A DNA stretch of 57,060 nt from positions 1 through 57,060 of IMG/VR virus record IMGVR_UViG_3300019093_000011, one strand, 5' to 3'. A program made the translations under genes and the position numbers. The DNA is from a virus (taxonomy: Duplodnaviria > Caudoviricetes). The notes beneath the pieces were generated by a model. The model saw only the letters and a program-made list of their open reading frames with translations. It was not told where the DNA came from and did not search any database. Shown one piece after another: positions 1 to 57,060 of the stretch (within the stretch, counting starts at the first letter, position 1; each line of letters begins with the position of its first letter).

Positions 1-357
1 CAAAGAACGTGGGCAATTCATCTTCAAAATTGAACTGTGGCCATTCAAATGAAATAGTAGATCCACAAATTCTTGTTGTTCCAGTAGGTCCCATAGTGGT
101 TCAGTCTCCATTAAAGTAGTAAGGTGTAGTTCATCTCTAATGTCCTTATAAACACTGAGATTTAAAAAATCAATTTTAAAATATCCTCTATTTTCTGCTG
201 TTTTGTAATCTATACTAGTAATATTCGTTACTGGGTCATGTGGAATATGTTGTGCGTATATACCTGTATTATGATGAGTATGATCTCGTCTTGCTCGTAT
301 ATGACTAATAATATTTAATATTTTTTCTCGATTTGCAAAGTCTATGTCAATGTCCAT
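1..357 (-). CDS. dnaE: DNA polymerase III alpha (C-family)-like catalytic fragment, partial (runs off window start)
   Basis: Not in the ORF track. Manual translation from ATG 357: MDIDIDFANREKILNIISHIRARRDHTHHNTGIY...RGYFKIDFLNLSVY. This matches the DnaE motifs PDxDxDF, HxxG and KxDxLxL. The start overlaps the upstream stop (TAATG). Confidence 0.7.
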   Translation of the reverse strand, partial: MDIDIDFANREKILNIISHIRARRDHTHHNTGIYAQHIPHDPVTNITSIDYKTAENRGYFKIDFLNLSVYKDIRDELHLTTLMETEPLWDLLEQQEFVDLLFHLNGHSSILKMNCPRSL

Positions 358-521
358 TAATGCGCTACCTCGCTATTGAAGAAAATTAATCTAGCATGTT
401 TATGTAAGAATTCACAATATTTTTCTGCGTCTTCTAGTGTGTCAAAACCTTTTAATGCAACATGAATGGACTTTTCCTCTTCATCAATTTCAAAACTTAT
501 TTCTAATTTAGTATATGTCAT
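357..521 (-). CDS. Small hypothetical protein (54 aa)
   Basis: Manual translation MTYTKLEISFEIDEEEKSIHVALKGFDTLEDAEKYCEFLHKHARLIFFNSEVAH*. It fills the gap exactly, with ATGA and TAATG overlaps at its ends. Confidence 0.7.
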   Translation of the reverse strand: MTYTKLEISFEIDEEEKSIHVALKGFDTLEDAEKYCEFLHKHARLIFFNSEVAH

Positions 522-1198
522 AGATTACTTTCTTTGGCAATTTGTCTAGCAAAATCCACATCATCTGGCAAGGATTTAAATTTCTTAATCCAAAATTCTG
601 GATCAATAGTCGAGCCAATTGATACTAATTGTTCATCATTTAATGTACTTAATAATTTTTTTCCAGTATCGCTATTCAATAAAATCCAAGGACTGATCTT
701 GCCATCTCTAATATCAAAAGTTGCTCTATTTGTTGACACATAAAGAAAATAATGATTCCAAACACTGTCATGTGTATTTGCCCAATCAGTCATGTGCATG
801 ACTGATCTTTGTAGAGCAACTTCAACTGGTTCGTTTTTAACTAAGTTTAAAACGTATTCTTCATACAAACTTTCTCTACACCAATGATCTAGTTTTACTC
901 CGCTAGTGACCACGTAGTCAATATATTTTTCTGGATATAGGGGATTTACATTGCTTATAAAACTGCCAAACTTAACAAAGGCATTATAATAAGGACTCTG
1001 TGCGAATTCCTCATAGGTTTTTGTTTTATCGTTTTTTTGAGTGAGTTTATAAAATCTATCGTAAGTTTGATAGGCCATTTGAACATGTTTTTCATTTTTG
1101 GCTAAGTGTCTACGTTTTTGTTCGCACATATGTACAAACAAAGTTTTTTCTTTGGTAAACTTTGCTTTACAATGTTCGCAACTATATGATTCTGTCAT
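518..1198 (-). CDS. Phage protein with N-terminal zinc finger (C2HC-like)
   Basis: 226 aa; CEHC-x12-H-x-C at the N-terminus; coupled to neighbours within the replication block. Confidence 0.75.
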   Translation of the reverse strand: MTESYSCEHCKAKFTKEKTLFVHMCEQKRRHLAKNEKHVQMAYQTYDRFYKLTQKNDKTKTYEEFAQSPYYNAFVKFGSFISNVNPLYPEKYIDYVVTSGVKLDHWCRESLYEEYVLNLVKNEPVEVALQRSVMHMTDWANTHDSVWNHYFLYVSTNRATFDIRDGKISPWILLNSDTGKKLLSTLNDEQLVSIGSTIDPEFWIKKFKSLPDDVDFARQIAKESNL

Positions 1199-1662
1199 GA
1201 AAAATAATGTTTAATTTCTTCATCGCTCCATCCAAAGCTGATGGCTAGATCTTTTAAATCTTTAGCGGAGTTAATTTTAGCCAAGGTTTCAATGTCGCTG
1301 GATTTTAGTTCAGGGTAGATTTTTTCTAAAAATTTTGTTTTTTTGTTGTTGCCAGTTTTCTTTTTGTGACCAATCCATTCATGAAAATAGTTTTGTTTAG
1401 TTTCATAACCACACATACAAAGCAATTGCCAAAGTAATTTAGGATGTTTACCCAATGAATAAAAATGTTTATTAAAATATTCATTTGTGGCCAACACGTA
1501 GTGTTCTTGTATGTCTCTTTTGGGATTTTTTACAGAACTAACGTATCGATTCAAAAGGAAGAATTTTACCTCTTTTCTTTGTTCATCATCGAGGAGATCC
1601 CATATATCTCTGCCACCTTGATCAATGGCAGACAGGATTTCACTTAGTGTTATTTTGCTCAT
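1195..1662 (-). CDS. Probable clamp-loader small subunit (T4 gp62-like)
   Basis: 155 aa; FLLNRYVSS and F.EWI...K segments, size and replication-gene context resemble gp62-family proteins. Confidence 0.5.
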   Translation of the reverse strand: MSKITLSEILSAIDQGGRDIWDLLDDEQRKEVKFFLLNRYVSSVKNPKRDIQEHYVLATNEYFNKHFYSLGKHPKLLWQLLCMCGYETKQNYFHEWIGHKKKTGNNKKTKFLEKIYPELKSSDIETLAKINSAKDLKDLAISFGWSDEEIKHYFS

Positions 1663-1900
1663 AATTGTTGCTTAGTTTGTGTATTAGTATAGCACGATCA
1701 AGGGCCTTTTGTAAAGTAGGATTGGTTTTCGCTGCTGCTCTAATCTCCTGCCAAAGTACAGTTTGTTCAGCTTCCACAAGCAAATCACGTGCTCGTTCAC
1801 TCATGGAGTGCAATGTTTTTTTAGTGGAGCCAAATGGTCTACTGTAAACAGTTTCACCTCCATCAGGGCTTTCGTAAACTATCCTATCTTGATTCATCAT
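1640..1900 (-). CDS. Hypothetical protein
   Basis: 86 aa, overlaps both neighbours on the same strand; IVYESPDGGETVYSR motif. Confidence 0.7.
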   Translation of the reverse strand: MMNQDRIVYESPDGGETVYSRPFGSTKKTLHSMSERARDLLVEAEQTVLWQEIRAAAKTNPTLQKALDRAILIHKLSNNYEQNNTK

Positions 1901-2403
1901 AATATTTTACTAATATCTATGAGTTCACTTTGACGGCTAACTTCTTTGATGAAAAACACGCATTCTGGCTTTTCTTCATAATCCAATGGAGTAACCAATA
2001 AATGATTGTTACGCATTTTAGGAAAGTACCATTTGACATCATTATAAAAATTCACAATTTCAATTGGTCTATAGTCGATTTTAAAGCTACTTAGTGGATT
2101 AAACACTATGGCGTCAAAACCACGGTCATTCAAGCTGGTCAATGGTAAGATTTCTGCATCCACGTTACTGGTACTGTCCCCCACAGCAATGCTCCAATCT
2201 ATTGGCATAGAAATTTCTTTGTCGCCAATTTTTAGTACAATTGCTGGACTATTAAAACTTTCTAAAAAGATTAATGGTACAAAAAAGAAATCTGGATTTT
2301 TTGGATCGCTGTTGTCTAATATGGAAAACCGAGTATTTTCGTCTACTTCTTCTGGTAAATTATTCAATGAGAATAATTTATTTTCTAATGTCAATATCTG
2401 CAT
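1897..2403 (-). CDS. Hypothetical phage protein
   Basis: 168 aa, starts 2 bp after the helicase stop; no recognised motif. Confidence 0.75.
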   Translation of the reverse strand: MQILTLENKLFSLNNLPEEVDENTRFSILDNSDPKNPDFFFVPLIFLESFNSPAIVLKIGDKEISMPIDWSIAVGDSTSNVDAEILPLTSLNDRGFDAIVFNPLSSFKIDYRPIEIVNFYNDVKWYFPKMRNNHLLVTPLDYEEKPECVFFIKEVSRQSELIDISKIL

Positions 2404-2405
2404 GG

Positions 2406-3875
2406 TTATTTTTGCCAGTCTATCTTTTCTAAAGAGAAAGGATAATGTGCGTCCTTATAAAATTTTTTTCGTTCTGTGAGATGACGTTTAGCGAATTTAC
2501 ATGTGCTAGTAATATCCCAAATTTTCACAAAGTCTTTGTCTTCGGCTCTTCTAATTCCTCGTCCAATGCTTTGAATAACTCTGACAAAACTTTTTCCTGG
2601 TTCCAAAAGGACCAAATTAAAAATCCTGGGGATATTAATGCCAACGGCAGCAACGCCATAAGTGGCCACGATAATTTTATTGTCGCTAGTTTTGATTTCG
2701 TCATATTCTTCTTTCCTATCTTTGGTCTTTACTTCGCCTGAAATAAACACACTGCCTTCAATTTCATTTACTATGAATTTGCCTGAATCTATTCTGTTTA
2801 CTAGTACTAAAGTATTGCCTGAGTCTGCTATTTGTTTAATTAATTTACTTACAAACTTCATCCTGTCCTCATCTGTGACAAGATACTTTAATTCTTCTGC
2901 ATATGTTCTAAATTCTGGCACATCCAATAATTGTGAAATAGTTACGTGACAATTACTAAGCACACCTTTTTCCTGTAATGCATGAGCTGAAATACCACCT
3001 ACAACTGGCCCAATTGATGCAAAAATAACTTCACTTTCATGTTTAGCTTTGGGCACAGTGCCAGTTAATCCCCAACGTATGCAAGCATTATTTAAGTTAC
3101 GTGTGAGTAAATTCTTTAGTACATCAGCTTTGGCCATATGTACTTCATCAACAATTACTGCCCTAACTCCGTCTAAAAATTCAGCCAAAGTTAATTGATC
3201 CTCCACTGCACCTTTACTTTTTTTATCTAGTATATTGAGACTTTGCCAAGTACAAATTGTATGAGTTTTGTTTAAATCTTTGCGATCACCATAGTATACG
3301 CCAACGTCCAAGCCCACGTTGATATAATCTTCTTCTGTTTGTTCAACTAGACTTTTATTGGGCACAATAGTAATTGTTCTGCCATATTGTTCACATAATT
3401 GACTCAATGTGGCAGTAGTAATAGTTTTGCCAGCACCTGTGGCAATTTCCTGTAAGCTATGTGGATTCTTTAAAAATGTGTTAATGGCGTCAACTTGATA
3501 ATCACGTAGCATGATAGGTTGTCCAGCCATTTGATGACCTTCTGGCCATACTTTTCCTTGATCATGCCAATATGTTTCTGTTACTGGTGCAAAGTCAATG
3601 TTTACGGCTGTTCTATTATCATTGACGTCAGTGACTTCAATTTTCATCTCTTCTAGTAGTTCTAGAATCTTTTCTATTTGATATAAGTAGCCACTGCCGC
3701 CAATACTAAACATGCTGATTGCGCCATCCCACCGTCCTAATTTATAGCTGGGACGATGTCTTGCGGTGGGATCTTGAAATTTAAAAGTATTAGCCAACTT
3801 TCTTCGTGCCTCAATGGGAAGCCCTTCAAGTTTTATGTTAACTTCGTCTTTGATTATTAATTTACATGATGACAT
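2406..3875 (-). CDS. uvsW: SF2 DNA helicase, UvsW-like
   Basis: LRDYQ Q-motif, ATGAGKT Walker A, DEVH, GLTGT, QSIGRGIR motif VI; T4 UvsW-like N-terminus (WDGAISMF). Confidence 0.9.
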   Translation of the reverse strand: MSSCKLIIKDEVNIKLEGLPIEARRKLANTFKFQDPTARHRPSYKLGRWDGAISMFSIGGSGYLYQIEKILELLEEMKIEVTDVNDNRTAVNIDFAPVTETYWHDQGKVWPEGHQMAGQPIMLRDYQVDAINTFLKNPHSLQEIATGAGKTITTATLSQLCEQYGRTITIVPNKSLVEQTEEDYINVGLDVGVYYGDRKDLNKTHTICTWQSLNILDKKSKGAVEDQLTLAEFLDGVRAVIVDEVHMAKADVLKNLLTRNLNNACIRWGLTGTVPKAKHESEVIFASIGPVVGGISAHALQEKGVLSNCHVTISQLLDVPEFRTYAEELKYLVTDEDRMKFVSKLIKQIADSGNTLVLVNRIDSGKFIVNEIEGSVFISGEVKTKDRKEEYDEIKTSDNKIIVATYGVAAVGINIPRIFNLVLLEPGKSFVRVIQSIGRGIRRAEDKDFVKIWDITSTCKFAKRHLTERKKFYKDAHYPFSLEKIDWQK

Positions 3876-5028
3876 CAGTTTTTACGCTTATTGGAGTAAT
3901 TGTTGTATAGTATACAACAAGATCGCAGGAATTGCAATAGAGCACGCTGCGATTATTTCTAAAACTATTTGTGAATGTTATTACGGTATCTGGATACCAT
4001 TCATTATTAACCATAAATTTAGGGATTTTTCCATTTGCAGTACCCACAATTTTGGTATCTATGTTTAATTTTTTATTATATGAATTTTCAGAAATTATTT
4101 TATTAAATTCTTTACCATCATTTTTATTGTCAAATCTAAAATAAATTCCCACATTATTTTCATTTAATTCATCTAGAGAATTTTTGATGATTTTTAGCTG
4201 TTGTGTGCAATTTGTAGGTTTATACTCGTCAAAAATGAACAAAATTTTGTCTCTTTTTAGTACAGCCAAACTTTTTAAAATATCAACTAAAGTAACTTGT
4301 TCGGGATCTAAATAGACAGTGACCTTTTTTCTATTAGCAATTTTATAAGCCAATGTTTCTTCAATATTTTTGTCAAAATTTGGTGAAAATTCGTATTGAT
4401 AGCGAATTTTTCGATCTAAAATTAATAAGTCATTTTGTAGTATATCTTCTTTGATTTTTTCTTGATTAATATTTTTAAAATCAAATTTTGATTGAGTTAG
4501 TTCAACATCAATATTTTTTATTTTTTCCACTAGTTCTAAAAAATCCTCAGAAAATTCAAAATTTAGTGGGTTCAATGCTTCATAAATGGTGATTAAGTTT
4601 TTTTCCTCTAGTGCAAAAAAGACATGTTTTCCTTCATTATGTTTTTTATCAATCTGAGCAATTTTTTCTAAATCTTTTAAAATTTTTACAATGTCTCGAT
4701 CATAGGTAAAGCTAACATTTATTAAAAATTCCTTATTTGGGGCTTGAGTAATACTCACTTGCCTAATCTTATTTAGAATTTTGAAATCTTTCTTCCAAGT
4801 AAGATTATCTAGGACGCCAAGTAAACTCGAGTCCACAAAGTTCAAACATTCCGTATTTGTTTTTAGAATTTTTACTACTAAGTTGGCCTGTGATTGGGTA
4901 ATATAATCATCGGTATCCAATAATTTGGATATACTTTTTAGTATACGGTAATCTTTTGGTGGTATAGCGGGAGTTAAATTATCAGAGTCGCAATCTGCCA
5001 ATTTGAAAACAATATCATCTATATGCAT
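3862..5028 (-). CDS. Hypothetical protein
   Basis: 388-aa ORF coupled to uvsW; preceded by a TATAATTA box. Confidence 0.75.
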   Translation of the reverse strand: MHIDDIVFKLADCDSDNLTPAIPPKDYRILKSISKLLDTDDYITQSQANLVVKILKTNTECLNFVDSSLLGVLDNLTWKKDFKILNKIRQVSITQAPNKEFLINVSFTYDRDIVKILKDLEKIAQIDKKHNEGKHVFFALEEKNLITIYEALNPLNFEFSEDFLELVEKIKNIDVELTQSKFDFKNINQEKIKEDILQNDLLILDRKIRYQYEFSPNFDKNIEETLAYKIANRKKVTVYLDPEQVTLVDILKSLAVLKRDKILFIFDEYKPTNCTQQLKIIKNSLDELNENNVGIYFRFDNKNDGKEFNKIISENSYNKKLNIDTKIVGTANGKIPKFMVNNEWYPDTVITFTNSFRNNRSVLYCNSCDLVVYYTTITPISVKTDVIM

Positions 5029-5033
5029 GTGGT

Positions 5034-5041
5034 TAATTATA
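5034..5041 (-). promoter_or_regulatory. Putative late promoter (TATAATTA variant), 5 nt before ATG 5028
   Basis: Minus strand reads TATAATTA-ACCAC-ATG; no Shine-Dalgarno. Confidence 0.5.
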
Positions 5042-5043
5042 TA

Positions 5044-5904
5044 TTAGCAAATAGTCGTTGTCAAGTTAGTATTGTCCAACAAACGTGCTAATGGTATGCC
5101 ATCTGCGATTTCTTCCACAGTCCACTCGGTATGAGTAATTTTTTCGAACCATTCAGTCCTATTAGGTAAGTAGGGCTGATTTATTTGATCAATGGTTGTT
5201 GCCACATCATGGGCCAAGCTGGAAATATCAGTAACTATTGGTGTTCCATTGATAGCTGCTTGTATGCCAACACCACTGTTATAATTAATGATAGTAGAAT
5301 ACTCAAAATTTAGGTCATACTTGTCATAAGTGCCCTCAATTTTTTTAGGCATGCTCATGAATATGTTTTTTCCTGTAAAATTACCAATATAAAATCGTGG
5401 ATGGGTTCGAACAATGATATCTCGGCCAGTATGCTCTCTTATCTTTTCTATTTGTGTTAAAACCCAATCATGCACAGTCAAAGGTGTTGTCCATTGAAGG
5501 CTATTTTCGTGCTGTGCTGCGATTAGTATTGGTGCTTGCGGGTCAATTTTTCGAGTAACCAGCTCGATACCTAATTTTTTGCCTCTGTTTGGATCTAAAT
5601 TTTCCTTATTGGCATAATTACCATATTTTGTAATATTGTTTAGGGCAACTTTCCAAGTTCTTCCACGATCCAATGCACCAACTTCCAATATAAAAACAGG
5701 TTTTCCTTGTTTTCTATAATGTTCGTAGACTAAGTGATTTTTTTGCATTCTTCCCTGCCATAGTACGCTCCATATTAGAGCAGCATCTGAGTCCATGCTG
5801 TTTTCTACGGCACTAATTTTAAATTTTTTGCAGCTATCCAAAAAACTTTGCCAAATTGGTTGAGATTTTTGAGCTGTTTGGTCTGGAAAATAGGATATAT
5901 ACAT
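5044..5904 (-). CDS. GT-B-like glycosyltransferase (capsule-synthesis KpsS/KpsC-like)
   Basis: IIVRTHP and INYNSGVGIQAAINGTPIV motifs typical of the capsule polysaccharide synthesis family. Confidence 0.6.
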   Translation of the reverse strand: MYISYFPDQTAQKSQPIWQSFLDSCKKFKISAVENSMDSDAALIWSVLWQGRMQKNHLVYEHYRKQGKPVFILEVGALDRGRTWKVALNNITKYGNYANKENLDPNRGKKLGIELVTRKIDPQAPILIAAQHENSLQWTTPLTVHDWVLTQIEKIREHTGRDIIVRTHPRFYIGNFTGKNIFMSMPKKIEGTYDKYDLNFEYSTIINYNSGVGIQAAINGTPIVTDISSLAHDVATTIDQINQPYLPNRTEWFEKITHTEWTVEEIADGIPLARLLDNTNLTTTIC

Positions 5905-5911
5905 ATATTAT

Positions 5912-5919
5912 TATTTAAT
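5912..5919 (-). promoter_or_regulatory. Putative late promoter (ATTAAATA), 7 nt before ATG 5904
   Basis: Lies in the 16-bp divergent intergenic gap; TAAATA core. Confidence 0.4.
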
Positions 5920-5920
5920 C

Positions 5921-6717
5921 TTGAAACTGCCACCTTTATTAGGGGAATTCCCCCAAACTGACGTTTGTTTTTATGTAGCTGCTGATGAAACGTATTTTAA
6001 TCAGCATGCCAAACCGTTGATTCACAGTATTAGACAGTATTTTTCATATCCCATACACTTTCATTTATATAATCCCAGTGATGCGTCAAAAAAATGGTGC
6101 GAAGTCAATGATATTGATTATAGTTATGAAGTAGTTGATGTAAAAATTGTTGATCCAGCATTTAAAATTTACCGTAACATGCCTACTGATATAGAATTGC
6201 AGCGTCGGCGTAGTAAAATGATCAAGCCTGGTGAAAATGTTGAAAAAATTCGTAATGAGTTGATGAAAACTTATTATGCCTGTACTAGATTTGTAAGATT
6301 AAGTGAATTATTGGTTAACCCTACTTACGTTATTATGTTAGACACTGATAGTTTAGTTAGAAATAGATTTGACTTATTAAGTAAGGATTCTGACATTCAT
6401 ATCTATGAAAAAAATCATCGAAGCCATGTAAATTATACGCAACATTGGCCAGTACTATATTTTATACTGGTACGCAGGGTAGTTATGACTTAATGCAAGA
6501 TCATGCTCGACTAATTAGAGAGGAATATGCCAAAGACACACTATATTGGTTTTTAGATCAAGAAACATTAGACATAGCCATACAAAAATATTCTAAACAG
6601 CCATTAGCGTTAAGTTTTGTAGATTTTGAAATGAAAGACGCCAGTAACATATGGTGCGCCAAAGGTCCTAGAAAGAATCTGTCTATCTGGCTCGAAGAAG
6701 TTAAAAATTACCTATAA
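5921..6717 (+). CDS. GT-A (GT8/nucleotide-diphospho-sugar transferase-like) glycosyltransferase, interrupted by a 1-nt frameshift near 6445
   Basis: ORFs 5921-6493 and 6445-6717 join as ...TQH-LASTIFYTG... if one T is added to CATTGGCC. The first half has MLDTDSLV (DxD) and the second has WFLDQETL. Confidence 0.65.
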
Positions 6718-6720
6718 ATA
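6713..6720 (+). promoter_or_regulatory. T4-type late promoter TATAAATA
   Basis: Exact consensus overlapping the GT stop codon, 24 nt upstream of ATG 6745. Confidence 0.6.
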
Positions 6721-6744
6721 TATGTAATTGTTTTTGGATAGATT

Positions 6745-7368
6745 ATGAATATTATTAATGAACGTACTGAACCTGCTATTATAGATTTTGAAATTCCATC
6801 TTTATCAAAAATTGATTTTGATAAGTTATATAGTTACCCCCCAATAGAGCAGAAGTATAATACATTGTACGTGAATCCTGGAAGGTATGATTTACCATAT
6901 CATACTCCAGAACATATTGAGTTATGCCACTTTCTTGAAAGAGACTTATATGATATTTTTAAAAAACTTATGGAAATGGATCAATTTCGTTGGCCAATTT
7001 TAGATACAGGGTTTCAAAATTTTGATTGTTTTTATAGAACAAAAGTTAAAAAAGACCAAGGACTATATCTATCAGTAATGATATACAAGCCTGGCTTTTC
7101 TATGCCGTGGCATTTAGATAATAGATTTGCTGTACTTAACGGAATTATTAATGTCAATGACCATGAAACACAGACATGTTTTTCTACAACAGGCCAAGGA
7201 TGGAATCAGGATACTCAATGTCCTTTAAATGAACACATGATTATTCATCGTGGCACAAAAAAGAAATTTCAAGGAACTGCTTGGACAAACAATGAATTAG
7301 CTTGGCATTGTGTTCCCAAAGTACCTATAGAAAGAAAAGTAATATTATTTGGTGTTAACCTTAGGTAG
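6745..7368 (+). CDS. 2OG-Fe(II) oxygenase superfamily protein
   Basis: WHLD (HxD), distal WH, and a downstream R (ERK) in a beta-rich C-terminal half. Confidence 0.75.
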   Translation: MNIINERTEPAIIDFEIPSLSKIDFDKLYSYPPIEQKYNTLYVNPGRYDLPYHTPEHIELCHFLERDLYDIFKKLMEMDQFRWPILDTGFQNFDCFYRTKVKKDQGLYLSVMIYKPGFSMPWHLDNRFAVLNGIINVNDHETQTCFSTTGQGWNQDTQCPLNEHMIIHRGTKKKFQGTAWTNNELAWHCVPKVPIERKVILFGVNLR

Positions 7369-8044
7369 GACGTAAGTATATAATACACATATCACACCCT
7401 TGAATAATTTCCCCGTCTGGCCGTGTAATAGTTGACGGGCATTCTAACGAAAAAGTTAAATTATTAGCAATACAAAAATCTAATGTCGTTTTTTTAATTC
7501 CCATATATACACAGTCATCAACCAAAATTATTCCTGATTTTTTCATATTAGCATGTGCATATGACAAATCAGCTAACAATGAATCAGTTGAATGGTCGCC
7601 GTCTATTATAATAAGATCAACATTAGCTACATCCATGGTATGCCAATTTCCCTCAAATAGAGCAAGATTGGTACAATTATTTTTATATATCTGTTGTATT
7701 TTTACAAGGGAATTAGCTTGAATGTTAACAGCTGGATACCAATCCTGTATCATTTTTAAATGTTTGTCATGATCAAGTTTTGTGAAATACACTTCAAAAT
7801 CATTTATATCGGCTGTAACAATTGATTTATCGGGAAAAATTTTAGCCAGTTTATACGCTGTACCACCAGCAAAGGTACCGATCTCAAGTATATTATTTAA
7901 ATTATATTTGTTTATAGTATTAATAATAAATTCTAATTTAACCCCTCCTATTAAAGATAAGGGGTTATTTATGAATATTTCTTCTATAAAAAAGTTATCT
8001 AACTGATTATCAAATTCATACATATTAAATCCATTCTGTGCCAT
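7361..8044 (-). CDS. Class I SAM-dependent methyltransferase (Methyltransf_24-like); start may be ATG 8023
   Basis: ILEIGTFAGGT, IIDGDHS and GIILVDD motifs. Confidence 0.85.
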   Translation of the reverse strand: MAQNGFNMYEFDNQLDNFFIEEIFINNPLSLIGGVKLEFIINTINKYNLNNILEIGTFAGGTAYKLAKIFPDKSIVTADINDFEVYFTKLDHDKHLKMIQDWYPAVNIQANSLVKIQQIYKNNCTNLALFEGNWHTMDVANVDLIIIDGDHSTDSLLADLSYAHANMKKSGIILVDDCVYMGIKKTTLDFCIANNLTFSLECPSTITRPDGEIIQGCDMCIIYLRPT

Positions 8045-8657
8045 CTTTATTAAAGCTTTTTCCGCTATCTGTTTTTTTCAAAGTTGATATCACTTTATGA
8101 ATTTGTTCTGAATCCTTTACATAATCTTCTAATGGAAACCATGATGGGTTTAATGCAAAAAATATACCTCGATGATTTTGACTAAACCCGCGCATTATGT
8201 ATAAGTTCGTTGCTTTGTGGCTAGCATAGCCAGCATGTTTAAAATATTCAGGATTATTGCCGACTATTAAACCGGTCATCATCCATCCTATTTTAGTATC
8301 ATCAGTGATAGACTGAGATAAATGTTTAATCAAAAAATATGGAAGTTGACAATCGATCCACATGTTACGATTCCATGAATCAATTGAATATTCATTACCG
8401 GGGATAAACCAATATTCGCCAACGCTACCACCTGCATTTTGATTGAAAAAAATCAAATCATAAGTTACTGAGTTGTCAATTAAAGTTTGTAATTGCTCTA
8501 GATTTGATTCATGCCAGTTAATCTTTATTACGTTAACGTTAGGATATTCAAAATTAGAACCTGTAACAAGGTCAACTTGGTATCCTATGTCAGATAAATG
8601 TTTAGTAAATGATGCTCCCCATTTGGATCCGCATCCTAATAATAGTGCTTTTTTCAT
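8025..8657 (-). CDS. Short-chain dehydrogenase/reductase-like Rossmann protein
   Basis: N-terminal LLGCGSKWG glycine loop, FFNQNAG, catalytic YASHK (YxxxK). Confidence 0.75.
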   Translation of the reverse strand: MKKALLLGCGSKWGASFTKHLSDIGYQVDLVTGSNFEYPNVNVIKINWHESNLEQLQTLIDNSVTYDLIFFNQNAGGSVGEYWFIPGNEYSIDSWNRNMWIDCQLPYFLIKHLSQSITDDTKIGWMMTGLIVGNNPEYFKHAGYASHKATNLYIMRGFSQNHRGIFFALNPSWFPLEDYVKDSEQIHKVISTLKKTDSGKSFNKDGTEWI

Positions 8658-8662
8658 AAGTA

Positions 8663-8670
8663 TATTTATA
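8663..8670 (-). promoter_or_regulatory. T4-type late promoter TATAAATA, 5 nt before ATG 8657
   Basis: Exact consensus; minus strand reads TATAAATA-TACTT-ATG. Confidence 0.6.
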
Positions 8671-9856
8671 TTAACTTTAGGTGAGGTATAATATTTAAAG
8701 AATCAGTTCCTCTAATGGAATCTAATTGTTTTGCATAATATACTGCCTTCTGAAATTCAGTAGGATCAGATATTTGATTCAAATTTTTATTAATACTGTC
8801 AAACATATTATCTGTTAATTTATTTTTGATTAACCAAACTTTGTGTATGTCATATAATGTTTTAAATTCTTCTTTAACTGTATCAGGAACATGATGCATT
8901 TGCAAATGATGTGGGAATGCAAGAATATTAAGTTGCCATTGATTAGGTAAAATTTTAGCATGATCATATAACAATCGTTGAGTTTCAAATAAGTTTAAAA
9001 TATTAAACACACTAACAGTAGGGGTAATCTGAATATTAATTGTAGGACATTTGGTTTTTATTAAATTCAAGTTGTATAATAAACGTTCCCATTTTTGCCC
9101 CCATCTGATCCATTCGCCTACTTCTTTGCAGCCGTCTACACTAACCAACAAGGTAATATTTTTAAATTTAGTCCATAGATCTATTACATGTTGTCCCTTA
9201 AATTCTAATTCACTTAAATTAGTTGTATAGTTAATAGATTGATTAGTTTTATTATGTTCAATCCAATAATTCATAATTTTCCAATGATCTTCCATTAATA
9301 ATGGTTCACCACCAGCAAAGTTAACATTAGCCACTGTCATTAAATATGGTTGTAATTGTTCCCATACATCTAATCTAAGATTTTCTTCATGGTAAACTAT
9401 TTTTTGTAGTTTTTTCCAATCATTAACCCATTTACTACTAAACGTAGGACTACATGTTACACATGCAAAATTGCAAAGATTGCTATATCTAATATCTAAA
9501 TATCTTAATTGAAAATCGTCAACTCCACCGTCACTATTAGTCATTGATGTGATTTCTTTCCAATCCAAATAATATTTAAATCCATCAGTTCTCATTGAGG
9601 GCTGTCCCAATGATTCTAATTTATAACATTTTTCACATCCAGAAGTTTCTTTTCCTTCAATCATGTTTTTACGAATAGTTTTTATTAAAGGACTATTGAT
9701 AGTATCATTTATAGAATTATTTTTTATGTTGCCGATTGGTTGTTCACAATCAAACATACAACACGGAAATGCTTTACCATCAGCCCATGCATGTAAATGT
9801 ATCCACGGATAGACACATAACGTATTATTAGAGATAGTGTTGTTTAAGGATGTCAT
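8666..9856 (-). CDS. Radical SAM enzyme with N-terminal twitch/SPASM domain (rSAM-1)
   Basis: CVYPW...PCC...CEKC, then CNFACVTC and FAGGEP. ATG 9856 preferred to 9904 to limit overlap. Confidence 0.9.
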   Translation of the reverse strand: MTSLNNTISNNTLCVYPWIHLHAWADGKAFPCCMFDCEQPIGNIKNNSINDTINSPLIKTIRKNMIEGKETSGCEKCYKLESLGQPSMRTDGFKYYLDWKEITSMTNSDGGVDDFQLRYLDIRYSNLCNFACVTCSPTFSSKWVNDWKKLQKIVYHEENLRLDVWEQLQPYLMTVANVNFAGGEPLLMEDHWKIMNYWIEHNKTNQSINYTTNLSELEFKGQHVIDLWTKFKNITLLVSVDGCKEVGEWIRWGQKWERLLYNLNLIKTKCPTINIQITPTVSVFNILNLFETQRLLYDHAKILPNQWQLNILAFPHHLQMHHVPDTVKEEFKTLYDIHKVWLIKNKLTDNMFDSINKNLNQISDPTEFQKAVYYAKQLDSIRGTDSLNIIPHLKLI

Positions 9857-10997
9857 ACCATTCAGGGAACGTTGCGGGGAAACTTTCTTTTCTATATGTA
9901 TCATGTTCTTGAACCTTCTTCAAAAACAATTTTATTTTATTTGGATTAGGGTTGCTTCCAATAAAATTTAAAATATTTAATATATCTGAATTTTTATCTT
10001 TTACGTGATCAAGTTTTTTTAATAATATTTCTTTTATTTTAGGATCTAAAGCATCAACACTATACTCGTTTGGAGAATGTAATATATTATACCAAACACT
10101 ACACCCTAAGTTATCCATAATTTCTGTAGTAATTTCATCTAGATAAAAAACATTAAAATTACTAATAGTAGCGTTTGTTGTTAGTTTAATCCATTTGACT
10201 TGTTGTAATAACTCGATATTGTTTTTTATTATTTCCCATTTATTAGGATGGCGTTGATAATTATGACGTTCATTAATGTCATCTACACTAATTTGTAAAT
10301 CAACTAATTTAAATTTTTCCCATAATGCTAATTGTTCTTGATTAGGAATAATTGTTCCATTTGTGTTATAATGAATCTTTTGATTTTTACTATACCCCTT
10401 TTCAACACTAAGTTTTAATATATTCCACACGTTTTCAATAAGCAATGGTTCTCCACCATATAAATCAAAAGATTCAATATTTGGTAATACTTCTAATAAC
10501 TCATCCCAAATTTTCTCTCCTGTATTCCATGATTGACGTTGAATTTTGAATGTATTTTTAAATTGTTGAATAGATTCTGTTCTACCACTAACGGTAAACC
10601 ATTCGTTTTCCCATTTACTACTATTCCACGGGTTGCAAATTCTGCATTTCAAATTGCAAAGGTTTCCCATTTTTAAATCTATGTTCTTTAAAATAATGTC
10701 AGGTTTATATTGCAAAGTAAGTTGCGTTTTGCTATCACGTACTCGTTTACTTTCTTTCCCAGCTCGTTCCTCATCCCAACAAAAATTACAAGCAGGATGT
10801 TGAACACCATCCATCAATGAATCACGCAAAGAATTCATCCAGTCACTATTAAATGCTGAATCAATTGAGTTAATTGGAACTGATTCAGATATAATTGATT
10901 GGTTACTCATGCAACAGGGTTTATAACTACGTTGGTCACCTGTACTATCTATGCTTAAAGAATTAAACGGATGAATACAAAAAGTATTAATATGCAT
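9828..10997 (-). CDS. Radical SAM enzyme with N-terminal twitch domain (rSAM-2)
   Basis: CIHPF...PCC...CNFC; CNLKCRIC; YGGEP. Confidence 0.9.
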   Translation of the reverse strand: MHINTFCIHPFNSLSIDSTGDQRSYKPCCMSNQSIISESVPINSIDSAFNSDWMNSLRDSLMDGVQHPACNFCWDEERAGKESKRVRDSKTQLTLQYKPDIILKNIDLKMGNLCNLKCRICNPWNSSKWENEWFTVSGRTESIQQFKNTFKIQRQSWNTGEKIWDELLEVLPNIESFDLYGGEPLLIENVWNILKLSVEKGYSKNQKIHYNTNGTIIPNQEQLALWEKFKLVDLQISVDDINERHNYQRHPNKWEIIKNNIELLQQVKWIKLTTNATISNFNVFYLDEITTEIMDNLGCSVWYNILHSPNEYSVDALDPKIKEILLKKLDHVKDKNSDILNILNFIGSNPNPNKIKLFLKKVQEHDTYRKESFPATFPEWYDILKQHYL

Positions 10998-12210
10998 TAT
11001 ACCATTCCTCAAACCATGGATGTAAGTCTAGCAAAGATTGCTTTCTGCTGTTATCCATATATTTCATACGTTCAATAAATGCTTGTTGTATTTCTACAGT
11101 AGGGTCTTCAGCATTGTATATTTTTTCAAAAGTATGTAATGTGGTAGGTGGAATATATCTAGAATTTTTAGAATCGTTGTATATATTCATGGCATTTTTT
11201 GAAAACACTTTACGAACAGAATGTGGCAATACCCATGGACTCATTGAGTTTGGATAATCAACATTTATATACATCATACTTATTTTCAAATCTTGAACTA
11301 TTATTTCAACTGACCGTTCTACATTCGGCATTGTAAGATTGCTTAATGTTTGGTGTACGCCAATTTGTCGACTTGTTGGGTTTTCATTTCCCCAAATTTT
11401 TAATTCTTTTAAATTATTGTAAATCTTATCCCACTTAGCAGGCCAACGAACATATTCATAAAATCCTTCAACGCCATCAATACTGGCATTAACTTGTACA
11501 GATTTAAATTTATCCCAAGTATTATACCAACGGGTGCCAATAGTTGTTATGTTGGTATTGTATTGTAGTTTAATATTTTTTGCAACGTCCAGTTCAATGA
11601 GTAAGTCTAGCAATTCTGCTTGTTCAGGTATGATTAACGGCTCTCCGCCTAGAAGATGTATATGTTTTATAGTTGATGCATTTGCACGTACTAAATCAAA
11701 AAATCTACTATTAGTTAACCATGATTCGGGCTTTATTGTAATTGCATTATTTTTAAATTTATTATATTCTTCTGCAAACAAACTACTAGAATGAGGTCCA
11801 CACATCCTACATGCCAAATTACATTTAGTACCTAAATCAATTTCTAATTTTTCTATTACAGGGGAATGGTCTCCGTTTAATATTTTTTCATACCGTTCCT
11901 CTGAATATTTGGCGTAGTGGGGGGTTATAGACATTTGTCTATAGCTATGCTGCCCAATATTTTCTAATTCCCAACATCTATCACATTCGGAAATTCGTTC
12001 ATTATTTAATAAACTTTTACGGATTCTTTCAAGAGCAGTTCCGTTTAACCAATTAATATCCGTACGTTCAGTAACATAAGGCGGGCTATCCTTCCCATTT
12101 AAACCATTATTAGAATTACAACATAATCGTTGACTGCCGTCTGAACCAATACTTAGTGAGTTAAAAGGCAATACACATATCGAATTGTTTTTCATATCGT
12201 ATTTCATCAT
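10987..12210 (-). CDS. Radical SAM enzyme with N-terminal twitch domain (rSAM-3)
   Basis: CVLPF...LCC...CDRC; CNLACRMC; LGGEP. Start taken at the ATGA overlap. Confidence 0.9.
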   Translation of the reverse strand: MMKYDMKNNSICVLPFNSLSIGSDGSQRLCCNSNNGLNGKDSPPYVTERTDINWLNGTALERIRKSLLNNERISECDRCWELENIGQHSYRQMSITPHYAKYSEERYEKILNGDHSPVIEKLEIDLGTKCNLACRMCGPHSSSLFAEEYNKFKNNAITIKPESWLTNSRFFDLVRANASTIKHIHLLGGEPLIIPEQAELLDLLIELDVAKNIKLQYNTNITTIGTRWYNTWDKFKSVQVNASIDGVEGFYEYVRWPAKWDKIYNNLKELKIWGNENPTSRQIGVHQTLSNLTMPNVERSVEIIVQDLKISMMYINVDYPNSMSPWVLPHSVRKVFSKNAMNIYNDSKNSRYIPPTTLHTFEKIYNAEDPTVEIQQAFIERMKYMDNSRKQSLLDLHPWFEEWYNAY

Positions 12211-13595
12211 ATGTTTTTGCACTCATTAATAAATTCTATATACTCTGGAAATACTAAATTGAAATCAGTTTTTCTACGACGGTCGTGCTCTATAAAAAAT
12301 GCTGCAAAATCAGATTTTGCATTTGCTAGCTCATCATCAAACAATTTGTATTGCTTCATAGAAGATAATACACGTTCTAATCTTTCAACTTCAACTTTAG
12401 TGAACCCTGTATAATTTTCAGTTATATTTGACTTCATAAATTTAATATCTTCTTCTAAATATTTTTGAAAACTATCAGGCAATATATTAATGGTCCAATG
12501 TGCTGGTTCTTTTAAATGAGGCGTACAAAAATCTATCCGTTGTTGTGTCTGACTAAATTCTTGACGCCATTCTAAAATTTTTTCTAATAACGATCTAAAA
12601 GAAGCGACCGCTAAATTATTGTAAGTAATCATAATTTCTATACTAGCATCAACATTTTTAAAATCATATAATATAGTTTTGAAATTTTCTTCCCATATGC
12701 TACAATCTAAACCAAATCTAATATATTCTGCTGGTGCTCCCCATGTATCTAAACTTACATGCATACGGAAATTTTTGATACATTTAGTTTGAAGTAAATA
12801 TTGAACTTTCTTCCCTAAACGTTGAATCAATGCAGGTTTCACTCCCAAATTACTGTTAACTAACAATGTCATATTAGGGCAGGGATCTTTTTCTAATTTA
12901 TCTAATAATTGCCAAGTATTCTGATTTAGCATAGGCTCTCCGCCAGTGATGCGTAACGTTTGCAAATTTAATTTAAGTGTCGGCCACCATTGCCAAAATG
13001 CTTTTACGTATGGATTATTTTCATCATTGCTTTCGTAGTATTCTCTATCTTTAAGAAAATCTATACTGTATTGTTTACTTTTTATAGGGTAATCACCATG
13101 CTCTTTTATTTCTTCAATCCAAGAATTACTTACTGTTGGGGTACAATATCCGCATTTAAAATTACACACATTTCCAAAATTAACTTCAATCAATTTAGGG
13201 TCATAATTTGCATCCCATGGTAATTTTTTAATAATATTATAATCATCACCATTCATTGCTGGTTGAACATGGGTTGTTGTATGATGACTACTATGAATAA
13301 CTCTATCAGATAGATGACCAGTGTCTTCCACTTTCCAACAATAATGGCATTCTTGCGGTCTACCGCCCTCTAACATTATTTTTCTCTGTTCTTTTTTATA
13401 TTGTGTATTATGTAACCCACTAGGATTATTTTCAATATCGGCGGGCTGTATTTTATGAGGGAACGGGTGATAGCAACTGTGATTATCCCCAGATTGCAAA
13501 TACAATGTTTGTTGAGTCCATTTTAATAAACAAAATCCAGGGCCAACTTTATCCAATTGTAATTTAGTTTCATTAATGTGTTCAATAGAATTCAT
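12207..13595 (-). CDS. Radical SAM enzyme with N-terminal SCYHP-type twitch domain (rSAM-4)
   Basis: FCLLKW...SCYHP...CHYCW; CNFKCGYC; TGGEP. Confidence 0.9.
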   Translation of the reverse strand: MNSIEHINETKLQLDKVGPGFCLLKWTQQTLYLQSGDNHSCYHPFPHKIQPADIENNPSGLHNTQYKKEQRKIMLEGGRPQECHYCWKVEDTGHLSDRVIHSSHHTTTHVQPAMNGDDYNIIKKLPWDANYDPKLIEVNFGNVCNFKCGYCTPTVSNSWIEEIKEHGDYPIKSKQYSIDFLKDREYYESNDENNPYVKAFWQWWPTLKLNLQTLRITGGEPMLNQNTWQLLDKLEKDPCPNMTLLVNSNLGVKPALIQRLGKKVQYLLQTKCIKNFRMHVSLDTWGAPAEYIRFGLDCSIWEENFKTILYDFKNVDASIEIMITYNNLAVASFRSLLEKILEWRQEFSQTQQRIDFCTPHLKEPAHWTINILPDSFQKYLEEDIKFMKSNITENYTGFTKVEVERLERVLSSMKQYKLFDDELANAKSDFAAFFIEHDRRRKTDFNLVFPEYIEFINECKNI

Positions 13596-14863
13596 ATTAA
13601 TTTAGCATCTTCTGCATTAGGGTTTCCTAACTCACCGTTATCTAGTTTATTCCATTCTTTCCCACAACACGAAGTACATTGTTTACTACGCATATTATGA
13701 TCTAATTCAAATGAACGTGGTAGCAAGCGTTGATATAAATCACTTTCAATAATAGAGGATAAACTATGATTATGTAAATCAATTGATTTCCTGCCTCCAT
13801 ATAATTCCAACATTTTCATAAAGGAATCGTCACTTTTTATTGATGGTAAGGTTGGTGAATTGCCTCCAATAAATCTATTAGGTTCCCCACCTAAAAAACA
13901 GCAAGGATATACTTCACCTTCTGCACTTACAAAAATTTCATCATTGTAACCGTATCCGCCCTTTTTAAAGTCAATAGCCCTGCAAGCAATTTCTATTTTT
14001 TTAAAATTAATTTCTATTGAATTGCCAGTTTTAGGATCAAATTCTCTATACATATCAGAATTTTCTCCATTAACAGACGGATACATTGCATCAAATTCTT
14101 CGTTAGAAATATAATTAGGAACAATACCGATAATCTTCTTTAAAGTATCAGCATTGTTATTTCGTAACGATTCATCTGTTGGTTGTTGTAATAGATAATT
14201 ACTGTTTTTATCTGGCACTACGTAATACCCTAATCCGGCTGAATCATAATTACTCCATCTAGTTGTTTTTTTAACGTTGAAAGTTGTAAATCCCATTTCT
14301 TTAGCCATTTGCCTAGCAGTATCAATTTGATGTGCGTTATGTCTGAATGCAAGGTAGTCCCAATGAGCCACTCCCCCAGCTTCTCTAAATGCCTTCATGT
14401 TTGCTAATATTTTATTAAAATTTGTATTTCTTCTGTATAGATGATTAGTATCTTCTAGCCCGTCAACGCTGAATACGCAATAATCTCCTCGTCTTTGCCC
14501 GTTCATTAATAATCCTAACTCATAGAACCATTCAGGAGATCTAGCACTGGCATTTGTATGCATTACTAATGCCATATTAGAATTGTTTTCTCTTAAATAT
14601 TTATAAATTGGTAAAGTATCTTTAGCGGCGATGGGATCACCATAATTTCCACAGGCATATAATTTCTTTAATTGCGATACAAATGCAGGATCGAACCATT
14701 TTATAAAATCATTATATTTAATATCTGTTTCTACAAGATTAGGATTCAAATCAGCACCAGAGTTAATATACCTAGGACACATAGGGCAGCCTGCATTACA
14801 CCTATTAGTAATTTCTAAATGTATTCCATTAATTTCTTTATATGACCATAGTCCGTTATTCAT
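13592..14863 (-). CDS. Radical SAM enzyme with C-terminal twitch/SPASM domain (rSAM-5)
   Basis: N-terminal CNAGCPMC and GNYGDP; C-terminal IAC...GEVYPCC...CTSCC. Confidence 0.9.
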   Translation of the reverse strand: MNNGLWSYKEINGIHLEITNRCNAGCPMCPRYINSGADLNPNLVETDIKYNDFIKWFDPAFVSQLKKLYACGNYGDPIAAKDTLPIYKYLRENNSNMALVMHTNASARSPEWFYELGLLMNGQRRGDYCVFSVDGLEDTNHLYRRNTNFNKILANMKAFREAGGVAHWDYLAFRHNAHQIDTARQMAKEMGFTTFNVKKTTRWSNYDSAGLGYYVVPDKNSNYLLQQPTDESLRNNNADTLKKIIGIVPNYISNEEFDAMYPSVNGENSDMYREFDPKTGNSIEINFKKIEIACRAIDFKKGGYGYNDEIFVSAEGEVYPCCFLGGEPNRFIGGNSPTLPSIKSDDSFMKMLELYGGRKSIDLHNHSLSSIIESDLYQRLLPRSFELDHNMRSKQCTSCCGKEWNKLDNGELGNPNAEDAKLI

Positions 14864-15687
14864 AGATAAGTTTCCTTGTTGTTTAACGTTTGTGCAATTT
14901 GCTGTGCAAACACTTCATGTGTTTCATTATCAAAATGTCTATCTGGAAGATAATTTATTGCACGCATGATACATTTAGGATCTATATTTAATATATTACT
15001 TCCTATAACTAATTCAGAAAATGCTAGATTATCAATTATGTTTAACTTTCGCATCTGATTCCATATAGAAATTGTCAAGAATTCGGGAGCAGCAATTATT
15101 GGGAAAGACCCTGTAAATGATTTAACCACGTTGTTCAATAAGGCAACTTCTAGCAACCATTTAATCAATAAATCCTGATCAGTAAATATTAAGATTGATT
15201 CCCTTATAATAGGTGCCAGTTTAGTACTATAATGATCATGCCCCAATACAGTCGATTCTATCCACGCACGATGGTCTCCGTCCAAAAATGATTTATTTTT
15301 GGCATGAATAGTATTAGTAATTGTGGTTAATCTAGTAGTCTCAGTTAGCATTATTATTACTTTTTTTGGAGTAATGCCCTCCATCTGTAATTTTGTTAAA
15401 TCAAGCATCGTTCGATATAATATCGAACCCATACTACTGCCGCCTTCTGCTGCATTAATTATTTCTATACCTAATATTTTGCTTAGGCGCGCTGGCCAAC
15501 TAAGTTCTTTGTTTCTTACGTTGTACATTGAACAAATTTTAGGATCTTGAATTACATTAAATCGAACTTTGTTAAAATAATCTTTTGTTGAAATATTATT
15601 TTTATTATATTTTTCAAAATCAGGCACAAACTCATGATCTGCTAATCCTATGCCAGCAGTAAAACTATCACCATTAACATAAATCAT
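14860..15687 (-). CDS. SGNH/GDSL-fold esterase or acyltransferase
   Basis: NGDSFT (block I), INAAEGGSS (block II), DRHF (DxH). Start set at MIYVNGDS. Confidence 0.7.
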   Translation of the reverse strand: MIYVNGDSFTAGIGLADHEFVPDFEKYNKNNISTKDYFNKVRFNVIQDPKICSMYNVRNKELSWPARLSKILGIEIINAAEGGSSMGSILYRTMLDLTKLQMEGITPKKVIIMLTETTRLTTITNTIHAKNKSFLDGDHRAWIESTVLGHDHYSTKLAPIIRESILIFTDQDLLIKWLLEVALLNNVVKSFTGSFPIIAAPEFLTISIWNQMRKLNIIDNLAFSELVIGSNILNIDPKCIMRAINYLPDRHFDNETHEVFAQQIAQTLNNKETYL

Positions 15688-17107
15688 GTTTTTTTCTTTC
15701 ATATGTTTCATAAGTTTCTTTACATAATTTAGCAAATGATTCATACAACGGAAAAGTTTTAATTAAATCAAGTTTACTTCTCTTATCATATTCAGTAAAG
15801 AAAACATGAAAATCTCTTCGTCCGCGGGTAATTAAATCTTCTGTGATTTTTGGGCCGCCCTCATTGAAGTAATCCATAACACGTTTAAATTTTTCAATTT
15901 CAACGTTGGCAAATTTAGTTGGATCATAATTGTCACCTTGACAGTTTAACCGCATAAATTCTAAATCATCTTCTAAATATTTACCAAAAGAATCTTTTGG
16001 TAAAATATTGATCATCCAGTGTGGAGGTTCTTTTAAGTATGGGGTATCAAATGTGATTCTTTGCCAATTATTGGTACTATATTTGGCACGTAACTCAAGT
16101 ATCTTTTCTAGTAATGGACGAAAGTATGCTACGCATAATATATTATAAGTGATCATAAACCCAATTTGAGAATTAGGTAGCAATGTCAAAAATTTATTTA
16201 AATTAGTTTCCCATAATTTACAATCAAGTCCTCGACGCATGTATTCTGCTTGCTCGCCCCAACTGTCTATACTGGTAAACATCTTAAATCCTTTAATCTT
16301 TCCAAGAGCTAACAGTTTTTTAACTTGAGTAATCATTCTCTCTACTCTAGAAGTAGCAACCCCTAAATTACTATTAATTATTAAAATTAAATTAGGGGCT
16401 GGTTCTTCCTCTAATTTATCTAATAATTTAAAAGTACTAGGATGCATTAATGCTTCACCACCGGTTAAGCGCAGTACTCTTAGATCATTACGTAAACTAG
16501 GCCACCATTCCCAAAATGCAGCAACATAGGGATTATTTTCATCATCAGGATAATAACTACCACTATCTAAAAATTCAATCCCATACTGATTATATGTTAA
16601 ATCGTAATTACCCTTCTTTTTAATTTCTTCAATCCATAGAGTACTGGACTGCGGGCAACAATATCCACAATTAAAATTACAGTTGTTACTGAAACTCATT
16701 TCTAAATAATAAGGATTATAATTTTTATCCCATGGTTGATTTTTTATTAATTCAATTTCTTTATCAATGTCTTGTAGCCATTCACTTGAATTATGCAATG
16801 CTCTATCACTAAAATGTTCGCCGGTCAAATCCTCTATATTCCAACAATAATAACATTCATCAGGGCGATTGCCTTCTAGCATAGTTTTTCGTTGTTCTTT
16901 TTTCCATTTAGTATTATGTAAAGCTGATACATCAACTTTTATTTCTTCTAAAGGTACTTTATTTGGCCTTGGATGATAACATGAATGATTATCCCCGGTA
17001 TGTAAGTATAAAGTCTCATGTCTCCATTTCTGGAGGCAAAATCCTTTGCCAACTGCATTTAATTTTTCTTTAACTGATCTTAATTTATTGATATAATTGT
17101 CGTTCAT
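15674..17107 (-). CDS. Radical SAM enzyme with N-terminal SCYHP-type twitch domain (rSAM-6)
   Basis: FCLQKW...SCYHP...CYYCW; CNFNCGYC; TGGEA. Clear paralogue of rSAM-4. Confidence 0.9.
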   Translation of the reverse strand: MNDNYINKLRSVKEKLNAVGKGFCLQKWRHETLYLHTGDNHSCYHPRPNKVPLEEIKVDVSALHNTKWKKEQRKTMLEGNRPDECYYCWNIEDLTGEHFSDRALHNSSEWLQDIDKEIELIKNQPWDKNYNPYYLEMSFSNNCNFNCGYCCPQSSTLWIEEIKKKGNYDLTYNQYGIEFLDSGSYYPDDENNPYVAAFWEWWPSLRNDLRVLRLTGGEALMHPSTFKLLDKLEEEPAPNLILIINSNLGVATSRVERMITQVKKLLALGKIKGFKMFTSIDSWGEQAEYMRRGLDCKLWETNLNKFLTLLPNSQIGFMITYNILCVAYFRPLLEKILELRAKYSTNNWQRITFDTPYLKEPPHWMINILPKDSFGKYLEDDLEFMRLNCQGDNYDPTKFANVEIEKFKRVMDYFNEGGPKITEDLITRGRRDFHVFFTEYDKRSKLDLIKTFPLYESFAKLCKETYETYERKKHDLC

Positions 17108-17108
17108 T

Positions 17109-18674
17109 TTAAAAATCTTTATTATAAATTACGTTACACTCTTCTAAATAAAACTTTAACTCAGGGAAAATTTCATTAAAATTTTTATTCTTTCTTTTAT
17201 CATATTCAGTGATGAATAAGTAAAAATTCAGTTTATTTATTCTCTTAATCTGCTCTGGCAAGTCGTCCTCCATAATAGCTAAATCTCTTTTTAATTTTAA
17301 AATTTCATAAGGTTTGAACCCTTCAAGAGTCTCACTATAATTTTCATCTTGAACATTATCTTCCATAAATTTAATGCATTTTTTAACTTGGTCAATACCA
17401 TATTTTCCAGCATTTTGAACACTAAGCCAGTCTGGTTTATATAATATAGGCACATCAAACCATATTCTTTGAAATTTTCTTCTTAGAATAGGAGGATGAT
17501 CTATTCCATGACTTGGTGGGGAATTAACAAATTTTTCCTTTTGTGTTCTCCCGCCAAACTCTCTTCTTAATTCTAAAATTAATTCTAAAAAATTTTGTAA
17601 TTTTGGTATACTTAAAATATTTAAAGTATTAATAAAGCTAACAGTGGTATACTCTGTTTCATTTAAAAATCTTCTTAGATTTTTTAAAAGAGTTGGATAA
17701 CTTAATCCAGATCTTATATATTCTGCTTGCTCAGCTACAGAGTCTAAACTAATATATAACCAGAAATGTTTAAAGCCCTTATCCACATAGCAATGATTAC
17801 CGCTATGCTCGTTAAAATTATCTTTGTCCTCATAAGTGCGGATAGCTTCAATTGCTTGCACTTTACTAATAAATCGATCAAACAATTTAGGATCTGGCGG
17901 ACACATATTACTGGTAATACTTAGTTCTAATTGTCCGTGAGGATTTTCATTCACGTAGTCCAATACCTTGAATGTATTTTTATCCATCAATGGCTCGCCA
18001 CCGGTCATACGAAACACCCGCAGATTACGATATATCTCTGGCCACCAACGCCAAAAAGCTTCAACATATGGATTTTCTTTATTAGACAACTTTAATGGCA
18101 TAAGACCTTTTCTTTCTAAAGCTTCCAAATTATTATGAGTTTTAAATCCAGTTTCAGAATATATTTCATATGGTCCAAATTGCTTTATTTCATCTTCCCA
18201 AGTGGTACTAAGATGGGGACTACAATACATACATTTAAAATTACAACTTTGATTAAAGTTAACTTCTACATATCTAGGCTTTATGTTTTCATCTAAAGGA
18301 TTTTGTACAATTTTATCAAAATCTGGGTGTGCCCACCATTCACTACTTCTATAATGTCTATCACTCAAATGACTTTCATCATTTTCACTTTTGGCGTCTT
18401 CAATTTTCCAACAATAAGAACATCCATCTGGTCGTTCTCCAGAAATCATCTGTTTTCTATCGTGTAATTTAATTACAGTATTATGCAAAGCGCCTGGATT
18501 TTTATCTAAATTCTCCAAAGGTATCCTGTGTGTGGGAGGATGGTAACAACTTTGAGTTAACCCTTGTGGTAAATGCAAACTTACCTGTGACCATTTAGCT
18601 AAACAAAATGATGGACTTATTTCGTTTAACTTTTGTCTCATTAATTTTGCATGATTGTGATATTCACTAGACAT
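17109..18674 (-). CDS. Radical SAM enzyme with N-terminal SCYHP-type twitch domain (rSAM-7)
   Basis: FCLAKW...SCYHP...CSYCW; CNFKCMYC; TGGEP. Confidence 0.9.
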   Translation of the reverse strand: MSSEYHNHAKLMRQKLNEISPSFCLAKWSQVSLHLPQGLTQSCYHPPTHRIPLENLDKNPGALHNTVIKLHDRKQMISGERPDGCSYCWKIEDAKSENDESHLSDRHYRSSEWWAHPDFDKIVQNPLDENIKPRYVEVNFNQSCNFKCMYCSPHLSTTWEDEIKQFGPYEIYSETGFKTHNNLEALERKGLMPLKLSNKENPYVEAFWRWWPEIYRNLRVFRMTGGEPLMDKNTFKVLDYVNENPHGQLELSITSNMCPPDPKLFDRFISKVQAIEAIRTYEDKDNFNEHSGNHCYVDKGFKHFWLYISLDSVAEQAEYIRSGLSYPTLLKNLRRFLNETEYTTVSFINTLNILSIPKLQNFLELILELRREFGGRTQKEKFVNSPPSHGIDHPPILRRKFQRIWFDVPILYKPDWLSVQNAGKYGIDQVKKCIKFMEDNVQDENYSETLEGFKPYEILKLKRDLAIMEDDLPEQIKRINKLNFYLFITEYDKRKNKNFNEIFPELKFYLEECNVIYNKDF

Positions 18675-18680
18675 TTAAAT

Positions 18681-19586
18681 TTAATCTCTTTCTATTAAAT
18701 CAACTCTATTATGAGTCTGATATACTATTTTAAAAAACTTAGATTGTATACTACCCAAAGAGGCCACACTCAAATCTAAATTATTAACTAATTCTTTTGC
18801 ATAAAAATCTAATCGTTCATCAAGATCAACGTCTTTAACTTGAGCATGCCACATATCTGTTAGGTAATCAAAATCACGTACATTACGATAATCCCAATCA
18901 GTTAAATTGGTCATATAACAGCCTTGTCTAGCACCCATCATAGCCCATAAGCCGTTATTAACATCACTACCAATATTACACCAAATCATTAACCTATGCA
19001 AATTTTTCCAATGTACACCTTCTTTTACAGTGACTTTAGTTAGCTTGGCTCCACGGTCTAAGCTCATTTTTACGCCTTCCCTAAATCCTGCTCGCCATGC
19101 TTGAAAAGGTGTGGCATTGTTATGCACATCACTATAACAACCATTCATTTGAATATATTGGTTATCCCAACAGAAATCAACTTGACCTACACTGTCTTTG
19201 GGATCAGCGTTTTCATGTGTACGCATGTTCATGACGAAATCCACAGTCCAACATTTTAACCCGCCATTGCCATACATTAGGCCATTGATGATATTGTATC
19301 CACTCCAACTGATCACGCTGTTTTCTAAATTGGGATATTTGGTCATGTCTATTTCTATGTTTAGAAAATCTGAACGAACTATATTATCGCCGTCTACTGT
19401 GGTAAATCTTGGAGTTTCACTTAATTGAGCACAGGCTTTGTGGGCACTGTCACTGCCTTTGACCCCATGTACACGCTTGGCCCAAGGCACTTTGGTCAAT
19501 AAATCTGCATAATTTTTCTCAGCATTTGGTTCATCATAACTGAGATATATGATATCATAATCGAGGGGTCTAAATACTTTTGTCAT
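18681..19586 (-). CDS. GT-A fold glycosyltransferase-like protein (GT2-like)
   Basis: IIYLSYDE first strand, GSDSAH..A helix, then VDGDNIV DxD motif. Confidence 0.6.
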   Translation of the reverse strand: MTKVFRPLDYDIIYLSYDEPNAEKNYADLLTKVPWAKRVHGVKGSDSAHKACAQLSETPRFTTVDGDNIVRSDFLNIEIDMTKYPNLENSVISWSGYNIINGLMYGNGGLKCWTVDFVMNMRTHENADPKDSVGQVDFCWDNQYIQMNGCYSDVHNNATPFQAWRAGFREGVKMSLDRGAKLTKVTVKEGVHWKNLHRLMIWCNIGSDVNNGLWAMMGARQGCYMTNLTDWDYRNVRDFDYLTDMWHAQVKDVDLDERLDFYAKELVNNLDLSVASLGSIQSKFFKIVYQTHNRVDLIERD

Positions 19587-20242
19587 ATTTTTGTTCTAAT
19601 ATATTGATATTTTTCAAAGAGTTTTCTTGCATACACACTTACTCTGACTTCATCTTCATCTACTCGATCAAATGGCAATATGCAATAAAAGTTATTGATT
19701 AATTTGGTCATAGGAATTCGTAATGTTTTATATAACACGTTAGGGTCATTAAATTCTGTTAGGTAAATCTCGTAAGTTTGATCAAAATATAATTTTCTAT
19801 CACGTAATGATCGTGCCAGTGTGCCATTAATGAATACTTTCCAGCAAGTTTCTGCATAATCTTGTACGACAGTGATATCGTTAGTGGGATCATAATTTAA
19901 GGGAACGCTTGTATCTACTGTATATGGAAATTGAAATATTACGTCATGAACACTTTGTAATATTTCCTCTTGCTCATCTAATCGAATAAATGTATAGTCC
20001 TTAGCATCTGGACTGAAAATAACTTTATAGTTATGGATAACATCTGTGCCTTCTAATAAGTTTTTAACTTGACTAAAATTCACTGTGACTGATGGCAATG
20101 TCTGATCATTGGCCATATTGGAAATGCCTTTTATTTCACCAGTTTCAGGCTCATAAAAGACAAATCTAAAATCATCTTGTTTAAATTTGTTATTGTAGGA
20201 TTTTAAATCCTCTTCAGTGATGTCCCATTCTACTTGTAACAT
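19583..20242 (-). CDS. Hypothetical protein in the glycosyltransferase block
   Basis: 219 aa, coupled to the flanking GT genes; VFYEPETGEI motif. Confidence 0.7.
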   Translation of the reverse strand: MLQVEWDITEEDLKSYNNKFKQDDFRFVFYEPETGEIKGISNMANDQTLPSVTVNFSQVKNLLEGTDVIHNYKVIFSPDAKDYTFIRLDEQEEILQSVHDVIFQFPYTVDTSVPLNYDPTNDITVVQDYAETCWKVFINGTLARSLRDRKLYFDQTYEIYLTEFNDPNVLYKTLRIPMTKLINNFYCILPFDRVDEDEVRVSVYARKLFEKYQYIRTKI

Positions 20243-21085
20243 TTAGTTAATTCCTGTGATTTTTTCTAATTGATGTATTATGTAATCTGTTAAAAAACTA
20301 TATTCTGTATAATGAAACAAGCCGTGTTGTTGGTAGTTACCTATTTTAAGTTCGCATTTTTTATTGAAATATGCCCCAATACTATCTTGCCAAGACTCAT
20401 TGGGACTCTCCCAATTTTGAATCATAGGCTTCATATGTGTAAAAGTTATGGGAGCATTTTTATGACTGATTAAATTTTCACAATCTAAAATCTTAGCAGC
20501 CAAACTCACTGTGACATCCATACTGGGAAATTTAGGATAATTTACATTGACATAACGTCCATAAAATAACTCCCAATTATTATTGATATCCTCAACCCAA
20601 TTGAAATATTCTTTAGCAAACTCGCTCTTTTTAAAATAAGCAGTGCCAAAATAAAAATTTGGCAAATTGTTACTGTCAAATGTTTTTCTATAGTATCTAC
20701 CAGTTATAGTTTTTCCTCTATAATCTAATACATTACTAGTTAACAATACGTCATAATTTTTTGCATAGTCCCACCAAAGATCTAAATTGGAGAAGGCTAA
20801 CATATCAGCATCTAATACAATAGTTTCATCGTATGGGCTGCAATGATAAAGTTTCCATCTATCTTCTGTCTTAAAGATAGTGTCTGATTTATTTTGATCA
20901 CGCCAAGGAACTGAAACTATTTGATCAAATACCAAACGATATTTGTCAGGAATTTTATTGTCAGTGACCAAGCTTATATCAGCATCAGGCATATGATTTT
21001 TAATACTTAAAGCCAACGCATAGGCAGATCGTGTATATTTTTTTAATTTAGCATCTTCAGCAAAAATTAGAAATCCTTTAGACAT
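20243..21085 (-). CDS. GT-A (GT8-like) glycosyltransferase
   Basis: AYALALSIK, SPYDETIVLDADML (DxD), FTHMK. Confidence 0.75.
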   Translation of the reverse strand: MSKGFLIFAEDAKLKKYTRSAYALALSIKNHMPDADISLVTDNKIPDKYRLVFDQIVSVPWRDQNKSDTIFKTEDRWKLYHCSPYDETIVLDADMLAFSNLDLWWDYAKNYDVLLTSNVLDYRGKTITGRYYRKTFDSNNLPNFYFGTAYFKKSEFAKEYFNWVEDINNNWELFYGRYVNVNYPKFPSMDVTVSLAAKILDCENLISHKNAPITFTHMKPMIQNWESPNESWQDSIGAYFNKKCELKIGNYQQHGLFHYTEYSFLTDYIIHQLEKITGIN

Positions 21086-23390
21086 TTAATTCCTCATTTA
21101 ATATTCTACTAATACTGAATTTATTCATTACATGAACATTGATACCATTAGTTTTCATAACTGTATATTCGCCTCGATACTTTTCTTTTTCAATTAAAAA
21201 TTTCATTTCAGTATCAGTATGTTCAAGCAATATGTCTTTATCAATAGTATAGTATAATTTGCCAGGTAAATTATGTGCCCATGAGCCGTTTTGATATCCA
21301 TTCATAACATGTATTGCAATACTAAAAGCAAAGTCATTTCTATATAAGCTTTGTTCTATTTGATAGACATATCTATAGTAGTTCCAATTTTCTTGTATAT
21401 GATTTAGATAATCAAAGAAAATTTCTGTGTTTTTATTTTTTCTAAAGAAAAACACAGTTGCCCAATAGAAGTCAATACTTTTATCACTTAGGGTAACTAG
21501 TCTTGGATCGTATCTATATCCGCTGAGATCTACAGCTTGTTTATGTATTAGAAAATCGTGTGGTTGTTTCCAGCAATATTGTAATATGTCATTGTTAATT
21601 AGATAATCGCAATCAATGACCAATGTTTCGTCAAATGGACTTAATTCAAAACTTTTAACACGAATATCATTTTTAAATCTTAGTTTTTTATGGGTCATTG
21701 CTCCGTCAAAATATTGACGATATTGAGGCGCACAATCATAAACTAAAAATCTTTCTTTAGTATTTTCCCACAAATCATATCTAATTTTGTCTTTAGTGTT
21801 ATGTGCAAGATCATAATTGATCAATGACATCCACAAAACTCTTTCATGAAATAATATATCACCTTTATTAAATTTGGTTTGCTGCGTTAATTCTTTAACA
21901 TTTTCTAAAACAACATCATATTGAACAAGACTAAATTCTTCTTTTTCTTCATATTCAGTGTGGCATCTATATAAAGTATTTTCATGCCAAACATGTTGTC
22001 CTACTAAGTAAGGCAAATTAGGATACCATTTGTCAATGTCAATACCTTCATAAACTCTAGTAAAATTATCTTCAATTTTATAAGTTTTCTGAATATCAAT
22101 ATTAGTTATGATTTCCTTTTTTCTCAGTCCATTAATATCACTCATCCAAAGACTACGATTAAAAAGAATGGTGTTACCTTTGGTTATTTCTTCTATAATG
22201 TCACCATCTTGAACATTTTCTAATATAATATCATATTGATTGATGCTAAACTCTTCTTTTTCTTCATATTCAGTGTGACATCTATATAAAGTATTTTCAT
22301 ACCATACGTGTTGTCCTGCCAAGTAAGGTAAATTAGGATACCACTTGTCAATGTCAATGCCTTTATAAACTGGCTCAAAATCTTCAATATTGGACGATAT
22401 AGTTTCTTTCTTTATATTAAATTTACTCATCCACAATTTGCGAGCATGTAAGACCACATCGCCTTTGGATAACTCTTCTATAACTTCACCATCTTGAACA
22501 CAATCAATTAATGAAATATATTTGTCTTTGCTAAAAGTTTCACCTTCAGTGTATTGGATAGCGCATCTATATAAAGTATTTTCATGCCATACGTGTTGCC
22601 CTACTAGGTAAGGTAAATTAGGATACCATTTGTCAATGTCAATACCTTCATATACTTTAGTAAAATTGTCTTCATTAATATTGATGATATATTTGGTCTG
22701 AGTTTCCTGTTTTTGTCTATCAATTTTGCTCATCCACAAATTGCGAGCATATAAGACCACATCACCTTTAGTTATTTCCTCTATAGTTTCACCGTCTTGA
22801 ACACGATCAATTAATGAAATATATTTGTCTTTACTAAAAGTTTCACCTTCAGTATATTGTATTGTACATCTATATAAAGTATTTTCATACCATACGTGTT
22901 GTCCTACCAAGTAGGGTAAATTAGGATACCACTTGTCAATGTCAATACCTTCATATACTGGATTAAAATCTTCTTGATTAAAAGAATAGGTTTCCAGTTT
23001 ATCTTCAATAATCTCAAAATCCTTAAGAATCTCAAAATCCTTAAGAATTTTGATTTCCTCAACGTTTTCAATAACCTCAATAGCTTCAATAATCTCAGGG
23101 CCTTCATTGACTTTACGCCATATAGTGCCATTATAAAATGCCAAACTACCTACAGGATATTGCCACGTTGGTGCCCAAGGCTGCACTTCTGCTTCTCGAA
23201 CAACTTTTATGACCATGTCAACATCATCTTTGTAATTGGGGTATTGTTGATATAACCAATCAGCACTGTCTGTGACTAGGGCTACAGGCACGCCCAAATG
23301 CTGTTTTACTTGCCTTGCTGCATTTAAGGCTAATTTAGCATAGTCAATCTGCTCATTGTTTAGAGCATAGATTAGAACTCCTTTGCTCAT
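21078..23390 (-). CDS. GT-A (GT8-like) glycosyltransferase with a large internal insertion of CBM5/12-like repeats
   Basis: N-terminus (GVLIYA..., VALVTD) and C-terminus (SPFDETLVIDCDYL, YRNDFAFS, HVMNK) parallel the adjacent 280-aa GT. About 480 aa of repeats lie between them. Confidence 0.75.
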   Translation of the reverse strand: MSKGVLIYALNNEQIDYAKLALNAARQVKQHLGVPVALVTDSADWLYQQYPNYKDDVDMVIKVVREAEVQPWAPTWQYPVGSLAFYNGTIWRKVNEGPEIIEAIEVIENVEEIKILKDFEILKDFEIIEDKLETYSFNQEDFNPVYEGIDIDKWYPNLPYLVGQHVWYENTLYRCTIQYTEGETFSKDKYISLIDRVQDGETIEEITKGDVVLYARNLWMSKIDRQKQETQTKYIININEDNFTKVYEGIDIDKWYPNLPYLVGQHVWHENTLYRCAIQYTEGETFSKDKYISLIDCVQDGEVIEELSKGDVVLHARKLWMSKFNIKKETISSNIEDFEPVYKGIDIDKWYPNLPYLAGQHVWYENTLYRCHTEYEEKEEFSINQYDIILENVQDGDIIEEITKGNTILFNRSLWMSDINGLRKKEIITNIDIQKTYKIEDNFTRVYEGIDIDKWYPNLPYLVGQHVWHENTLYRCHTEYEEKEEFSLVQYDVVLENVKELTQQTKFNKGDILFHERVLWMSLINYDLAHNTKDKIRYDLWENTKERFLVYDCAPQYRQYFDGAMTHKKLRFKNDIRVKSFELSPFDETLVIDCDYLINNDILQYCWKQPHDFLIHKQAVDLSGYRYDPRLVTLSDKSIDFYWATVFFFRKNKNTEIFFDYLNHIQENWNYYRYVYQIEQSLYRNDFAFSIAIHVMNGYQNGSWAHNLPGKLYYTIDKDILLEHTDTEMKFLIEKEKYRGEYTVMKTNGINVHVMNKFSISRILNEELNV
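21830..22975 (-). repeat. Four ~300-bp tandem coding repeats
   Basis: GGATACCAYTTGTCAATGTCAAT recurs at 22021, 22336, 22621 and 22924, encoding GIDIDKWYPNLPYL(V/A)GQHVW(Y/H)ENTLYRC. Confidence 0.95.
23010..23048. repeat. Perfect 18-bp tandem duplication (ILKDFE x2)
   Basis: AATCTCAAAATCCTTAAG twice, followed by AAT. Confidence 0.9.
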
Positions 23391-23734
23391 TGAGTCAATG
23401 CCTCTACGCTTCTATTCTTTTTAAGCAGTTGATAATCGTTATAATAACTGTTTGAAGCAATAAAATATTGATCAATTACGTCATCTAAAAATTGTTGTAA
23501 ATCACTTACTCTAACTGGCAAGTCGTTGTCGTCAATTACCACAACATCAGTGATATTGCCCATGTCAATAAGAGTTTTCAAAAAAGTGATGAGATCTTTA
23601 GTAATAGTAAATGTGCCACCATTTTGATAGTAGACACAATCAGTATGATATTTTTCTTTTAGGGCTCGTTTTTGATTATTTAGAGTTACCATAAAGTTGG
23701 CAAACTCTAGAGCCTTTTCCAGTCTTTCGTCCAT
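23387..23734 (-). CDS. Hypothetical protein, first gene of the GT/radical SAM operon
   Basis: 115 aa with AGGAG RBS; ATGA-coupled to the GT gene. Confidence 0.8.
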   Translation of the reverse strand: MDERLEKALEFANFMVTLNNQKRALKEKYHTDCVYYQNGGTFTITKDLITFLKTLIDMGNITDVVVIDDNDLPVRVSDLQQFLDDVIDQYFIASNSYYNDYQLLKKNRSVEALTQ

Positions 23735-23737
23735 AGA

Positions 23738-23774
23738 AACTCCTGCATTGTATATTAATTATCTGCTAGGAGTT
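23738..23774 (-). promoter_or_regulatory. RBS-sequestering hairpin with a late-promoter-like GATAATTA (23756-23763) in its loop
   Basis: Minus strand: AACTCCT-A-GCA-[GATAATTAATATACAA]-TGC-AGGAGTT-TCT-ATG; 7+3 bp stem covering AGGAG. Confidence 0.6.
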
Positions 23775-23787
23775 GGTGTTAGAAAAT

Positions 23788-24723
23788 TTATGGACCGCTA
23801 GTGGTAGCTATTGTAGGTGCATTAACTGCCACATTGGTGCCAGTAGCACGATAGTGTTGTACACGACTAGTAGTAGTGCCACCAACAGCTTCGTCAATGT
23901 TATTACTACCAGAGGTAGAATTTCCAGCGTCGTTAAATTTAATAGTCAAGGTTAAAACGGTAGCTGTTCCTGTATTGTTGTTAGCAACATTACAATAAGC
24001 TTCCACACTGAAAATATTATTTGCATAAGTAAGAGTACTGGTACTAGTTAAAATTGTCTGAGCTGAACTAGTTAACCCATACCAACCTATACTAGATCCA
24101 GTAACACCAGCTGTTGTATTAGTATATCCAAATTTTACGGTGCCAATAGTGGATAGAAAATTGACCCAAGCATTGCCTTTTGCAATAGTATCGGCAGCAG
24201 CACCTGATGAACTATGACTAGGAACTATTCTTATTTCTCCGCCTGCATTGAAAAAATATCTAGCATTGGCAGCATCGGCAAAAGTCACGGTCACAATATG
24301 AGTACGTAGTCCATTCCAATTAGTAAAGGTCGGTGTTACCCCGTCTACTGCTGTTGCTTGATTAGCACTTAATATAAATCTATTAGTGTTTAAAGTGTCT
24401 GCTTGAGTTTTATAAGTATTCCATTCGCTATAGCCAATAGTGCCGCCAACTGATATACTGGGTGCTGTACTAGCTGAAAAAGTTTGATGAAAAGAAATCT
24501 TATCCAAGTCAGTTTTTAAATTTTGCATCTGACTGGCTGTTATATTAGTGTCAGCAGCAATTTGACTGCTACTCACTGTTTGTCCATAACCAGTCTGGGT
24601 ACTTAATGTAGCCGCACCACTTCCAGTGCCTAATACATTAGCCACAATAGTTTGAATAGCATTGTAATCTGCTAGATAAATCGCGTCGCCAGTTGCTTTT
24701 GGAAATACACCTGCTGTGGCCAT
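23788..24723 (-). CDS. Virion structural protein, Thr/Ala/Ser-rich (tail-associated)
   Basis: 311 aa, beta-rich composition, ARYFFNAGGEIR motif; follows the fibre genes and has its own late promoter. Confidence 0.6.
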   Translation of the reverse strand: MATAGVFPKATGDAIYLADYNAIQTIVANVLGTGSGAATLSTQTGYGQTVSSSQIAADTNITASQMQNLKTDLDKISFHQTFSASTAPSISVGGTIGYSEWNTYKTQADTLNTNRFILSANQATAVDGVTPTFTNWNGLRTHIVTVTFADAANARYFFNAGGEIRIVPSHSSSGAAADTIAKGNAWVNFLSTIGTVKFGYTNTTAGVTGSSIGWYGLTSSAQTILTSTSTLTYANNIFSVEAYCNVANNNTGTATVLTLTIKFNDAGNSTSGSNNIDEAVGGTTTSRVQHYRATGTNVAVNAPTIATTSGP

Positions 24724-24738
24724 CTTAAATCCTCTCGT

Positions 24739-24746
24739 TATTTATA
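24739..24746 (-). promoter_or_regulatory. T4-type late promoter TATAAATA
   Basis: Exact consensus followed by GAGAGGA RBS and ATG 24723. Confidence 0.65.
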
Positions 24747-26592
24747 AGATTATACATTCTACTAATTTAATGCCGGCTTCAACATTAGTCTCCAGTGCAA
24801 TAGCAAATGTATCATTGTGATTGCCAAATGCCTGTGCTGTACCGTTAGGAGCTGCCACTAGTCTTTGACCTTTGATAACGCTGCCATTAACCTTAACTAA
24901 TACACGACCCTTTAGCGCAACTGCCACTCCGCCCTCTAGTTCATTGTTCATCAAATAAGCTGGATTCTTAGATACAACACCTATGGCACGGAATCCTGTT
25001 TGAGCTGCTGTAACTTCTTTTTCTCCGCCAACCATTAGTACAGTGCCTACTTCATAATTAGCGTCTGGCAAATATTTTTCCGCCAAGTCCGCATATTTTG
25101 CTGTGGTCGAGACTCCATCAAAATTAGTACATTTTAATGTGTTTGTGCTTGGATTATAAGTAAGACTATCATCATCAATTCTTAATGTTTCACTAGTGGT
25201 TTTACCACTAGTAAATGTAACATAATAATTAGTATTTGTGCTAGTAGTATTAGTAATGCCAATGCTGTCAGCTTTAATTGTTACGCCACTAATTAATGTA
25301 CTCAATGAAGTCCAAGTTGGTAAGCCGGACTGAACGGACAATACTTGATTTGGTGTGCCAATGCTTAAAAAATTAGTTAAATTTGGCGAACTTTGATAAA
25401 CTAGTGCCCCGCTAGCACCACCACTGATTGTACCAGTGGCATCTACAAGACCAATAAATCTACGGGCTGTGATATCACCGTTATTATCCCTGACAGCTAC
25501 TGTATTGGCTGTTGCAGCAGTTGCACCAGTTCTATAAGTTCCGCCAACGTTTAAATTGTCTGCTCCAGTAGCAGTTCCACTAATATTGCCATTAAAATTA
25601 ACAGCATATACATTGCTGAATTTATTATCATTTGAACCTATAGTGCTATATTCAGAACCTGGTAATAATGCTAAACCTTGTAATTTAACAGGAATTTTTT
25701 CAGTTGCCCCACCACCCAAAACATTTACTGTAGTTTTAAAAATTATAGATTTATCAGCTGAATTATTTTTAATAACAGTATTAGTGTTATCAATAAACAC
25801 AGCTAAGTCATTAATATCCCCAACAGTAAAGCCTGGATTAAGGAATCTTGTCCGATTATTAAAAATTGGGTTAGATGTTTTTATAAAATCAGTGTCAGTA
25901 AATCCGTTTAGTTTTGCTGCATTAGATGCAGTTCCCCAGTAGATATACCCGCTATCACTAGTAGTAACTCCGCCACTGGGAGTATTAGCTAAAGTAATAC
26001 CTTTTTTGATTACAGTAAATATTGCTTCGGAATTTTCAACTAGATCAGGATCCAGTTGAGTAATAGTTGCTGGGAGCGTAAACGCTGTCTTGCTTATGAT
26101 AAAAATAACTTTACCGTCAATAATGCCTTTAATAATTGGGTGCGGATCGCCATTATTGTCGTCAACGCTGGTACTTTTAAGTTCTGTAGTTTGTGCATTT
26201 TGTACGGCTTGTGGTCCAATAAGAACAAAATTGTCATTTCCAGAGCAACTATATAGTTGATTTGTATCAGTGTTGTACCAAAAATCGCCTATTGATAGCC
26301 CGCTTGGTTTTAAACCGCCTATTTCGGTGCCGCCTGCACTTTTGAATTTATTGCCATCAAAAAACTTTAATTTTTTAACACGGGTATCATACCAAATTTG
26401 ACCTGTGACTTTTCTTGGTGGTTCAGAGCCACTGGCAAAGTTTTCTAAAAGATGTACGATATTTTCATTTTGAACTTCACCGTAGCCGGCATAATTTCTG
26501 CCAATAAGACTGATATCTAATGTATTATCCACTGTGCCATCTTCTACGATTGCTACCAGTGTACCATCATATTTGTTAATATTATATGGCAT
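24742..26592 (-). CDS. Tail fibre protein with C-terminal intramolecular-chaperone-like (peptidase G2/IMC-type) domain
   Basis: Shared fibre N-terminus (LLENFA...GQIWYDT); C-terminal YADLAEKY...IGVVS.NPAYLMN...VALKGRV. Confidence 0.75.
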   Translation of the reverse strand: MPYNINKYDGTLVAIVEDGTVDNTLDISLIGRNYAGYGEVQNENIVHLLENFASGSEPPRKVTGQIWYDTRVKKLKFFDGNKFKSAGGTEIGGLKPSGLSIGDFWYNTDTNQLYSCSGNDNFVLIGPQAVQNAQTTELKSTSVDDNNGDPHPIIKGIIDGKVIFIISKTAFTLPATITQLDPDLVENSEAIFTVIKKGITLANTPSGGVTTSDSGYIYWGTASNAAKLNGFTDTDFIKTSNPIFNNRTRFLNPGFTVGDINDLAVFIDNTNTVIKNNSADKSIIFKTTVNVLGGGATEKIPVKLQGLALLPGSEYSTIGSNDNKFSNVYAVNFNGNISGTATGADNLNVGGTYRTGATAATANTVAVRDNNGDITARRFIGLVDATGTISGGASGALVYQSSPNLTNFLSIGTPNQVLSVQSGLPTWTSLSTLISGVTIKADSIGITNTTSTNTNYYVTFTSGKTTSETLRIDDDSLTYNPSTNTLKCTNFDGVSTTAKYADLAEKYLPDANYEVGTVLMVGGEKEVTAAQTGFRAIGVVSKNPAYLMNNELEGGVAVALKGRVLVKVNGSVIKGQRLVAAPNGTAQAFGNHNDTFAIALETNVEAGIKLVECIIL

Positions 26593-26611
26593 TCCCTAAA
26601 CCCCTTTAGAA

Positions 26612-26619
26612 TATTTATC
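26612..26619 (-). promoter_or_regulatory. Late promoter GATAAATA
   Basis: In the intergenic gap, 19 nt upstream of ATG 26592. Confidence 0.55.
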
Positions 26620-26623
26620 AAAA

Positions 26624-29467
26624 TCAAGCATTATCATAGACCCACCCTCTAGTAGCACCCGTATAGACTAAGTTAAAAGCTCGTCCCGAAGTAGTAATAT
26701 TAATATCACTAGTAGTTGCATTAATTAAATTGCCGTTTCTTCTAATAAACAATTGAGCAGTGATACTAATTCCAGTTTGGTCAACAAATCGAATCTCATC
26801 GCCCACTGTTGGTGTTGTTGGCAAAAACACTTGAATATTATTGTTTTTAAAACTTGTATCTATGAACAGTCGATCCCCGGCCTTTGCGTCATAGTTATCT
26901 CTAATTACTTTCCAAGCAAGCTTTAAATTGCCAAGGATATTCACAACGGTGTTATTATTGCCTAAATTAATAGTATCAACTTGAGTACCAACGCCAGTGC
27001 CGGTGTCAACAAAAAGATTCGCAATATTTGTTAAAGATTTGATCTTACCTTCTTCTAATATAAGATCTTTTTCTATTTGAGCATTCAAAATTGTGGCTGT
27101 AGAATTGGGGCCGTAAATTTTTCCAGTGACATATATATCCCCAGTAACATCTAACGCACGAGCTGAACCACGTGTTCTTACTACATCTGATGCTTGAATT
27201 ACATTTTTACTGGTGTCTTTAAATAATAGACCAGATCCTTGAAGGGTTCTGGCATTAGGATCAAGTTTGGGTATAATTAATTCATTAACAATATTTAAAT
27301 CATGTTGAATATATACGGTTCCACCAAGTTGTAGATTAGCAGTATCCTCAATTCGGCCTATTTTGATCTGACTAGCGACTGCTCCAATTCCTAAAGCAGT
27401 AACATAATTTGGTAGAAGGTCAAATTCTGTAGTAAACTGACCTACTGTAAGTGTTGCCTTACTATTGGCACCCCTGCCACTAATTGTAACAGTTCCATTA
27501 ACTTCTAAATTATTTTTAATTATTGTTTGGCCAAAGGTATTGCCCATTTCAATATTGAATGCGCCACCCCCAATGGCTAAGGAAGTTACAGTTTGATTGA
27601 ATACGCTGGCTGATGTTGTAGCGGCACTAGCTCTAATGTCAGCTGATGCTTGACCAGTTATTGCTCTTCCTTGAATTACAATGTCACCTTCAAAATATGC
27701 CGAATCATTACGAACTCGAAATTCACCGTTAGTAGAGCCAATGACAATGTTATTAGCTCTTCCACCAAGGTTTATGTTTTTAACTTTATCATCAAAAATA
27801 TAAATTTGCTCTGATGTACTCTTCATATAAGCAGGTGTACTGTCATCATATCCTATGAAAAATTGACCGTTAATAATATGCAAATTGTTATTAACATAGG
27901 TATTGCCTGCTACAGAACCTATGGAGATAAAAGTAGCTTCCCCGCCAAAATTTATATTTTTCACATTTTCTGGTAAGAAGTCAAAATTTTCACCAGAAGT
28001 AACGGTTGTTGTAATTTTGGAAGTTCCACCTACATCAAAAATTAATTCTTTTCTTAAAACTAAATCTTGTTTGGCTAATGCATTTGTTTCAAATTCAATA
28101 GCATTACTGGCGTTTAATAATAAACTTCCAGTTGTAGATCTAACTGTATTTGTTTTAAGTAAAACATTTCCTGTTTGAATTTCACCTGAAACTGTTAGAC
28201 GATTTTGTACATCCGCATCATTTTTAAATTTAACTATACCAGTGGTAACACTACCAATGTTTATGGTATTAGTTTCAGCACCTATATTAATTGTTTTAAC
28301 TGTGGTATTGAGTAGATTAAAATTAGTTAAGGTAGAACGTAAACTCCCGCCATCAATATTAACATTTTGAACAACATTTAAATTGTTATTTACAGTGGTT
28401 GTACCAGTAACAGCACCAATATTCATTGCCGTGGCAGCACCCGCTAAATTTACTGTAGTAGCTGTGGTATTAACAATTTCAATTGTGGGCTTATTAGTTA
28501 CAATATTTTTACGGAAATTAACATCACCGTCGATGTCTAATACAGCCAATGGGTCCGAGTTATAAATTCCTACCCTACTTCTAACAGCATCAATAAAAAT
28601 TGCATTACTTGATCCAGCAGCATTTTTTACATTCAAAGCTAAATTTGAATTTTGAATGTTGCTTTTAAGAGTACTTAGGTTGGATAATAGTTCAAATGTT
28701 AGATTATTAGATGATCCCAAAGTTAAAGGAGTAGTACCTGCTATAGCCAATGTGCCATTAATAAAATTATTACCAGTTGTCTGAACAAAGTTACTAACAT
28801 TAATAACATTGCCAAAACCATCAATTAGGTTTTGAGCATTTAATGCTGTGCCATAAAAGTTAAATTCAGATATTGCTGGGGTAAACCCCTTTCTAATAAT
28901 GCCAGTTATGCCTTCATTTTTTAAAATGCGTCCATTTGCAGTTAAATAGTTTGGCGTAAAGGTATCTTTACTGAATATGCCTAAAAGAATATCACCAATT
29001 TTTAATTTAATTAAAGTTTTTGTTACTCCGGCAACATCAGTTAAGTTAACGATTTCATTTCCAGATACACCTTGCTGAGCAGTGTATATGGGACCCGCAA
29101 GTCTTGTCCCTTGGCCATCATTAAAGTAAAGTTGTCTTCTTAAACTGTCAATCCATATATCGCCAGGTCCTAGACTAGGTTCCGAACTGCTGACTTGTGG
29201 TCTATTTGGTTCTTTAAAGATACTGCCATTAAAAATTCTAATTTTTTCTTCACTGGTATCATACCAAATTTGACCTTTAATAGGTGCTTTTGGAGCGGTC
29301 GTACTAGCAAAATTTTCTAATAATTTAACAAAATTTTGGTTAAATTCTAAACCATAGTTATTAGTGCTTTTACCTACTAAAGTTAAATCAGTAGATATTT
29401 TATCTGTACTATTATCTAAAATATCAGCTAGTATAGTTCCGTCAGTTTTAATTATAGTATATGGCAT
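26624..29467 (-). CDS. Long tail fibre protein with internal beta repeats
   Basis: Shared fibre N-terminus; about six 'INxGGxAxxIxIG' repeats; C-terminal LPTTPTVGDEIRFVD...GW module seen in T4-like fibre/baseplate proteins. Confidence 0.75.
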   Translation of the reverse strand: MPYTIIKTDGTILADILDNSTDKISTDLTLVGKSTNNYGLEFNQNFVKLLENFASTTAPKAPIKGQIWYDTSEEKIRIFNGSIFKEPNRPQVSSSEPSLGPGDIWIDSLRRQLYFNDGQGTRLAGPIYTAQQGVSGNEIVNLTDVAGVTKTLIKLKIGDILLGIFSKDTFTPNYLTANGRILKNEGITGIIRKGFTPAISEFNFYGTALNAQNLIDGFGNVINVSNFVQTTGNNFINGTLAIAGTTPLTLGSSNNLTFELLSNLSTLKSNIQNSNLALNVKNAAGSSNAIFIDAVRSRVGIYNSDPLAVLDIDGDVNFRKNIVTNKPTIEIVNTTATTVNLAGAATAMNIGAVTGTTTVNNNLNVVQNVNIDGGSLRSTLTNFNLLNTTVKTINIGAETNTINIGSVTTGIVKFKNDADVQNRLTVSGEIQTGNVLLKTNTVRSTTGSLLLNASNAIEFETNALAKQDLVLRKELIFDVGGTSKITTTVTSGENFDFLPENVKNINFGGEATFISIGSVAGNTYVNNNLHIINGQFFIGYDDSTPAYMKSTSEQIYIFDDKVKNINLGGRANNIVIGSTNGEFRVRNDSAYFEGDIVIQGRAITGQASADIRASAATTSASVFNQTVTSLAIGGGAFNIEMGNTFGQTIIKNNLEVNGTVTISGRGANSKATLTVGQFTTEFDLLPNYVTALGIGAVASQIKIGRIEDTANLQLGGTVYIQHDLNIVNELIIPKLDPNARTLQGSGLLFKDTSKNVIQASDVVRTRGSARALDVTGDIYVTGKIYGPNSTATILNAQIEKDLILEEGKIKSLTNIANLFVDTGTGVGTQVDTINLGNNNTVVNILGNLKLAWKVIRDNYDAKAGDRLFIDTSFKNNNIQVFLPTTPTVGDEIRFVDQTGISITAQLFIRRNGNLINATTSDINITTSGRAFNLVYTGATRGWVYDNA

Positions 29468-31332
29468 TATACAAACCTACCAGTAAAAATTATAAATTTC
29501 AGCTTGTCTATGGGACTACTATTACTAAGATTAGGCAATTTAAATACTGGAATGCCATCTTGAATTTTTTCGTTACTGTTAGTATATTCATATCCTATAA
29601 TTGAAAACAAGTCTGAATATGTACTCACTGGCAGTGCTGAACCATCACAAATTCTATAACCAGATGGAATAGCAGCAATAGGCGTACCAGCCCAAATAGT
29701 TATTGTTCCTATTGGCACCAGTGCCAATGTGTTAAGAAAATTAGGTTTGGAAATTTTACTTAATTGTCTAACACCGTTTACTTCTCTACTGACCAATAAC
29801 AAATCATTGGAAATTAAACTAGTTATTTCAGGTTTATTAAAGATAACATCAGGAGTTAATGAAATTGATATAAGATTTGTGTTTAGAGAATTTGTATTTA
29901 CAGAATTTATATTAAATGAACTTTGAGTGTTAGATAATTTAATATCGCCATCAAATTTAATATTAATTCCATTAGTTAACGAGTCTGCTGATCCAGTAAT
30001 ATTCCCATCCAAATTGCCTTTAAAATTTCCAAAAATTTGAACAGGATTATTAGTATCGCCTATTTGGTCTACCCAAATGTTTTTCCATCTCATGCCATTG
30101 GGATACGTAGTAGTAATAGGGGATCCTAAAATATAGGTGCTATTGGATTTTGGTAAAATATTAACCATTCTGCTAGTTTCATCAACATAAAGACCTTTTG
30201 CAACAGACAATGTTTTGGCCACAAACATTCCGCCAGTAGTATGTATACTTGGAAAATTAGGAGCTATTACATCGGTATCATTAGTTCCTGTGACTATTAA
30301 TGATTCATTAGTTTTTATATTGCCCACTACATCTAAACTTTGATTAGGTGCTGTATTATTAATGCCTACTCTGCCAGTTCTAATATTTGGTAAACCAGCG
30401 TCAATAGTTAGAATAATTTCTGAGGATATTGATTTTTGAATTTTAAAATTTATTTTAGACCCAGTGTTTTTATTAGTGAATACACTTGCTCCATTATCGA
30501 CACCTATGCTTAATGATAGGTCAGTGCCTAATAATAAGCCACTATCATTTTGAAGATGAAATTCATATTTTGTTGTACTGAGTTGATCAGACCTAAGAAA
30601 ATTTCTAGCACCAACAACTGTGTCACCCACAATCAATGATTCTGCTTTTTCACTAGTGCCCCAAAACTTAATACCTTTTGAATTTGTTTGTGGAATATTA
30701 GCGTTTAAGTTTAATCCTTGTTTAATTACAGGAAATCCTGGTTCAACAGTTTTAGGAGTAAATTCTCTATCGCTGACAATAGCCACTCTGCTATTTTTAA
30801 CATATAACCCCAGTATTGACCTTGTACTATTATCAGCAGCATCTATAATTAAATCAACTTCAGCGGTAGTTTTTTCGTCTTCGTTATATTTTGGACCAAT
30901 TAATTGCCACGGAAAACTCCCAACGTTTGTATACATATAAAGTTGTTTTCTACTAGTATCAACATACAAATCACCTTTGCTTAATCCAGCAATACGCCCT
31001 GTAGGTGTATTGGCTGATTTTTTTACAATGCCTAATTGTACCCAAGTTGTTCCGTCAAATACTTTTAATCCGCCACCTAGATCGTCTAATGTGTTATACC
31101 AAATCTGTCCTTTTACTGGATTTTGAGGTCCAGCGTTTATATCCGAATTAGAATTTTGAGCAGGACTGGCAAAATTTTCTAATAAGTGTAAAAAATTTTC
31201 CCCAATAATCTGAGTATATCCGGAGTAATTCTTGCCTATAAAAGTAAGACTAGTATTTGTATTTGTTCCGCCATCAGGCACTGAATACACATGATCTTGG
31301 GCACTATTAGTTATAGGTGTAGTATTTGCCAT
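29467..31332 (-). CDS. Tail fibre protein with C-terminal tail-collar domain
   Basis: Shared N-terminus; PIGTITIWAG...GYRICDG...YSDLFSIIG...FKLPNL collar motif. Confidence 0.8.
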   Translation of the reverse strand: MANTTPITNSAQDHVYSVPDGGTNTNTSLTFIGKNYSGYTQIIGENFLHLLENFASPAQNSNSDINAGPQNPVKGQIWYNTLDDLGGGLKVFDGTTWVQLGIVKKSANTPTGRIAGLSKGDLYVDTSRKQLYMYTNVGSFPWQLIGPKYNEDEKTTAEVDLIIDAADNSTRSILGLYVKNSRVAIVSDREFTPKTVEPGFPVIKQGLNLNANIPQTNSKGIKFWGTSEKAESLIVGDTVVGARNFLRSDQLSTTKYEFHLQNDSGLLLGTDLSLSIGVDNGASVFTNKNTGSKINFKIQKSISSEIILTIDAGLPNIRTGRVGINNTAPNQSLDVVGNIKTNESLIVTGTNDTDVIAPNFPSIHTTGGMFVAKTLSVAKGLYVDETSRMVNILPKSNSTYILGSPITTTYPNGMRWKNIWVDQIGDTNNPVQIFGNFKGNLDGNITGSADSLTNGINIKFDGDIKLSNTQSSFNINSVNTNSLNTNLISISLTPDVIFNKPEITSLISNDLLLVSREVNGVRQLSKISKPNFLNTLALVPIGTITIWAGTPIAAIPSGYRICDGSALPVSTYSDLFSIIGYEYTNSNEKIQDGIPVFKLPNLSNSSPIDKLKFIIFTGRFV

Positions 31333-31333
31333 A

Positions 31334-31939
31334 TTATGTTCCTAGCCCAGTTAAACTTTGTATTCTAACTGTGTAATCTATTTGAATAAGACGATTCAAA
31401 CTCTTTTGTACTGGGTGAAATACCACATGAGTTAATAATTTACTTTGGTTAGTTTCACTATATGATTTTAATCCTAGTTCATCAAACACATATTCTGATT
31501 CGTTATTGGTTATGTTATCAAAAGCACTTTGACCGCTAGGTTCGCCATAGTCTAAAAAACAAGTGACAAATACATCTGTATAATTTGTGCCAGTGACATG
31601 CCTAGTTTCTATGTAATTCCTTATGGGATCGATATTGGTGATACTTCTATCATCCACCACTTTAGTATAAGTTGGGTTATATAAATCGGCGTTGATCCCG
31701 GTAGAATTTGGGGTTAGATATGTAATAATACCTGTGGGGTCCACCGCAGTTCCGCCGTTGCCAAAGGCCATTTCATAAATAAATCCTTGCCCAGAATTGG
31801 ATATACTACTAGCTAGAGCTACACTCATATTTTCATAATGGATGGCATTACGTTTATTAACGTAAATTTCTTTGGAACTTGGGTCCCAAATCTTAATATG
31901 TCCTTCTATATGAATACCGCCAAAGTCTTTGTTTTGCAT
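31334..31939 (-). CDS. Putative baseplate/virion structural protein
   Basis: 201 aa between the giant baseplate gene and the fibres; FDELGL...LTHVVFHPVQKS motif. Confidence 0.6.
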   Translation of the reverse strand: MQNKDFGGIHIEGHIKIWDPSSKEIYVNKRNAIHYENMSVALASSISNSGQGFIYEMAFGNGGTAVDPTGIITYLTPNSTGINADLYNPTYTKVVDDRSITNIDPIRNYIETRHVTGTNYTDVFVTCFLDYGEPSGQSAFDNITNNESEYVFDELGLKSYSETNQSKLLTHVVFHPVQKSLNRLIQIDYTVRIQSLTGLGT

Positions 31940-31958
31940 GATTATTTCTCTATCAAAA

Positions 31959-31966
31959 TATTTATT
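31959..31966 (-). promoter_or_regulatory. Late promoter AATAAATA
   Basis: Directly after the stop at 31967, upstream of ATG 31939. Confidence 0.5.
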
Positions 31967-34900
31967 TTATCCGCTACCTAGTTTTTTAGGGGCAAACTTT
32001 AAAAAATATGCTACGCTATTGGTCGAATTAGCTATATCTTTGCCTGAGTCTTCCCAAACGGTCAATGTTTTTCTTACAACCTGTGTTTTAATTCCAAGTC
32101 TTGGGATGGTATTTAAGTGAATTTGAGCTGTAGTTTCGTCAATTGTAAAGTCTGCAGGATGTTCAACATCACCTTGTGGGCTTTCTGGATGAATTCTTGC
32201 ATCATGTAGTTTATATGGATTTTTTCTTTGTCTAACTCCGCCCACAAATATTTCAATACCGTCCTTACTTGGAATATAAGGTAAATTGGAATTAGGCATC
32301 CACTCATGAATTTCTGTTTTATCATCATAAGGGATTGTTTCTGCAAACCCAATATCAAATACTTCTGTACCTAAAGTATGTACTTGGGGTATACCTGTCC
32401 CCCAAGTACCTCTACGAAGTTGAGTAATTTTATTTTGATTTTTAATAAAGTATTCAATTCTTTCGCCATTGATATAAACAACACCTGGTTGATTTGAAGA
32501 TATATCTGGATCATTTAATGTCGATGAGTCATGAACTTCAATTTCTTTATCAGAAAACTTTAATTCTTTAATCAAATATGTTGTTCTATTTTTGCTTATT
32601 CTTTTATAATGCGATCTATTTAGGATATCCTTAAATTGCATAAATGCAATTGGGTCCCTAGTAATATTAGATCCAAACGTTAATACTGAGAACCTATCGT
32701 CCTTTGTTGGAATAGTATTAAGAATAACTTCCATTTTATTATCAGATAATATATAATCCATGTTGGGCATTAACAACGTTTTATTTTTAATAACCCATAC
32801 ATAATTAGCATTGATTATTGGTCTGTTAAGTGACAATATACCGCCACTAACTCTAATAGCATCCAAATAGTAGATACTATTTTGATAATTCTGTATGTTA
32901 GATTTAATTTTATAGCTACTTCGTTGAATATTTAAGATATCATGATTATACATAGAAATTACTTCTATTTGAGTGTTATCTGGATAAGAGTTTTTAAATT
33001 CAATGAAATTAGAATTTCCATCCTTTCCTATCTTATAATCTGAATTTTTTACTAGTGTAACTATAACTTTGGAATTCTCTGTATAATAATTTGGTAATAT
33101 ACTAATTTTTTGAGTGATCAAATCTATTTTATAAGCCATACCTAGTTGAACTTCATTATTATCAATATATACTTTGTAATCTTCAAGAATATTGAACACT
33201 TCCTCATCATTGACACTTCCCTTACCTAAGGGAATATCATAAGCATACACATTATTTTTTAATATAAAAAAGAATGAATCAGTAGAATTTAATATTTCAT
33301 TGCCAACTCTAACAATAGTATTCTGTGTTAAAGGAAAACTTTTTCCAATAGGATTTAATAAATTATATTTTAATGTAGTTCCATCTGAAGTTAATGTTTC
33401 TCTACTTACTATACTGGTAGAAATATTAGATGTCTTTTTAAAAATTATGTAGTTTACTACTTGACCAACAACAAGCTCATCGACAAACTTAATAGCTAAT
33501 TTATTTTTAAGATTATAAGTTTCATCAGTTTTGATTATAGTATAATTTACAACTTCACCTGACACTAATACCATTAATTCTAAATCATCTCGCCAATTAA
33601 AATTTAATATTAGTTCTTTAGAGGCTGTTTCTATAATTTTATAATCAATATCTAAAATATTGTTACCGTTAAAGCCTAAATTAATAATTGATATAATTTT
33701 ACCTTGAGTCGGGACTGTGAGTAGTTTAATTGAAACCCTGTTAAAATCCACAATATAATCTAAATTAGGACGTAATATATTATCACCAACTTTGACAATT
33801 GCCGCAGATTTATTATTAGGGTACTGACTTATTTTATATTCAGACATACGGCCATCGGAGATATAATTATCGCAGGTAATATCTGCTGATTCGTTAATCA
33901 AAAAATCCGTTACCTTGATTACCAATGTGTCTGCCACATGTCCAGGTAGCATTTCCTCAGGTGCTGGACTGGTCAACGGACTAATAAAACGATCACCGTC
34001 AATTATAATATCATCAGCAGCCATCCCCGATGCAGTTACATAAGGAATACCATTATTTTTTCCAAACTTTCCACCCTGTATTAGTGCATCATATATTCTA
34101 GTATCATCATTAACAGTCCTTGGGTCCCATAATTTCTCTCCCCAAGGATTATTTTCGCTATCCCATTTCTCAGGAGGATCAAAATTTATCCCAACAATGC
34201 TCACACCGCCATAATCAATGCCAGTCATTAGTTGAGCAAAATCCTTGCCTATCATGCCGCTTTCTGGAGCATAATAATAGGCAATTCTATCTAAGGCTTT
34301 TAGATGATTGAAATCTTTTTTATAATTAATGGTTATAAGATATGTCTTGTTTTCGTCCTTTACTTGCGGGTCATCAAGAACTAGTTTACCATAATAAACA
34401 GTATGAGTGCCATCAGGACTAGGTTTACTAGTTTTTACTAATGAATAACTGCCTTTTAAAGCATCAATTTCAATGCCATCAATAGTAAATGTCACTGAAC
34501 TTTGATTTTTTTCAATATTTGGACTGTATATTAAATCAAAAGAAATAGTGTCTTTGTTGCCAATAAAAGTTTCAGTTTTAGTCAAAGGTAGTATGTTTTC
34601 TATGGGCTCTTTGGCATATCTATCAAATCGTAAACCTAAAGTATTAGATCTAACTAGATCATTTTTTATTACAGCAGTGGCCCTAGCCTCTACACCATCA
34701 ACATCTAAATGACCTTTTATTTTAATAATTGGTGCTTTATAATATCCAGAACCTCCATTTAATACTTCAATTTGTATAACTTGACCTTTAGCTATAAATG
34801 CCCTAGCTGTTGCTGGGGTTGTACAATCACCTATGATTTCAACTATTGGTCTAGAAAGATAATTACTGCCGCCATCAAATACTATAATTTCTTTAATGGT

Positions 34901-37900
34901 AAAACTGGCGTTTTCTCTCCATAAACGCCAAGGATAATCATCAACTACTTTGTCAAAATATACTAATCCGTTTGATGCTCTTGTTTGAATAGCTTTTATT
35001 TGATTTTGAGAAACATATGATGGCAAATCAAAATCAGTAACTAAACTTTGTGTATTTTCCATGTCATTATAGATACTGACAAATTCCCTTATTTTAGTTC
35101 TATAAGGTTTAACCTCAGCAATATAATTTTCAAAATCTTCTAAGTTATCATTACTATATGTTATTTTTTGACGAAGTTTTCCTACATTATGTAATGCCTT
35201 AACAAAACTAGTTTTAAAAATCCAATCTACAAATGGTTGTTCTGATAATGCATATTTGATACTTAAAAAGAAAAGATTTAAGTAAAGTATTCTACGATTG
35301 TCTATGAGAATTTTGTCTTTTAATGAATTTAAAATAATTCTTAATTCAATACTACCTGAATTATCAAATTTATTAATATCATATAGACTGCTATCGTAAC
35401 CAAGTCTATTAGATTTAAAATTATAAAATTTATTACTTAATTGAAGTGAACCATTTTGACGACCTATTACTTGAAAACTTTGCGTATAATCTATTGATTC
35501 TATGTCAGAATATTTTTCTAATAATAACCATCCAGAACTGCCTACGTTATTAACTTTAATAACTTGCCCTATTTTACAATCACTTGAAAATAATTGATAT
35601 GTACCATCCACCACAAAATCCACCCTAGTGAATTGATCATAACCATCTTCATACCAATCAATATAATTCCAAAAATTAGTAACATCATAATCTTGGATTT
35701 TTATTTTACTCCAAGTGCTACCGCTATAGGTATAAATGCACCAATTGCCAAATACTGTACTATCACTTCTTACTAATACCGTAATATTTCTTAATGATAA
35801 CCCAGTATTTGAAATATCGTAACCCTCACCCTGTGATAGAATTTCAACTCTATCTATTCCGCCTGTATTGTTTAAGACTGCTCGAGCTTTGGCATTTTCT
35901 CCCGATCCAGCAATAGTTATTGGCGGAGCATATTGATACCCATACCCACTGTCCAGTACACTTATTCCTACTAGTTTACCATTCTCAATATTCAAAGAAA
36001 GACTGGCTTTTTTAAATGCATCAACATTTATAAACCGCAATTCTTTTTCGGTATCGATTACATAATCATATAACCCAAAAATTTCACTAGGCGCTTGATC
36101 TTTCTTTAATAAATCAGTTAAATCTATATTATCTATTTGAATTTTTTTGAATTCACTATTGAATCGTTCTATAACTTGTTTGATTGCTTCCAATCTATTG
36201 ACAAACATACTTTGTCTTGGTTTGAATTCTATGCCGTAACGTTGTTTAGGTGACAAAGAAATATCAGGAATCATCTTGCCATTTTCATCAAATCCCACCA
36301 AACTATCAATCCATTTTCTTTCAAGCTGTTTAGGGATTTCAGTTTTTTCATTTTCACTAATGATTTTCCATTCACTGTGAATATTTGTATTACGATCAAT
36401 ATTTGGCAACCAATATTGCACTGACAAAACTACATCCTTAGATGATAATAAATTTTTAATATTGGTCAAACTAACACTATTAGTATTAATAAATTCAATA
36501 TACTTTAATCCTTGTCCTTTAGGATTGCTAATAATATTTGAAATTTCTAAAGCTGAATTTATTCTACTAGTTGAATTGGGCAATGTTGATTTATTTTTTA
36601 CCCAAAAGTAATATAATGATGTAAATTGCTTGGAGATTGAATCATATTTTCTTTTCACACTATAAACTGAATTGCCATAGAGTGTAGTACCAGTAATATT
36701 TTGAGTTATTCCATCAATAGTATTTGATACAATATCCCAGTCCCCTGGCAAAATTTTAGATTCCACCCATTCATAAATATCAACACTGGCTGTTTCGTAT
36801 AAGGTATTCCAAGTGGAATTTTTATAGGTTATATCGCCTATATGAGCATCTAAAAACTTAGCCCTACGTAAATCCCACCATAATGTGCCAACTTGCGGAT
36901 CTAACCAGCACATGCCATCATCCACATTTACATCTAATGTGGAATTAAGTACTTTGTATGAATATGTTGCAGGATCGTAATATGTTTTATATTTGATCTG
37001 CTCTTCGGCTTTGCCAGGAATTTTACCTTGAGTTATATCTATAATATCCAAGTAGGTTAATAACTCGTTGGATCGTCTGTTATATAAAAATATTTTTTTA
37101 AATAAACTTAGATCAATTTTTGGACTTTCTTTTTCGATAATTTTCCAACTATAATCACTTCTATAATGTGTGTAAACGGCACCACTTCTACGATCATTTT
37201 GAGCATTTGGCGCAGATACTATGATATCATTATCAGCAGCGGCAACTCGATCACCATATTCATCAGTGCCATTGGTTTCTACGCTTAATGATTCAGCATA
37301 GATAAACTTATTTTCATATCGATCATAAACATCTACCCTGCCAGAGTCAAGATTAATTACGGAACTATCATCATAATTTACAGTGCTATCATCATAATTA
37401 AACAAATTATTTCTAGAGCTGTCGCCTAGTCTATTATAAACAACTAAAGTTCGTTCATTATTGACAAATTTTAAATATGTGCCAAATTGCTCATTGGCGT
37501 CAAGAGCCTTATTTCTATCAGTTAATGTTTGAAATAGATTGAAATCTTTGTAAACATATACTGCTTCTTTAGATGACACAGCTAGATAAGTTCCATTTTC
37601 TGATAGAGATACTGCTTGACCAAAATTTGTTTTACCTAAAAATCCTATTTCACGAGTTGGATGAAAATCATAATCGCTGCGTTTTTCGAAGAGTATTACC
37701 TTGCCAGGACAATTATGACTTAATGATGCGGAAACTACAAGTATTTTAGCTGTTTGATCAATATCAAAATCATAGGCAAATGGATGATCTACATCAATTG
37801 GCTTAATACTCGTCATAAATTGCCAATTAGAACTGTCTCCAAAATTCTTAAAATAATATATTATACCACTAATACTATCACCATCTGTACTGCTAACAGT

Positions 37901-40900
37901 TAATGAATATGCTTGATCATAGGCAAATTTTATTTTATATCCAAAGTAAGGATCTAATATCAATTCTGGATTTGAGATTGTTTCTTTAGGAATATATTTG
38001 TGATTAAAATCATCTAATAAAAATACTTTAATAACGCTATTGCCATTTAGTTTGCCACTAACAGCTAACCATTGACCATCATCACTAAATGCTAAACTAT
38101 TGCCAAATTCATCTAAATTTGAATTTATAATTTGAAATAAAGACCAATCTGATATAATAGAAGGTTTATAATAAACAAAAACTTGATTTTGAGCATTGGT
38201 AATTGCTAGATAACTTGCTGATTTGCTAATAGTTATAACTTTTCCAAATCTACTAGCATTTGCTAGATTTAATCTGTATATTTTATTTCTATTATAAACT
38301 GAATTATTTGCCCATATTGCATATTTGTTATCAATTGATCTATTGACCCAAGCTAATTCATTTACTTTGAGATAATAAGGAACTGCTAAATTATCTATTG
38401 TATCAAATCTTTGTTTGGTCAATTTAAAGAGCTTGATAGACTTTTGCGGGTCCACTGAAGGAGGAGGACTATAACTTTTTAAACCTGTTGAAACTGTAAT
38501 AGTGTCAATATTAATGGATTTAATTTTACAAAATATGTTTAATGGTGCATAATTATTTGTTATTCCAATTAACTCGCCTACTACAAAATTAGGACGATTA
38601 TCTAATTTTAATACCAAATCACTGTTGCTATTGTTATATGTTAAGGTAAGAACTTCATATGGCATATGCGTAAATCTATGCACATTCCAGTCATCATTAA
38701 ATTCATTTAATACTGGTTCAAAAGCTGTCCAAATGTAGTCACCTGAAGTAAAATTAAGTGTACTAACTGTTAATAAATCTTCTAACTTATCTGTATTAAA
38801 TGTAACTTGATCGTATTTGACAAATCCAGGGGTACGTAAAAATGGTTTAAAGTTATTATTAATAACCCAAAGATCATTTTGATAATTTTTAGGTGCTAGA
38901 TATATGTCCTTTTTAGTTTGTTTAATTACAAAATCTAATTTACTATTATCAATAGTAGATACTAACTCAAGTGGCTGCGGATTAATTTTAAATTGACTTT
39001 CATCTAAAATAAATTCCACTTCATCAAATGCATCTTTGGCGCCATATTGGCCCACTCTTATGGCCCATTCTTCAATGAAGTCTATGCTATCTTTGTCCTC
39101 TGCACTTAATACATCAAAAAGTTTGTCTAAGGAATTGATGGTGCCTTTATCTTGAATCATTCCTTGATAAAATTTAAATTCACTTACATCATTTTTAATA
39201 ATATTTTCCAAATACTGACGTTTTTGATATCCAATTAAATGCTGTGCCATTTTTTGTTGACCAACATCAAAATTATCACTGTCTAAATCATAAAAATCTG
39301 TGAACTGTAAAGCCTTGTAGTCCCAGTTGGGTAATAAATCACTAACAGGCTTTTTATCTAATTTAATCCAATTATTTTTATCAAAAGCTTCAGTACCTGG
39401 TAAGAAATTATTTGCACTATAATAAAATTCTTTATATTTTACTATGTCTCCAAGGTGATAGTCATTCCAAGGGGCCCAATCATCAATATTAGCTTGATCG
39501 TAAATGAATCCTGGAGCATCTAAACTGCCATCCCAATTAATTGTTTTATAACCTGCAATTTGAATTTTTTCTTGTCTATATCCTGTTTCTAGGTTATAAA
39601 TTAAATCATTAAATTGAGTAACATTGTCAATTAGTAAGACATGTTCTTTTTGTACTAGATAAAAAGTAGCGCCATATATTCCTAAATTTTCTTTTTTAGG
39701 ACTAAGCGTAAAAGTATTGTCATATCTAAGATAATTTAATAAATTTGGATCATATTTTTGACCATCTGCTGAAAATATTTCATAATTAGTATGTTGTTCT
39801 CTAAGATCATTTACTGTGTTGTATTGTAATTTTAAATCTAATTGCAATGCTGCTGGACTTAAACTAATGGCCGCAGCACCGTCTGAATTTAAGTTTTCTA
39901 ATTTAAAATAATTAGCAATATTAAACGTCTCACTTGGCAATTGATCTTGTTTTGATCTATAATAATCGCCATTATAGAACACAATTTCTCCAAGTTTATA
40001 TGACTTTGTTTCTTCCCAATCTACATATTGATCACTTCCTGAACTCCAATTTTGAGTAGTCCAAAATAAAAATTCTTTTACACTAACTTCCCAACTGGCT
40101 ACATTTCTTAAATCTGCATTAAAATTATCAAAACTAAACCCTTGATCTTTTAAATATTCCCCATGGCCCTGTAAAAAATCAACTACTTCTTGAATAGAAT
40201 CCAATATAGTACCATAATTTAAAATTAATCTTTCTTTTTCCCACTTCTTTCTCAAATTAGCTGTCACACCGCCAACCAATGGCAAAGCTGGAATTTTTTG
40301 TAATAGATCATAACTAGGATTATCTTGGCTAGCATGACTAATTTTGACTCTGTAATAATTCCTATCGATTAATACGATATTGCCAACTAGATATTGTTGA
40401 TTAGACGCCCATTCAATATAACTTTCACTAATTCCACCTACATTAATATTAATTCCAGATTGTGACCAAGCATAATAATAAAAATAAGGATTTGTTTGAT
40501 TATAACCTTTTATTGAATACCCAATGCCTCGTTTGGTCTTGATTTTAGTTATAATGACCCCAGTATATGATACTTTTTTAGTAGGACTACTAACATTTAA
40601 AAATATTTTATAATTTTCATTTGGGATAAAAACTCCAGCTTTAGCCGTTGAACTTTTGCTATCCAAAATAAGTTGATATTTTTCTTTATTGGTAAATCCT
40701 GCTATTTTATGACTTAATTTATTGTTAATTAATTTTAAATTACTCTTATATATGTCTAGGAAACTACTGTTATCCCCTTGTAAATAATCAGTAACATAAT
40801 TAACTAACCCAGAAGTAAAAACTCTAGTGGTCTCTTATATTATTTGGTAATTTAATATCAGTCAAACGTAACCTTAAATTTGTATCCTTGTATACTAATT

Positions 40901-43900
40901 GATTAGTTCTGTTTTTAATTATTCTAGATCTGTCCAAATAACAGCCTAATACACGATTTGGCTGCATTAAAATCATAGTAATTAATAGGCTAAATGGATA
41001 ATAACTACTACGTCTCCATGCTGTTTCTACTGGGCCTTGATCACCAAATGAATAATTTGAATTACCAGTAGTATCAAACACCCCTTGAGCTAGATTGCAA
41101 ACAATTGGGTTTGTTAGGTTTCCTGATTCGTCAACAGGAATATTATTTAAAACTGGTCTGACAAATTTATGATTTCTATTAACTGGTTTACCAGGTTCTT
41201 TAATCACGCCGTCGCGTAGATCCTGCCAAAGTATTAGATTATTAGATGTATATGGGGCAGGACCATAAGTATCCTCCCACCATTTTGGCTTAATACTAAA
41301 TCCTAGACTTTCCCAAGGTGTTAAATTTATACGATCTGTGTCAAAGTATAATTTATAAATTCCACGCCAAAATCCTGGAATATTTCCACCGTCTATGCCA
41401 ATTGCTTCACTGTAATTGAATGTAAATGGATTTGATGAATCGTATATTAAAGGTTGGCTAAAATCTTTGTCAATTAAACTAGTCCATTTAAAAAAGTTAG
41501 GAGCTAGTATTTCATTAAACTCAGCTAAGGAGTATTCAGTTGGTCTATTAGCTCCTGGTATAAAATCATATATGTCTAATATAGTTTCATCATAACGAAT
41601 TTTAATATTATTAAAAATTCTTTTTTCTAATTCTAATATTATATCATCTCTATAATCATTATAAGCTAATATAACACTACCATCATGTCCTTGTATCAAA
41701 TATTTTGGTTCTAATAAAGTAGTATCTAAATATTTTTGAGGCTCAAATTTAGGATATAATCCTAATGTAGTTGGGGTTGGTGGGATAAAGCAGCCATCTG
41801 TGCTTTCATATTCATAAACAGTTAAAATATCATTTTCTTTAATAGCTGTTAATACTTCAATAAAACCATCAAATCCAAATAGATAATCTCGTTCATGAAT
41901 TAATTGAACATCGTTTAGGTAGACATTTACACTTTTATAACTTAATGTTTCTAATGTAAAGGGAGCAGATAAAGGATATTTGACTGTTCTGTAATCTTGC
42001 ACTGTGAAATCAGTTTTTTTATTTGCACCAAAACCTAGGACATCACTAAAATAATAGGGTGCTGTTTTAGGCGTTCCTTGATTAATATCAAATAATATTT
42101 GATCTACTGAATCCTTAACTGATACATCACTTGTCAAATTTGTTAGGTGATTAATAAAATTTCTTTTAAATTTGCCATACTCATCTCTAGCTTTTTCTAA
42201 TGCTGATATAATATTGGCATTTTTATTTGTCAAATGATATAACGCTGAATTTATACTTCCACTATGTTGAACAAATTTTGTGCCATAACTACTAGTATTA
42301 GAAAGATCTCTAAGATTTCCCACTCCTGGATAGACGCCATTAAATGAACTAAGATTATCTATAATGGAATCTACATGATCGATGACTTCACCTAGAGTAA
42401 AATCATTAATATTATTGTTTAATGGATTATTTTGAAAATTTATTGGGAAGTCATATTTGCCGTTATTGTTTTTAGTCTGTTTACTATAGCATTTTAATGT
42501 AACTATATCTAAATCTGTTACATCATTTTTTAATACAACTATTTTATAAGCAACTTCATCCTCAATATGAAATAAGTTTTTATCTAATCTTTTACCATTT
42601 ATATAAACTTTTACTAATAAATCATCGAGATTATCTTTATCATCATATACATCTACGGGAAACTTATTTGTTAAATTAGAATTTTTATAGATTCTTATAA
42701 TAGGCTGAACATTTTTTAGCGTATTTTTAGTCCATCCATTTAGATATTCACTGCCTAATTTATTATTCTTTTTAATAAATTTATTATCAGTATTTTCAGT
42801 TATTACTTCAGCTTGTATTTTATAAGAAAAAGTATTTTGTAATAGATCATAATTAAAAAGAATATCCCCTACGTTGTTGATATTCTTGTAACTTAAGGCA
42901 AATCTCAATTCAGAATCTTGTTTACCAGTGCCTATTTTATAGGAAAAAATCTTATTACCTGAAAAGGTTGAGCCATCATATTTGCTAGCATCAGTTAAAT
43001 TAACACCATCTTCGTCGAATAAATCAAATAATGGCTGCTGATTTTGAGTCGTTTTTGTTTGGCCAAGTATCCATTTTGCACCATCATACCATAGCATTTG
43101 TGCTGTATATTTTACACCAGTTTTAACTAATACCACATCATGCAAATTTGGATTAGTATCAGGTTCTTCTTCTAAATGGATTCGTCTAATGCCAAAGTCA
43201 TTATTATTTTCATGTGTGGTAATAAAATTTACTCGATATATTTTACCATTGACTAATGGATCATTATCCCCAGTGAATAATATTCTATGACCGTCAAGTA
43301 AAGATACATTATCAATATTATAACCTAAGGACCCTTCTATAATTGAAAAAACATCACTGGTAAAATCGTCAACTAAATCAATATCCTGTTTAGGGGTTAT
43401 ACCAAAATTAAAAAGTTTAATATTTGCATTAAATTCTATAATTGGACGTTTGGCTCGTTGTAATTGATCAAATACTGGCTGTTGTCCAAGTTCAATGGCT
43501 GTTTTCTCTATTATAGACTCGTGAAACCAACGATTATATCTGCTCCAAGGATTTCTATCTGTACTAGCCCTATTAATTGTGATGTAATCTTTGACCGTTG
43601 GAACATACTTAACATCATTATAGGCTAACTTGTCATAGCCTGTGTCATCAAATGTTACCTCAAAGTTTTTGGTATAAGGTGCTATAATTTCTAATTGCTT
43701 TTCAGGAATGAGTTGAATTTTATCACCCACTCCCTCTACATAAAAATCGCCTTCACTATAAAAGGACGGTGTCACACGCCCTTTGAAATTAACCTTCATA
43801 CCATTACTCAAAGACAGCCCGCTACGCAATGTATATGTTTGGCTATTAATTATTTCATTTTCAACATCTATTGCAGTATTTTCTGTAATGTCAAATACTT

Positions 43901-44708
43901 TAATTATGCCTGAGGTATCTGGTGAATTTTCACTGACATAATATAGTACATCTGGACACTCTAATGGAACTGTGAAAGTTATTATGCCATTTTCCACAGC
44001 ATAATTATCCACGCCATCTATAAATCTATATGCTTCACCAACTTGCCTTTGAGTTTTTATACTAAATGGTTCATTAAGACATTTATTAATTTCAAAACGA
44101 TATGTCTGCCCACGATATAAAGTTAATGATGGGTTTCTAGTTAGCCCATCTGGTGTAAAAAGAAATGCTCTATTATCGCCTTCATCACTGAGTTCAACTT
44201 TATATGTTTTAATTATCTCTAGTTGTTGCCCAGGAATTGTTATAGCATCAGGACCAAATGGCAACCAATAGTAATGAGCAAAATTGACAATTTTATCCCA
44301 ATCTATATGAGGTTCCCAACTATAAAATTCTTGTTGATTAACTCTTTCATGGTTATCAGGCTTGCCGCCCAATACTGTTAAAGTATTGATATAATCTAAA
44401 TAATCCTTATAAAAATTTACATTGCCTAAGGCATCCTCGATAACTAAACTTGGTTCAAGTTGATAATTTTGTCTATCTTGTACAGGCTCATTTAAAAAAA
44501 TGTCATTGGCTGCTGTTGCTTTGGAGTTTTCCCTTCCTATGTATCCATTGAGACGACGTACAGTACCACTTTGAATAAGTTGATTAATTGTTCCAGAAAT
44601 AAATTTTTTATTACTGTCAGTTCTATAAAATCTAGGTAGAAGATTTTCAGCCTTTCTTTTTTGATTGGGGTTATTTGATGGTGTATTTTCTAATTGATTA
44701 TCGGCCAT
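31967..44708 (-). CDS. Giant (~4,250 aa) multidomain baseplate wedge/structural protein, split by one frameshift at ~40827-40834
   Basis: The frame of ORF 31967-40666 stays open up to 40834 (TRVFTSGLVNYVTDY...KYQLIL-DSKS) and overlaps the end of ORF 40824-44708. The N-terminus LLPRFYRT follows a gp6-like gene, which is the gp7 position. Confidence 0.75.
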
Positions 44709-47700
44709 TAATAACCTCCAGTGCTACTAGAAATATTTTGCTGTGATACAATTGTATTAGATGAACTTATGGATCCATCAGCTGATATATTACTGGCTGT
44801 TATAGCACTGATTACTTCAATGTCATCAGTGGTAGCTCCATTAATAAAAATTTGATCACTCTCTGCTTTAATTTCAAATAAACTACCAAAATGTAAGTCT
44901 GGTTGTCTAGGCACTATAACAATATTAACTAGATAAGGAGTAGTTTTATTCATAACATAGGCCACTAATTCACTGAAATAAAAGCTATCGCCAAAATCCC
45001 AATTTTCTATAGAAAAGAATTCGTTTATAGCAGATAACACATTAGTTTTTATTTCATTATCACTAATTATTAGTTCAGAATTTTTAATTACTTTAAAACT
45101 AGCTCTAAGATTTAAGCTAGCATTATTACCAAATAACACTTTATATTTTACTGGGTGATAGATAATTTCATCACTCATAGCTTTAATAGAATTTAATTCT
45201 TTAGATAGAGTTAAACTTAATTGATCTGAACTCAATGGCAAAGGCTCTACATCTAATTTACCAATTAACCATCTTCTAAAATCCAAATCATATTGTCTAG
45301 TTAACACATAAAGATCCATAATATTAATTTGACCAGGATCTATTCTTGTCTCATAATCTGCACTATGTATGTATTGAAATTTTAAATCTGATCTGCCTTG
45401 AAATACTTTATAATCCAAACTGGCTATAAATCTTCCCTTTGTTGCGTTCCATTGTTGTACAGTGTTAGTGTCTAGGAAGTAGTAATATTGATCAGCAATT
45501 TTGTTAATTACAGATCCAATACTGGGCCTTATTTCTACTATATTTTTATCATTACTAATTTTATTTTTAACATATCTGTAATCTGTTTGACCATTCGCTA
45601 TTTCATATTTTTCTAAAATTATATATTTTGATGTATCAGTAGTGGGATCTACTACGATATCAAAAATGTTAGGATCATCAACTATTCCATCATCGTTGCT
45701 ATCATTAAAAGTTATTTCTATTTTTTTGGTATCCACATAACCATCTGTACCTAAAAATTCTCTATATATTTCCCAATCTAAATTGTAAGTAAAAGGTGTT
45801 GCTTGATTTATATCAGCTGGGTTAGTATTGATGTTTAATACTCTTATTTGATCTTTGACAATTAAATTACTTCTAGTGTCATAAATTTTATTATTACTGT
45901 CATAATAAAAACGAATTTGGCTATCACTTTCAAAAATATATTTTAATTTTCTAGATTTAACATTATAAAATTCAGTATCAGTGGTGAACAATAATAACCA
46001 ACTACTATCTAATTTTTGGTTAGTAGTGTCCCCAGTTTTGCCAATATTAAAATTATCAATAATATTAAGATTGCTTTCAAATACAATTTTCCAATTTTTA
46101 GATACTAAATCGTATCTAAGACCAAATGGTTTATTAGCAAAAACTAGATCAATAATAATTGAAATAGTTGCAGTATCTAATATAGTTCTCCATCTAGGTA
46201 TGATGTTTACTAATCGAGCATTAGTTGGGATTTGAACATTTAATGTAATTGCTCCATTACCATTAGTTAATTTTCCTGTTGGGTCTTCTACGTTGCTCCC
46301 TAACCCATTATTAGTAACGCTGACAACTTTGGCCCAAATGTAAGTTGACCCGCCAATTGGGATACCTGAATTTGGAATAATTTTAAAAGCATTTTCATTT
46401 AATCTATCAAAATAAAATCCAGTTTTTGCTTCAAATTTGATCAATGCTCCTGGTTCTATATTTTTTAAATCGTTATTAGTTGTGCCAATAATTATTTGAT
46501 TAACATTTTTAAAATACCCAGTGCATTGATTGGTATCTTGTGTTACTTGATTCCAAGATAAATTATCGTATATTACTATTGTTTTGCCATAATTGTCATA
46601 GTAAAAATTACGGAGATTTATATCCTTAATGACATTAAAAACTTGATTATAAATTACCCCTTCGATGTCTGTTTTATTAATATAATTAAATCTAAAACTG
46701 TCTTCATAAGTCTGTTTGTAAAGTACACCATCATCACCAAATAAATTTGTACTACTATATTTGCCAGTTGGATCATTTAGATCAAAATATCTGCTAATTC
46801 CGCTGCTGGATCTATTAATGGCTTTAATTTTTATTATTTCTTGACTAACGCTTAATGGACTAATATTATAATCCTCTGCTGTGATCATACGATTTTGTGT
46901 ATAATATGTAGCAGGCGCCGTAGCTTTTATTTGTTCATTACTTTCAAATGCCGCACTATTGTTTACACTAGTTTGAAGTCCCATGGTTATGGTTATAACT
47001 TCACTTTGGCCAGTATTAGAAATATATTGAATATCTACTACAACGTTTTTAATATCTTTGGGATTAATAGTATACCTAAGACCATTACTGATTCGATAAT
47101 ATATTCTAAAATTACCTAAAGGCAATGTACCAAAAGTTCCATCACTGAATGCAATACTAACTCGATCGTTGGTTCTAGTAATAACTGAATAGATATTTCT
47201 AATGTTTTTCTTTAAACTGTTGTATATTACATTGTTGCCTTCAAAACTTGGTACTTTAGCCCAATATTCAGATTCAACACCTCTGGTATTCAATTTATAT
47301 AACCAAACATCTGTGTTATTAATATTGTCAGCATCAATATCCACAATTTCATTTGTATTAGGATTTGAAATAGTAAAAGTGCCAGTATTTAAACTGCCCT
47401 GTCTAAAGTGAGAGAAAAATCCAGAACTAGGACTGGCTGGGCCCCTACCGTCGTCTTTATAAAGGAAAGATAAACTTTTTCCTGCCTGAGGAGGATCCTC
47501 AACAATGTCAGTACCATTTTCTATAACTGTACTGACAACTTCAAAATTCATAGTTCTGCCATCTACAACTTTGCTAAATGTGAATACAGGAATAGATGTA
47601 TTTAAAGTTTGTAATCTATACTGTTCTGTAGGTATATTATAAATTACTGCTTTATTATCTGGATTACCAAATTGGCTTGTTGCTGGCAACGCTGCATTAA

Positions 47701-48178
47701 TTACTTTAATAAATTGCTCATACCAGTTATTATTAGCGTTATCATTCCAAACTATTTCTTGACCGCGTAAATTTCTGCCATTACTATCAATAATATCCTG
47801 TGTGGTACTGACACTTTGAAATTTAAGTAGCCCATTAGCAGCAAGATTACGTTTGGCATTATAGCCAATAGTTCTCGATAACCTTAAAACACTTTCTCTA
47901 CGTTCAGCTAGTTCTAAAAAATTATCCCTAGCATTTAGATCTACCCTAAAAGCAATACTTTGTCCTAAAAAAGCAATCATATCTATTAAGGCTAGATATT
48001 CACTGCTTTCAATATAATCATTAAAGTCTTCTGGATAGTTTTCCCTTAGGTAGTCCACCATGACTCTACGAAGATTTTCAAAATCGTAACTTTTAAAGTT
48101 CGCGTTGCGATAACTTTGATAGATTTTTTTCCAATCTTCACTAACTAATAATCTATTTTGTCTATTGGTGGACGACAT
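44708..48178 (-). CDS. gp6: Baseplate wedge protein, T4 gp6-like
   Basis: DFENLR...FNDYIESS, FLELAERRESVLRL, ESNEQIK..AP..Y.TQNRMITAEDY. Confidence 0.8.
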   Translation of the reverse strand: MSSTNRQNRLLVSEDWKKIYQSYRNANFKSYDFENLRRVMVDYLRENYPEDFNDYIESSEYLALIDMIAFLGQSIAFRVDLNARDNFLELAERRESVLRLSRTIGYNAKRNLAANGLLKFQSVSTTQDIIDSNGRNLRGQEIVWNDNANNNWYEQFIKVINAALPATSQFGNPDNKAVIYNIPTEQYRLQTLNTSIPVFTFSKVVDGRTMNFEVVSTVIENGTDIVEDPPQAGKSLSFLYKDDGRGPASPSSGFFSHFRQGSLNTGTFTISNPNTNEIVDIDADNINNTDVWLYKLNTRGVESEYWAKVPSFEGNNVIYNSLKKNIRNIYSVITRTNDRVSIAFSDGTFGTLPLGNFRIYYRISNGLRYTINPKDIKNVVVDIQYISNTGQSEVITITMGLQTSVNNSAAFESNEQIKATAPATYYTQNRMITAEDYNISPLSVSQEIIKIKAINRSSSGISRYFDLNDPTGKYSSTNLFGDDGVLYKQTYEDSFRFNYINKTDIEGVIYNQVFNVIKDINLRNFYYDNYGKTIVIYDNLSWNQVTQDTNQCTGYFKNVNQIIIGTTNNDLKNIEPGALIKFEAKTGFYFDRLNENAFKIIPNSGIPIGGSTYIWAKVVSVTNNGLGSNVEDPTGKLTNGNGAITLNVQIPTNARLVNIIPRWRTILDTATISIIIDLVFANKPFGLRYDLVSKNWKIVFESNLNIIDNFNIGKTGDTTNQKLDSSWLLLFTTDTEFYNVKSRKLKYIFESDSQIRFYYDSNNKIYDTRSNLIVKDQIRVLNINTNPADINQATPFTYNLDWEIYREFLGTDGYVDTKKIEITFNDSNDDGIVDDPNIFDIVVDPTTDTSKYIILEKYEIANGQTDYRYVKNKISNDKNIVEIRPSIGSVINKIADQYYYFLDTNTVQQWNATKGRFIASLDYKVFQGRSDLKFQYIHSADYETRIDPGQINIMDLYVLTRQYDLDFRRWLIGKLDVEPLPLSSDQLSLTLSKELNSIKAMSDEIIYHPVKYKVLFGNNASLNLRASFKVIKNSELIISDNEIKTNVLSAINEFFSIENWDFGDSFYFSELVAYVMNKTTPYLVNIVIVPRQPDLHFGSLFEIKAESDQIFINGATTDDIEVISAITASNISADGSISSSNTIVSQQNISSSTGGY

Positions 48179-48197
48179 TACCTATCCTTATTCTTGA

Positions 48198-48205
48198 TAT
48201 TTATA
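48198..48205 (-). promoter_or_regulatory. T4-type late promoter TATAAATA
   Basis: Exact consensus, then AAGGA RBS and ATG 48178. Confidence 0.65.
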
Positions 48206-48225
48206 GTAGATAATAAACTACTAGT

Positions 48226-48666
48226 TTAACCGATTAATCCATTATCCTGATCAAATCTAAATCTCAATGATTCTGATATGTTATAAGGCAAATAAGTTAA
48301 GTCACATTCAATTTGAATCCCACTTTCATAAGCTGTAACAATTATATCATTGGCTATTACTCTAGGTTCATAGTTAATAATATTCTCTACATTTTGTGCT
48401 ATCAGAGCTTGTAAATCCTCCGTTAGTGGTTCAAAAATCACGTCCCAAATTACGGTGCCAAACTCTGGATTCATCAATCGTTCACCCTGTCTAACATGGA
48501 AATGATTGATAATATCCTGTTTAATTAAGGCCAAATCATATAGAGCAAATGATTCGCTTTCATCACTTATTGTGCTGAATCCTCTGTACGTTCTTGGCAG
48601 TGGGGGTGTTGCCTTAGGTGTACGTCCTTTTACTACTAATTTTTCATAAAGGCGTTGAATAGCCAT
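48226..48666 (-). CDS. gp25: Baseplate wedge subunit, gp25-like
   Basis: GERLMNPEFGT..W..IFEP and YEPRV motifs. Confidence 0.9.
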   Translation of the reverse strand: MAIQRLYEKLVVKGRTPKATPPLPRTYRGFSTISDESESFALYDLALIKQDIINHFHVRQGERLMNPEFGTVIWDVIFEPLTEDLQALIAQNVENIINYEPRVIANDIIVTAYESGIQIECDLTYLPYNISESLRFRFDQDNGLIG

Positions 48667-50411
48667 TACTGCCTCTCCTTATTAATTTTAGCAAAAGTAT
48701 CTGTACTAGTTGTATATTTTTGCTTGTCGTCAGTCCAACCCGACCAATATTCTGGCGAATCTTTATCCACTAATAGAATTGATTCGCTATTGTCTTCATT
48801 TCTACCATCAATATCTCTATCTGTTTTTTCAGGAGTAAATTGTTCTGGATCTAAATTTTCATGATGTGCCCAAGGTTCATGTGTTGGAACACGGCGCATA
48901 ATAGTATCAAATAAAGTTGAACCTGTTTCATCTGGCACACTGTGAGTTTTTAATACTTTAGGTAATTCAGCTTCGTCAGCCTCGGCCGCAGTGGCTGCTT
49001 CAGGTGCTGCTGGTCCATTAAGATTAATTTTACTGGCACTGAGTACTAAACTGGCCCCACCAATACTAGTTGCCCCGCCGCCCGTCCATTTACTGGCACC
49101 GCCGCTTTTAATATCCAGTGCTCCGCCGGCAGTGATAACATTATTACCTCCAGAATTAAGTTCTGAATTTCCTCCAGCAGTTAATTTATTATTGCCACCA
49201 CTTTTTAAATCAAAATTGCCACCATTTTTATGCAAATGATTTCCATCAATAGTGGTATTGACATTGCCCTTGACCCAATTAGATTGATTGCCTTCTATTA
49301 TGGTATTTTGATCAGCAACCACTTCAGTTTGCATTTCACCGCCTACTTTGGTATTAAAATTTCTACCACATTCCATATTGATGTCACGATCAGCATAGAA
49401 ATTTAAATCATTTTTAGTATGAACACTGATACTATCCTCTGCATAGATATCTATTTTACCATTACTGGTCATCTCTATCCATGTAGTGCCGCGAGCATTT
49501 CCAATATAAATTAAATCTTCGCTATTATGTAATAATATTTGATGCCCAGTTCTAGTTCGTAATCTAATTAATTCATTATGTGGAATAGTGACATCACCCC
49601 CTTCTTCCTTTCCTTCAACTGAAACGTATTCCGGAGGACCTTCGCCTGCTGTTTTTTTTCTAAGAAATTTATCATCACCGTCATCCATAACAAAGCTAGA
49701 ACCGCCTAGTCTACTAACAAAGGTTGTAGCTTCGTTATCTGTCTTGCCTGTTTTAGCCTTTTTTGCGCCATTTTGTTTGTCTATGGGCCCTGGTGTGCTG
49801 ATGCCAAATACGGCACTGGGCCATTCTCTTCTAGCACTGCTGCTAGTAATTCCTCTAATGTCGTCTAATAATAATCCTTGTTGATCTAATATATCTTTAA
49901 AGGGATGTATGGCCTTTTTAGTTTTGCTCAAATCTAAAGGTACTATTTCTGCTGATTTTAAATTAAACTCGGCCACAGGTAATCGTTTTTTGACATCCTC
50001 ATCATTATAGGTTGTAGAAGCATAACCAGGTGTCATAAAATTTACGCCAGGATTTTGTGCATTATGAACGCAGCCAATCCAATAGCCTTTTTTAGGATCC
50101 CCTTGTACAAATATGACCATTACAATAGATCCAATATCTGGCGGAATCATCCACAGGCCATAACTTTTTTGTGAATTATTATAGTCCAATTCTGCTGTGG
50201 CAAATTCAGAACCAGTATATCCCATAAAAGGACTCATATATCTTACTTGATGTAGTTGACCCTCTTTATCTTTTTCAGTACCAACTTCAGATAAAATTTG
50301 CACTTGTAAATTGCCCATATATGCTGGATCTAAAAAACTAACAATTTTAGCGAGATATGGTCCTGGATTATTGTTACCTACGCCTGTGGCTTCCCTTGTT
50401 TCACTTGCCAT
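48666..50411 (-). CDS. gp5: Baseplate central spike, gp5/VgrG-like (OB fold plus beta-helix, no lysozyme domain seen)
   Basis: DP..MGNLQV, PPDIGSIVMVIF..GDP..GYWIG, RTRTGHQILL, 8-residue GG repeats. Confidence 0.75.
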   Translation of the reverse strand: MASETREATGVGNNNPGPYLAKIVSFLDPAYMGNLQVQILSEVGTEKDKEGQLHQVRYMSPFMGYTGSEFATAELDYNNSQKSYGLWMIPPDIGSIVMVIFVQGDPKKGYWIGCVHNAQNPGVNFMTPGYASTTYNDEDVKKRLPVAEFNLKSAEIVPLDLSKTKKAIHPFKDILDQQGLLLDDIRGITSSSARREWPSAVFGISTPGPIDKQNGAKKAKTGKTDNEATTFVSRLGGSSFVMDDGDDKFLRKKTAGEGPPEYVSVEGKEEGGDVTIPHNELIRLRTRTGHQILLHNSEDLIYIGNARGTTWIEMTSNGKIDIYAEDSISVHTKNDLNFYADRDINMECGRNFNTKVGGEMQTEVVADQNTIIEGNQSNWVKGNVNTTIDGNHLHKNGGNFDLKSGGNNKLTAGGNSELNSGGNNVITAGGALDIKSGGASKWTGGGATSIGGASLVLSASKINLNGPAAPEAATAAEADEAELPKVLKTHSVPDETGSTLFDTIMRRVPTHEPWAHHENLDPEQFTPEKTDRDIDGRNEDNSESILLVDKDSPEYWSGWTDDKQKYTTSTDTFAKINKERQ

Positions 50412-50413
50412 TA

Positions 50414-52825
50414 TTAAGCTCCTGCCGCCATTGCATCATCAGCAGTTCTAGGCGGAGTGAATACAGATGTTGAAGGGGCGTTCTCTGAGGATTCTGTGGG
50501 TTTTAAATCTTGATTCATCATTCTCACTAATTTTAATTGCTGTAAAAAAATATTCTTTTCAAAGCTACTTTCAACTTGAAATACTCTATATAACCCACTG
50601 AACTCAGGAACTAGTCTTCCTTTGCCACCAAAATCATATAAACCTGCATTGGGATTAAGATCAATGGGATTTCTAAAATTCACTACCACATAAACCTCGC
50701 CGTCTTGTGTGTTCATAGCACCATCTGCATTCATTTCAGGAATATTAGTTGCCTTTGCTGAATAATTGCCTATTCCACTATCAGCTATATAAAACGGATC
50801 ACCTAAAATTTTCATGTTAAGTGATATCATGTCGCCCCCAGCGTTTAAGGCTTTGTTAAATTGTCTAGCAGCAATTGTACTAGCATCCTCTCCAGCAGTA
50901 ACACCACCTCCCCTAGCGTTCATTGATGTTTCTGAATATCTTGTAATAACTTTAGTTTGAGCCTGACCTGGAGTGGAATTATTATCGCCTAAACTAGATG
51001 CTACTAAAATATCAGAGGCATCTCTTTCATTGTCAGTAGTTATGCCCCCTTGCTCTTTTTCCTCTTCTTGAATATTTTGTTCTAATGATTCATTATTTTT
51101 ACCTGCATCAGCATTGAGTGCTTGATAAAAACTTGTTTTAAACTCAATATTAAAATCTAGTATATCAATATTTTTTCCAGTATACAAATATTCATATTTT
51201 TTAACAGCATTATATTTTTTTTCTTCAAGTTTTTTAGCTGGTTGATTTCCTGGAACAAAATTTGAGTAATCAATTTTATAAGGCACTATTCTAAAAACAC
51301 TTAGTGTGGGGTTACGTTGAGGGCCTTTTAATCTTTTAGAGGTTGATAGTATATAATATTGTGTCTCGATTCTCCACCAATTTACTTTTTGATCGCTATC
51401 AATGTTAGCTGGATCCAATGCTCTTCTTCCATAATCACTGGCCAATATTATTTCGTTAATGGCATCGGTAATACTGGTTCCCTGACCAAATTTTGCTATA
51501 CCTTTATTTTTTGTAATCTGCATGTCACCTCTGGTATAAGTGCCAGTTTTTTCGTCATAGACAACATTCTCTTTGGCAAATATTGCTTCTGCTCTTTTAA
51601 CATCTTGTTCAAATCCCATTGGTGCTTTACCAATGGGGTTAGTATTTGCTTCATTTTGAAACAAAGTATCTTCTTGTGATTCAACACCTAGTTTTGAAAA
51701 AACAAGTTTATCAGTATTTTCAGTTGTTGCTGTTGGGGACATGGTTGCCCCTTGAGGGTTTGAGTTATCATCAGTTTTAACAATATTTTTACCTGTTTGC
51801 AAATCTATAGGAAATAATATTAATATTCTATCTGGATCTAAGTTTTTTCCTTTGACCAAGGCTTTAAGTGCATCATTAATAACTTTTTGTAAACTTAGTT
51901 TATCTGTTTTAGATCCAGTTTGTAACATTTCTTGGACAGTGCCACCCTGTATAGTAGGAGTACCTGTTATTTTATTGTTATCAACACTGAATGTTCTTTC
52001 ATTCCATGGAATAGCCGAACAATCATATACTGTGCCCTGACCACTGACACGCATTTCAATAGCATTAAGTTTAAGAGGGATATGCTTTCTAGACAATTTT
52101 GCTCTGAAATTTTGTTGATTTGCGGTTAAATGACCTTTAAATTCTATACTTAAAAGCATGGGCATACTTAACCAATTATCATATCCAGCTTGAAATGCTG
52201 CAACTTGCACTGTTTGAAAGAATAATCCTGTACTATAAGGCTCTGTAATTTGAAAAGTTATAGAGGTAGAGTTAGTATTTCCTGTAGCTTTGTTGTATCC
52301 AATAATACCACTTATTTTGATATTATCTATAAAAGCATCAAATCTTCCAGATGGATTTGCTTTGCTTTTAAAATTGGTTAATTTAATAGCATTACTATTA
52401 ATTATATCACCAGTTCCGCCACTTTTTACTATTATAGGACCAAGTAGATCTCTTCTATAAGTTTCATCAGGAAAGTTTATGGAATTACCATTAAGCACAC
52501 TTAATGTAAAAATACAATTATAACTGTCAAACTCACCAAGTTCATTGGGAAATGGTTCACCTGGTATTCTTTCAATATAGGCCAAATCTTTTCCAGCTAG
52601 CAATTCACCATTTATGTCTATATTTTTTTTATTATCAACTTCATCATCAACAACTTTTCCAGGTATGGGTTTAGGTATTCCCCCTGTAATACTGCCTAAC
52701 CCTGCAATTTTATTTTGTAATTGACTTATACCGCCTGAAATATTACTGGCTAAATTGATATTTTCTAATTTTTTAGTAACAAAGTTTTTGGCTGCTGTGG
52801 TGGCACTGGCTAAATTAAATCCCAT
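50414..52825 (-). CDS. Putative baseplate hub protein (gp27/gpD-like)
   Basis: 803 aa; ILGDPFYI and FSGLYRVFQVESSF C-terminal hub-type motifs; lies between gp53 and gp5. Confidence 0.55.
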   Translation of the reverse strand: MGFNLASATTAAKNFVTKKLENINLASNISGGISQLQNKIAGLGSITGGIPKPIPGKVVDDEVDNKKNIDINGELLAGKDLAYIERIPGEPFPNELGEFDSYNCIFTLSVLNGNSINFPDETYRRDLLGPIIVKSGGTGDIINSNAIKLTNFKSKANPSGRFDAFIDNIKISGIIGYNKATGNTNSTSITFQITEPYSTGLFFQTVQVAAFQAGYDNWLSMPMLLSIEFKGHLTANQQNFRAKLSRKHIPLKLNAIEMRVSGQGTVYDCSAIPWNERTFSVDNNKITGTPTIQGGTVQEMLQTGSKTDKLSLQKVINDALKALVKGKNLDPDRILILFPIDLQTGKNIVKTDDNSNPQGATMSPTATTENTDKLVFSKLGVESQEDTLFQNEANTNPIGKAPMGFEQDVKRAEAIFAKENVVYDEKTGTYTRGDMQITKNKGIAKFGQGTSITDAINEIILASDYGRRALDPANIDSDQKVNWWRIETQYYILSTSKRLKGPQRNPTLSVFRIVPYKIDYSNFVPGNQPAKKLEEKKYNAVKKYEYLYTGKNIDILDFNIEFKTSFYQALNADAGKNNESLEQNIQEEEKEQGGITTDNERDASDILVASSLGDNNSTPGQAQTKVITRYSETSMNARGGGVTAGEDASTIAARQFNKALNAGGDMISLNMKILGDPFYIADSGIGNYSAKATNIPEMNADGAMNTQDGEVYVVVNFRNPIDLNPNAGLYDFGGKGRLVPEFSGLYRVFQVESSFEKNIFLQQLKLVRMMNQDLKPTESSENAPSTSVFTPPRTADDAMAAGA

Positions 52826-52826
52826 A

Positions 52827-53132
52827 TTACCCTCCTAATACTTTCATTAAGCTATTAGCTTTTGGTATATAAAATTGAACTCCTGGGACAAAATCAAATA
52901 TGGGATCTTGGATAACGTCCAAATTACGTTGCATAAAAACCCACCAAAGATCTGGTGTTTGATATAAGTCATAACTTAATAGATCTGGTCTATAGGCATA
53001 TTGACTTTCTAATGTATAGTAAAAATCATCTAGTTCAGCACTAACTGGTCTGATTGTAAGTACTCCCAAATAGTCTCTAGTTATTTCTGTAGTATACCAA
53101 GGGCTGTTTGAATTATAAGCTGTTACATTCAT
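52827..53132 (-). CDS. gp53: Baseplate wedge protein, gp53/LysM-like
   Basis: YRPDLLSYDLY.TPDLWWVF..N motif. Confidence 0.75.
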   Translation of the reverse strand: MNVTAYNSNSPWYTTEITRDYLGVLTIRPVSAELDDFYYTLESQYAYRPDLLSYDLYQTPDLWWVFMQRNLDVIQDPIFDFVPGVQFYIPKANSLMKVLGG

Positions 53133-54163
53133 TATAGATATCCCTGTCCTTTATATCCGCCTTTGACAAATTCCTCTAAATTGAATCGACGTACTTGAGT
53201 TCTACTATACACTGGCGTGACTGTTACACTAAATTGACTTTGCGTGGGTACATGTGTTGGTGCAGATAACATTTCTTTACTAATTGATTTATCCCCTGCT
53301 CCACCACTAAGAACTTTTGCTACATTGGCTCCATTAGAAATAAAATTCAATACTTTTCCAGCACTAGTGGCACCAACTGCACTAGCAACTCCAGACAGTA
53401 GTTTGGCTGTTGACCCAATTTTATCTAGGTTAGACCCCCCTCCTCCGCCGCCTCCACCCCCGCCAGCGCCAGGTGCTTGTTTCATTATGTCTGCACTGAT
53501 ATAATCAACTTCTTTAGGCAATGTCACATTGAAGCTTTTAACTACAACTGGCACATTTTTAAAAACATAATCCCCATAAGCACTAAACTTTAATATAGGC
53601 GGTGGGTTTCCCACGTAGGCATTTTCCCCTGCATACATCTTAGTAACACTTCTTAAAAAATGTACTGCGGCAATCCAATATAATGCTTCATTCCAATCTT
53701 GAACATAAAAGTCGCCATTTATTTGTATATCGCTAACTTTGCTATCTTGATAGGCTATAAATTGATAATTCTGGTGAGTAAGACTTTGTTCACCGTAACT
53801 AACATTATGACTAATAGTTATGGTAGGAGTATAGGGAAATATTAATCCCCCAGATGCTCTGATTGGCTCTAATATTTGACCTTTGCTAAAAACTTCATTG
53901 ATCCTATCATCCATTCCTGGAAGATATAATCTAGCTCGCCAATCTTTACTGGCATCAGTGACAAAAGTAGCATTAGCTCCGGCAGCACCTCCACCACCCC
54001 CGCCACCTTTTGGCAAGTTGATACTACGAATTGCGCTAAGTAATTTACTAGGGTCACCAGAAGTTAACGCAGACCCTAAATTTGAGACTGCATTGATGCC
54101 GCTAGCTATATTACCAAGCGCACCAAGCGCACTTTTTGCACCAGCAATTGGGTCGAACGCCAT
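53132..54163 (-). CDS. Putative tail-tube initiator / baseplate-tube junction protein (gp48/gp54-like)
   Basis: FPYTPTITI, GNPPPILKF.AYG, VPVVVKSF motifs; AAGGAG RBS 8 nt before ATG 54163. Confidence 0.55.
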   Translation of the reverse strand: MAFDPIAGAKSALGALGNIASGINAVSNLGSALTSGDPSKLLSAIRSINLPKGGGGGGGAAGANATFVTDASKDWRARLYLPGMDDRINEVFSKGQILEPIRASGGLIFPYTPTITISHNVSYGEQSLTHQNYQFIAYQDSKVSDIQINGDFYVQDWNEALYWIAAVHFLRSVTKMYAGENAYVGNPPPILKFSAYGDYVFKNVPVVVKSFNVTLPKEVDYISADIMKQAPGAGGGGGGGGGGSNLDKIGSTAKLLSGVASAVGATSAGKVLNFISNGANVAKVLSGGAGDKSISKEMLSAPTHVPTQSQFSVTVTPVYSRTQVRRFNLEEFVKGGYKGQGYL

Positions 54164-54183
54164 ATACACTACTCCTTGGCTAA

Positions 54184-54191
54184 TATTTATT
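54184..54191 (-). promoter_or_regulatory. Late promoter AATAAATA heading the baseplate operon
   Basis: Minus strand AATAAATA-TTAGCC-AAGGAG...ATG. Confidence 0.55.
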
Positions 54192-54219
54192 TGACTTTAT
54201 AATGTACGTATATTATAAT
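54191..54219 (+). promoter_or_regulatory. Sigma70-type promoter
   Basis: TTGACT-17 bp-TATAAT, then AGGA RBS and ATG 54242. Confidence 0.8.
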
Positions 54220-54241
54220 ATACCTATAACAGGACTGACTG

Positions 54242-55064
54242 ATGACCGTAAACTATCTCAATAATCGTGATCTATTAGAGGAAATTCACAGAAGTAAAAA
54301 ATTCCTATAGCGTTTATGCTAGCCCAGAATATCATCAATATGATATTATTCTTCCCGGTTTGGAAAAAATTAATATTAGAACCACAGCCGAAGCCAAACG
54401 TAATCGTGCTAAAAGAATTGGGGACGAAAATTACTCACGTAGAAAAGCCTCAGGTGAAAAAATCAAAATGGCTGACTGCGAAATAGATTATAAAAAAATC
54501 CCAAAAATTGATTTGGTATTTAGAATTATGACTTATGAACATGTTCCCGTAAACAAGACACGTAAGAAAAGTCAAAAGACTGAAGCTGACGGCAGAGATA
54601 AAGTAAACTTTCCTCCTTTCCAACATTGGAAGTTTGACGAGAATGATGAACTTGTCTGCGTAGGTAAGAGTCATTGGAAAGGCTCATTGGACAAGGGCAA
54701 GTTTAGTAAGGATCATGGACAGATTTCAAATAATCTTGCTCGCATGTATATCAAATTGTGTGAACGCTATGCTACCCGAGGCAATGTCAGAGGATACACA
54801 TATAATGATGAAATGCGAGCGCAGGCCATACTGCAATTAACCCAAATAGGCTTGCAATTCAACGAGTCGAAAAGTAATAATCCCTTTGCATACTTTACTG
54901 CCGCAGTAACTAACAGTTTTGTACGCATTATCAATATTGAAAAGAAAAATCAAAACATTCGAGACGATATACTAGAAATGAACGACATGGCACCCAGTTA
55001 TACTAGAACCAGTAACGCTGAATACTCAGCTGGAGTACGTAGACATGAACGCGAGGAAGAATGA
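54242..55064 (+). CDS. gp55: Late-transcription sigma factor, T4 gp55-like; +1 frameshift in an A6 run at 54296-54301
   Basis: MTVNYLNNRDLLEEIHRSK joins NSYSVY...PGLEKINIR if one A is removed. Downstream RGYTYNDEM, FNESKSNNPFAYFT and F.R.I..EKK are gp55 motifs. Adjacent to gp47/gp46 as in T4-like phages. Confidence 0.85.
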
Positions 55065-56074
55065 CAAATCTTTTTAAACGTGTGGCCTTATTCACAGACA
55101 TACACTTTGGACTTAAAAGTAACAGCGCCACACATAATCAGGACTGTGAAGATTTTGTAGATTGGTACATTGCCAAGGCCAAGGAGTTAGATTGTGATGT
55201 GGGAATTTTTATGGGCGATTGGCACCATAACCGTAATAGTCTTAATATTACCACAATGGATTATAGTCTTAGGGCCTTGGAAAAATTAGGGCAAGCCTTT
55301 GATCGTTTCTACTTTTTTCCTGGTAATCATGACTTATACTACAAAGACAAGCGCGACATTCATAGCGTAGAATTTGGCAAATATATTCCTGGAATCACTG
55401 TAGTACACAAGCCTATGACAGAAGGCAATGTGACCATGTGCCCTTGGTTAGTAGGCAATGAATGGAAGAGCATAGGTAAAAAAGGTGGCAAATATATCTT
55501 TGGTCACTTTGAACTGCCTAGCTTTTTCATGAACGCCATGGTACAGATGCCAGATCACGGTGAAATTAAATTAGAACATTTTCAAAATTACGAACTTGGG
55601 TTTAGTGGACACTTCCATAAACGCCAACAACAACGTAACATGATCTATATTGGCAACGCATTCCCACATAATTACGCCGATGCGTGGGACGATGATCGTG
55701 GAATGTGTGTACTTGAGTGGGGCGGGCAACCAGAATATTATAGTTGGCCAGATCAACCCACTTTTAGAACTGTTAAACTTAGCGAACTGATTGATAACGG
55801 TGCAAAGATCATTAAACCCAAACAACATCTTAGAGTTACACTGGATATTGATATTAGCTACGAAGAGGCTAGTTTTATTAAAGAAACTTATCTAGCAGAT
55901 TATGATATTAGAGAATTGACCTTGATTCCAGAAAAACGTGAAGTGGAATTGAGCAGTGACACTAACATTAAAGCATTTGAAAGTGTAGATCAAATTGTGA
56001 TGAATCAATTAGTCAGTGTGGAAAGTGACACATATGACGTAAACCTTCTTTTAGATATCTATAACAACTTATGA
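55061..56074 (+). CDS. gp47: Recombination endonuclease subunit, gp47/SbcD/Mre11-like
   Basis: TDIHFG, GDWHH, GNHD, FGHFE, SGHFH metallophosphoesterase motifs. Confidence 0.92.
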   Translation: MTNLFKRVALFTDIHFGLKSNSATHNQDCEDFVDWYIAKAKELDCDVGIFMGDWHHNRNSLNITTMDYSLRALEKLGQAFDRFYFFPGNHDLYYKDKRDIHSVEFGKYIPGITVVHKPMTEGNVTMCPWLVGNEWKSIGKKGGKYIFGHFELPSFFMNAMVQMPDHGEIKLEHFQNYELGFSGHFHKRQQQRNMIYIGNAFPHNYADAWDDDRGMCVLEWGGQPEYYSWPDQPTFRTVKLSELIDNGAKIIKPKQHLRVTLDIDISYEEASFIKETYLADYDIRELTLIPEKREVELSSDTNIKAFESVDQIVMNQLVSVESDTYDVNLLLDIYNNL

Positions 56075-57060
56075 TTCGTATTAAAGATTTAACTGTTAAG
56101 AATTTCATGAGCGTGGGTAATCAAACTCAGGCTGTAGATTTTTGTAAAGAACAACTGACATTGGTCCTAGGTGAAAATCTAGATCAAGGCGGCGATGACA
56201 GCGGCAGTCGAAACGGCACTGGCAAAACTACTATTGTCAATGCCTTAAGTTATGCCTTATTTGGTCAGGCTCTTACTAATATTAAAAAAGATAATTTAGT
56301 CAATAAGACCAATAATAAGAACATGATAGTCACATTGAATTTTGAAAAAAATGGTGTGAGCTATAAAATAGAACGTGGTCGCAGACCTAATATTTTTAGA
56401 TTTTTTATCAACGGAGAAGAACAAGACACTGATAACGTTGACGAAAGTCAAGGTGATGTACGCGAAACACAACGCGACTTAGACACACTGTTAGGCATGA
56501 GTCACGACATGTTCAAACATATTGTGGCACTTAACACCTATACTGAACCATTTCTCAGTATGCGATCTGCTGATCAACGAATGATCATTGAACAATTACT
56601 GGGCGTGACATTGCTCAGTGAAAAAAGCGAAAGCTTAAAGGAACAAGTTAGACTAACTAAAGACGAAATTAATCAAGAATCTGCCAATATTGAAGCTACT
56701 AAAAAGAGTAATGATCGTATTGAACAAAGTATTACAGGGCTAGCGACCAAACAACGAGCATGGGCAAAACAACAAAAAGATGATTGTGAAAAAGTTGCTG
56801 AAAAGATTTTGGAACTGCAAAACATTGACATTGAACAAGAACTAGCCCAACATGCTCTATTAAAAAGTTATGACGAGCTAGCAGCTAAAATTCGTAGTCT
56901 CAATAAGGAAAAAGCCACATTAGAAACTGCTGTTGGGCAGGCTGAAAAGTCTGTGAACAAGTACAAAAAAGAAGTGGAACAACTTGCTGACAAATCTTGT
57001 CCTTCTTGTCAACAACAGTTATTAGATCATAAACATGGCGAAATGACTGAGACTGCCTTG
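56071..57060 (+). CDS. gp46: Recombination ATPase subunit, gp46/SbcC/Rad50-like, partial (runs off window end)
   Basis: Manual translation MIRIKDLTVKNFMSVGN...NGTGKTT, then coiled coil and zinc hook CPSC at 56998-57009; ATGA overlap with gp47. Confidence 0.92.
   Translation, partial: MIRIKDLTVKNFMSVGNQTQAVDFCKEQLTLVLGENLDQGGDDSGSRNGTGKTTIVNALSYALFGQALTNIKKDNLVNKTNNKNMIVTLNFEKNGVSYKIERGRRPNIFRFFINGEEQDTDNVDESQGDVRETQRDLDTLLGMSHDMFKHIVALNTYTEPFLSMRSADQRMIIEQLLGVTLLSEKSESLKEQVRLTKDEINQESANIEATKKSNDRIEQSITGLATKQRAWAKQQKDDCEKVAEKILELQNIDIEQELAQHALLKSYDELAAKIRSLNKEKATLETAVGQAEKSVNKYKKEVEQLADKSCPSCQQQLLDHKHGEMTETAL

Follow-up and report, generated by a model that had tools for sequence, protein, structure and literature searches.

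Gene content of the locus

The DNA analysed here is a genome fragment of a lake-water (freshwater) jumbo myovirus, a phage placed in this group by its baseplate protein. Within the window (the whole stretch of 57,060 nt), the tail-fibre genes (23788-31332) include a minus-strand block, 24742..31332, in which Pfam identifies the phage tail Collar domain (2.4e-11) and PHROG identifies tail-fibre and virion-structural families. Immediately 3' of these genes on the same strand follow, in this order, U115, G770, G280, U219, G301, R7, R6, the SGNH-like ORF, S5, R4, R3, R2, R1, the SDR-like ORF and the methyltransferase (Table 1). ORF and family annotation thus agrees with the gene order given by a first-pass annotation made from the sequence alone. 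The 16 genes from T311 to the methyltransferase are separated by gaps of at most 53 nt. Transmembrane-grade hydrophobic stretches are absent from every island protein (maximum 1.45), and all are predicted to be soluble.

Table 1. Features of the fibre module and the downstream island
Feature	Coordinates	Strand	Remarks
T621, tail-fibre-type gene	29467-31332	-	upstream of island
T947, tail-fibre-type gene	26624-29467	-	upstream of island
T616, tail-fibre-type gene	24742-26592	-	upstream of island
Exact T4-type late box	24739..24746	-	15 nt 5' of T311 start codon
T311, last fibre-module gene	23788..24723	-	conserved immediately 5' of core
U115, small conserved protein	23387..23734	-	first of core; family in 31/81 loci
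G770, GT8 paralog of G280	21078..23390	-	~500 aa of CBM5/12-type repeats inserted after residue ~43
G280, GT8-fold glycosyltransferase	20243..21085	-	DAD motif, residues 92-94
U219	19583..20242	-	between GT8 and GT-A genes
G301, GT-A-fold protein	18681..19586	-	DGD motif (D65, D67); C-terminal half helical
R7, N-twitch rSAM	17109..18674	-	NF033640 277 bits; head of array; best conserved paralog
R6, N-twitch rSAM	15674..17107	-	NF033640 296 bits; long subfamily
SGNH-like ORF	14860..15744	-	GDS motif; Lipase_GDSL E 0.15, DUF6071 E 0.079, both below cutoff
S5, rSAM with C-terminal SPASM domain	13592..14863	-	Pfam Radical_SAM 6e-6, SPASM 1.1e-5
R4, N-twitch rSAM	12207-13595	-	NF033640 294 bits
R3, N-twitch rSAM	10987-12222	-	NF033640 300 bits
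R2, N-twitch rSAM	9828-11012	-	NF033640 310 bits
R1, N-twitch rSAM	8666-9904	-	NF033640 350 bits
Exact late box	8663..8670	-	overlaps R1 stop codon; 5 nt 5' of SDR-like start
SDR-like ORF	8025..8657	-	BLASTP 1e-10 to L029 ORF (adh_short, 32 bits)
Class I SAM methyltransferase	7361..8044	-	Pfam Methyltransf_24 9.8e-9, 36.5 bits (cutoff 26.3)
207-aa ORF	6745..7368	+	exact late box upstream
Exact late box	6713-6720		precedes 207-aa ORF
Single gene, split in assembly	5921..6717	+	one-base difference at 6444
286-aa ORF, virus-only family	5044..5904	-	

All seven radical SAM (rSAM) genes that had been proposed are genuine members of this superfamily. Six score 277-350 bits against NCBIfam NF033640, a family with an N-terminal twitch domain (cutoff 170 bits), and S5, with only 52.7 bits in that search, carries rSAM and SPASM domains according to Pfam. 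Orthologs of R7 are present in 80 viral loci at 34-67% identity, and C24, C43, C85, C88 and C144/C148/C151 are invariant among 33 sequences. R6 is 50% identical to R4 and 35% to R7, and the paralogs of the R4/R3/R2 block show 20-29% identity to R1. The best solved sequence relative is a RiPP cyclopropyl-synthase rSAM-SPASM enzyme (8vpo, 1.5e-12), matched in the core only (profile positions 109-352); the paralog profile also matches BlsE (9e-5), MoaA and viperin.

Five ORFs had been called glycosyltransferases (GTs). A Pfam search at E<=10 returned no match identifying any of them as such, and the assignment holds at the fold level for three, G280, G770 and G301, in which DxD-type aspartates are conserved. 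The AlphaFold2 model of G280 (pLDDT 90.1) matched 404 chains in Foldseek at E<=0.001, with glycogenin at the top (1.5e-8) and with LgtC, which gave the best TM-score (0.56), and the UGGT catalytic domain also present; D94 is invariant in 28 sequences. G770 aligns with G280 by BLASTP over its C-terminal part (5e-9) and its N-terminal 42 aa (1e-4), and the intervening region matches CBM_5_12 (27.7 bits, cutoff 26.2) and includes a tandem repeat of 2.4 copies of a 303-nt unit. In G301 (pLDDT 87.5), the GT-A fold spans residues 1-160, with VIA Z of 9.6/9.3 to B4GALNT1 and STIV A197 and Foldseek matches to SunS (4.3e-4) and PBCV-1 A64R (7.7e-4). Its nearest fold matches include the protein- or peptide-glycosylating SunS/ThuS, A64R, GalNAc-T2 and COLGALT1, and the fold also resembles the nucleotidyltransferases MobA and IspD (Z about 8.5).

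For the two remaining candidates, the GT reading found no confirmation. The product of 5044..5904 has no match in Pfam, PHROG or NCBIfam, and the Atlas places it in viral clusters, one of which, at rank 10, bears PF05159 on 18%. At 5921..6717, an extra T after 6444 is present at full depth in all three covering sequencing runs, and Pfam and further searches yielded no GT evidence.

Among the proposed tailoring genes, the methyltransferase is confirmed by Methyltransf_24. The SDR-like ORF is probably a short-chain dehydrogenase, judging by its similarity to the adh_short ORF of a related locus; Pfam and PDB searches gave no direct match. The SGNH claim is weak, with a GDS motif and a sub-cutoff Lipase_GDSL score; this ORF is a dispensable cassette, and one metagenome contig joins 14886 directly to 15690, lacking it. 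Pfam, PDB and BLASTP searches did not support the reading of the 207-aa ORF as a 2OG oxygenase. T311 matched nothing in Pfam or PHROG, and its family occurs in 30/81 loci. U219 is likewise without a match in family searches (Pfam, PHROG) and has a homolog in 0/80 related loci. U115, which also has a homolog in RsoM2USA, is possibly a fibre-assembly helper; the Atlas offers DUF4376, at 0.90 only.

Late control had been proposed from boxes at four sites. The exact T4-type sequence TATAAATA is found at 8663 and 6713, within the island, and not at 23756 or 5912; a further exact copy lies 5' of T311 and is a candidate promoter for the entire run. The window contains 5 exact boxes (16.45 expected), and 4 of these 5 are correctly oriented and sit 5-24 nt 5' of a start codon. 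Across loci, an exact box precedes U115 in 6/30 cases, but rSAM genes in 0/321, G301 in 0/100 and GT8 genes in 0/66, so that the module reads as a single operon fed from the fibre end.

Related loci in phages and bacteria

The synteny of the island recurs, beyond chance, in dozens of related contigs, although the loci are not independent, many coming from a few close lineages. The conserved core consists of U115, two GT8 genes, G301 and R7, and is found behind the fibres in many relatives, including the cultured Ralstonia phage RsoM2USA. Of the partner genes, G301 keeps most faithfully to the rSAMs: its family accompanies the anchor rSAM in 66/80 loci and lies at most 2.6 kb upstream in 37/71. 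The number of rSAM copies ranges from 1 in RsoM2USA through 7 here to 12-14 above cutoff in two near-complete relatives (G001, G004). The expectation that the GT core beside the fibres is constant and the rSAM cassette variable was borne out. Linkage to structural genes was found in part: of the 58 loci whose upstream sequence reaches 7 kb or more, 26 have a fibre-module gene no further than 8 kb upstream of the anchor rSAM and 32 do not. In one lineage (G005), the array is ~50 kb from the nearest and only G301-like gene, and the fetched flanks of 8/80 loci contain neither GT nor fibre nor sugar genes.

The recurrent neighbours, together with the three GT-fold proteins, support the earlier suggestion of a sugar or glycan pathway. 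Pfam analysis of representatives of 72 recurrent families identified Epimerase/GDP_Man_Dehyd (GDP-mannose-dehydratase-type) and carbamoyltransferase genes in 13 loci each, UDPG/GDP-Man dehydrogenase in 11 + 4, PMM (phosphomannomutase) and DegT aminotransferase in 6 each, M6P-isomerase/cytidylyltransferase in 5 and an IscA-type Fe-S carrier in 9, as well as NTP_transferase, SDR and 2OG oxygenase families. A complete relative of 352 kb has a carbamoyltransferase and a G301-domain protein next after the array, and an epimerase/dehydratase and DegT ~15 kb on.

The NF033640-type family is also expanded in predatory Bdellovibrionota, to 7-20 copies per genome, and in one sampled genome the array adjoins a surface-glycan locus. 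Among bacteria, a 7-gene array (G006) abuts PMT_2 (GT-C), UDPG dehydrogenase, GT2 and Asn-synthase-type (AsnB-type) genes; at one locus (L115), four GT2 genes, one DegT and one G301-like gene surround the rSAM. In Halobacteriovorax (3/74 cellular loci), a PqqD-type peptide-recognition protein comes after the rSAM, and then a protein with an endosialidase-chaperone (Peptidase_S74) domain typical of fibres.

A probable sugar decoration and its proposed acceptor

The island probably makes an unusual sugar decoration. Sugar as the substrate is fairly well supported, although for the rSAMs it is guilt by association, because NF033640 has no characterised member. We tentatively favour a soluble, late-expressed cassette for glycan building and radical editing, with a virion acceptor as the most likely target. 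Late transcription would run on from the tail-fibre operon into the island, whose products would be cytoplasmic. The two GT8 enzymes, one with carbohydrate-binding-type repeats, and G301 would transfer sugars to the acceptor; each N-twitch rSAM paralog would then perform one radical step on sugar residues, and the methyltransferase, SDR-like and SGNH-like proteins may provide extra tailoring. The radical steps would most plausibly be oxidation or epimerisation, by analogy with the twitch/SPASM rSAM sugar-tailoring enzymes BtrN, NeoN, HygY, AprD4, DesII and BlsE. These share the rSAM core and an auxiliary [4Fe-4S] domain with the island enzymes and occur in clusters with GTs, aminotransferases and SDRs; in the island, however, the auxiliary domain is N-terminal, the similarity is that of the generic core and the tandem paralogs number up to 14. 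The array beyond R7, a lineage-specific extension that varies cassette by cassette, would diversify the product. As the acceptor we infer a protein of the virion, probably one of the distal parts of the fibre encoded on the same transcript.

It is unlikely, albeit compatible with several observations, that the enzymes instead change the LPS, O-chain or capsule of the infected cell, for example, to block superinfection, the fibre-side site being an insertion-tolerant hypervariable region. GT8 enzymes also build LPS cores, and the LOS enzyme LgtC is the best TM-score match of G280, which accords equally well with this target; the bacterial homologs lie in surface-glycan-type loci, and the 32 testable loci without fibre linkage point the same way, as does the same reading given to GT8-rich clusters of pelagimyophages in the part of PMC7029224 that deals with them. 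However, Pfam, NCBIfam and hydrophobicity analyses detected no membrane protein, initiating phosphoglycosyl transferase, flippase, polymerase or ligase in the island, the sole promoter signals found are late-type, which is poor timing for exclusion functions, and the core is locked in place right after the fibre genes in lake phages and a soil Ralstonia phage alike.

Somewhat less probable still is direct modification of protein, whereby the rSAMs would introduce cross-links, epimerise amino-acid residues or functionalise C-H bonds in fibre or other structural proteins, which the GTs would glycosylate independently. The top PDB match is a RiPP maturase, the RiPP rSAM-SPASM maturases PapB, CcpM and XyeB appear among the secondary NCBIfam matches, and the Halobacteriovorax arrangement is suggestive; yet the RiPP matches cover the generic rSAM core alone with far sub-threshold scores, no PqqD/RRE homolog was detected by tblastn and Pfam in the window and the 80 viral loci, the arrays showed no recurrent short Cys-rich ORF, and the recurrent neighbours are sugar-nucleotide enzymes.

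We consider it improbable that the product is a diffusible metabolite (a modified sugar, an aminocyclitol or a nucleoside-type compound) used to manipulate the host or competitors. BtrN-type twitch rSAMs do act in aminoglycoside pathways, the profile matches to BlsE, MoaA and viperin involve enzymes of nucleosides and nucleotides, and carbamoyltransferase, DegT and SDR neighbours are compatible with such pathways; a cyanophage trio of DegT, amidinotransferase and rSAM is indeed read as 'antibiotic synthesis genes' in the relevant part of PMC12801897. But the island lacks exporter and resistance genes, an rSAM family with 12-14 paralogs seems unlike known small-molecule clusters, and neither the island's tight place in the fibre operon nor the CBM-type repeats carried by a GT would be accounted for.

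Hypermodification of DNA, with GTs glycosylating modified phage bases and rSAMs tailoring the adduct, is highly improbable, and the first-pass annotation had likewise favoured a virion substrate over DNA. DNA-glycosylating phage GTs are described as well known, and one related lineage has its array beside genes of nucleotide metabolism (UvdE, ligase, a QueC-like fragment and an adenylosuccinate-synthetase-like gene), but positive evidence for DNA was not found, the fetched flanks yielded no gene of the hydroxymethylase or DpdA/TGT type in linkage with the GT core, the core lies in the late structural region, and its neighbours are nucleotide-sugar rather than base-modification enzymes.

Precedents

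The closest parallels for the favoured virion acceptor are PBCV-1 and mycobacteriophages, in neither of which, to our knowledge, does virion glycosylation involve rSAM enzymes. In PBCV-1, soluble virus-encoded GT-A enzymes (A64R and others) act in the cytoplasm on structural proteins, and A64R is in the top three Foldseek matches of G301. For the phage described here, by contrast, virion glycosylation is our interpretation. Mycobacteriophage capsid and tail glycosylation is among the work cited in PMC12619734. The RiPP rSAM-SPASM maturases provide the best solved-structure match in sequence (cyclopropyl synthase, PDB 8VPO, PMC10878394), but the island has no RRE or precursor peptide, and 6 of its 7 enzymes lack a C-terminal SPASM domain.

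The designation 'candidate new system' was overstated. Such rSAM cassettes have been mentioned in three papers, only briefly and without analysis; examples are a fibre-linked hypervariable region of T4-like marine phages, in the passages concerned of PMC7029224, and the genome of a T4-like marine virus that has 12 rSAM genes and an A-type Fe-S carrier, in those of PMC5332604. The Campylobacter phages CP220/CPt10, also T4-like, carry 11-12 rSAM genes (PMC2853527), and an IscA-type carrier accompanies the arrays here too; the relevant passages of PMC2853527 and PMC5332604 do not tie the rSAM genes to GTs or fibres. In a search of the phage collection at E<=1e-5, RsoM2USA was the sole record matching R7, so there is no close relationship to the rSAMs of the Campylobacter phages.

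The rSAM/GT arrangement is barely studied and is found again in many large phages and in predatory bacteria. The 'host recognition cluster' of pelagimyophages and cyanomyophages (Zaragoza-Solas et al. 2020, PMC7029224) is likewise a hypervariable block downstream of a giant structural gene, of the VrlC type, described in the pertinent section at the annotation level only, with the GTs read as host O-chain modifiers. In contrast, the phage described here groups with jumbo myoviruses, and its rSAMs are assigned to one family, NF033640; we define a conserved core, U115-GT8-GT8-G301-R7, and document arrays with 12-14 copies.

Gene content and predicted late expression of the island

The window is a whole IMG/VR viral contig; its estimated completeness of 16% would put the full genome at about 350 kb. 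Its genes include those for a gp55-type late sigma factor, gp46/47-type nuclease subunits and the baseplate hub and wedge, three genes of the tail-fibre type, and a giant structural gene that is followed by the fibres, GT8-type glycosyltransferase (GT) genes and radical SAM (rSAM) genes. This layout, with a VrlC-like giant gene preceding a block of fibres, GT8 genes and rSAM cassettes, is that of the host recognition cluster of pelagimyophages. Assignment of the phage itself to the pelagimyophages was set aside; the best matches of the wedge come from jumbo myoviruses with genomes of 345-490 kb, namely, Salicola SCTP-2, Agrobacterium Atu_ph07, Cronobacter GAP32 and Klebsiella RaK2 (about 35% identity over >90% of the length). 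No near-identical DNA was detected in the phage collection, and at least half of the sampled words of the island are present in four lake-water metagenome runs. Taken together, the jumbo-type wedge, the gp55-type sigma factor and the lake-water runs mark the window, at the level of sequence, as part of the genome of a freshwater jumbo myovirus whose late transcription is T4-like.

The gene order proposed in the first-pass annotation is correct: 16 consecutive minus-strand genes separated by at most 53 nt extend from T311, the last gene of the fibre module, to the methyltransferase gene. The window contains five exact copies of the T4-type late promoter box, TATAAATA, whereas shuffles predict 16.45, a three-fold depletion that is expected if a functional signal is avoided inside genes. 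Four of the five are followed, after 5-24 nt and on the correct strand, by a start codon; the genes concerned are T311, the SDR-like ORF, the 207-aa ORF and that of the baseplate wedge. The fifth is internal to S5, one of the rSAM genes. Two of the late boxes claimed previously are exact, but the other two are not. The exact boxes before T311, the SDR-like ORF and the 207-aa ORF and the late sigma factor encoded in the same window jointly predict late expression. Across the window and 80 related viral loci, the box is found upstream of 23 of 1,436 genes: it precedes 6 of 30 genes for U115, the small protein that opens the conserved core, and 1 of 30 T311 genes, but none of 321 rSAM, 100 G301 (GT-A-fold) and 66 GT8 genes. 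Thus, the module reads as one operon fed from the fibre end. Sigma-70 promoters (129 vs 115.5 +/- 11.8) and terminators (8 vs 8.3 +/- 2.7) did not exceed chance expectation. A look-up of RNA datasets containing the region 15000-24900 returned none.

Positions of the features discussed, in the window and in related loci
Feature	Position	Description
Late sigma factor gene	54360-55064	gp55-type
Giant structural gene	31967-40666	2899 aa; PHROG 10938
Exact TATAAATA boxes	24739; 8663; 6713	last two claimed previously
Inexact late boxes	23756; 5912	claimed previously
T311	23788-24723	last fibre-module gene
G770	21078-23390	GT8-type, with repeats
SGNH-like ORF	14860-15744	
SDR-like ORF	8025-8657	
Methyltransferase gene	7361-8044	
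207-aa ORF	6745-7368	claimed 2OG-Fe(II) oxygenase
Claimed GT	5921-6717	ORFs 5921-6493 and 6445-6717
Claimed GT	5044-5904	
1,427-aa protein	L092:530-4810 (G001 79.0-83.3 kb)	G301-like GT-A domain
Purine-type genes	L013:2637-3656; L014:2503-3015; L036:6141-7148	
RuBisCO-like ORF	L086:7462-8595	
Porin gene	L091:4249-5130	complete genome G001
rSAM-PqqD arrangement	L146:9001-11207; L148; L157	Halobacteriovorax

Radical SAM paralogs and glycosyltransferase-fold proteins

All seven rSAM genes of the first-pass annotation stand. Six of these (R1-R4, R6 and R7) match NF033640 (N_Twi_rSAM, 'twitch domain-containing radical SAM protein') at 277-350 bits, above the curated whole-protein cutoff of 170 bits, and the seventh, S5, which at 52.7 bits is not a member, combines an rSAM core with a C-terminal SPASM domain. 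The NF033640 model is of the 'subfamily' type, and its name states no function. The CxxxCxxC motif (C144/C148/C151) and the N-terminal C30, C90 and C93 are invariant in the alignment of the six paralogs, as are C24, C43, C85, C88 and C144/C148/C151 in 33 of 33 R7 orthologs. Pfam places SPASM at residues 30-94 of R1, that is, as an auxiliary Cys-rich domain N-terminal to CxxxCxxC.

Identity to R1 is 20-29% among the six paralogs, which fall into a long subfamily (R4, R6 and R7; 33-50% mutual identity) and a short one (R1-R3; 24-28%). A Bacteriovoracaceae gene shares more identity with R7 (44.5%) than do the siblings of R7 in the island, so the duplications are ancient; an origin of the long arrays by recent duplication was set aside given the paralog identity of 20-50%. 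A single search, with 4,135 candidates scored, yielded 2,822 homologs at E<=0.001, nearly all metagenomic and with generic names only; the NCBI-sourced homologs carry no informative names, and none of the 32 pattern matches in a scan of genome contigs with R1 was confirmed. Of the proteins with a solved structure, a RiPP cyclopropyl-synthase rSAM-SPASM enzyme is the closest in sequence (8vpo; 1.5e-12, core only), with MoaA, viperin and BlsE next, and no reaction is readable from these sequence matches; PDB sequence searches with R7 and S5 as queries gave nothing useful.

Among the 13 island ORFs scanned with Pfam at E<=10, none of the five claimed GTs had a match beyond CBM_5_12 in G770, and therefore, the structures of G280 and G301 were predicted from alignments of 28-29 homologs, all from related phages. 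The G280 model (pLDDT 90.1) adopts what is predicted to be a clear GT8 fold of the glycogenin/LgtC type (glycogenin, 1.5e-8; LgtC, 4.2e-7, TM 0.56; 404 chains at E<=0.001), with the DxD motif at D92-A-D94, of which D94 is invariant in 28 homologs (consensus E-A-D). G770, with a DxD-type motif in VIDCD, is a G280 paralog according to BLASTP: its first 42 residues align at 1e-4 and its last 200 or so at 5e-9. Because the Pfam family model is not matched, the GT8 membership of both proteins is assigned by fold rather than by sequence profile. About 500 residues of CBM5/12-like repeats (unit of 303 nt; 2.4 near-identical copies plus diverged ones) are inserted in G770 after residue ~43, an unusual site for a binding module.

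In the G301 model (pLDDT 87.5), residues 1-160 form a GT-A fold that matches B4GALNT1 (Z 9.6, rmsd 3.5, 140 aligned residues) and STIV A197 (Z 9.3), and, in Foldseek, SunS (4.3e-4) and PBCV-1 A64R (7.7e-4); the nucleotidyltransferases MobA and IspD/IspDF, which share this fold, come within 1 unit of the GT matches (Z 8.3-9.0). The DGD motif is conserved, with D67 invariant and D65 present in at least 90%. Complex prediction for R7 and G301 from two alignments scored 0.00 against a mark of 0.32, which counts for neither side. Fold or paralogy backs three of the five claimed GTs, but the two beyond the methyltransferase gene are without support (hhalign probability of 3.4% for the 5921 ORF against the GT8 profile). 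The split of 5921-6717 into two ORFs is specific to this assembly: in contigs from four metagenome runs (region 5000-24900), all three runs that cover the site contain an extra T after 6444, and so these ORFs are one gene.

The claimed tailoring set fared unevenly. The methyltransferase is confirmed. The SDR-like ORF has no Pfam (E<=10) or PDB match of its own and is backed solely via an ORF in a related locus (L029; BLASTP 1e-10) that matches adh_short at 32.2 bits (cutoff 26.6); GCGSKWG and YASHK, candidates for the Gly-rich N-terminal motif and YxxxK of the family, are visible in its sequence. The SGNH/GDSL call is weak: Pfam gives Lipase_GDSL at E 0.15 (12.7 bits vs cutoff 23.6) and DUF6071 at E 0.079, a GDS motif is visible near the N-terminus, the PDB search returned nothing relevant, and BLASTP found no similarity to a DUF6071 ORF. 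The 2OG oxygenase call is unsupported, the 207-aa ORF having no Pfam match at E<=10, no PDB match, and no similarity to the 2OG-FeII_Oxy_3 ORF of a related locus (BLASTP E 1.8); the HxD-like 'HLD' visible in it carries no evidential weight. One metagenome contig from a close relative joins 14886 to 15690 (shorter side 125 nt), with six letters in place of the SGNH-like gene, which is direct evidence of cassette-wise gain or loss. Other joints in metagenome contigs, between rSAM paralogs, have short sides of 21-36 nt.

Related loci in jumbo phages and predatory bacteria

When viral contigs were scanned with R7, 99 of the 101 stretches proposed as candidates were confirmed, and 80 loci were kept; 1,479 ORFs were clustered and the window proteins mapped onto these loci. 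Together with the window, they contain 322 N-twitch rSAM genes, whose most faithful companion is the G301 family, often in two copies. With counts conditioned on the R7-type anchor and flanks of at most 10 kb, and with many of the loci coming from few close lineages and hence not independent, G301 is present in 66 of the 80, GT8 in 34, fibre-module genes in 30, nucleotide-sugar enzymes in 23, and none of these in 8. The recurrent order is A201, fibres, T311, (U115), GT8, GT8, G301, R7 and further rSAMs; in 37 of the 71 loci with sufficient flank, G301 is found no more than 2.6 kb upstream of R7, and in 26 of 58 testable loci, a fibre-module gene is found no more than 8 kb upstream of the anchor. 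The prediction of a constant GT core beside the fibres with a variable rSAM cassette was, thus, largely borne out: the core is conserved and the rSAM tail variable, but fibre linkage is common rather than universal. In one lineage (G005), the array is located about 50 kb away from the sole G301-like gene. The only match to R7 in a tblastn search of the phage collection is the cultured Ralstonia jumbo phage RsoM2USA, in which the fibre genes are followed by U115, GT8, GT8, a small ORF, G301, one R7-type rSAM and a second G301-like gene, all annotated as hypothetical. The paper on this phage neither discusses the module nor contains data on it, and its virion identification covers ten abundant bands only.

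The 100%-complete 352-kb phage genome carries a single 20-kb array with 12 rSAMs above the cutoff and one at 163.6 bits, and four less complete records carry 14, 10, 8 and 7. In the complete genome, genes for an S5-type rSAM, a carbamoyltransferase and a 1,427-aa protein with a G301-like domain come after the array, and those for an epimerase/dehydratase, a DegT aminotransferase and another rSAM lie about 15 kb beyond. Pfam analysis of representatives of 72 recurrent neighbour families identified NAD-dependent epimerase/GDP-mannose dehydratase and carbamoyltransferase (13 loci each), UDP-glucose/GDP-mannose dehydrogenase (11 and 4), 2OG oxygenase and an IscA-type Fe-S carrier (9 each), DUF6071 (7), phosphomannomutase and DegT aminotransferase (6 each), and mannose-6-P isomerase/cytidylyltransferase, NTP_transferase and SDR (5 each).

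A scan with the R7 alignment of one genome per prokaryotic species, which describes the distribution of the long subfamily because its patterns derive from R7, confirmed 131 of 159 candidates and returned 74 loci: 54 from Bdellovibrionota, 3 from 'Deltaproteobacteria', 11 from other taxa, and 6 phage-like. The latter (L097, L106, L109, L110, L152 and L156) show the full fibre-GT-rSAM synteny of phages in MAGs of Betaproteobacteria, Haliscomenobacter, Neomarinimicrobiota, Fischerella and Rickettsiales; these are probably mis-binned phage contigs, so the MAG label is no guide to the host. Five predator genomes (G006-G010; loci L098, L102, L113, L146 and L150) contain 7, 7, 10, 16 and 20 rSAM matches at E<=1e-20, some of them in tandem arrays of 7-8; the family cutoff is exceeded by 55 of the 60, and none of 14 control genomes has a match at this threshold. 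The 16 matches of a 1.9-Mb chromosome include a tandem array of seven and a cluster of eight. The array adjoins PMT_2-type GT-C, UDPG/GDP-Man dehydrogenase, GT2 and Asn-synthase-type amidotransferase genes as well as a further rSAM, whereas the cluster includes SDR, aminotransferase and phosphogluco/mannomutase genes and is surrounded by ABC, S9-peptidase and FtsH genes. In another bacterial locus, four GT2 genes, DegT and a G301-like gene surround the rSAM. A literature search for rSAM expansion in predatory Bdellovibrionota, with coverage that excludes subscription journals, found no paper.

Candidate products of the island and other genes of related loci

Twitch-domain sugar enzymes such as BtrN, NeoN and HygY oxidise or epimerise their substrates. 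Given the recurrence of GT and nucleotide-sugar genes next to the rSAMs in two unrelated kinds of genomes, the rSAM substrates are probably sugars. We tentatively propose that the island is a soluble, late-expressed cassette in which GT-fold enzymes would build a glycan and the rSAMs would then edit its sugars by radical chemistry, perhaps by oxidation or epimerisation, by analogy with the known sugar enzymes; taken whole, this reading is somewhat more likely to fail than to hold. The operon position, the late boxes, the soluble enzymes (no island protein contains a transmembrane-grade hydrophobic stretch), the absence of lipid-carrier machinery (neither flippase, polymerase, ligase nor initiating transferase was seen in the island or its context) and the protein-glycosylating fold neighbours make a virion protein a possible, still doubtful acceptor.

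Remodelling of the host envelope, which we consider unlikely, is the function favoured, as host O-chain modification, for the fibre-linked host recognition cluster of pelagimyophages, where GT8 genes are accompanied by rSAM cassettes that differ between close relatives (PMC7029224). Modification of the fibre polypeptides themselves appears less likely still. In 3 of the 74 bacterial loci, all from Halobacteriovorax, the gene after the rSAM codes for a PqqD-type RiPP-recognition protein, and next comes that for a 144-aa endosialidase-chaperone (Peptidase_S74) protein; this arrangement may represent a peptide- or fibre-directed branch of the family. Neither the window nor the 80 viral loci contained anything like it: there, Pfam and tblastn with the Halobacteriovorax PqqD, of limited sensitivity to divergent RREs, detected no PqqD, and ORF clustering revealed no recurrent small ORF family in the arrays that could encode a precursor peptide. 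A small-molecule product of the cassette seems improbable, and hypermodification of DNA can hardly be what it does.

Radical SAM enzymes are costly, oxygen-sensitive catalysts, and a phage that spends 10-20 kb on 7-14 diverged rSAMs of one family and, in some lineages, supplies an Fe-S carrier of its own must draw a substantial gain. If the product is a virion glycan, radical chemistry would be added to viral glycobiology, and the way in which abundant jumbo phages of freshwater and the sea recognise their hosts would become accessible at the molecular level. As the family is large and has no assigned reaction, one biochemical assay would annotate thousands of genes, and its expansion in predatory bacteria offers cultured, genetically tractable test organisms, array carriers in culture including Halobacteriovorax marinus and Bacteriovorax stolpii relatives. 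The parallel expansion in phages and predators hints at a common strategy of agents that attach to Gram-negative cells. A bolder version, which we regard as speculative and probably wrong in its full form, is that N-twitch rSAM arrays are a shared toolkit of cell invaders, with which jumbo phages (up to 14 paralogs) and Bdellovibrionota (up to 20) edit displayed sugars residue by residue after glycosyl transfer, on adhesion fibres or the cell surface. The resulting glycans would be stereochemically scrambled in ways beyond the reach of nucleotide-sugar pathways, and would tune the recognition of prey or host or hide fibres from enzymes and receptors. No earlier case of a virus diversifying glycans by radical SAM chemistry would then precede it.

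Numerous rSAM genes have been reported previously in a 183-kb T4-like viral genome (12, with an A-type carrier; PMC5332604) and in Campylobacter phages (11-12; PMC2853527). In their accessible text, neither these reports nor PMC7029224 assign the rSAM family, define the core or tie it to GT-A and GT8 folds. Searches on N-terminal twitch rSAMs in viruses or NF033640, on rSAM-bearing jumbo phages and on radical SAM enzymes of Bdellovibrio found nothing in the literature outside subscription journals.

Several further genes were noted in the related loci. The 1,427-aa protein downstream of the array in the complete genome has a G301-like GT-A domain and no Pfam match, and similar large fusions are present in two other records (G003 and G004). 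In one lineage, the array neighbours an adenylosuccinate-synthetase-like gene (340 aa), a QueC-like fragment and an IMPDH/GMP-reductase gene, which may point to non-canonical purine metabolism. A viral ORF family represented in 6 loci matches the catalytic domain of the RuBisCO large chain (1.4e-35). Finally, a porin of the Gram-negative type (Porin_4, 1.4e-22) is encoded in the complete jumbo phage genome; genes for a MoxR-type AAA ATPase and a DUF2201 metallopeptidase/VWA pair lie a short distance downstream of it, and a GH113-like gene lies beyond these.

Follow-up and report, generated by a model that had tools for sequence, protein, structure and literature searches.

Seven intact radical SAM (rSAM) genes, with open reading frames of 394-521 aa, lie on the minus strand at positions 8666-18674 of a 57,060-nucleotide stretch of viral DNA, referred to here as the window, and six of their products carry a twitch domain of the BtrN type that precedes the rSAM core, in a permuted domain order. 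The window represents 16% of the genome of an uncultured T4-like jumbo phage from a lake. The array forms the core of a 16-gene operon on the minus strand, running from 24723 down to 7361 and beginning directly after tail-fibre genes, and, as far as can be predicted, its enzymes probably edit a sugar structure made by the phage.

The array is real. Its whole stretch is covered by reads in independent public runs (30/30 depth bins, three runs), and none of the five indels listed in public-run contigs falls within the seven rSAM genes. Six of the proteins match the NCBIfam model NF033640 (N_Twi_rSAM, twitch domain-containing radical SAM protein; cut-off 170 bits) nearly end to end at 277-350 bits, and chance is excluded because the E-values for this family are 1e-82 to 1e-104. 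The N-terminal-twitch proteins fall into subtype A, comprising rSAM-1 (8666..9904, 412 aa, 349.9 bits), rSAM-2 (9828..11012, 394 aa, 309.5 bits) and rSAM-3 (10987..12222, 411 aa, 300.2 bits), and subtype B, comprising rSAM-4 (12207..13595, 462 aa, 294.3 bits), rSAM-6 (15674..17107, 477 aa, 296.1 bits) and rSAM-7 (17109..18674, 521 aa, 277.4 bits). The seventh protein, rSAM-5 (13592..14863, 423 aa), has its twitch at the C-terminus, where Pfam SPASM covers residues 308-399, and reaches 52.7 bits against NF033640, over the core only and below the cut-off; the NF033640 core is nevertheless the best NCBIfam hit, below cut-off, in 18/18 members of its family. Met17 is a possible alternative start for rSAM-1; the length of rSAM-2 is counted from a TTG, codon 6 being an ATG with a Shine-Dalgarno-like GAGGA; and the start of rSAM-3 is uncertain, either a GTG or an ATG 4-5 codons downstream. 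The original prediction placed the seven genes in tandem. The number stands, but a 294-aa non-rSAM ORF on the same strand (14860..15744) splits rSAM-5 from rSAM-6. This is a presence/absence accessory gene, present in public runs X2 and X4 and removed exactly by an 803-nt skip in contigs of runs X3 and X5, and therefore an uninterrupted rSAM run also exists.

All seven proteins retain CxxxCxxC, as predicted, with C144, C148 and C151 unchanged across the alignment of the seven sequences. The N-terminal signatures proposed for the two subtypes, C..P(W/F)...CC...CxxC in rSAM-1/2/3 and FCLxKW...SCYHP...CxYCW in rSAM-4/6/7, are both present, and the division into three architectures, with rSAM-5 in the usual order, proved sound: identity is 24-28% within subtype A, 33-50% within subtype B (49.6% between rSAM-6 and rSAM-4) and 20-25% between A and B. 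Among 46 B-type sequences the invariant Cys are exactly four plus three (C24 C43 C85 C88 and C143 C147 C150); among 18 sequences of the rSAM-5 family they are C22 C26 C29 and C294 C321 C322 C396 C400. The six N-twitch proteins also share the predicted C-terminal tail, which is helical and ends in D-x2-R...(I/F/H)P, although R and the hydrophobic residue are 7 residues apart in this motif and not the 5 first given. Radical_SAM, SPASM and Fer4_12 are the only Pfam domains found in the rSAM proteins, and in rSAM-1 SPASM spans residues 30-94, at model positions 1-67 of 67. When the C-twitch and N-twitch families were compared with hhalign, both modules matched in swapped order (twitch Prob 93.4%, core 98.7%). 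Furthermore, a profile of 51 A-type sequences matches the C-terminal twitch of BtrN (E 2.5e-7 for PDB 4M7T, 1.1e-6 for 4M7S), and BtrN Cys169, 187, 232 and 235 align with the four conserved Cys of the family, including those of rSAM-1. SPASM and twitch domains are described as C-terminal extensions in excerpts of a review (PMC9012708), in line with what had been assumed, and the N-terminal-twitch family of the original prediction corresponds to the curated NF033640, which carries no assigned reaction.

The paralogues diverged long ago and have been kept under purifying selection. Each occupies its own deep, old clade in the tree; the rSAM-7 orthogroup, for instance, contains 48 leaves from 46 other loci with a support of 1.0, two copies in one locus and one in each remaining locus, and the best 120 of the 1940 homologues of rSAM-6 are all at least 54% identical. 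Against the syntenic relative L168, dN/dS is 0.11 for rSAM-1, 0.08 for rSAM-2, 0.15 for rSAM-3, 0.06 for rSAM-4 and 0.11 for rSAM-5, nowhere near the value of 1 that would indicate decaying duplicates; among relatives the median is 0.063 and none exceeds 0.5 (32 computable of 120 sampled pairs). Sequence evidence, as far as it goes, supports the proposal that divergent, intact paralogues have distinct roles. N-twitch rSAM arrays are also spread through uncultured jumbo phages: 99 of 101 IMG/VR pattern matches encode rSAM-7 relatives, and five related records, including a 352-kb genome with a completeness rating of 100%, hold 7, 8, 10, 12 and 14 NF033640 copies over the cut-off. Only 1 of 50,697 deposited phage records matches rSAM-7 and 4 match rSAM-1, which bears out the expectation of a mostly uncultured and often phage-encoded family. 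It is equally bacterial: in GTDB species genomes the pattern matched 466 times, and 364 of these hits proved to be relatives.

The operon is predicted to be translationally coupled, with intergenic gaps of at most 8 nt apart from one of 53 nt before the gene at 23387..23734, and it is probably expressed late, a timing that we infer. A T4-type late-promoter-like box, TATAAATA (24739..24746, minus strand), lies 16 nt before the start of the operon's first gene. The box has five exact matches in the window, four of which sit 6-25 nt upstream of start codons, and the window encodes a gp55-like late sigma factor. Tail-fibre-like genes are also found upstream in 26-28 of 80 related loci. At the other end, a convergent 207-aa gene (6745..7368, plus strand) with TATAAATA 25 nt upstream is kept beside the operon in relatives, being 71.5% identical and syntenic in L168 and present in L034 too; its product has no Pfam or PDB match. 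By eye, an HxD...H pattern can be spotted in it.

The remaining operon genes, all on the minus strand, suggest carbohydrate chemistry, although the GT8, SDR and SGNH assignments are weak. The first gene past the tail-fibre-like genes encodes a 311-aa protein (23788..24723; homologues in 29/80 related viral loci) with no Pfam family at E <= 0.01, and is followed by a gene for a 115-aa protein (23387..23734; 11/80). Next is a 770-aa GT8-like protein (21078..23390) interrupted by repeats like CBM5/12 (Pfam CBM_5_12 at 27.7 bits; a 303-nt tandem repeat, 2.4 copies, in the gene), which matches the family of the adjacent 280-aa protein by hhalign (Prob 98%, E 2.8e-13; the match spans residues 571-697, the DxD region among them). 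That 280-aa protein (20243..21085; 35/80) is a putative GT8-like, glycogenin-like glycosyltransferase; it has no Pfam hit, and a profile built from 20 sequences of its family matches glycogenin chains over positions 4-107 at E 4.5e-4, which is weak evidence. A 219-aa protein (19583..20242) has neither a Pfam hit nor a homologue in the 80 related loci. The 301-aa GT-associated protein (18681..19586) has homologues in 54/80 loci, and in 28/80 its gene is directly upstream of the rSAM-7 orthologue. It has no PDB match, and its automatic Atlas cluster name is 'Glycosyltransferase 2-like'; its family counts 1572 representatives at E <= 1e-3, and 7 of 12 scanned long forms are fused to GT-B domains (EryCIII-like_C, Glyco_tran_28_C or UDPGT). 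The 294-aa accessory protein is SGNH/GDSL-like: GDSFTAG, GGS and H270 are invariant in five sequences, Pfam Lipase_GDSL appears only at E 0.15, and dN/dS is 0.32 against L168. A 210-aa SDR-like NAD(P)-binding oxidoreductase (8025..8657; dN/dS 0.13) has GxGxxxG, NQN..G and Y144-x3-K148 invariant in five sequences; its homologue in the complete relative G001 sits inside the rSAM array and matches adh_short at E 1.1e-5 and 25.4 bits, just under the 26.6 cut-off. The last operon gene encodes a 227-aa class I SAM methyltransferase (7361..8044; dN/dS 0.27; Pfam Methyltransf_24, 36.5 bits against a cut-off of 26.3).

Together, we give about an even chance to the joint proposal that the seven genes encode working radical SAM enzymes and that the operon specifies a carbohydrate-tailoring pathway, possibly for a virion glycan. 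This pathway would be cytoplasmic, since in no protein of the 16-gene operon does a 19-residue Kyte-Doolittle hydropathy segment reach 1.6 (maximum 1.45). The GT8-like proteins and the 301-aa protein would assemble a sugar structure on, or add one to, a soluble acceptor. SAM would then be cleaved at the CxxxCxxC cluster of each rSAM paralogue, and the 5'-deoxyadenosyl radical would take one particular hydrogen off a sugar carbon. A second [4Fe-4S] cluster, held before the catalytic barrel by the four Cys of the twitch, would accept an electron, as proposed for BtrN, yielding keto or unsaturated intermediates. The SDR-like reductase and the methyltransferase might finish these, together with the SGNH-like esterase or acyltransferase in variants that encode it, through steps such as epimerisation, deoxygenation, methylation or acylation, and the likeliest destination would be a glycan on virion parts such as fibres. 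The carbohydrate substrate, the electron-acceptor role of the twitch cluster and the virion target are all points that we infer. A sugar context is also suggested by relatives, where a carbamoyltransferase is added in 13/80 loci and in G001, and by some bacterial loci, where the family lies beside GT2, polysaccharide deacetylase, NDP-sugar epimerase/dehydratase or nucleotidyltransferase genes. The tie to sugars is nevertheless indirect, because no enzyme of the family has a known reaction. Against it, in four large chromosomal contexts from bacteria (Reichenbachiella, Agaribacillus, a Bacteriovoracaceae MAG and an alphaproteobacterial chromosome) the gene occurs as a single copy among unrelated housekeeping genes and lacks any glycan gene in its vicinity, and a Bacteriovoracaceae MAG locus (L117) has eight copies beside the ribosome-associated obg, rsfS and L21 ribosomal-protein genes. 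The late-promoter-like box is not conserved before the homologous first gene in relatives (0/14 exact, 1/14 with one mismatch), and the best solved matches of the core are not sugar enzymes. No nucleotide-sugar synthesis gene, carbamoyltransferase or reductant gene such as ferredoxin or flavodoxin was found in the window, which is 16% of the genome.

The solved matches lead to other accounts. With the 7-sequence profile the best is 8VPO (E 7.6e-11, core only), cited in a paper on RiPP cyclopropyl synthases (PMC10878394), and many SPASM-domain rSAM enzymes are RiPP maturases according to the review (PMC9012708). The rSAM enzymes might thus act in RiPP style on a peptide or a phage protein, such as the giant fibre proteins whose genes the operon abuts, installing cross-links, D-residues or other C-H edits, while the GT-like genes serve a separate role. 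Second-tier NCBIfam hits to PapB, CcpM and RumMC (E 1e-7 to 1e-10) agree with this. So do the long TPR arrays, which usually bind proteins, fused to both scanned long forms (of five) in an Elusimicrobia MAG locus (L150) and to 1/40 long forms. We think such an activity unlikely: the gene gaps leave no room for a precursor gene, Pfam scans returned no RRE/PqqD-type recognition domain, every named RiPP maturase scored far below its cut-off (e.g. 41 vs 340 bits), a single auxiliary cluster is present against two in SPASM maturases, and the conserved partners are GT-like, SDR-like, esterase-like, or methyl- or carbamoyl-transferases.

Viperin is instead the top solved match for the core when the 51-sequence profile is used (E 1.5e-7), and MoaA appears too; the viperin and 8VPO matches both cover parts of the proteins only, and no high-identity match to a characterised enzyme emerged. 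Editing of nucleotides, nucleotide-linked small molecules or DNA-attached glycans, for counter-defence or DNA hypermodification, would fit these matches, the weak hits (21-37 bits) to prokaryotic viperins in PADLOC and NCBIfam, the solitary bacterial homologues amid housekeeping genes, as expected with a universal metabolite, and the known decoration of DNA by phage glycosyltransferases, described in excerpts of PMC12619734. It is decidedly improbable, however, given scores far under the viperin and MoaA cut-offs (37 vs 180 and 32 vs 284), four conserved twitch Cys against the three Cys and open, substrate-binding iron site reported for MoaA (PMC9012708), and an operon that comes after late structural genes and has a late-type promoter box in front of it. 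Furthermore, in the relative G001, on which this test was done in place of the window phage, the only ThyA-family gene is an ordinary thymidylate synthase (342 bits vs cut-off 327), and a ThyA-family hydroxymethylase for a DNA attachment point was not found. It is highly unlikely that the operon alters a surface polysaccharide or lipopolysaccharide of the host rather than the virion, for instance in order to prevent superinfection or promote release. Its putative glycosyltransferases, esterase-like protein and methyltransferase do resemble surface-polysaccharide tailoring loci, and GT2-polysaccharide deacetylase or ABC-2 transporter genes adjoin some of the homologues found in bacteria; but no membrane segment is predicted in the 16 operon proteins, Pfam scans found no flippase, polymerase or polyprenyl-phosphate transferase, and serotype conversion is typical of temperate phages, whereas this phage is T4-like and no integrase was seen in Pfam and annotation scans of the window.

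Our literature searches found no published description of such a phage N-twitch rSAM array, no system with many rSAM tailoring enzymes and no paper citing the NF033640 accession. That catalogue entry describes the twitch ahead of the rSAM core shared by the six proteins, rSAM-5 being a relative with the usual domain order; here the family is part of a phage operon, where its two old subtypes form multi-copy arrays. Virus-encoded glycosylation likewise involves phage glycosyltransferase-like genes adjoining structural genes, with glycans known on a mycobacteriophage capsid and tail tube; radical SAM enzymes are not mentioned in the excerpts describing this, and 'radical' occurs 0 times in that paper (PMC12619734). 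The similarity to viperin and MoaA is weak and confined to the core (MoaA E 1.5e-3 to 2e-5). To our knowledge, viperin has no auxiliary cluster. The rSAM-SPASM RiPP maturases share the core and an auxiliary Fe-S domain of the same superfamily, but bear their two clusters at the opposite end of the protein from the single one of the phage enzymes, for which no recognition domain or precursor gene was found. Another known enzyme for comparison is BtrN, a twitch-domain rSAM dehydrogenase from the butirosin pathway, which oxidises a sugar-like aminocyclitol and whose auxiliary cluster is thought to accept an electron, according to the review excerpts (PMC9012708). Its twitch is homologous to the N-terminal domain of the phage family but C-terminal in position, its core has no specific similarity to the family core (domain E 6.8 and 99), and its chains have 269-270 residues against 394-521 aa in the phage proteins, which are further set apart from BtrN by their conserved C-terminal helical tail.

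Seven minus-strand ORFs of 394-521 aa, packed end to end in the ORF listing, encode the radical SAM proteins of the 8666-18674 stretch: rSAM-1 (8666-9904), rSAM-2 (9828-11012), rSAM-3 (10987-12222), rSAM-4 (12207-13595), rSAM-5 (13592-14863), rSAM-6 (15674-17107) and rSAM-7 (17109-18674). The original prediction had seven genes in tandem; the packing of the radical SAM genes stands, but a 294-aa gene of another type (14860-15744) separates rSAM-5 from rSAM-6. All seven proteins contain CxxxCxxC, the motif for the SAM-cleaving [4Fe-4S] cluster, and C144, C148 and C151 are invariant in the alignment. The NCBIfam model for N-terminal-twitch radical SAM proteins, NF033640 (model length 398, curated whole-protein cut-off 170 bits), matches six of them at 277.4-349.9 bits, from model positions 1-3 to 395-398; rSAM-5 scores 52.7 bits, below the cut-off and in the core only, and has a C-terminal match to Pfam SPASM. 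Pfam PF04055 (gathering score 29.5 bits) is reached or exceeded by rSAM-1 (33.9 bits), rSAM-2 (47.7) and rSAM-3 (42.9), while rSAM-4 (20.6), rSAM-5 (27.0), rSAM-6 (21.3) and rSAM-7 (21.1) fall under it, and the NCBIfam model covers all of these. The three architectures originally proposed are borne out by sequence identity, which is 24-28% inside subtype A (rSAM-1, -2 and -3), 33-50% inside subtype B (rSAM-4, -6 and -7) and 20-25% between A and B. The cysteine motifs and the common C-terminal tail D-x2-R...(I/F/H)P quoted with them were likewise all found in the proteins.

SPASM and twitch domains are described as C-terminal extensions in the available part of a review, the twitch being a shortened SPASM with one cluster (PMC9012708). 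The Pfam SPASM model aligns over all of its positions (1-67 of 67) to residues 30-94 of rSAM-1, at the N-terminus. Furthermore, a subtype A profile of 51 sequences matches the C-terminal twitch of BtrN, the radical SAM dehydrogenase of the butirosin pathway, with E-values of 2.5e-7 (PDB 4M7T) and 1.1e-6 (4M7S). In this alignment the four conserved cysteines of the subtype A family fall on BtrN Cys169, 187, 232 and 235, which we take to be the cluster ligands of that enzyme. In subtype B (46 sequences), C24, C43, C85 and C88 together with the three cysteines of the radical SAM motif are all of the invariant cysteine placements. The pattern C-x(n)-G-x4-C ... C-x2-C, homologous to that of the solved twitch, is thus present, and cluster binding is predicted. 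A SPASM domain with two auxiliary clusters has a seven-Cys pattern that includes C-x2-C-x5-C-x3-C; its CX5CX3C part is absent here, and no conserved Cys follows C-x2-C in subtype A or B. As judged by profile and cysteine spacing, the auxiliary domain of the six N-twitch proteins is a BtrN-type twitch permuted to the N-terminus. For every one of the 18 members of the rSAM-5 family, the best NCBIfam match is to the NF033640 core, at a score below the cut-off. With hhalign, the C-terminal twitch of this family matches the N-terminal twitch (Prob 93.4%, E 2.6e-7) and its core matches the N-twitch-family core (Prob 98.7%, E 3.2e-16). Consequently, the same two modules occur in both orders inside one operon.

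The array forms the core of 16 co-directional minus-strand genes (24723 down to 7361), which overlap or are separated by at most 8 nt, with a single exception of 53 nt. Two of the proteins resemble GT8 glycosyltransferases. The profile of the 280-aa family weakly matches glycogenin (E 4.5e-4, positions 4-107), the protein itself having no Pfam match, and a 770-aa protein (21078-23390, minus strand) is related to this family (Prob 98%). About 500 residues of CBM5/12-like repeats, with a 303-nt period and 2.4 copies, interrupt the catalytic domain of the 770-aa protein, and this repeat type recurs in a 2899-aa fibre-like protein (31967-40666). A 301-aa protein belongs to a large family (1572 representatives) that is fused behind a GT-B glycosyltransferase domain in 7 of the 12 long forms scanned; profile and sequence searches of solved structures gave no match for this family or for the 207-aa product of a convergent gene beside the operon. 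A 210-aa SDR-like protein belongs to a set of 5 sequences in which GxGxxxG and the catalytic Y-x3-K never vary; it gives no Pfam match itself, and a homologue reaches 25.4 bits with adh_short (cut-off 26.6). The operon also contains a methyltransferase matching Pfam Methyltransf_24. The 294-aa protein, compared with SGNH/GDSL blocks I (GDS), II (G), III (N) and V (H), has GDSFTAG, GGS and the invariant His; the block V Asp is not conserved, and Pfam Lipase_GDSL matches weakly (E 0.15). Its gene (14860-15744, minus strand) is polymorphic for presence: it is found in the public metagenome runs X2 and X4, and is missing from one contig each in X3 and X5, where 14886 is joined to 15690 and six different letters stand at the junction. 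Within the block this gene evolves fastest, with 57.6% identity to L168, a 10,036-base metagenome contig, against 78-92% for its radical SAM neighbours.

To place the seven copies, the profile of the six N-twitch proteins was used to collect 327 ORFs of at least 100 bits from the window and 80 related viral loci, the 13 weaker of 340 matches being dropped; merging of sequences at least 90% identical left 203 for the tree. The rSAM-7 clade (48 leaves, 46 other loci, support 1.0) is single copy except for one locus with two. rSAM-4 and rSAM-6 pair as sister paralogues in a poorly supported clade (0.33; 26 leaves, 24 loci), and rSAM-1, -2 and -3 each lie in a deep clade of their own. L168 is syntenic with the window over the block that starts with the SGNH-like gene and ends with the convergent 207-aa gene; it does not extend over rSAM-6 and rSAM-7, and no close DNA relative of these two was among the sequences collected. 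Nei-Gojobori dN/dS against this contig is 0.11 for rSAM-1, 0.08 for rSAM-2, 0.15 for rSAM-3, 0.06 for rSAM-4 and 0.11 for rSAM-5, and 0.32, 0.13 and 0.27 for the SGNH-like, SDR-like and methyltransferase genes. Against IMG/VR relatives, synonymous sites are saturated for rSAM-4, -6 and -7, and rSAM-1, -2 and -3 were computable only at 34-39% identity; those values were set aside. Among the relatives themselves, orthologue pairs have a median dN/dS of 0.063 and none above 0.5 (32 usable of 120 sampled from 1027). The original prediction had named dN/dS near 1, the mark of decaying duplicates, as evidence that would count against it; with values of 0.06-0.15 for rSAM-1 to -5 and intact motifs, we reject decaying duplicates.

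Relatives are numerous. Of 101 IMG/VR pattern matches, 99 encode relatives of rSAM-7, and 80 loci were retained. Within these 80 partial stretches, the 301-aa gene recurs in 54, GT8-like genes in 34-35, fibre-like genes in 26-28, the C-twitch radical SAM gene in 21 and a carbamoyltransferase in 13. Five whole related records contain 7, 8, 10, 12 and 14 genes above the NF033640 cut-off. In one of these five, a 352-kb genome rated 100% complete (G001), a 4450-aa fibre-like protein is followed by the array and then by the carbamoyltransferase. Deposited phage genomes (50,697 records) gave one match for rSAM-7 and four for rSAM-1, the latter in three Vibrio jumbo phages and one Ralstonia jumbo phage. 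In bacteria, 364 of 466 pattern matches in GTDB species genomes are family relatives; of 72 bacterial loci with a match of at least 100 bits, 47 have one copy and the remainder two to eight. A joint tree of the 203 viral and 101 bacterial sequences, with bacterial forms of at least 620 aa left out, requires at least 20 changes of viral/bacterial label, compared with a mean of 85 on shuffled labels. Because subtype-A patterns were used to retrieve the bacterial sequences, the apparent restriction of subtype B to viruses may stem from sampling.

Longer homologues also occur. Forty long radical SAM forms are mostly of about 817 aa and carry radical SAM/SPASM-type domains only, with an FkbM-type methyltransferase (PF05050) in two and TPR in one; as a guide to function, these fusion partners tell little. 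At roughly double the usual length, the many forms of about 817 aa among proteins P0271-P0303 may each consist of two enzymes fused in tandem. Forms of 549-571 aa have a 150-residue extension at the N-terminus that matches no Pfam family. A contig binned as a Legionellales MAG (L091) has six N-twitch radical SAM genes with a B12-binding radical SAM protein, a 2OG-Fe(II) oxygenase, an APS-kinase-like protein, an FAD/NAD oxidoreductase, a carbamoyltransferase, an Fe-S assembly protein and an NDP-sugar epimerase/dehydratase. It is a fuller version of the phage cassette, and may be either of bacterial origin or a mis-binned phage.

The window is an entire IMG/VR virus record (57,060 bases), rated 16% complete. 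Among its predicted products are a gp55-like late sigma factor, gp46/47-like nuclease subunits, a UvsW-like helicase, a gp5-like baseplate hub, a gp25-like wedge protein and tail-fibre-like proteins between 616 and 2899 aa long, which identify it as a fragment of a T4-like jumbo phage. A tRNA scan found no tRNA genes. In G001, a Gram-negative porin gene (86249-87133, equal to L167:10250-11134; Pfam Porin_4, E 1.4e-22) lies a few kb past the cassette and suggests a Gram-negative host. Sequence words of the window are found in lake-water metagenome runs, at least half of them in 5 of the 16 runs listed, and one of these five is possibly the source sample. Three other runs have contigs over 30 of 30 depth bins of 6000-25000, and none of the 5 indels listed against other runs lies inside the seven radical SAM genes. 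With the whole stretch so covered, an assembly artefact is rejected as the origin of the array. On the plus strand, overlapping ORFs of 190 and 90 aa (5921-6717) resemble a single gene broken by a frameshift. Contigs of X2 (42.8/42.8 depth) and X3 (25.9/25.9 depth) have an extra T behind 6444, so that the window at this position reflects an error of assembly or else a frameshift at strain level. By eye only, a DxD-like 'LDTD' stretch can be made out in the first part of the split ORF; no Pfam match, and no PDB match in profile and sequence searches of solved structures, was found for this ORF.

A TATAAATA box lies 16 nt upstream of the first operon gene. The window has 5 exact matches where 16.5 are expected, a depletion, and four of the five lie 6-25 nt before start codons; by our own rough estimate, less than 2% of positions are so near upstream of a start. 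T4 late promoters sit close upstream of start codons. Exact copies stand at 6713, 8663, 24739 and 48198, and copies with one mismatch in the upstream regions 26592, 31939 and 54169, ahead of three further structural genes. Late expression of the operon is suggested, and no more than that, because the box is kept exactly in 0 of 14 relatives. Between 5500 and 25000, neither sigma-70 promoter-like sites (128 against 112 expected) nor terminator-like sites (7 against 7.7) are enriched.

As the family has no member of known reaction, any functional reading rests on context. Carbohydrate tailoring is favoured by the partner genes (glycosyltransferase-like, SDR-like, esterase-like, methyl- and carbamoyl-transferase), by the fusion of the 301-aa family to GT-B domains, and by the auxiliary domain, which specifically matches that of the sugar-type dehydrogenase BtrN. 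At some loci, furthermore, the bacterial gene adjoins GT2, polysaccharide deacetylase, NDP-sugar epimerase/dehydratase or nucleotidyltransferase genes. Against this, four large bacterial chromosome contexts show the gene on its own, surrounded by housekeeping genes, one eight-copy array adjoins the ribosome-associated genes obg and rsfS and the L21 ribosomal-protein gene, the GT8, SDR and SGNH assignments are weak, and the nearest solved cores are those of a RiPP cyclopropyl synthase (E 7.6e-11) and viperin (E 1.5e-7). On balance, we put the chances that the array would act in carbohydrate tailoring at about even. Host-envelope remodelling fits poorly with a gene set that is all soluble, no segment of transmembrane-strength hydrophobicity being present in any of the 16 operon proteins. 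The editing of DNA glycans is weakened by the complete relative G001, where an ordinary thymidylate synthase is the sole ThyA-family member. Within carbohydrate tailoring, a virion glycan would be the likeliest target, although we hold this specific assignment to be doubtful.

A protein or peptide substrate has to be kept alive beside carbohydrate. Some family members are fused to TPR, and fibre genes neighbour the array, yet neither a precursor gene nor a recognition domain accompanies it: the Pfam scan gives Radical_SAM, SPASM and Fer4_12 only, with no RRE domain, and the tight packing of the operon leaves no room for a precursor peptide gene, though a substrate encoded at a distance, or a protein substrate, is still conceivable. 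An Elusimicrobia MAG contig (L150, 41-12727) has five tandem N-twitch radical SAM genes of 564-1128 aa; the two that were scanned have long TPR arrays at the N-terminus, a hint that some members of the family may have proteins as partners or substrates. Returning to carbohydrate, the boldest proposal, which we regard as tentative and rather unlikely, is that jumbo phages build their own glycan, probably on virion fibres, and that 6 to 14 different radical enzymes rewrite its sugars. These would constitute a new class of radical SAM enzymes for C-H editing of carbohydrates, with the BtrN-type twitch moved to the N-terminus, and would open a route to sugar structures that no known viral or bacterial glycan has.

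Because the protein family is already catalogued, the enzymes belong to a known family. Its reaction, its permuted architecture and the multi-copy phage arrays appear undescribed: the literature searched, mostly outside subscription journals, gave no account of N-terminal-twitch radical SAM enzymes or of phage radical SAM arrays. A recent study of one lineage of large phages from aquatic habitats, in the part available, discusses glycosyltransferases and never radical enzymes (PMC12619734). A catalogued, never-assayed family occurs in uncultured giant phages in sets of 7-14 copies that have diverged and are under selection; bacteria have the family too, and its permuted domain order should make it easy to recognise. 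If the products are virion glycans, they would add a new layer of phage surface chemistry that bears on host recognition and on the evasion of defences or grazers; the system would also be a large source of new C-H-functionalising enzymes. Bench testing is feasible, since two or three copies are present in each of a few jumbo phages in culture.

The highest array score with the MoaA model (TIGR02666, cut-off 284 bits) is 32.5 bits, and that with the viperin model (NF038283, cut-off 180 bits) is 37.2 bits, with PADLOC pVip scores of 21-37 bits; these viperin-core matches being weak only, a defence or counter-defence module was rejected. To our knowledge, sugar-acting radical SAM enzymes are rare, and so far single ones from antibiotic pathways. 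The resemblance to BtrN itself, an enzyme of two-electron oxidation, is selective: its core and that of subtype A give a domain E-value of 6.8, and the significant match lies in the twitch region only.
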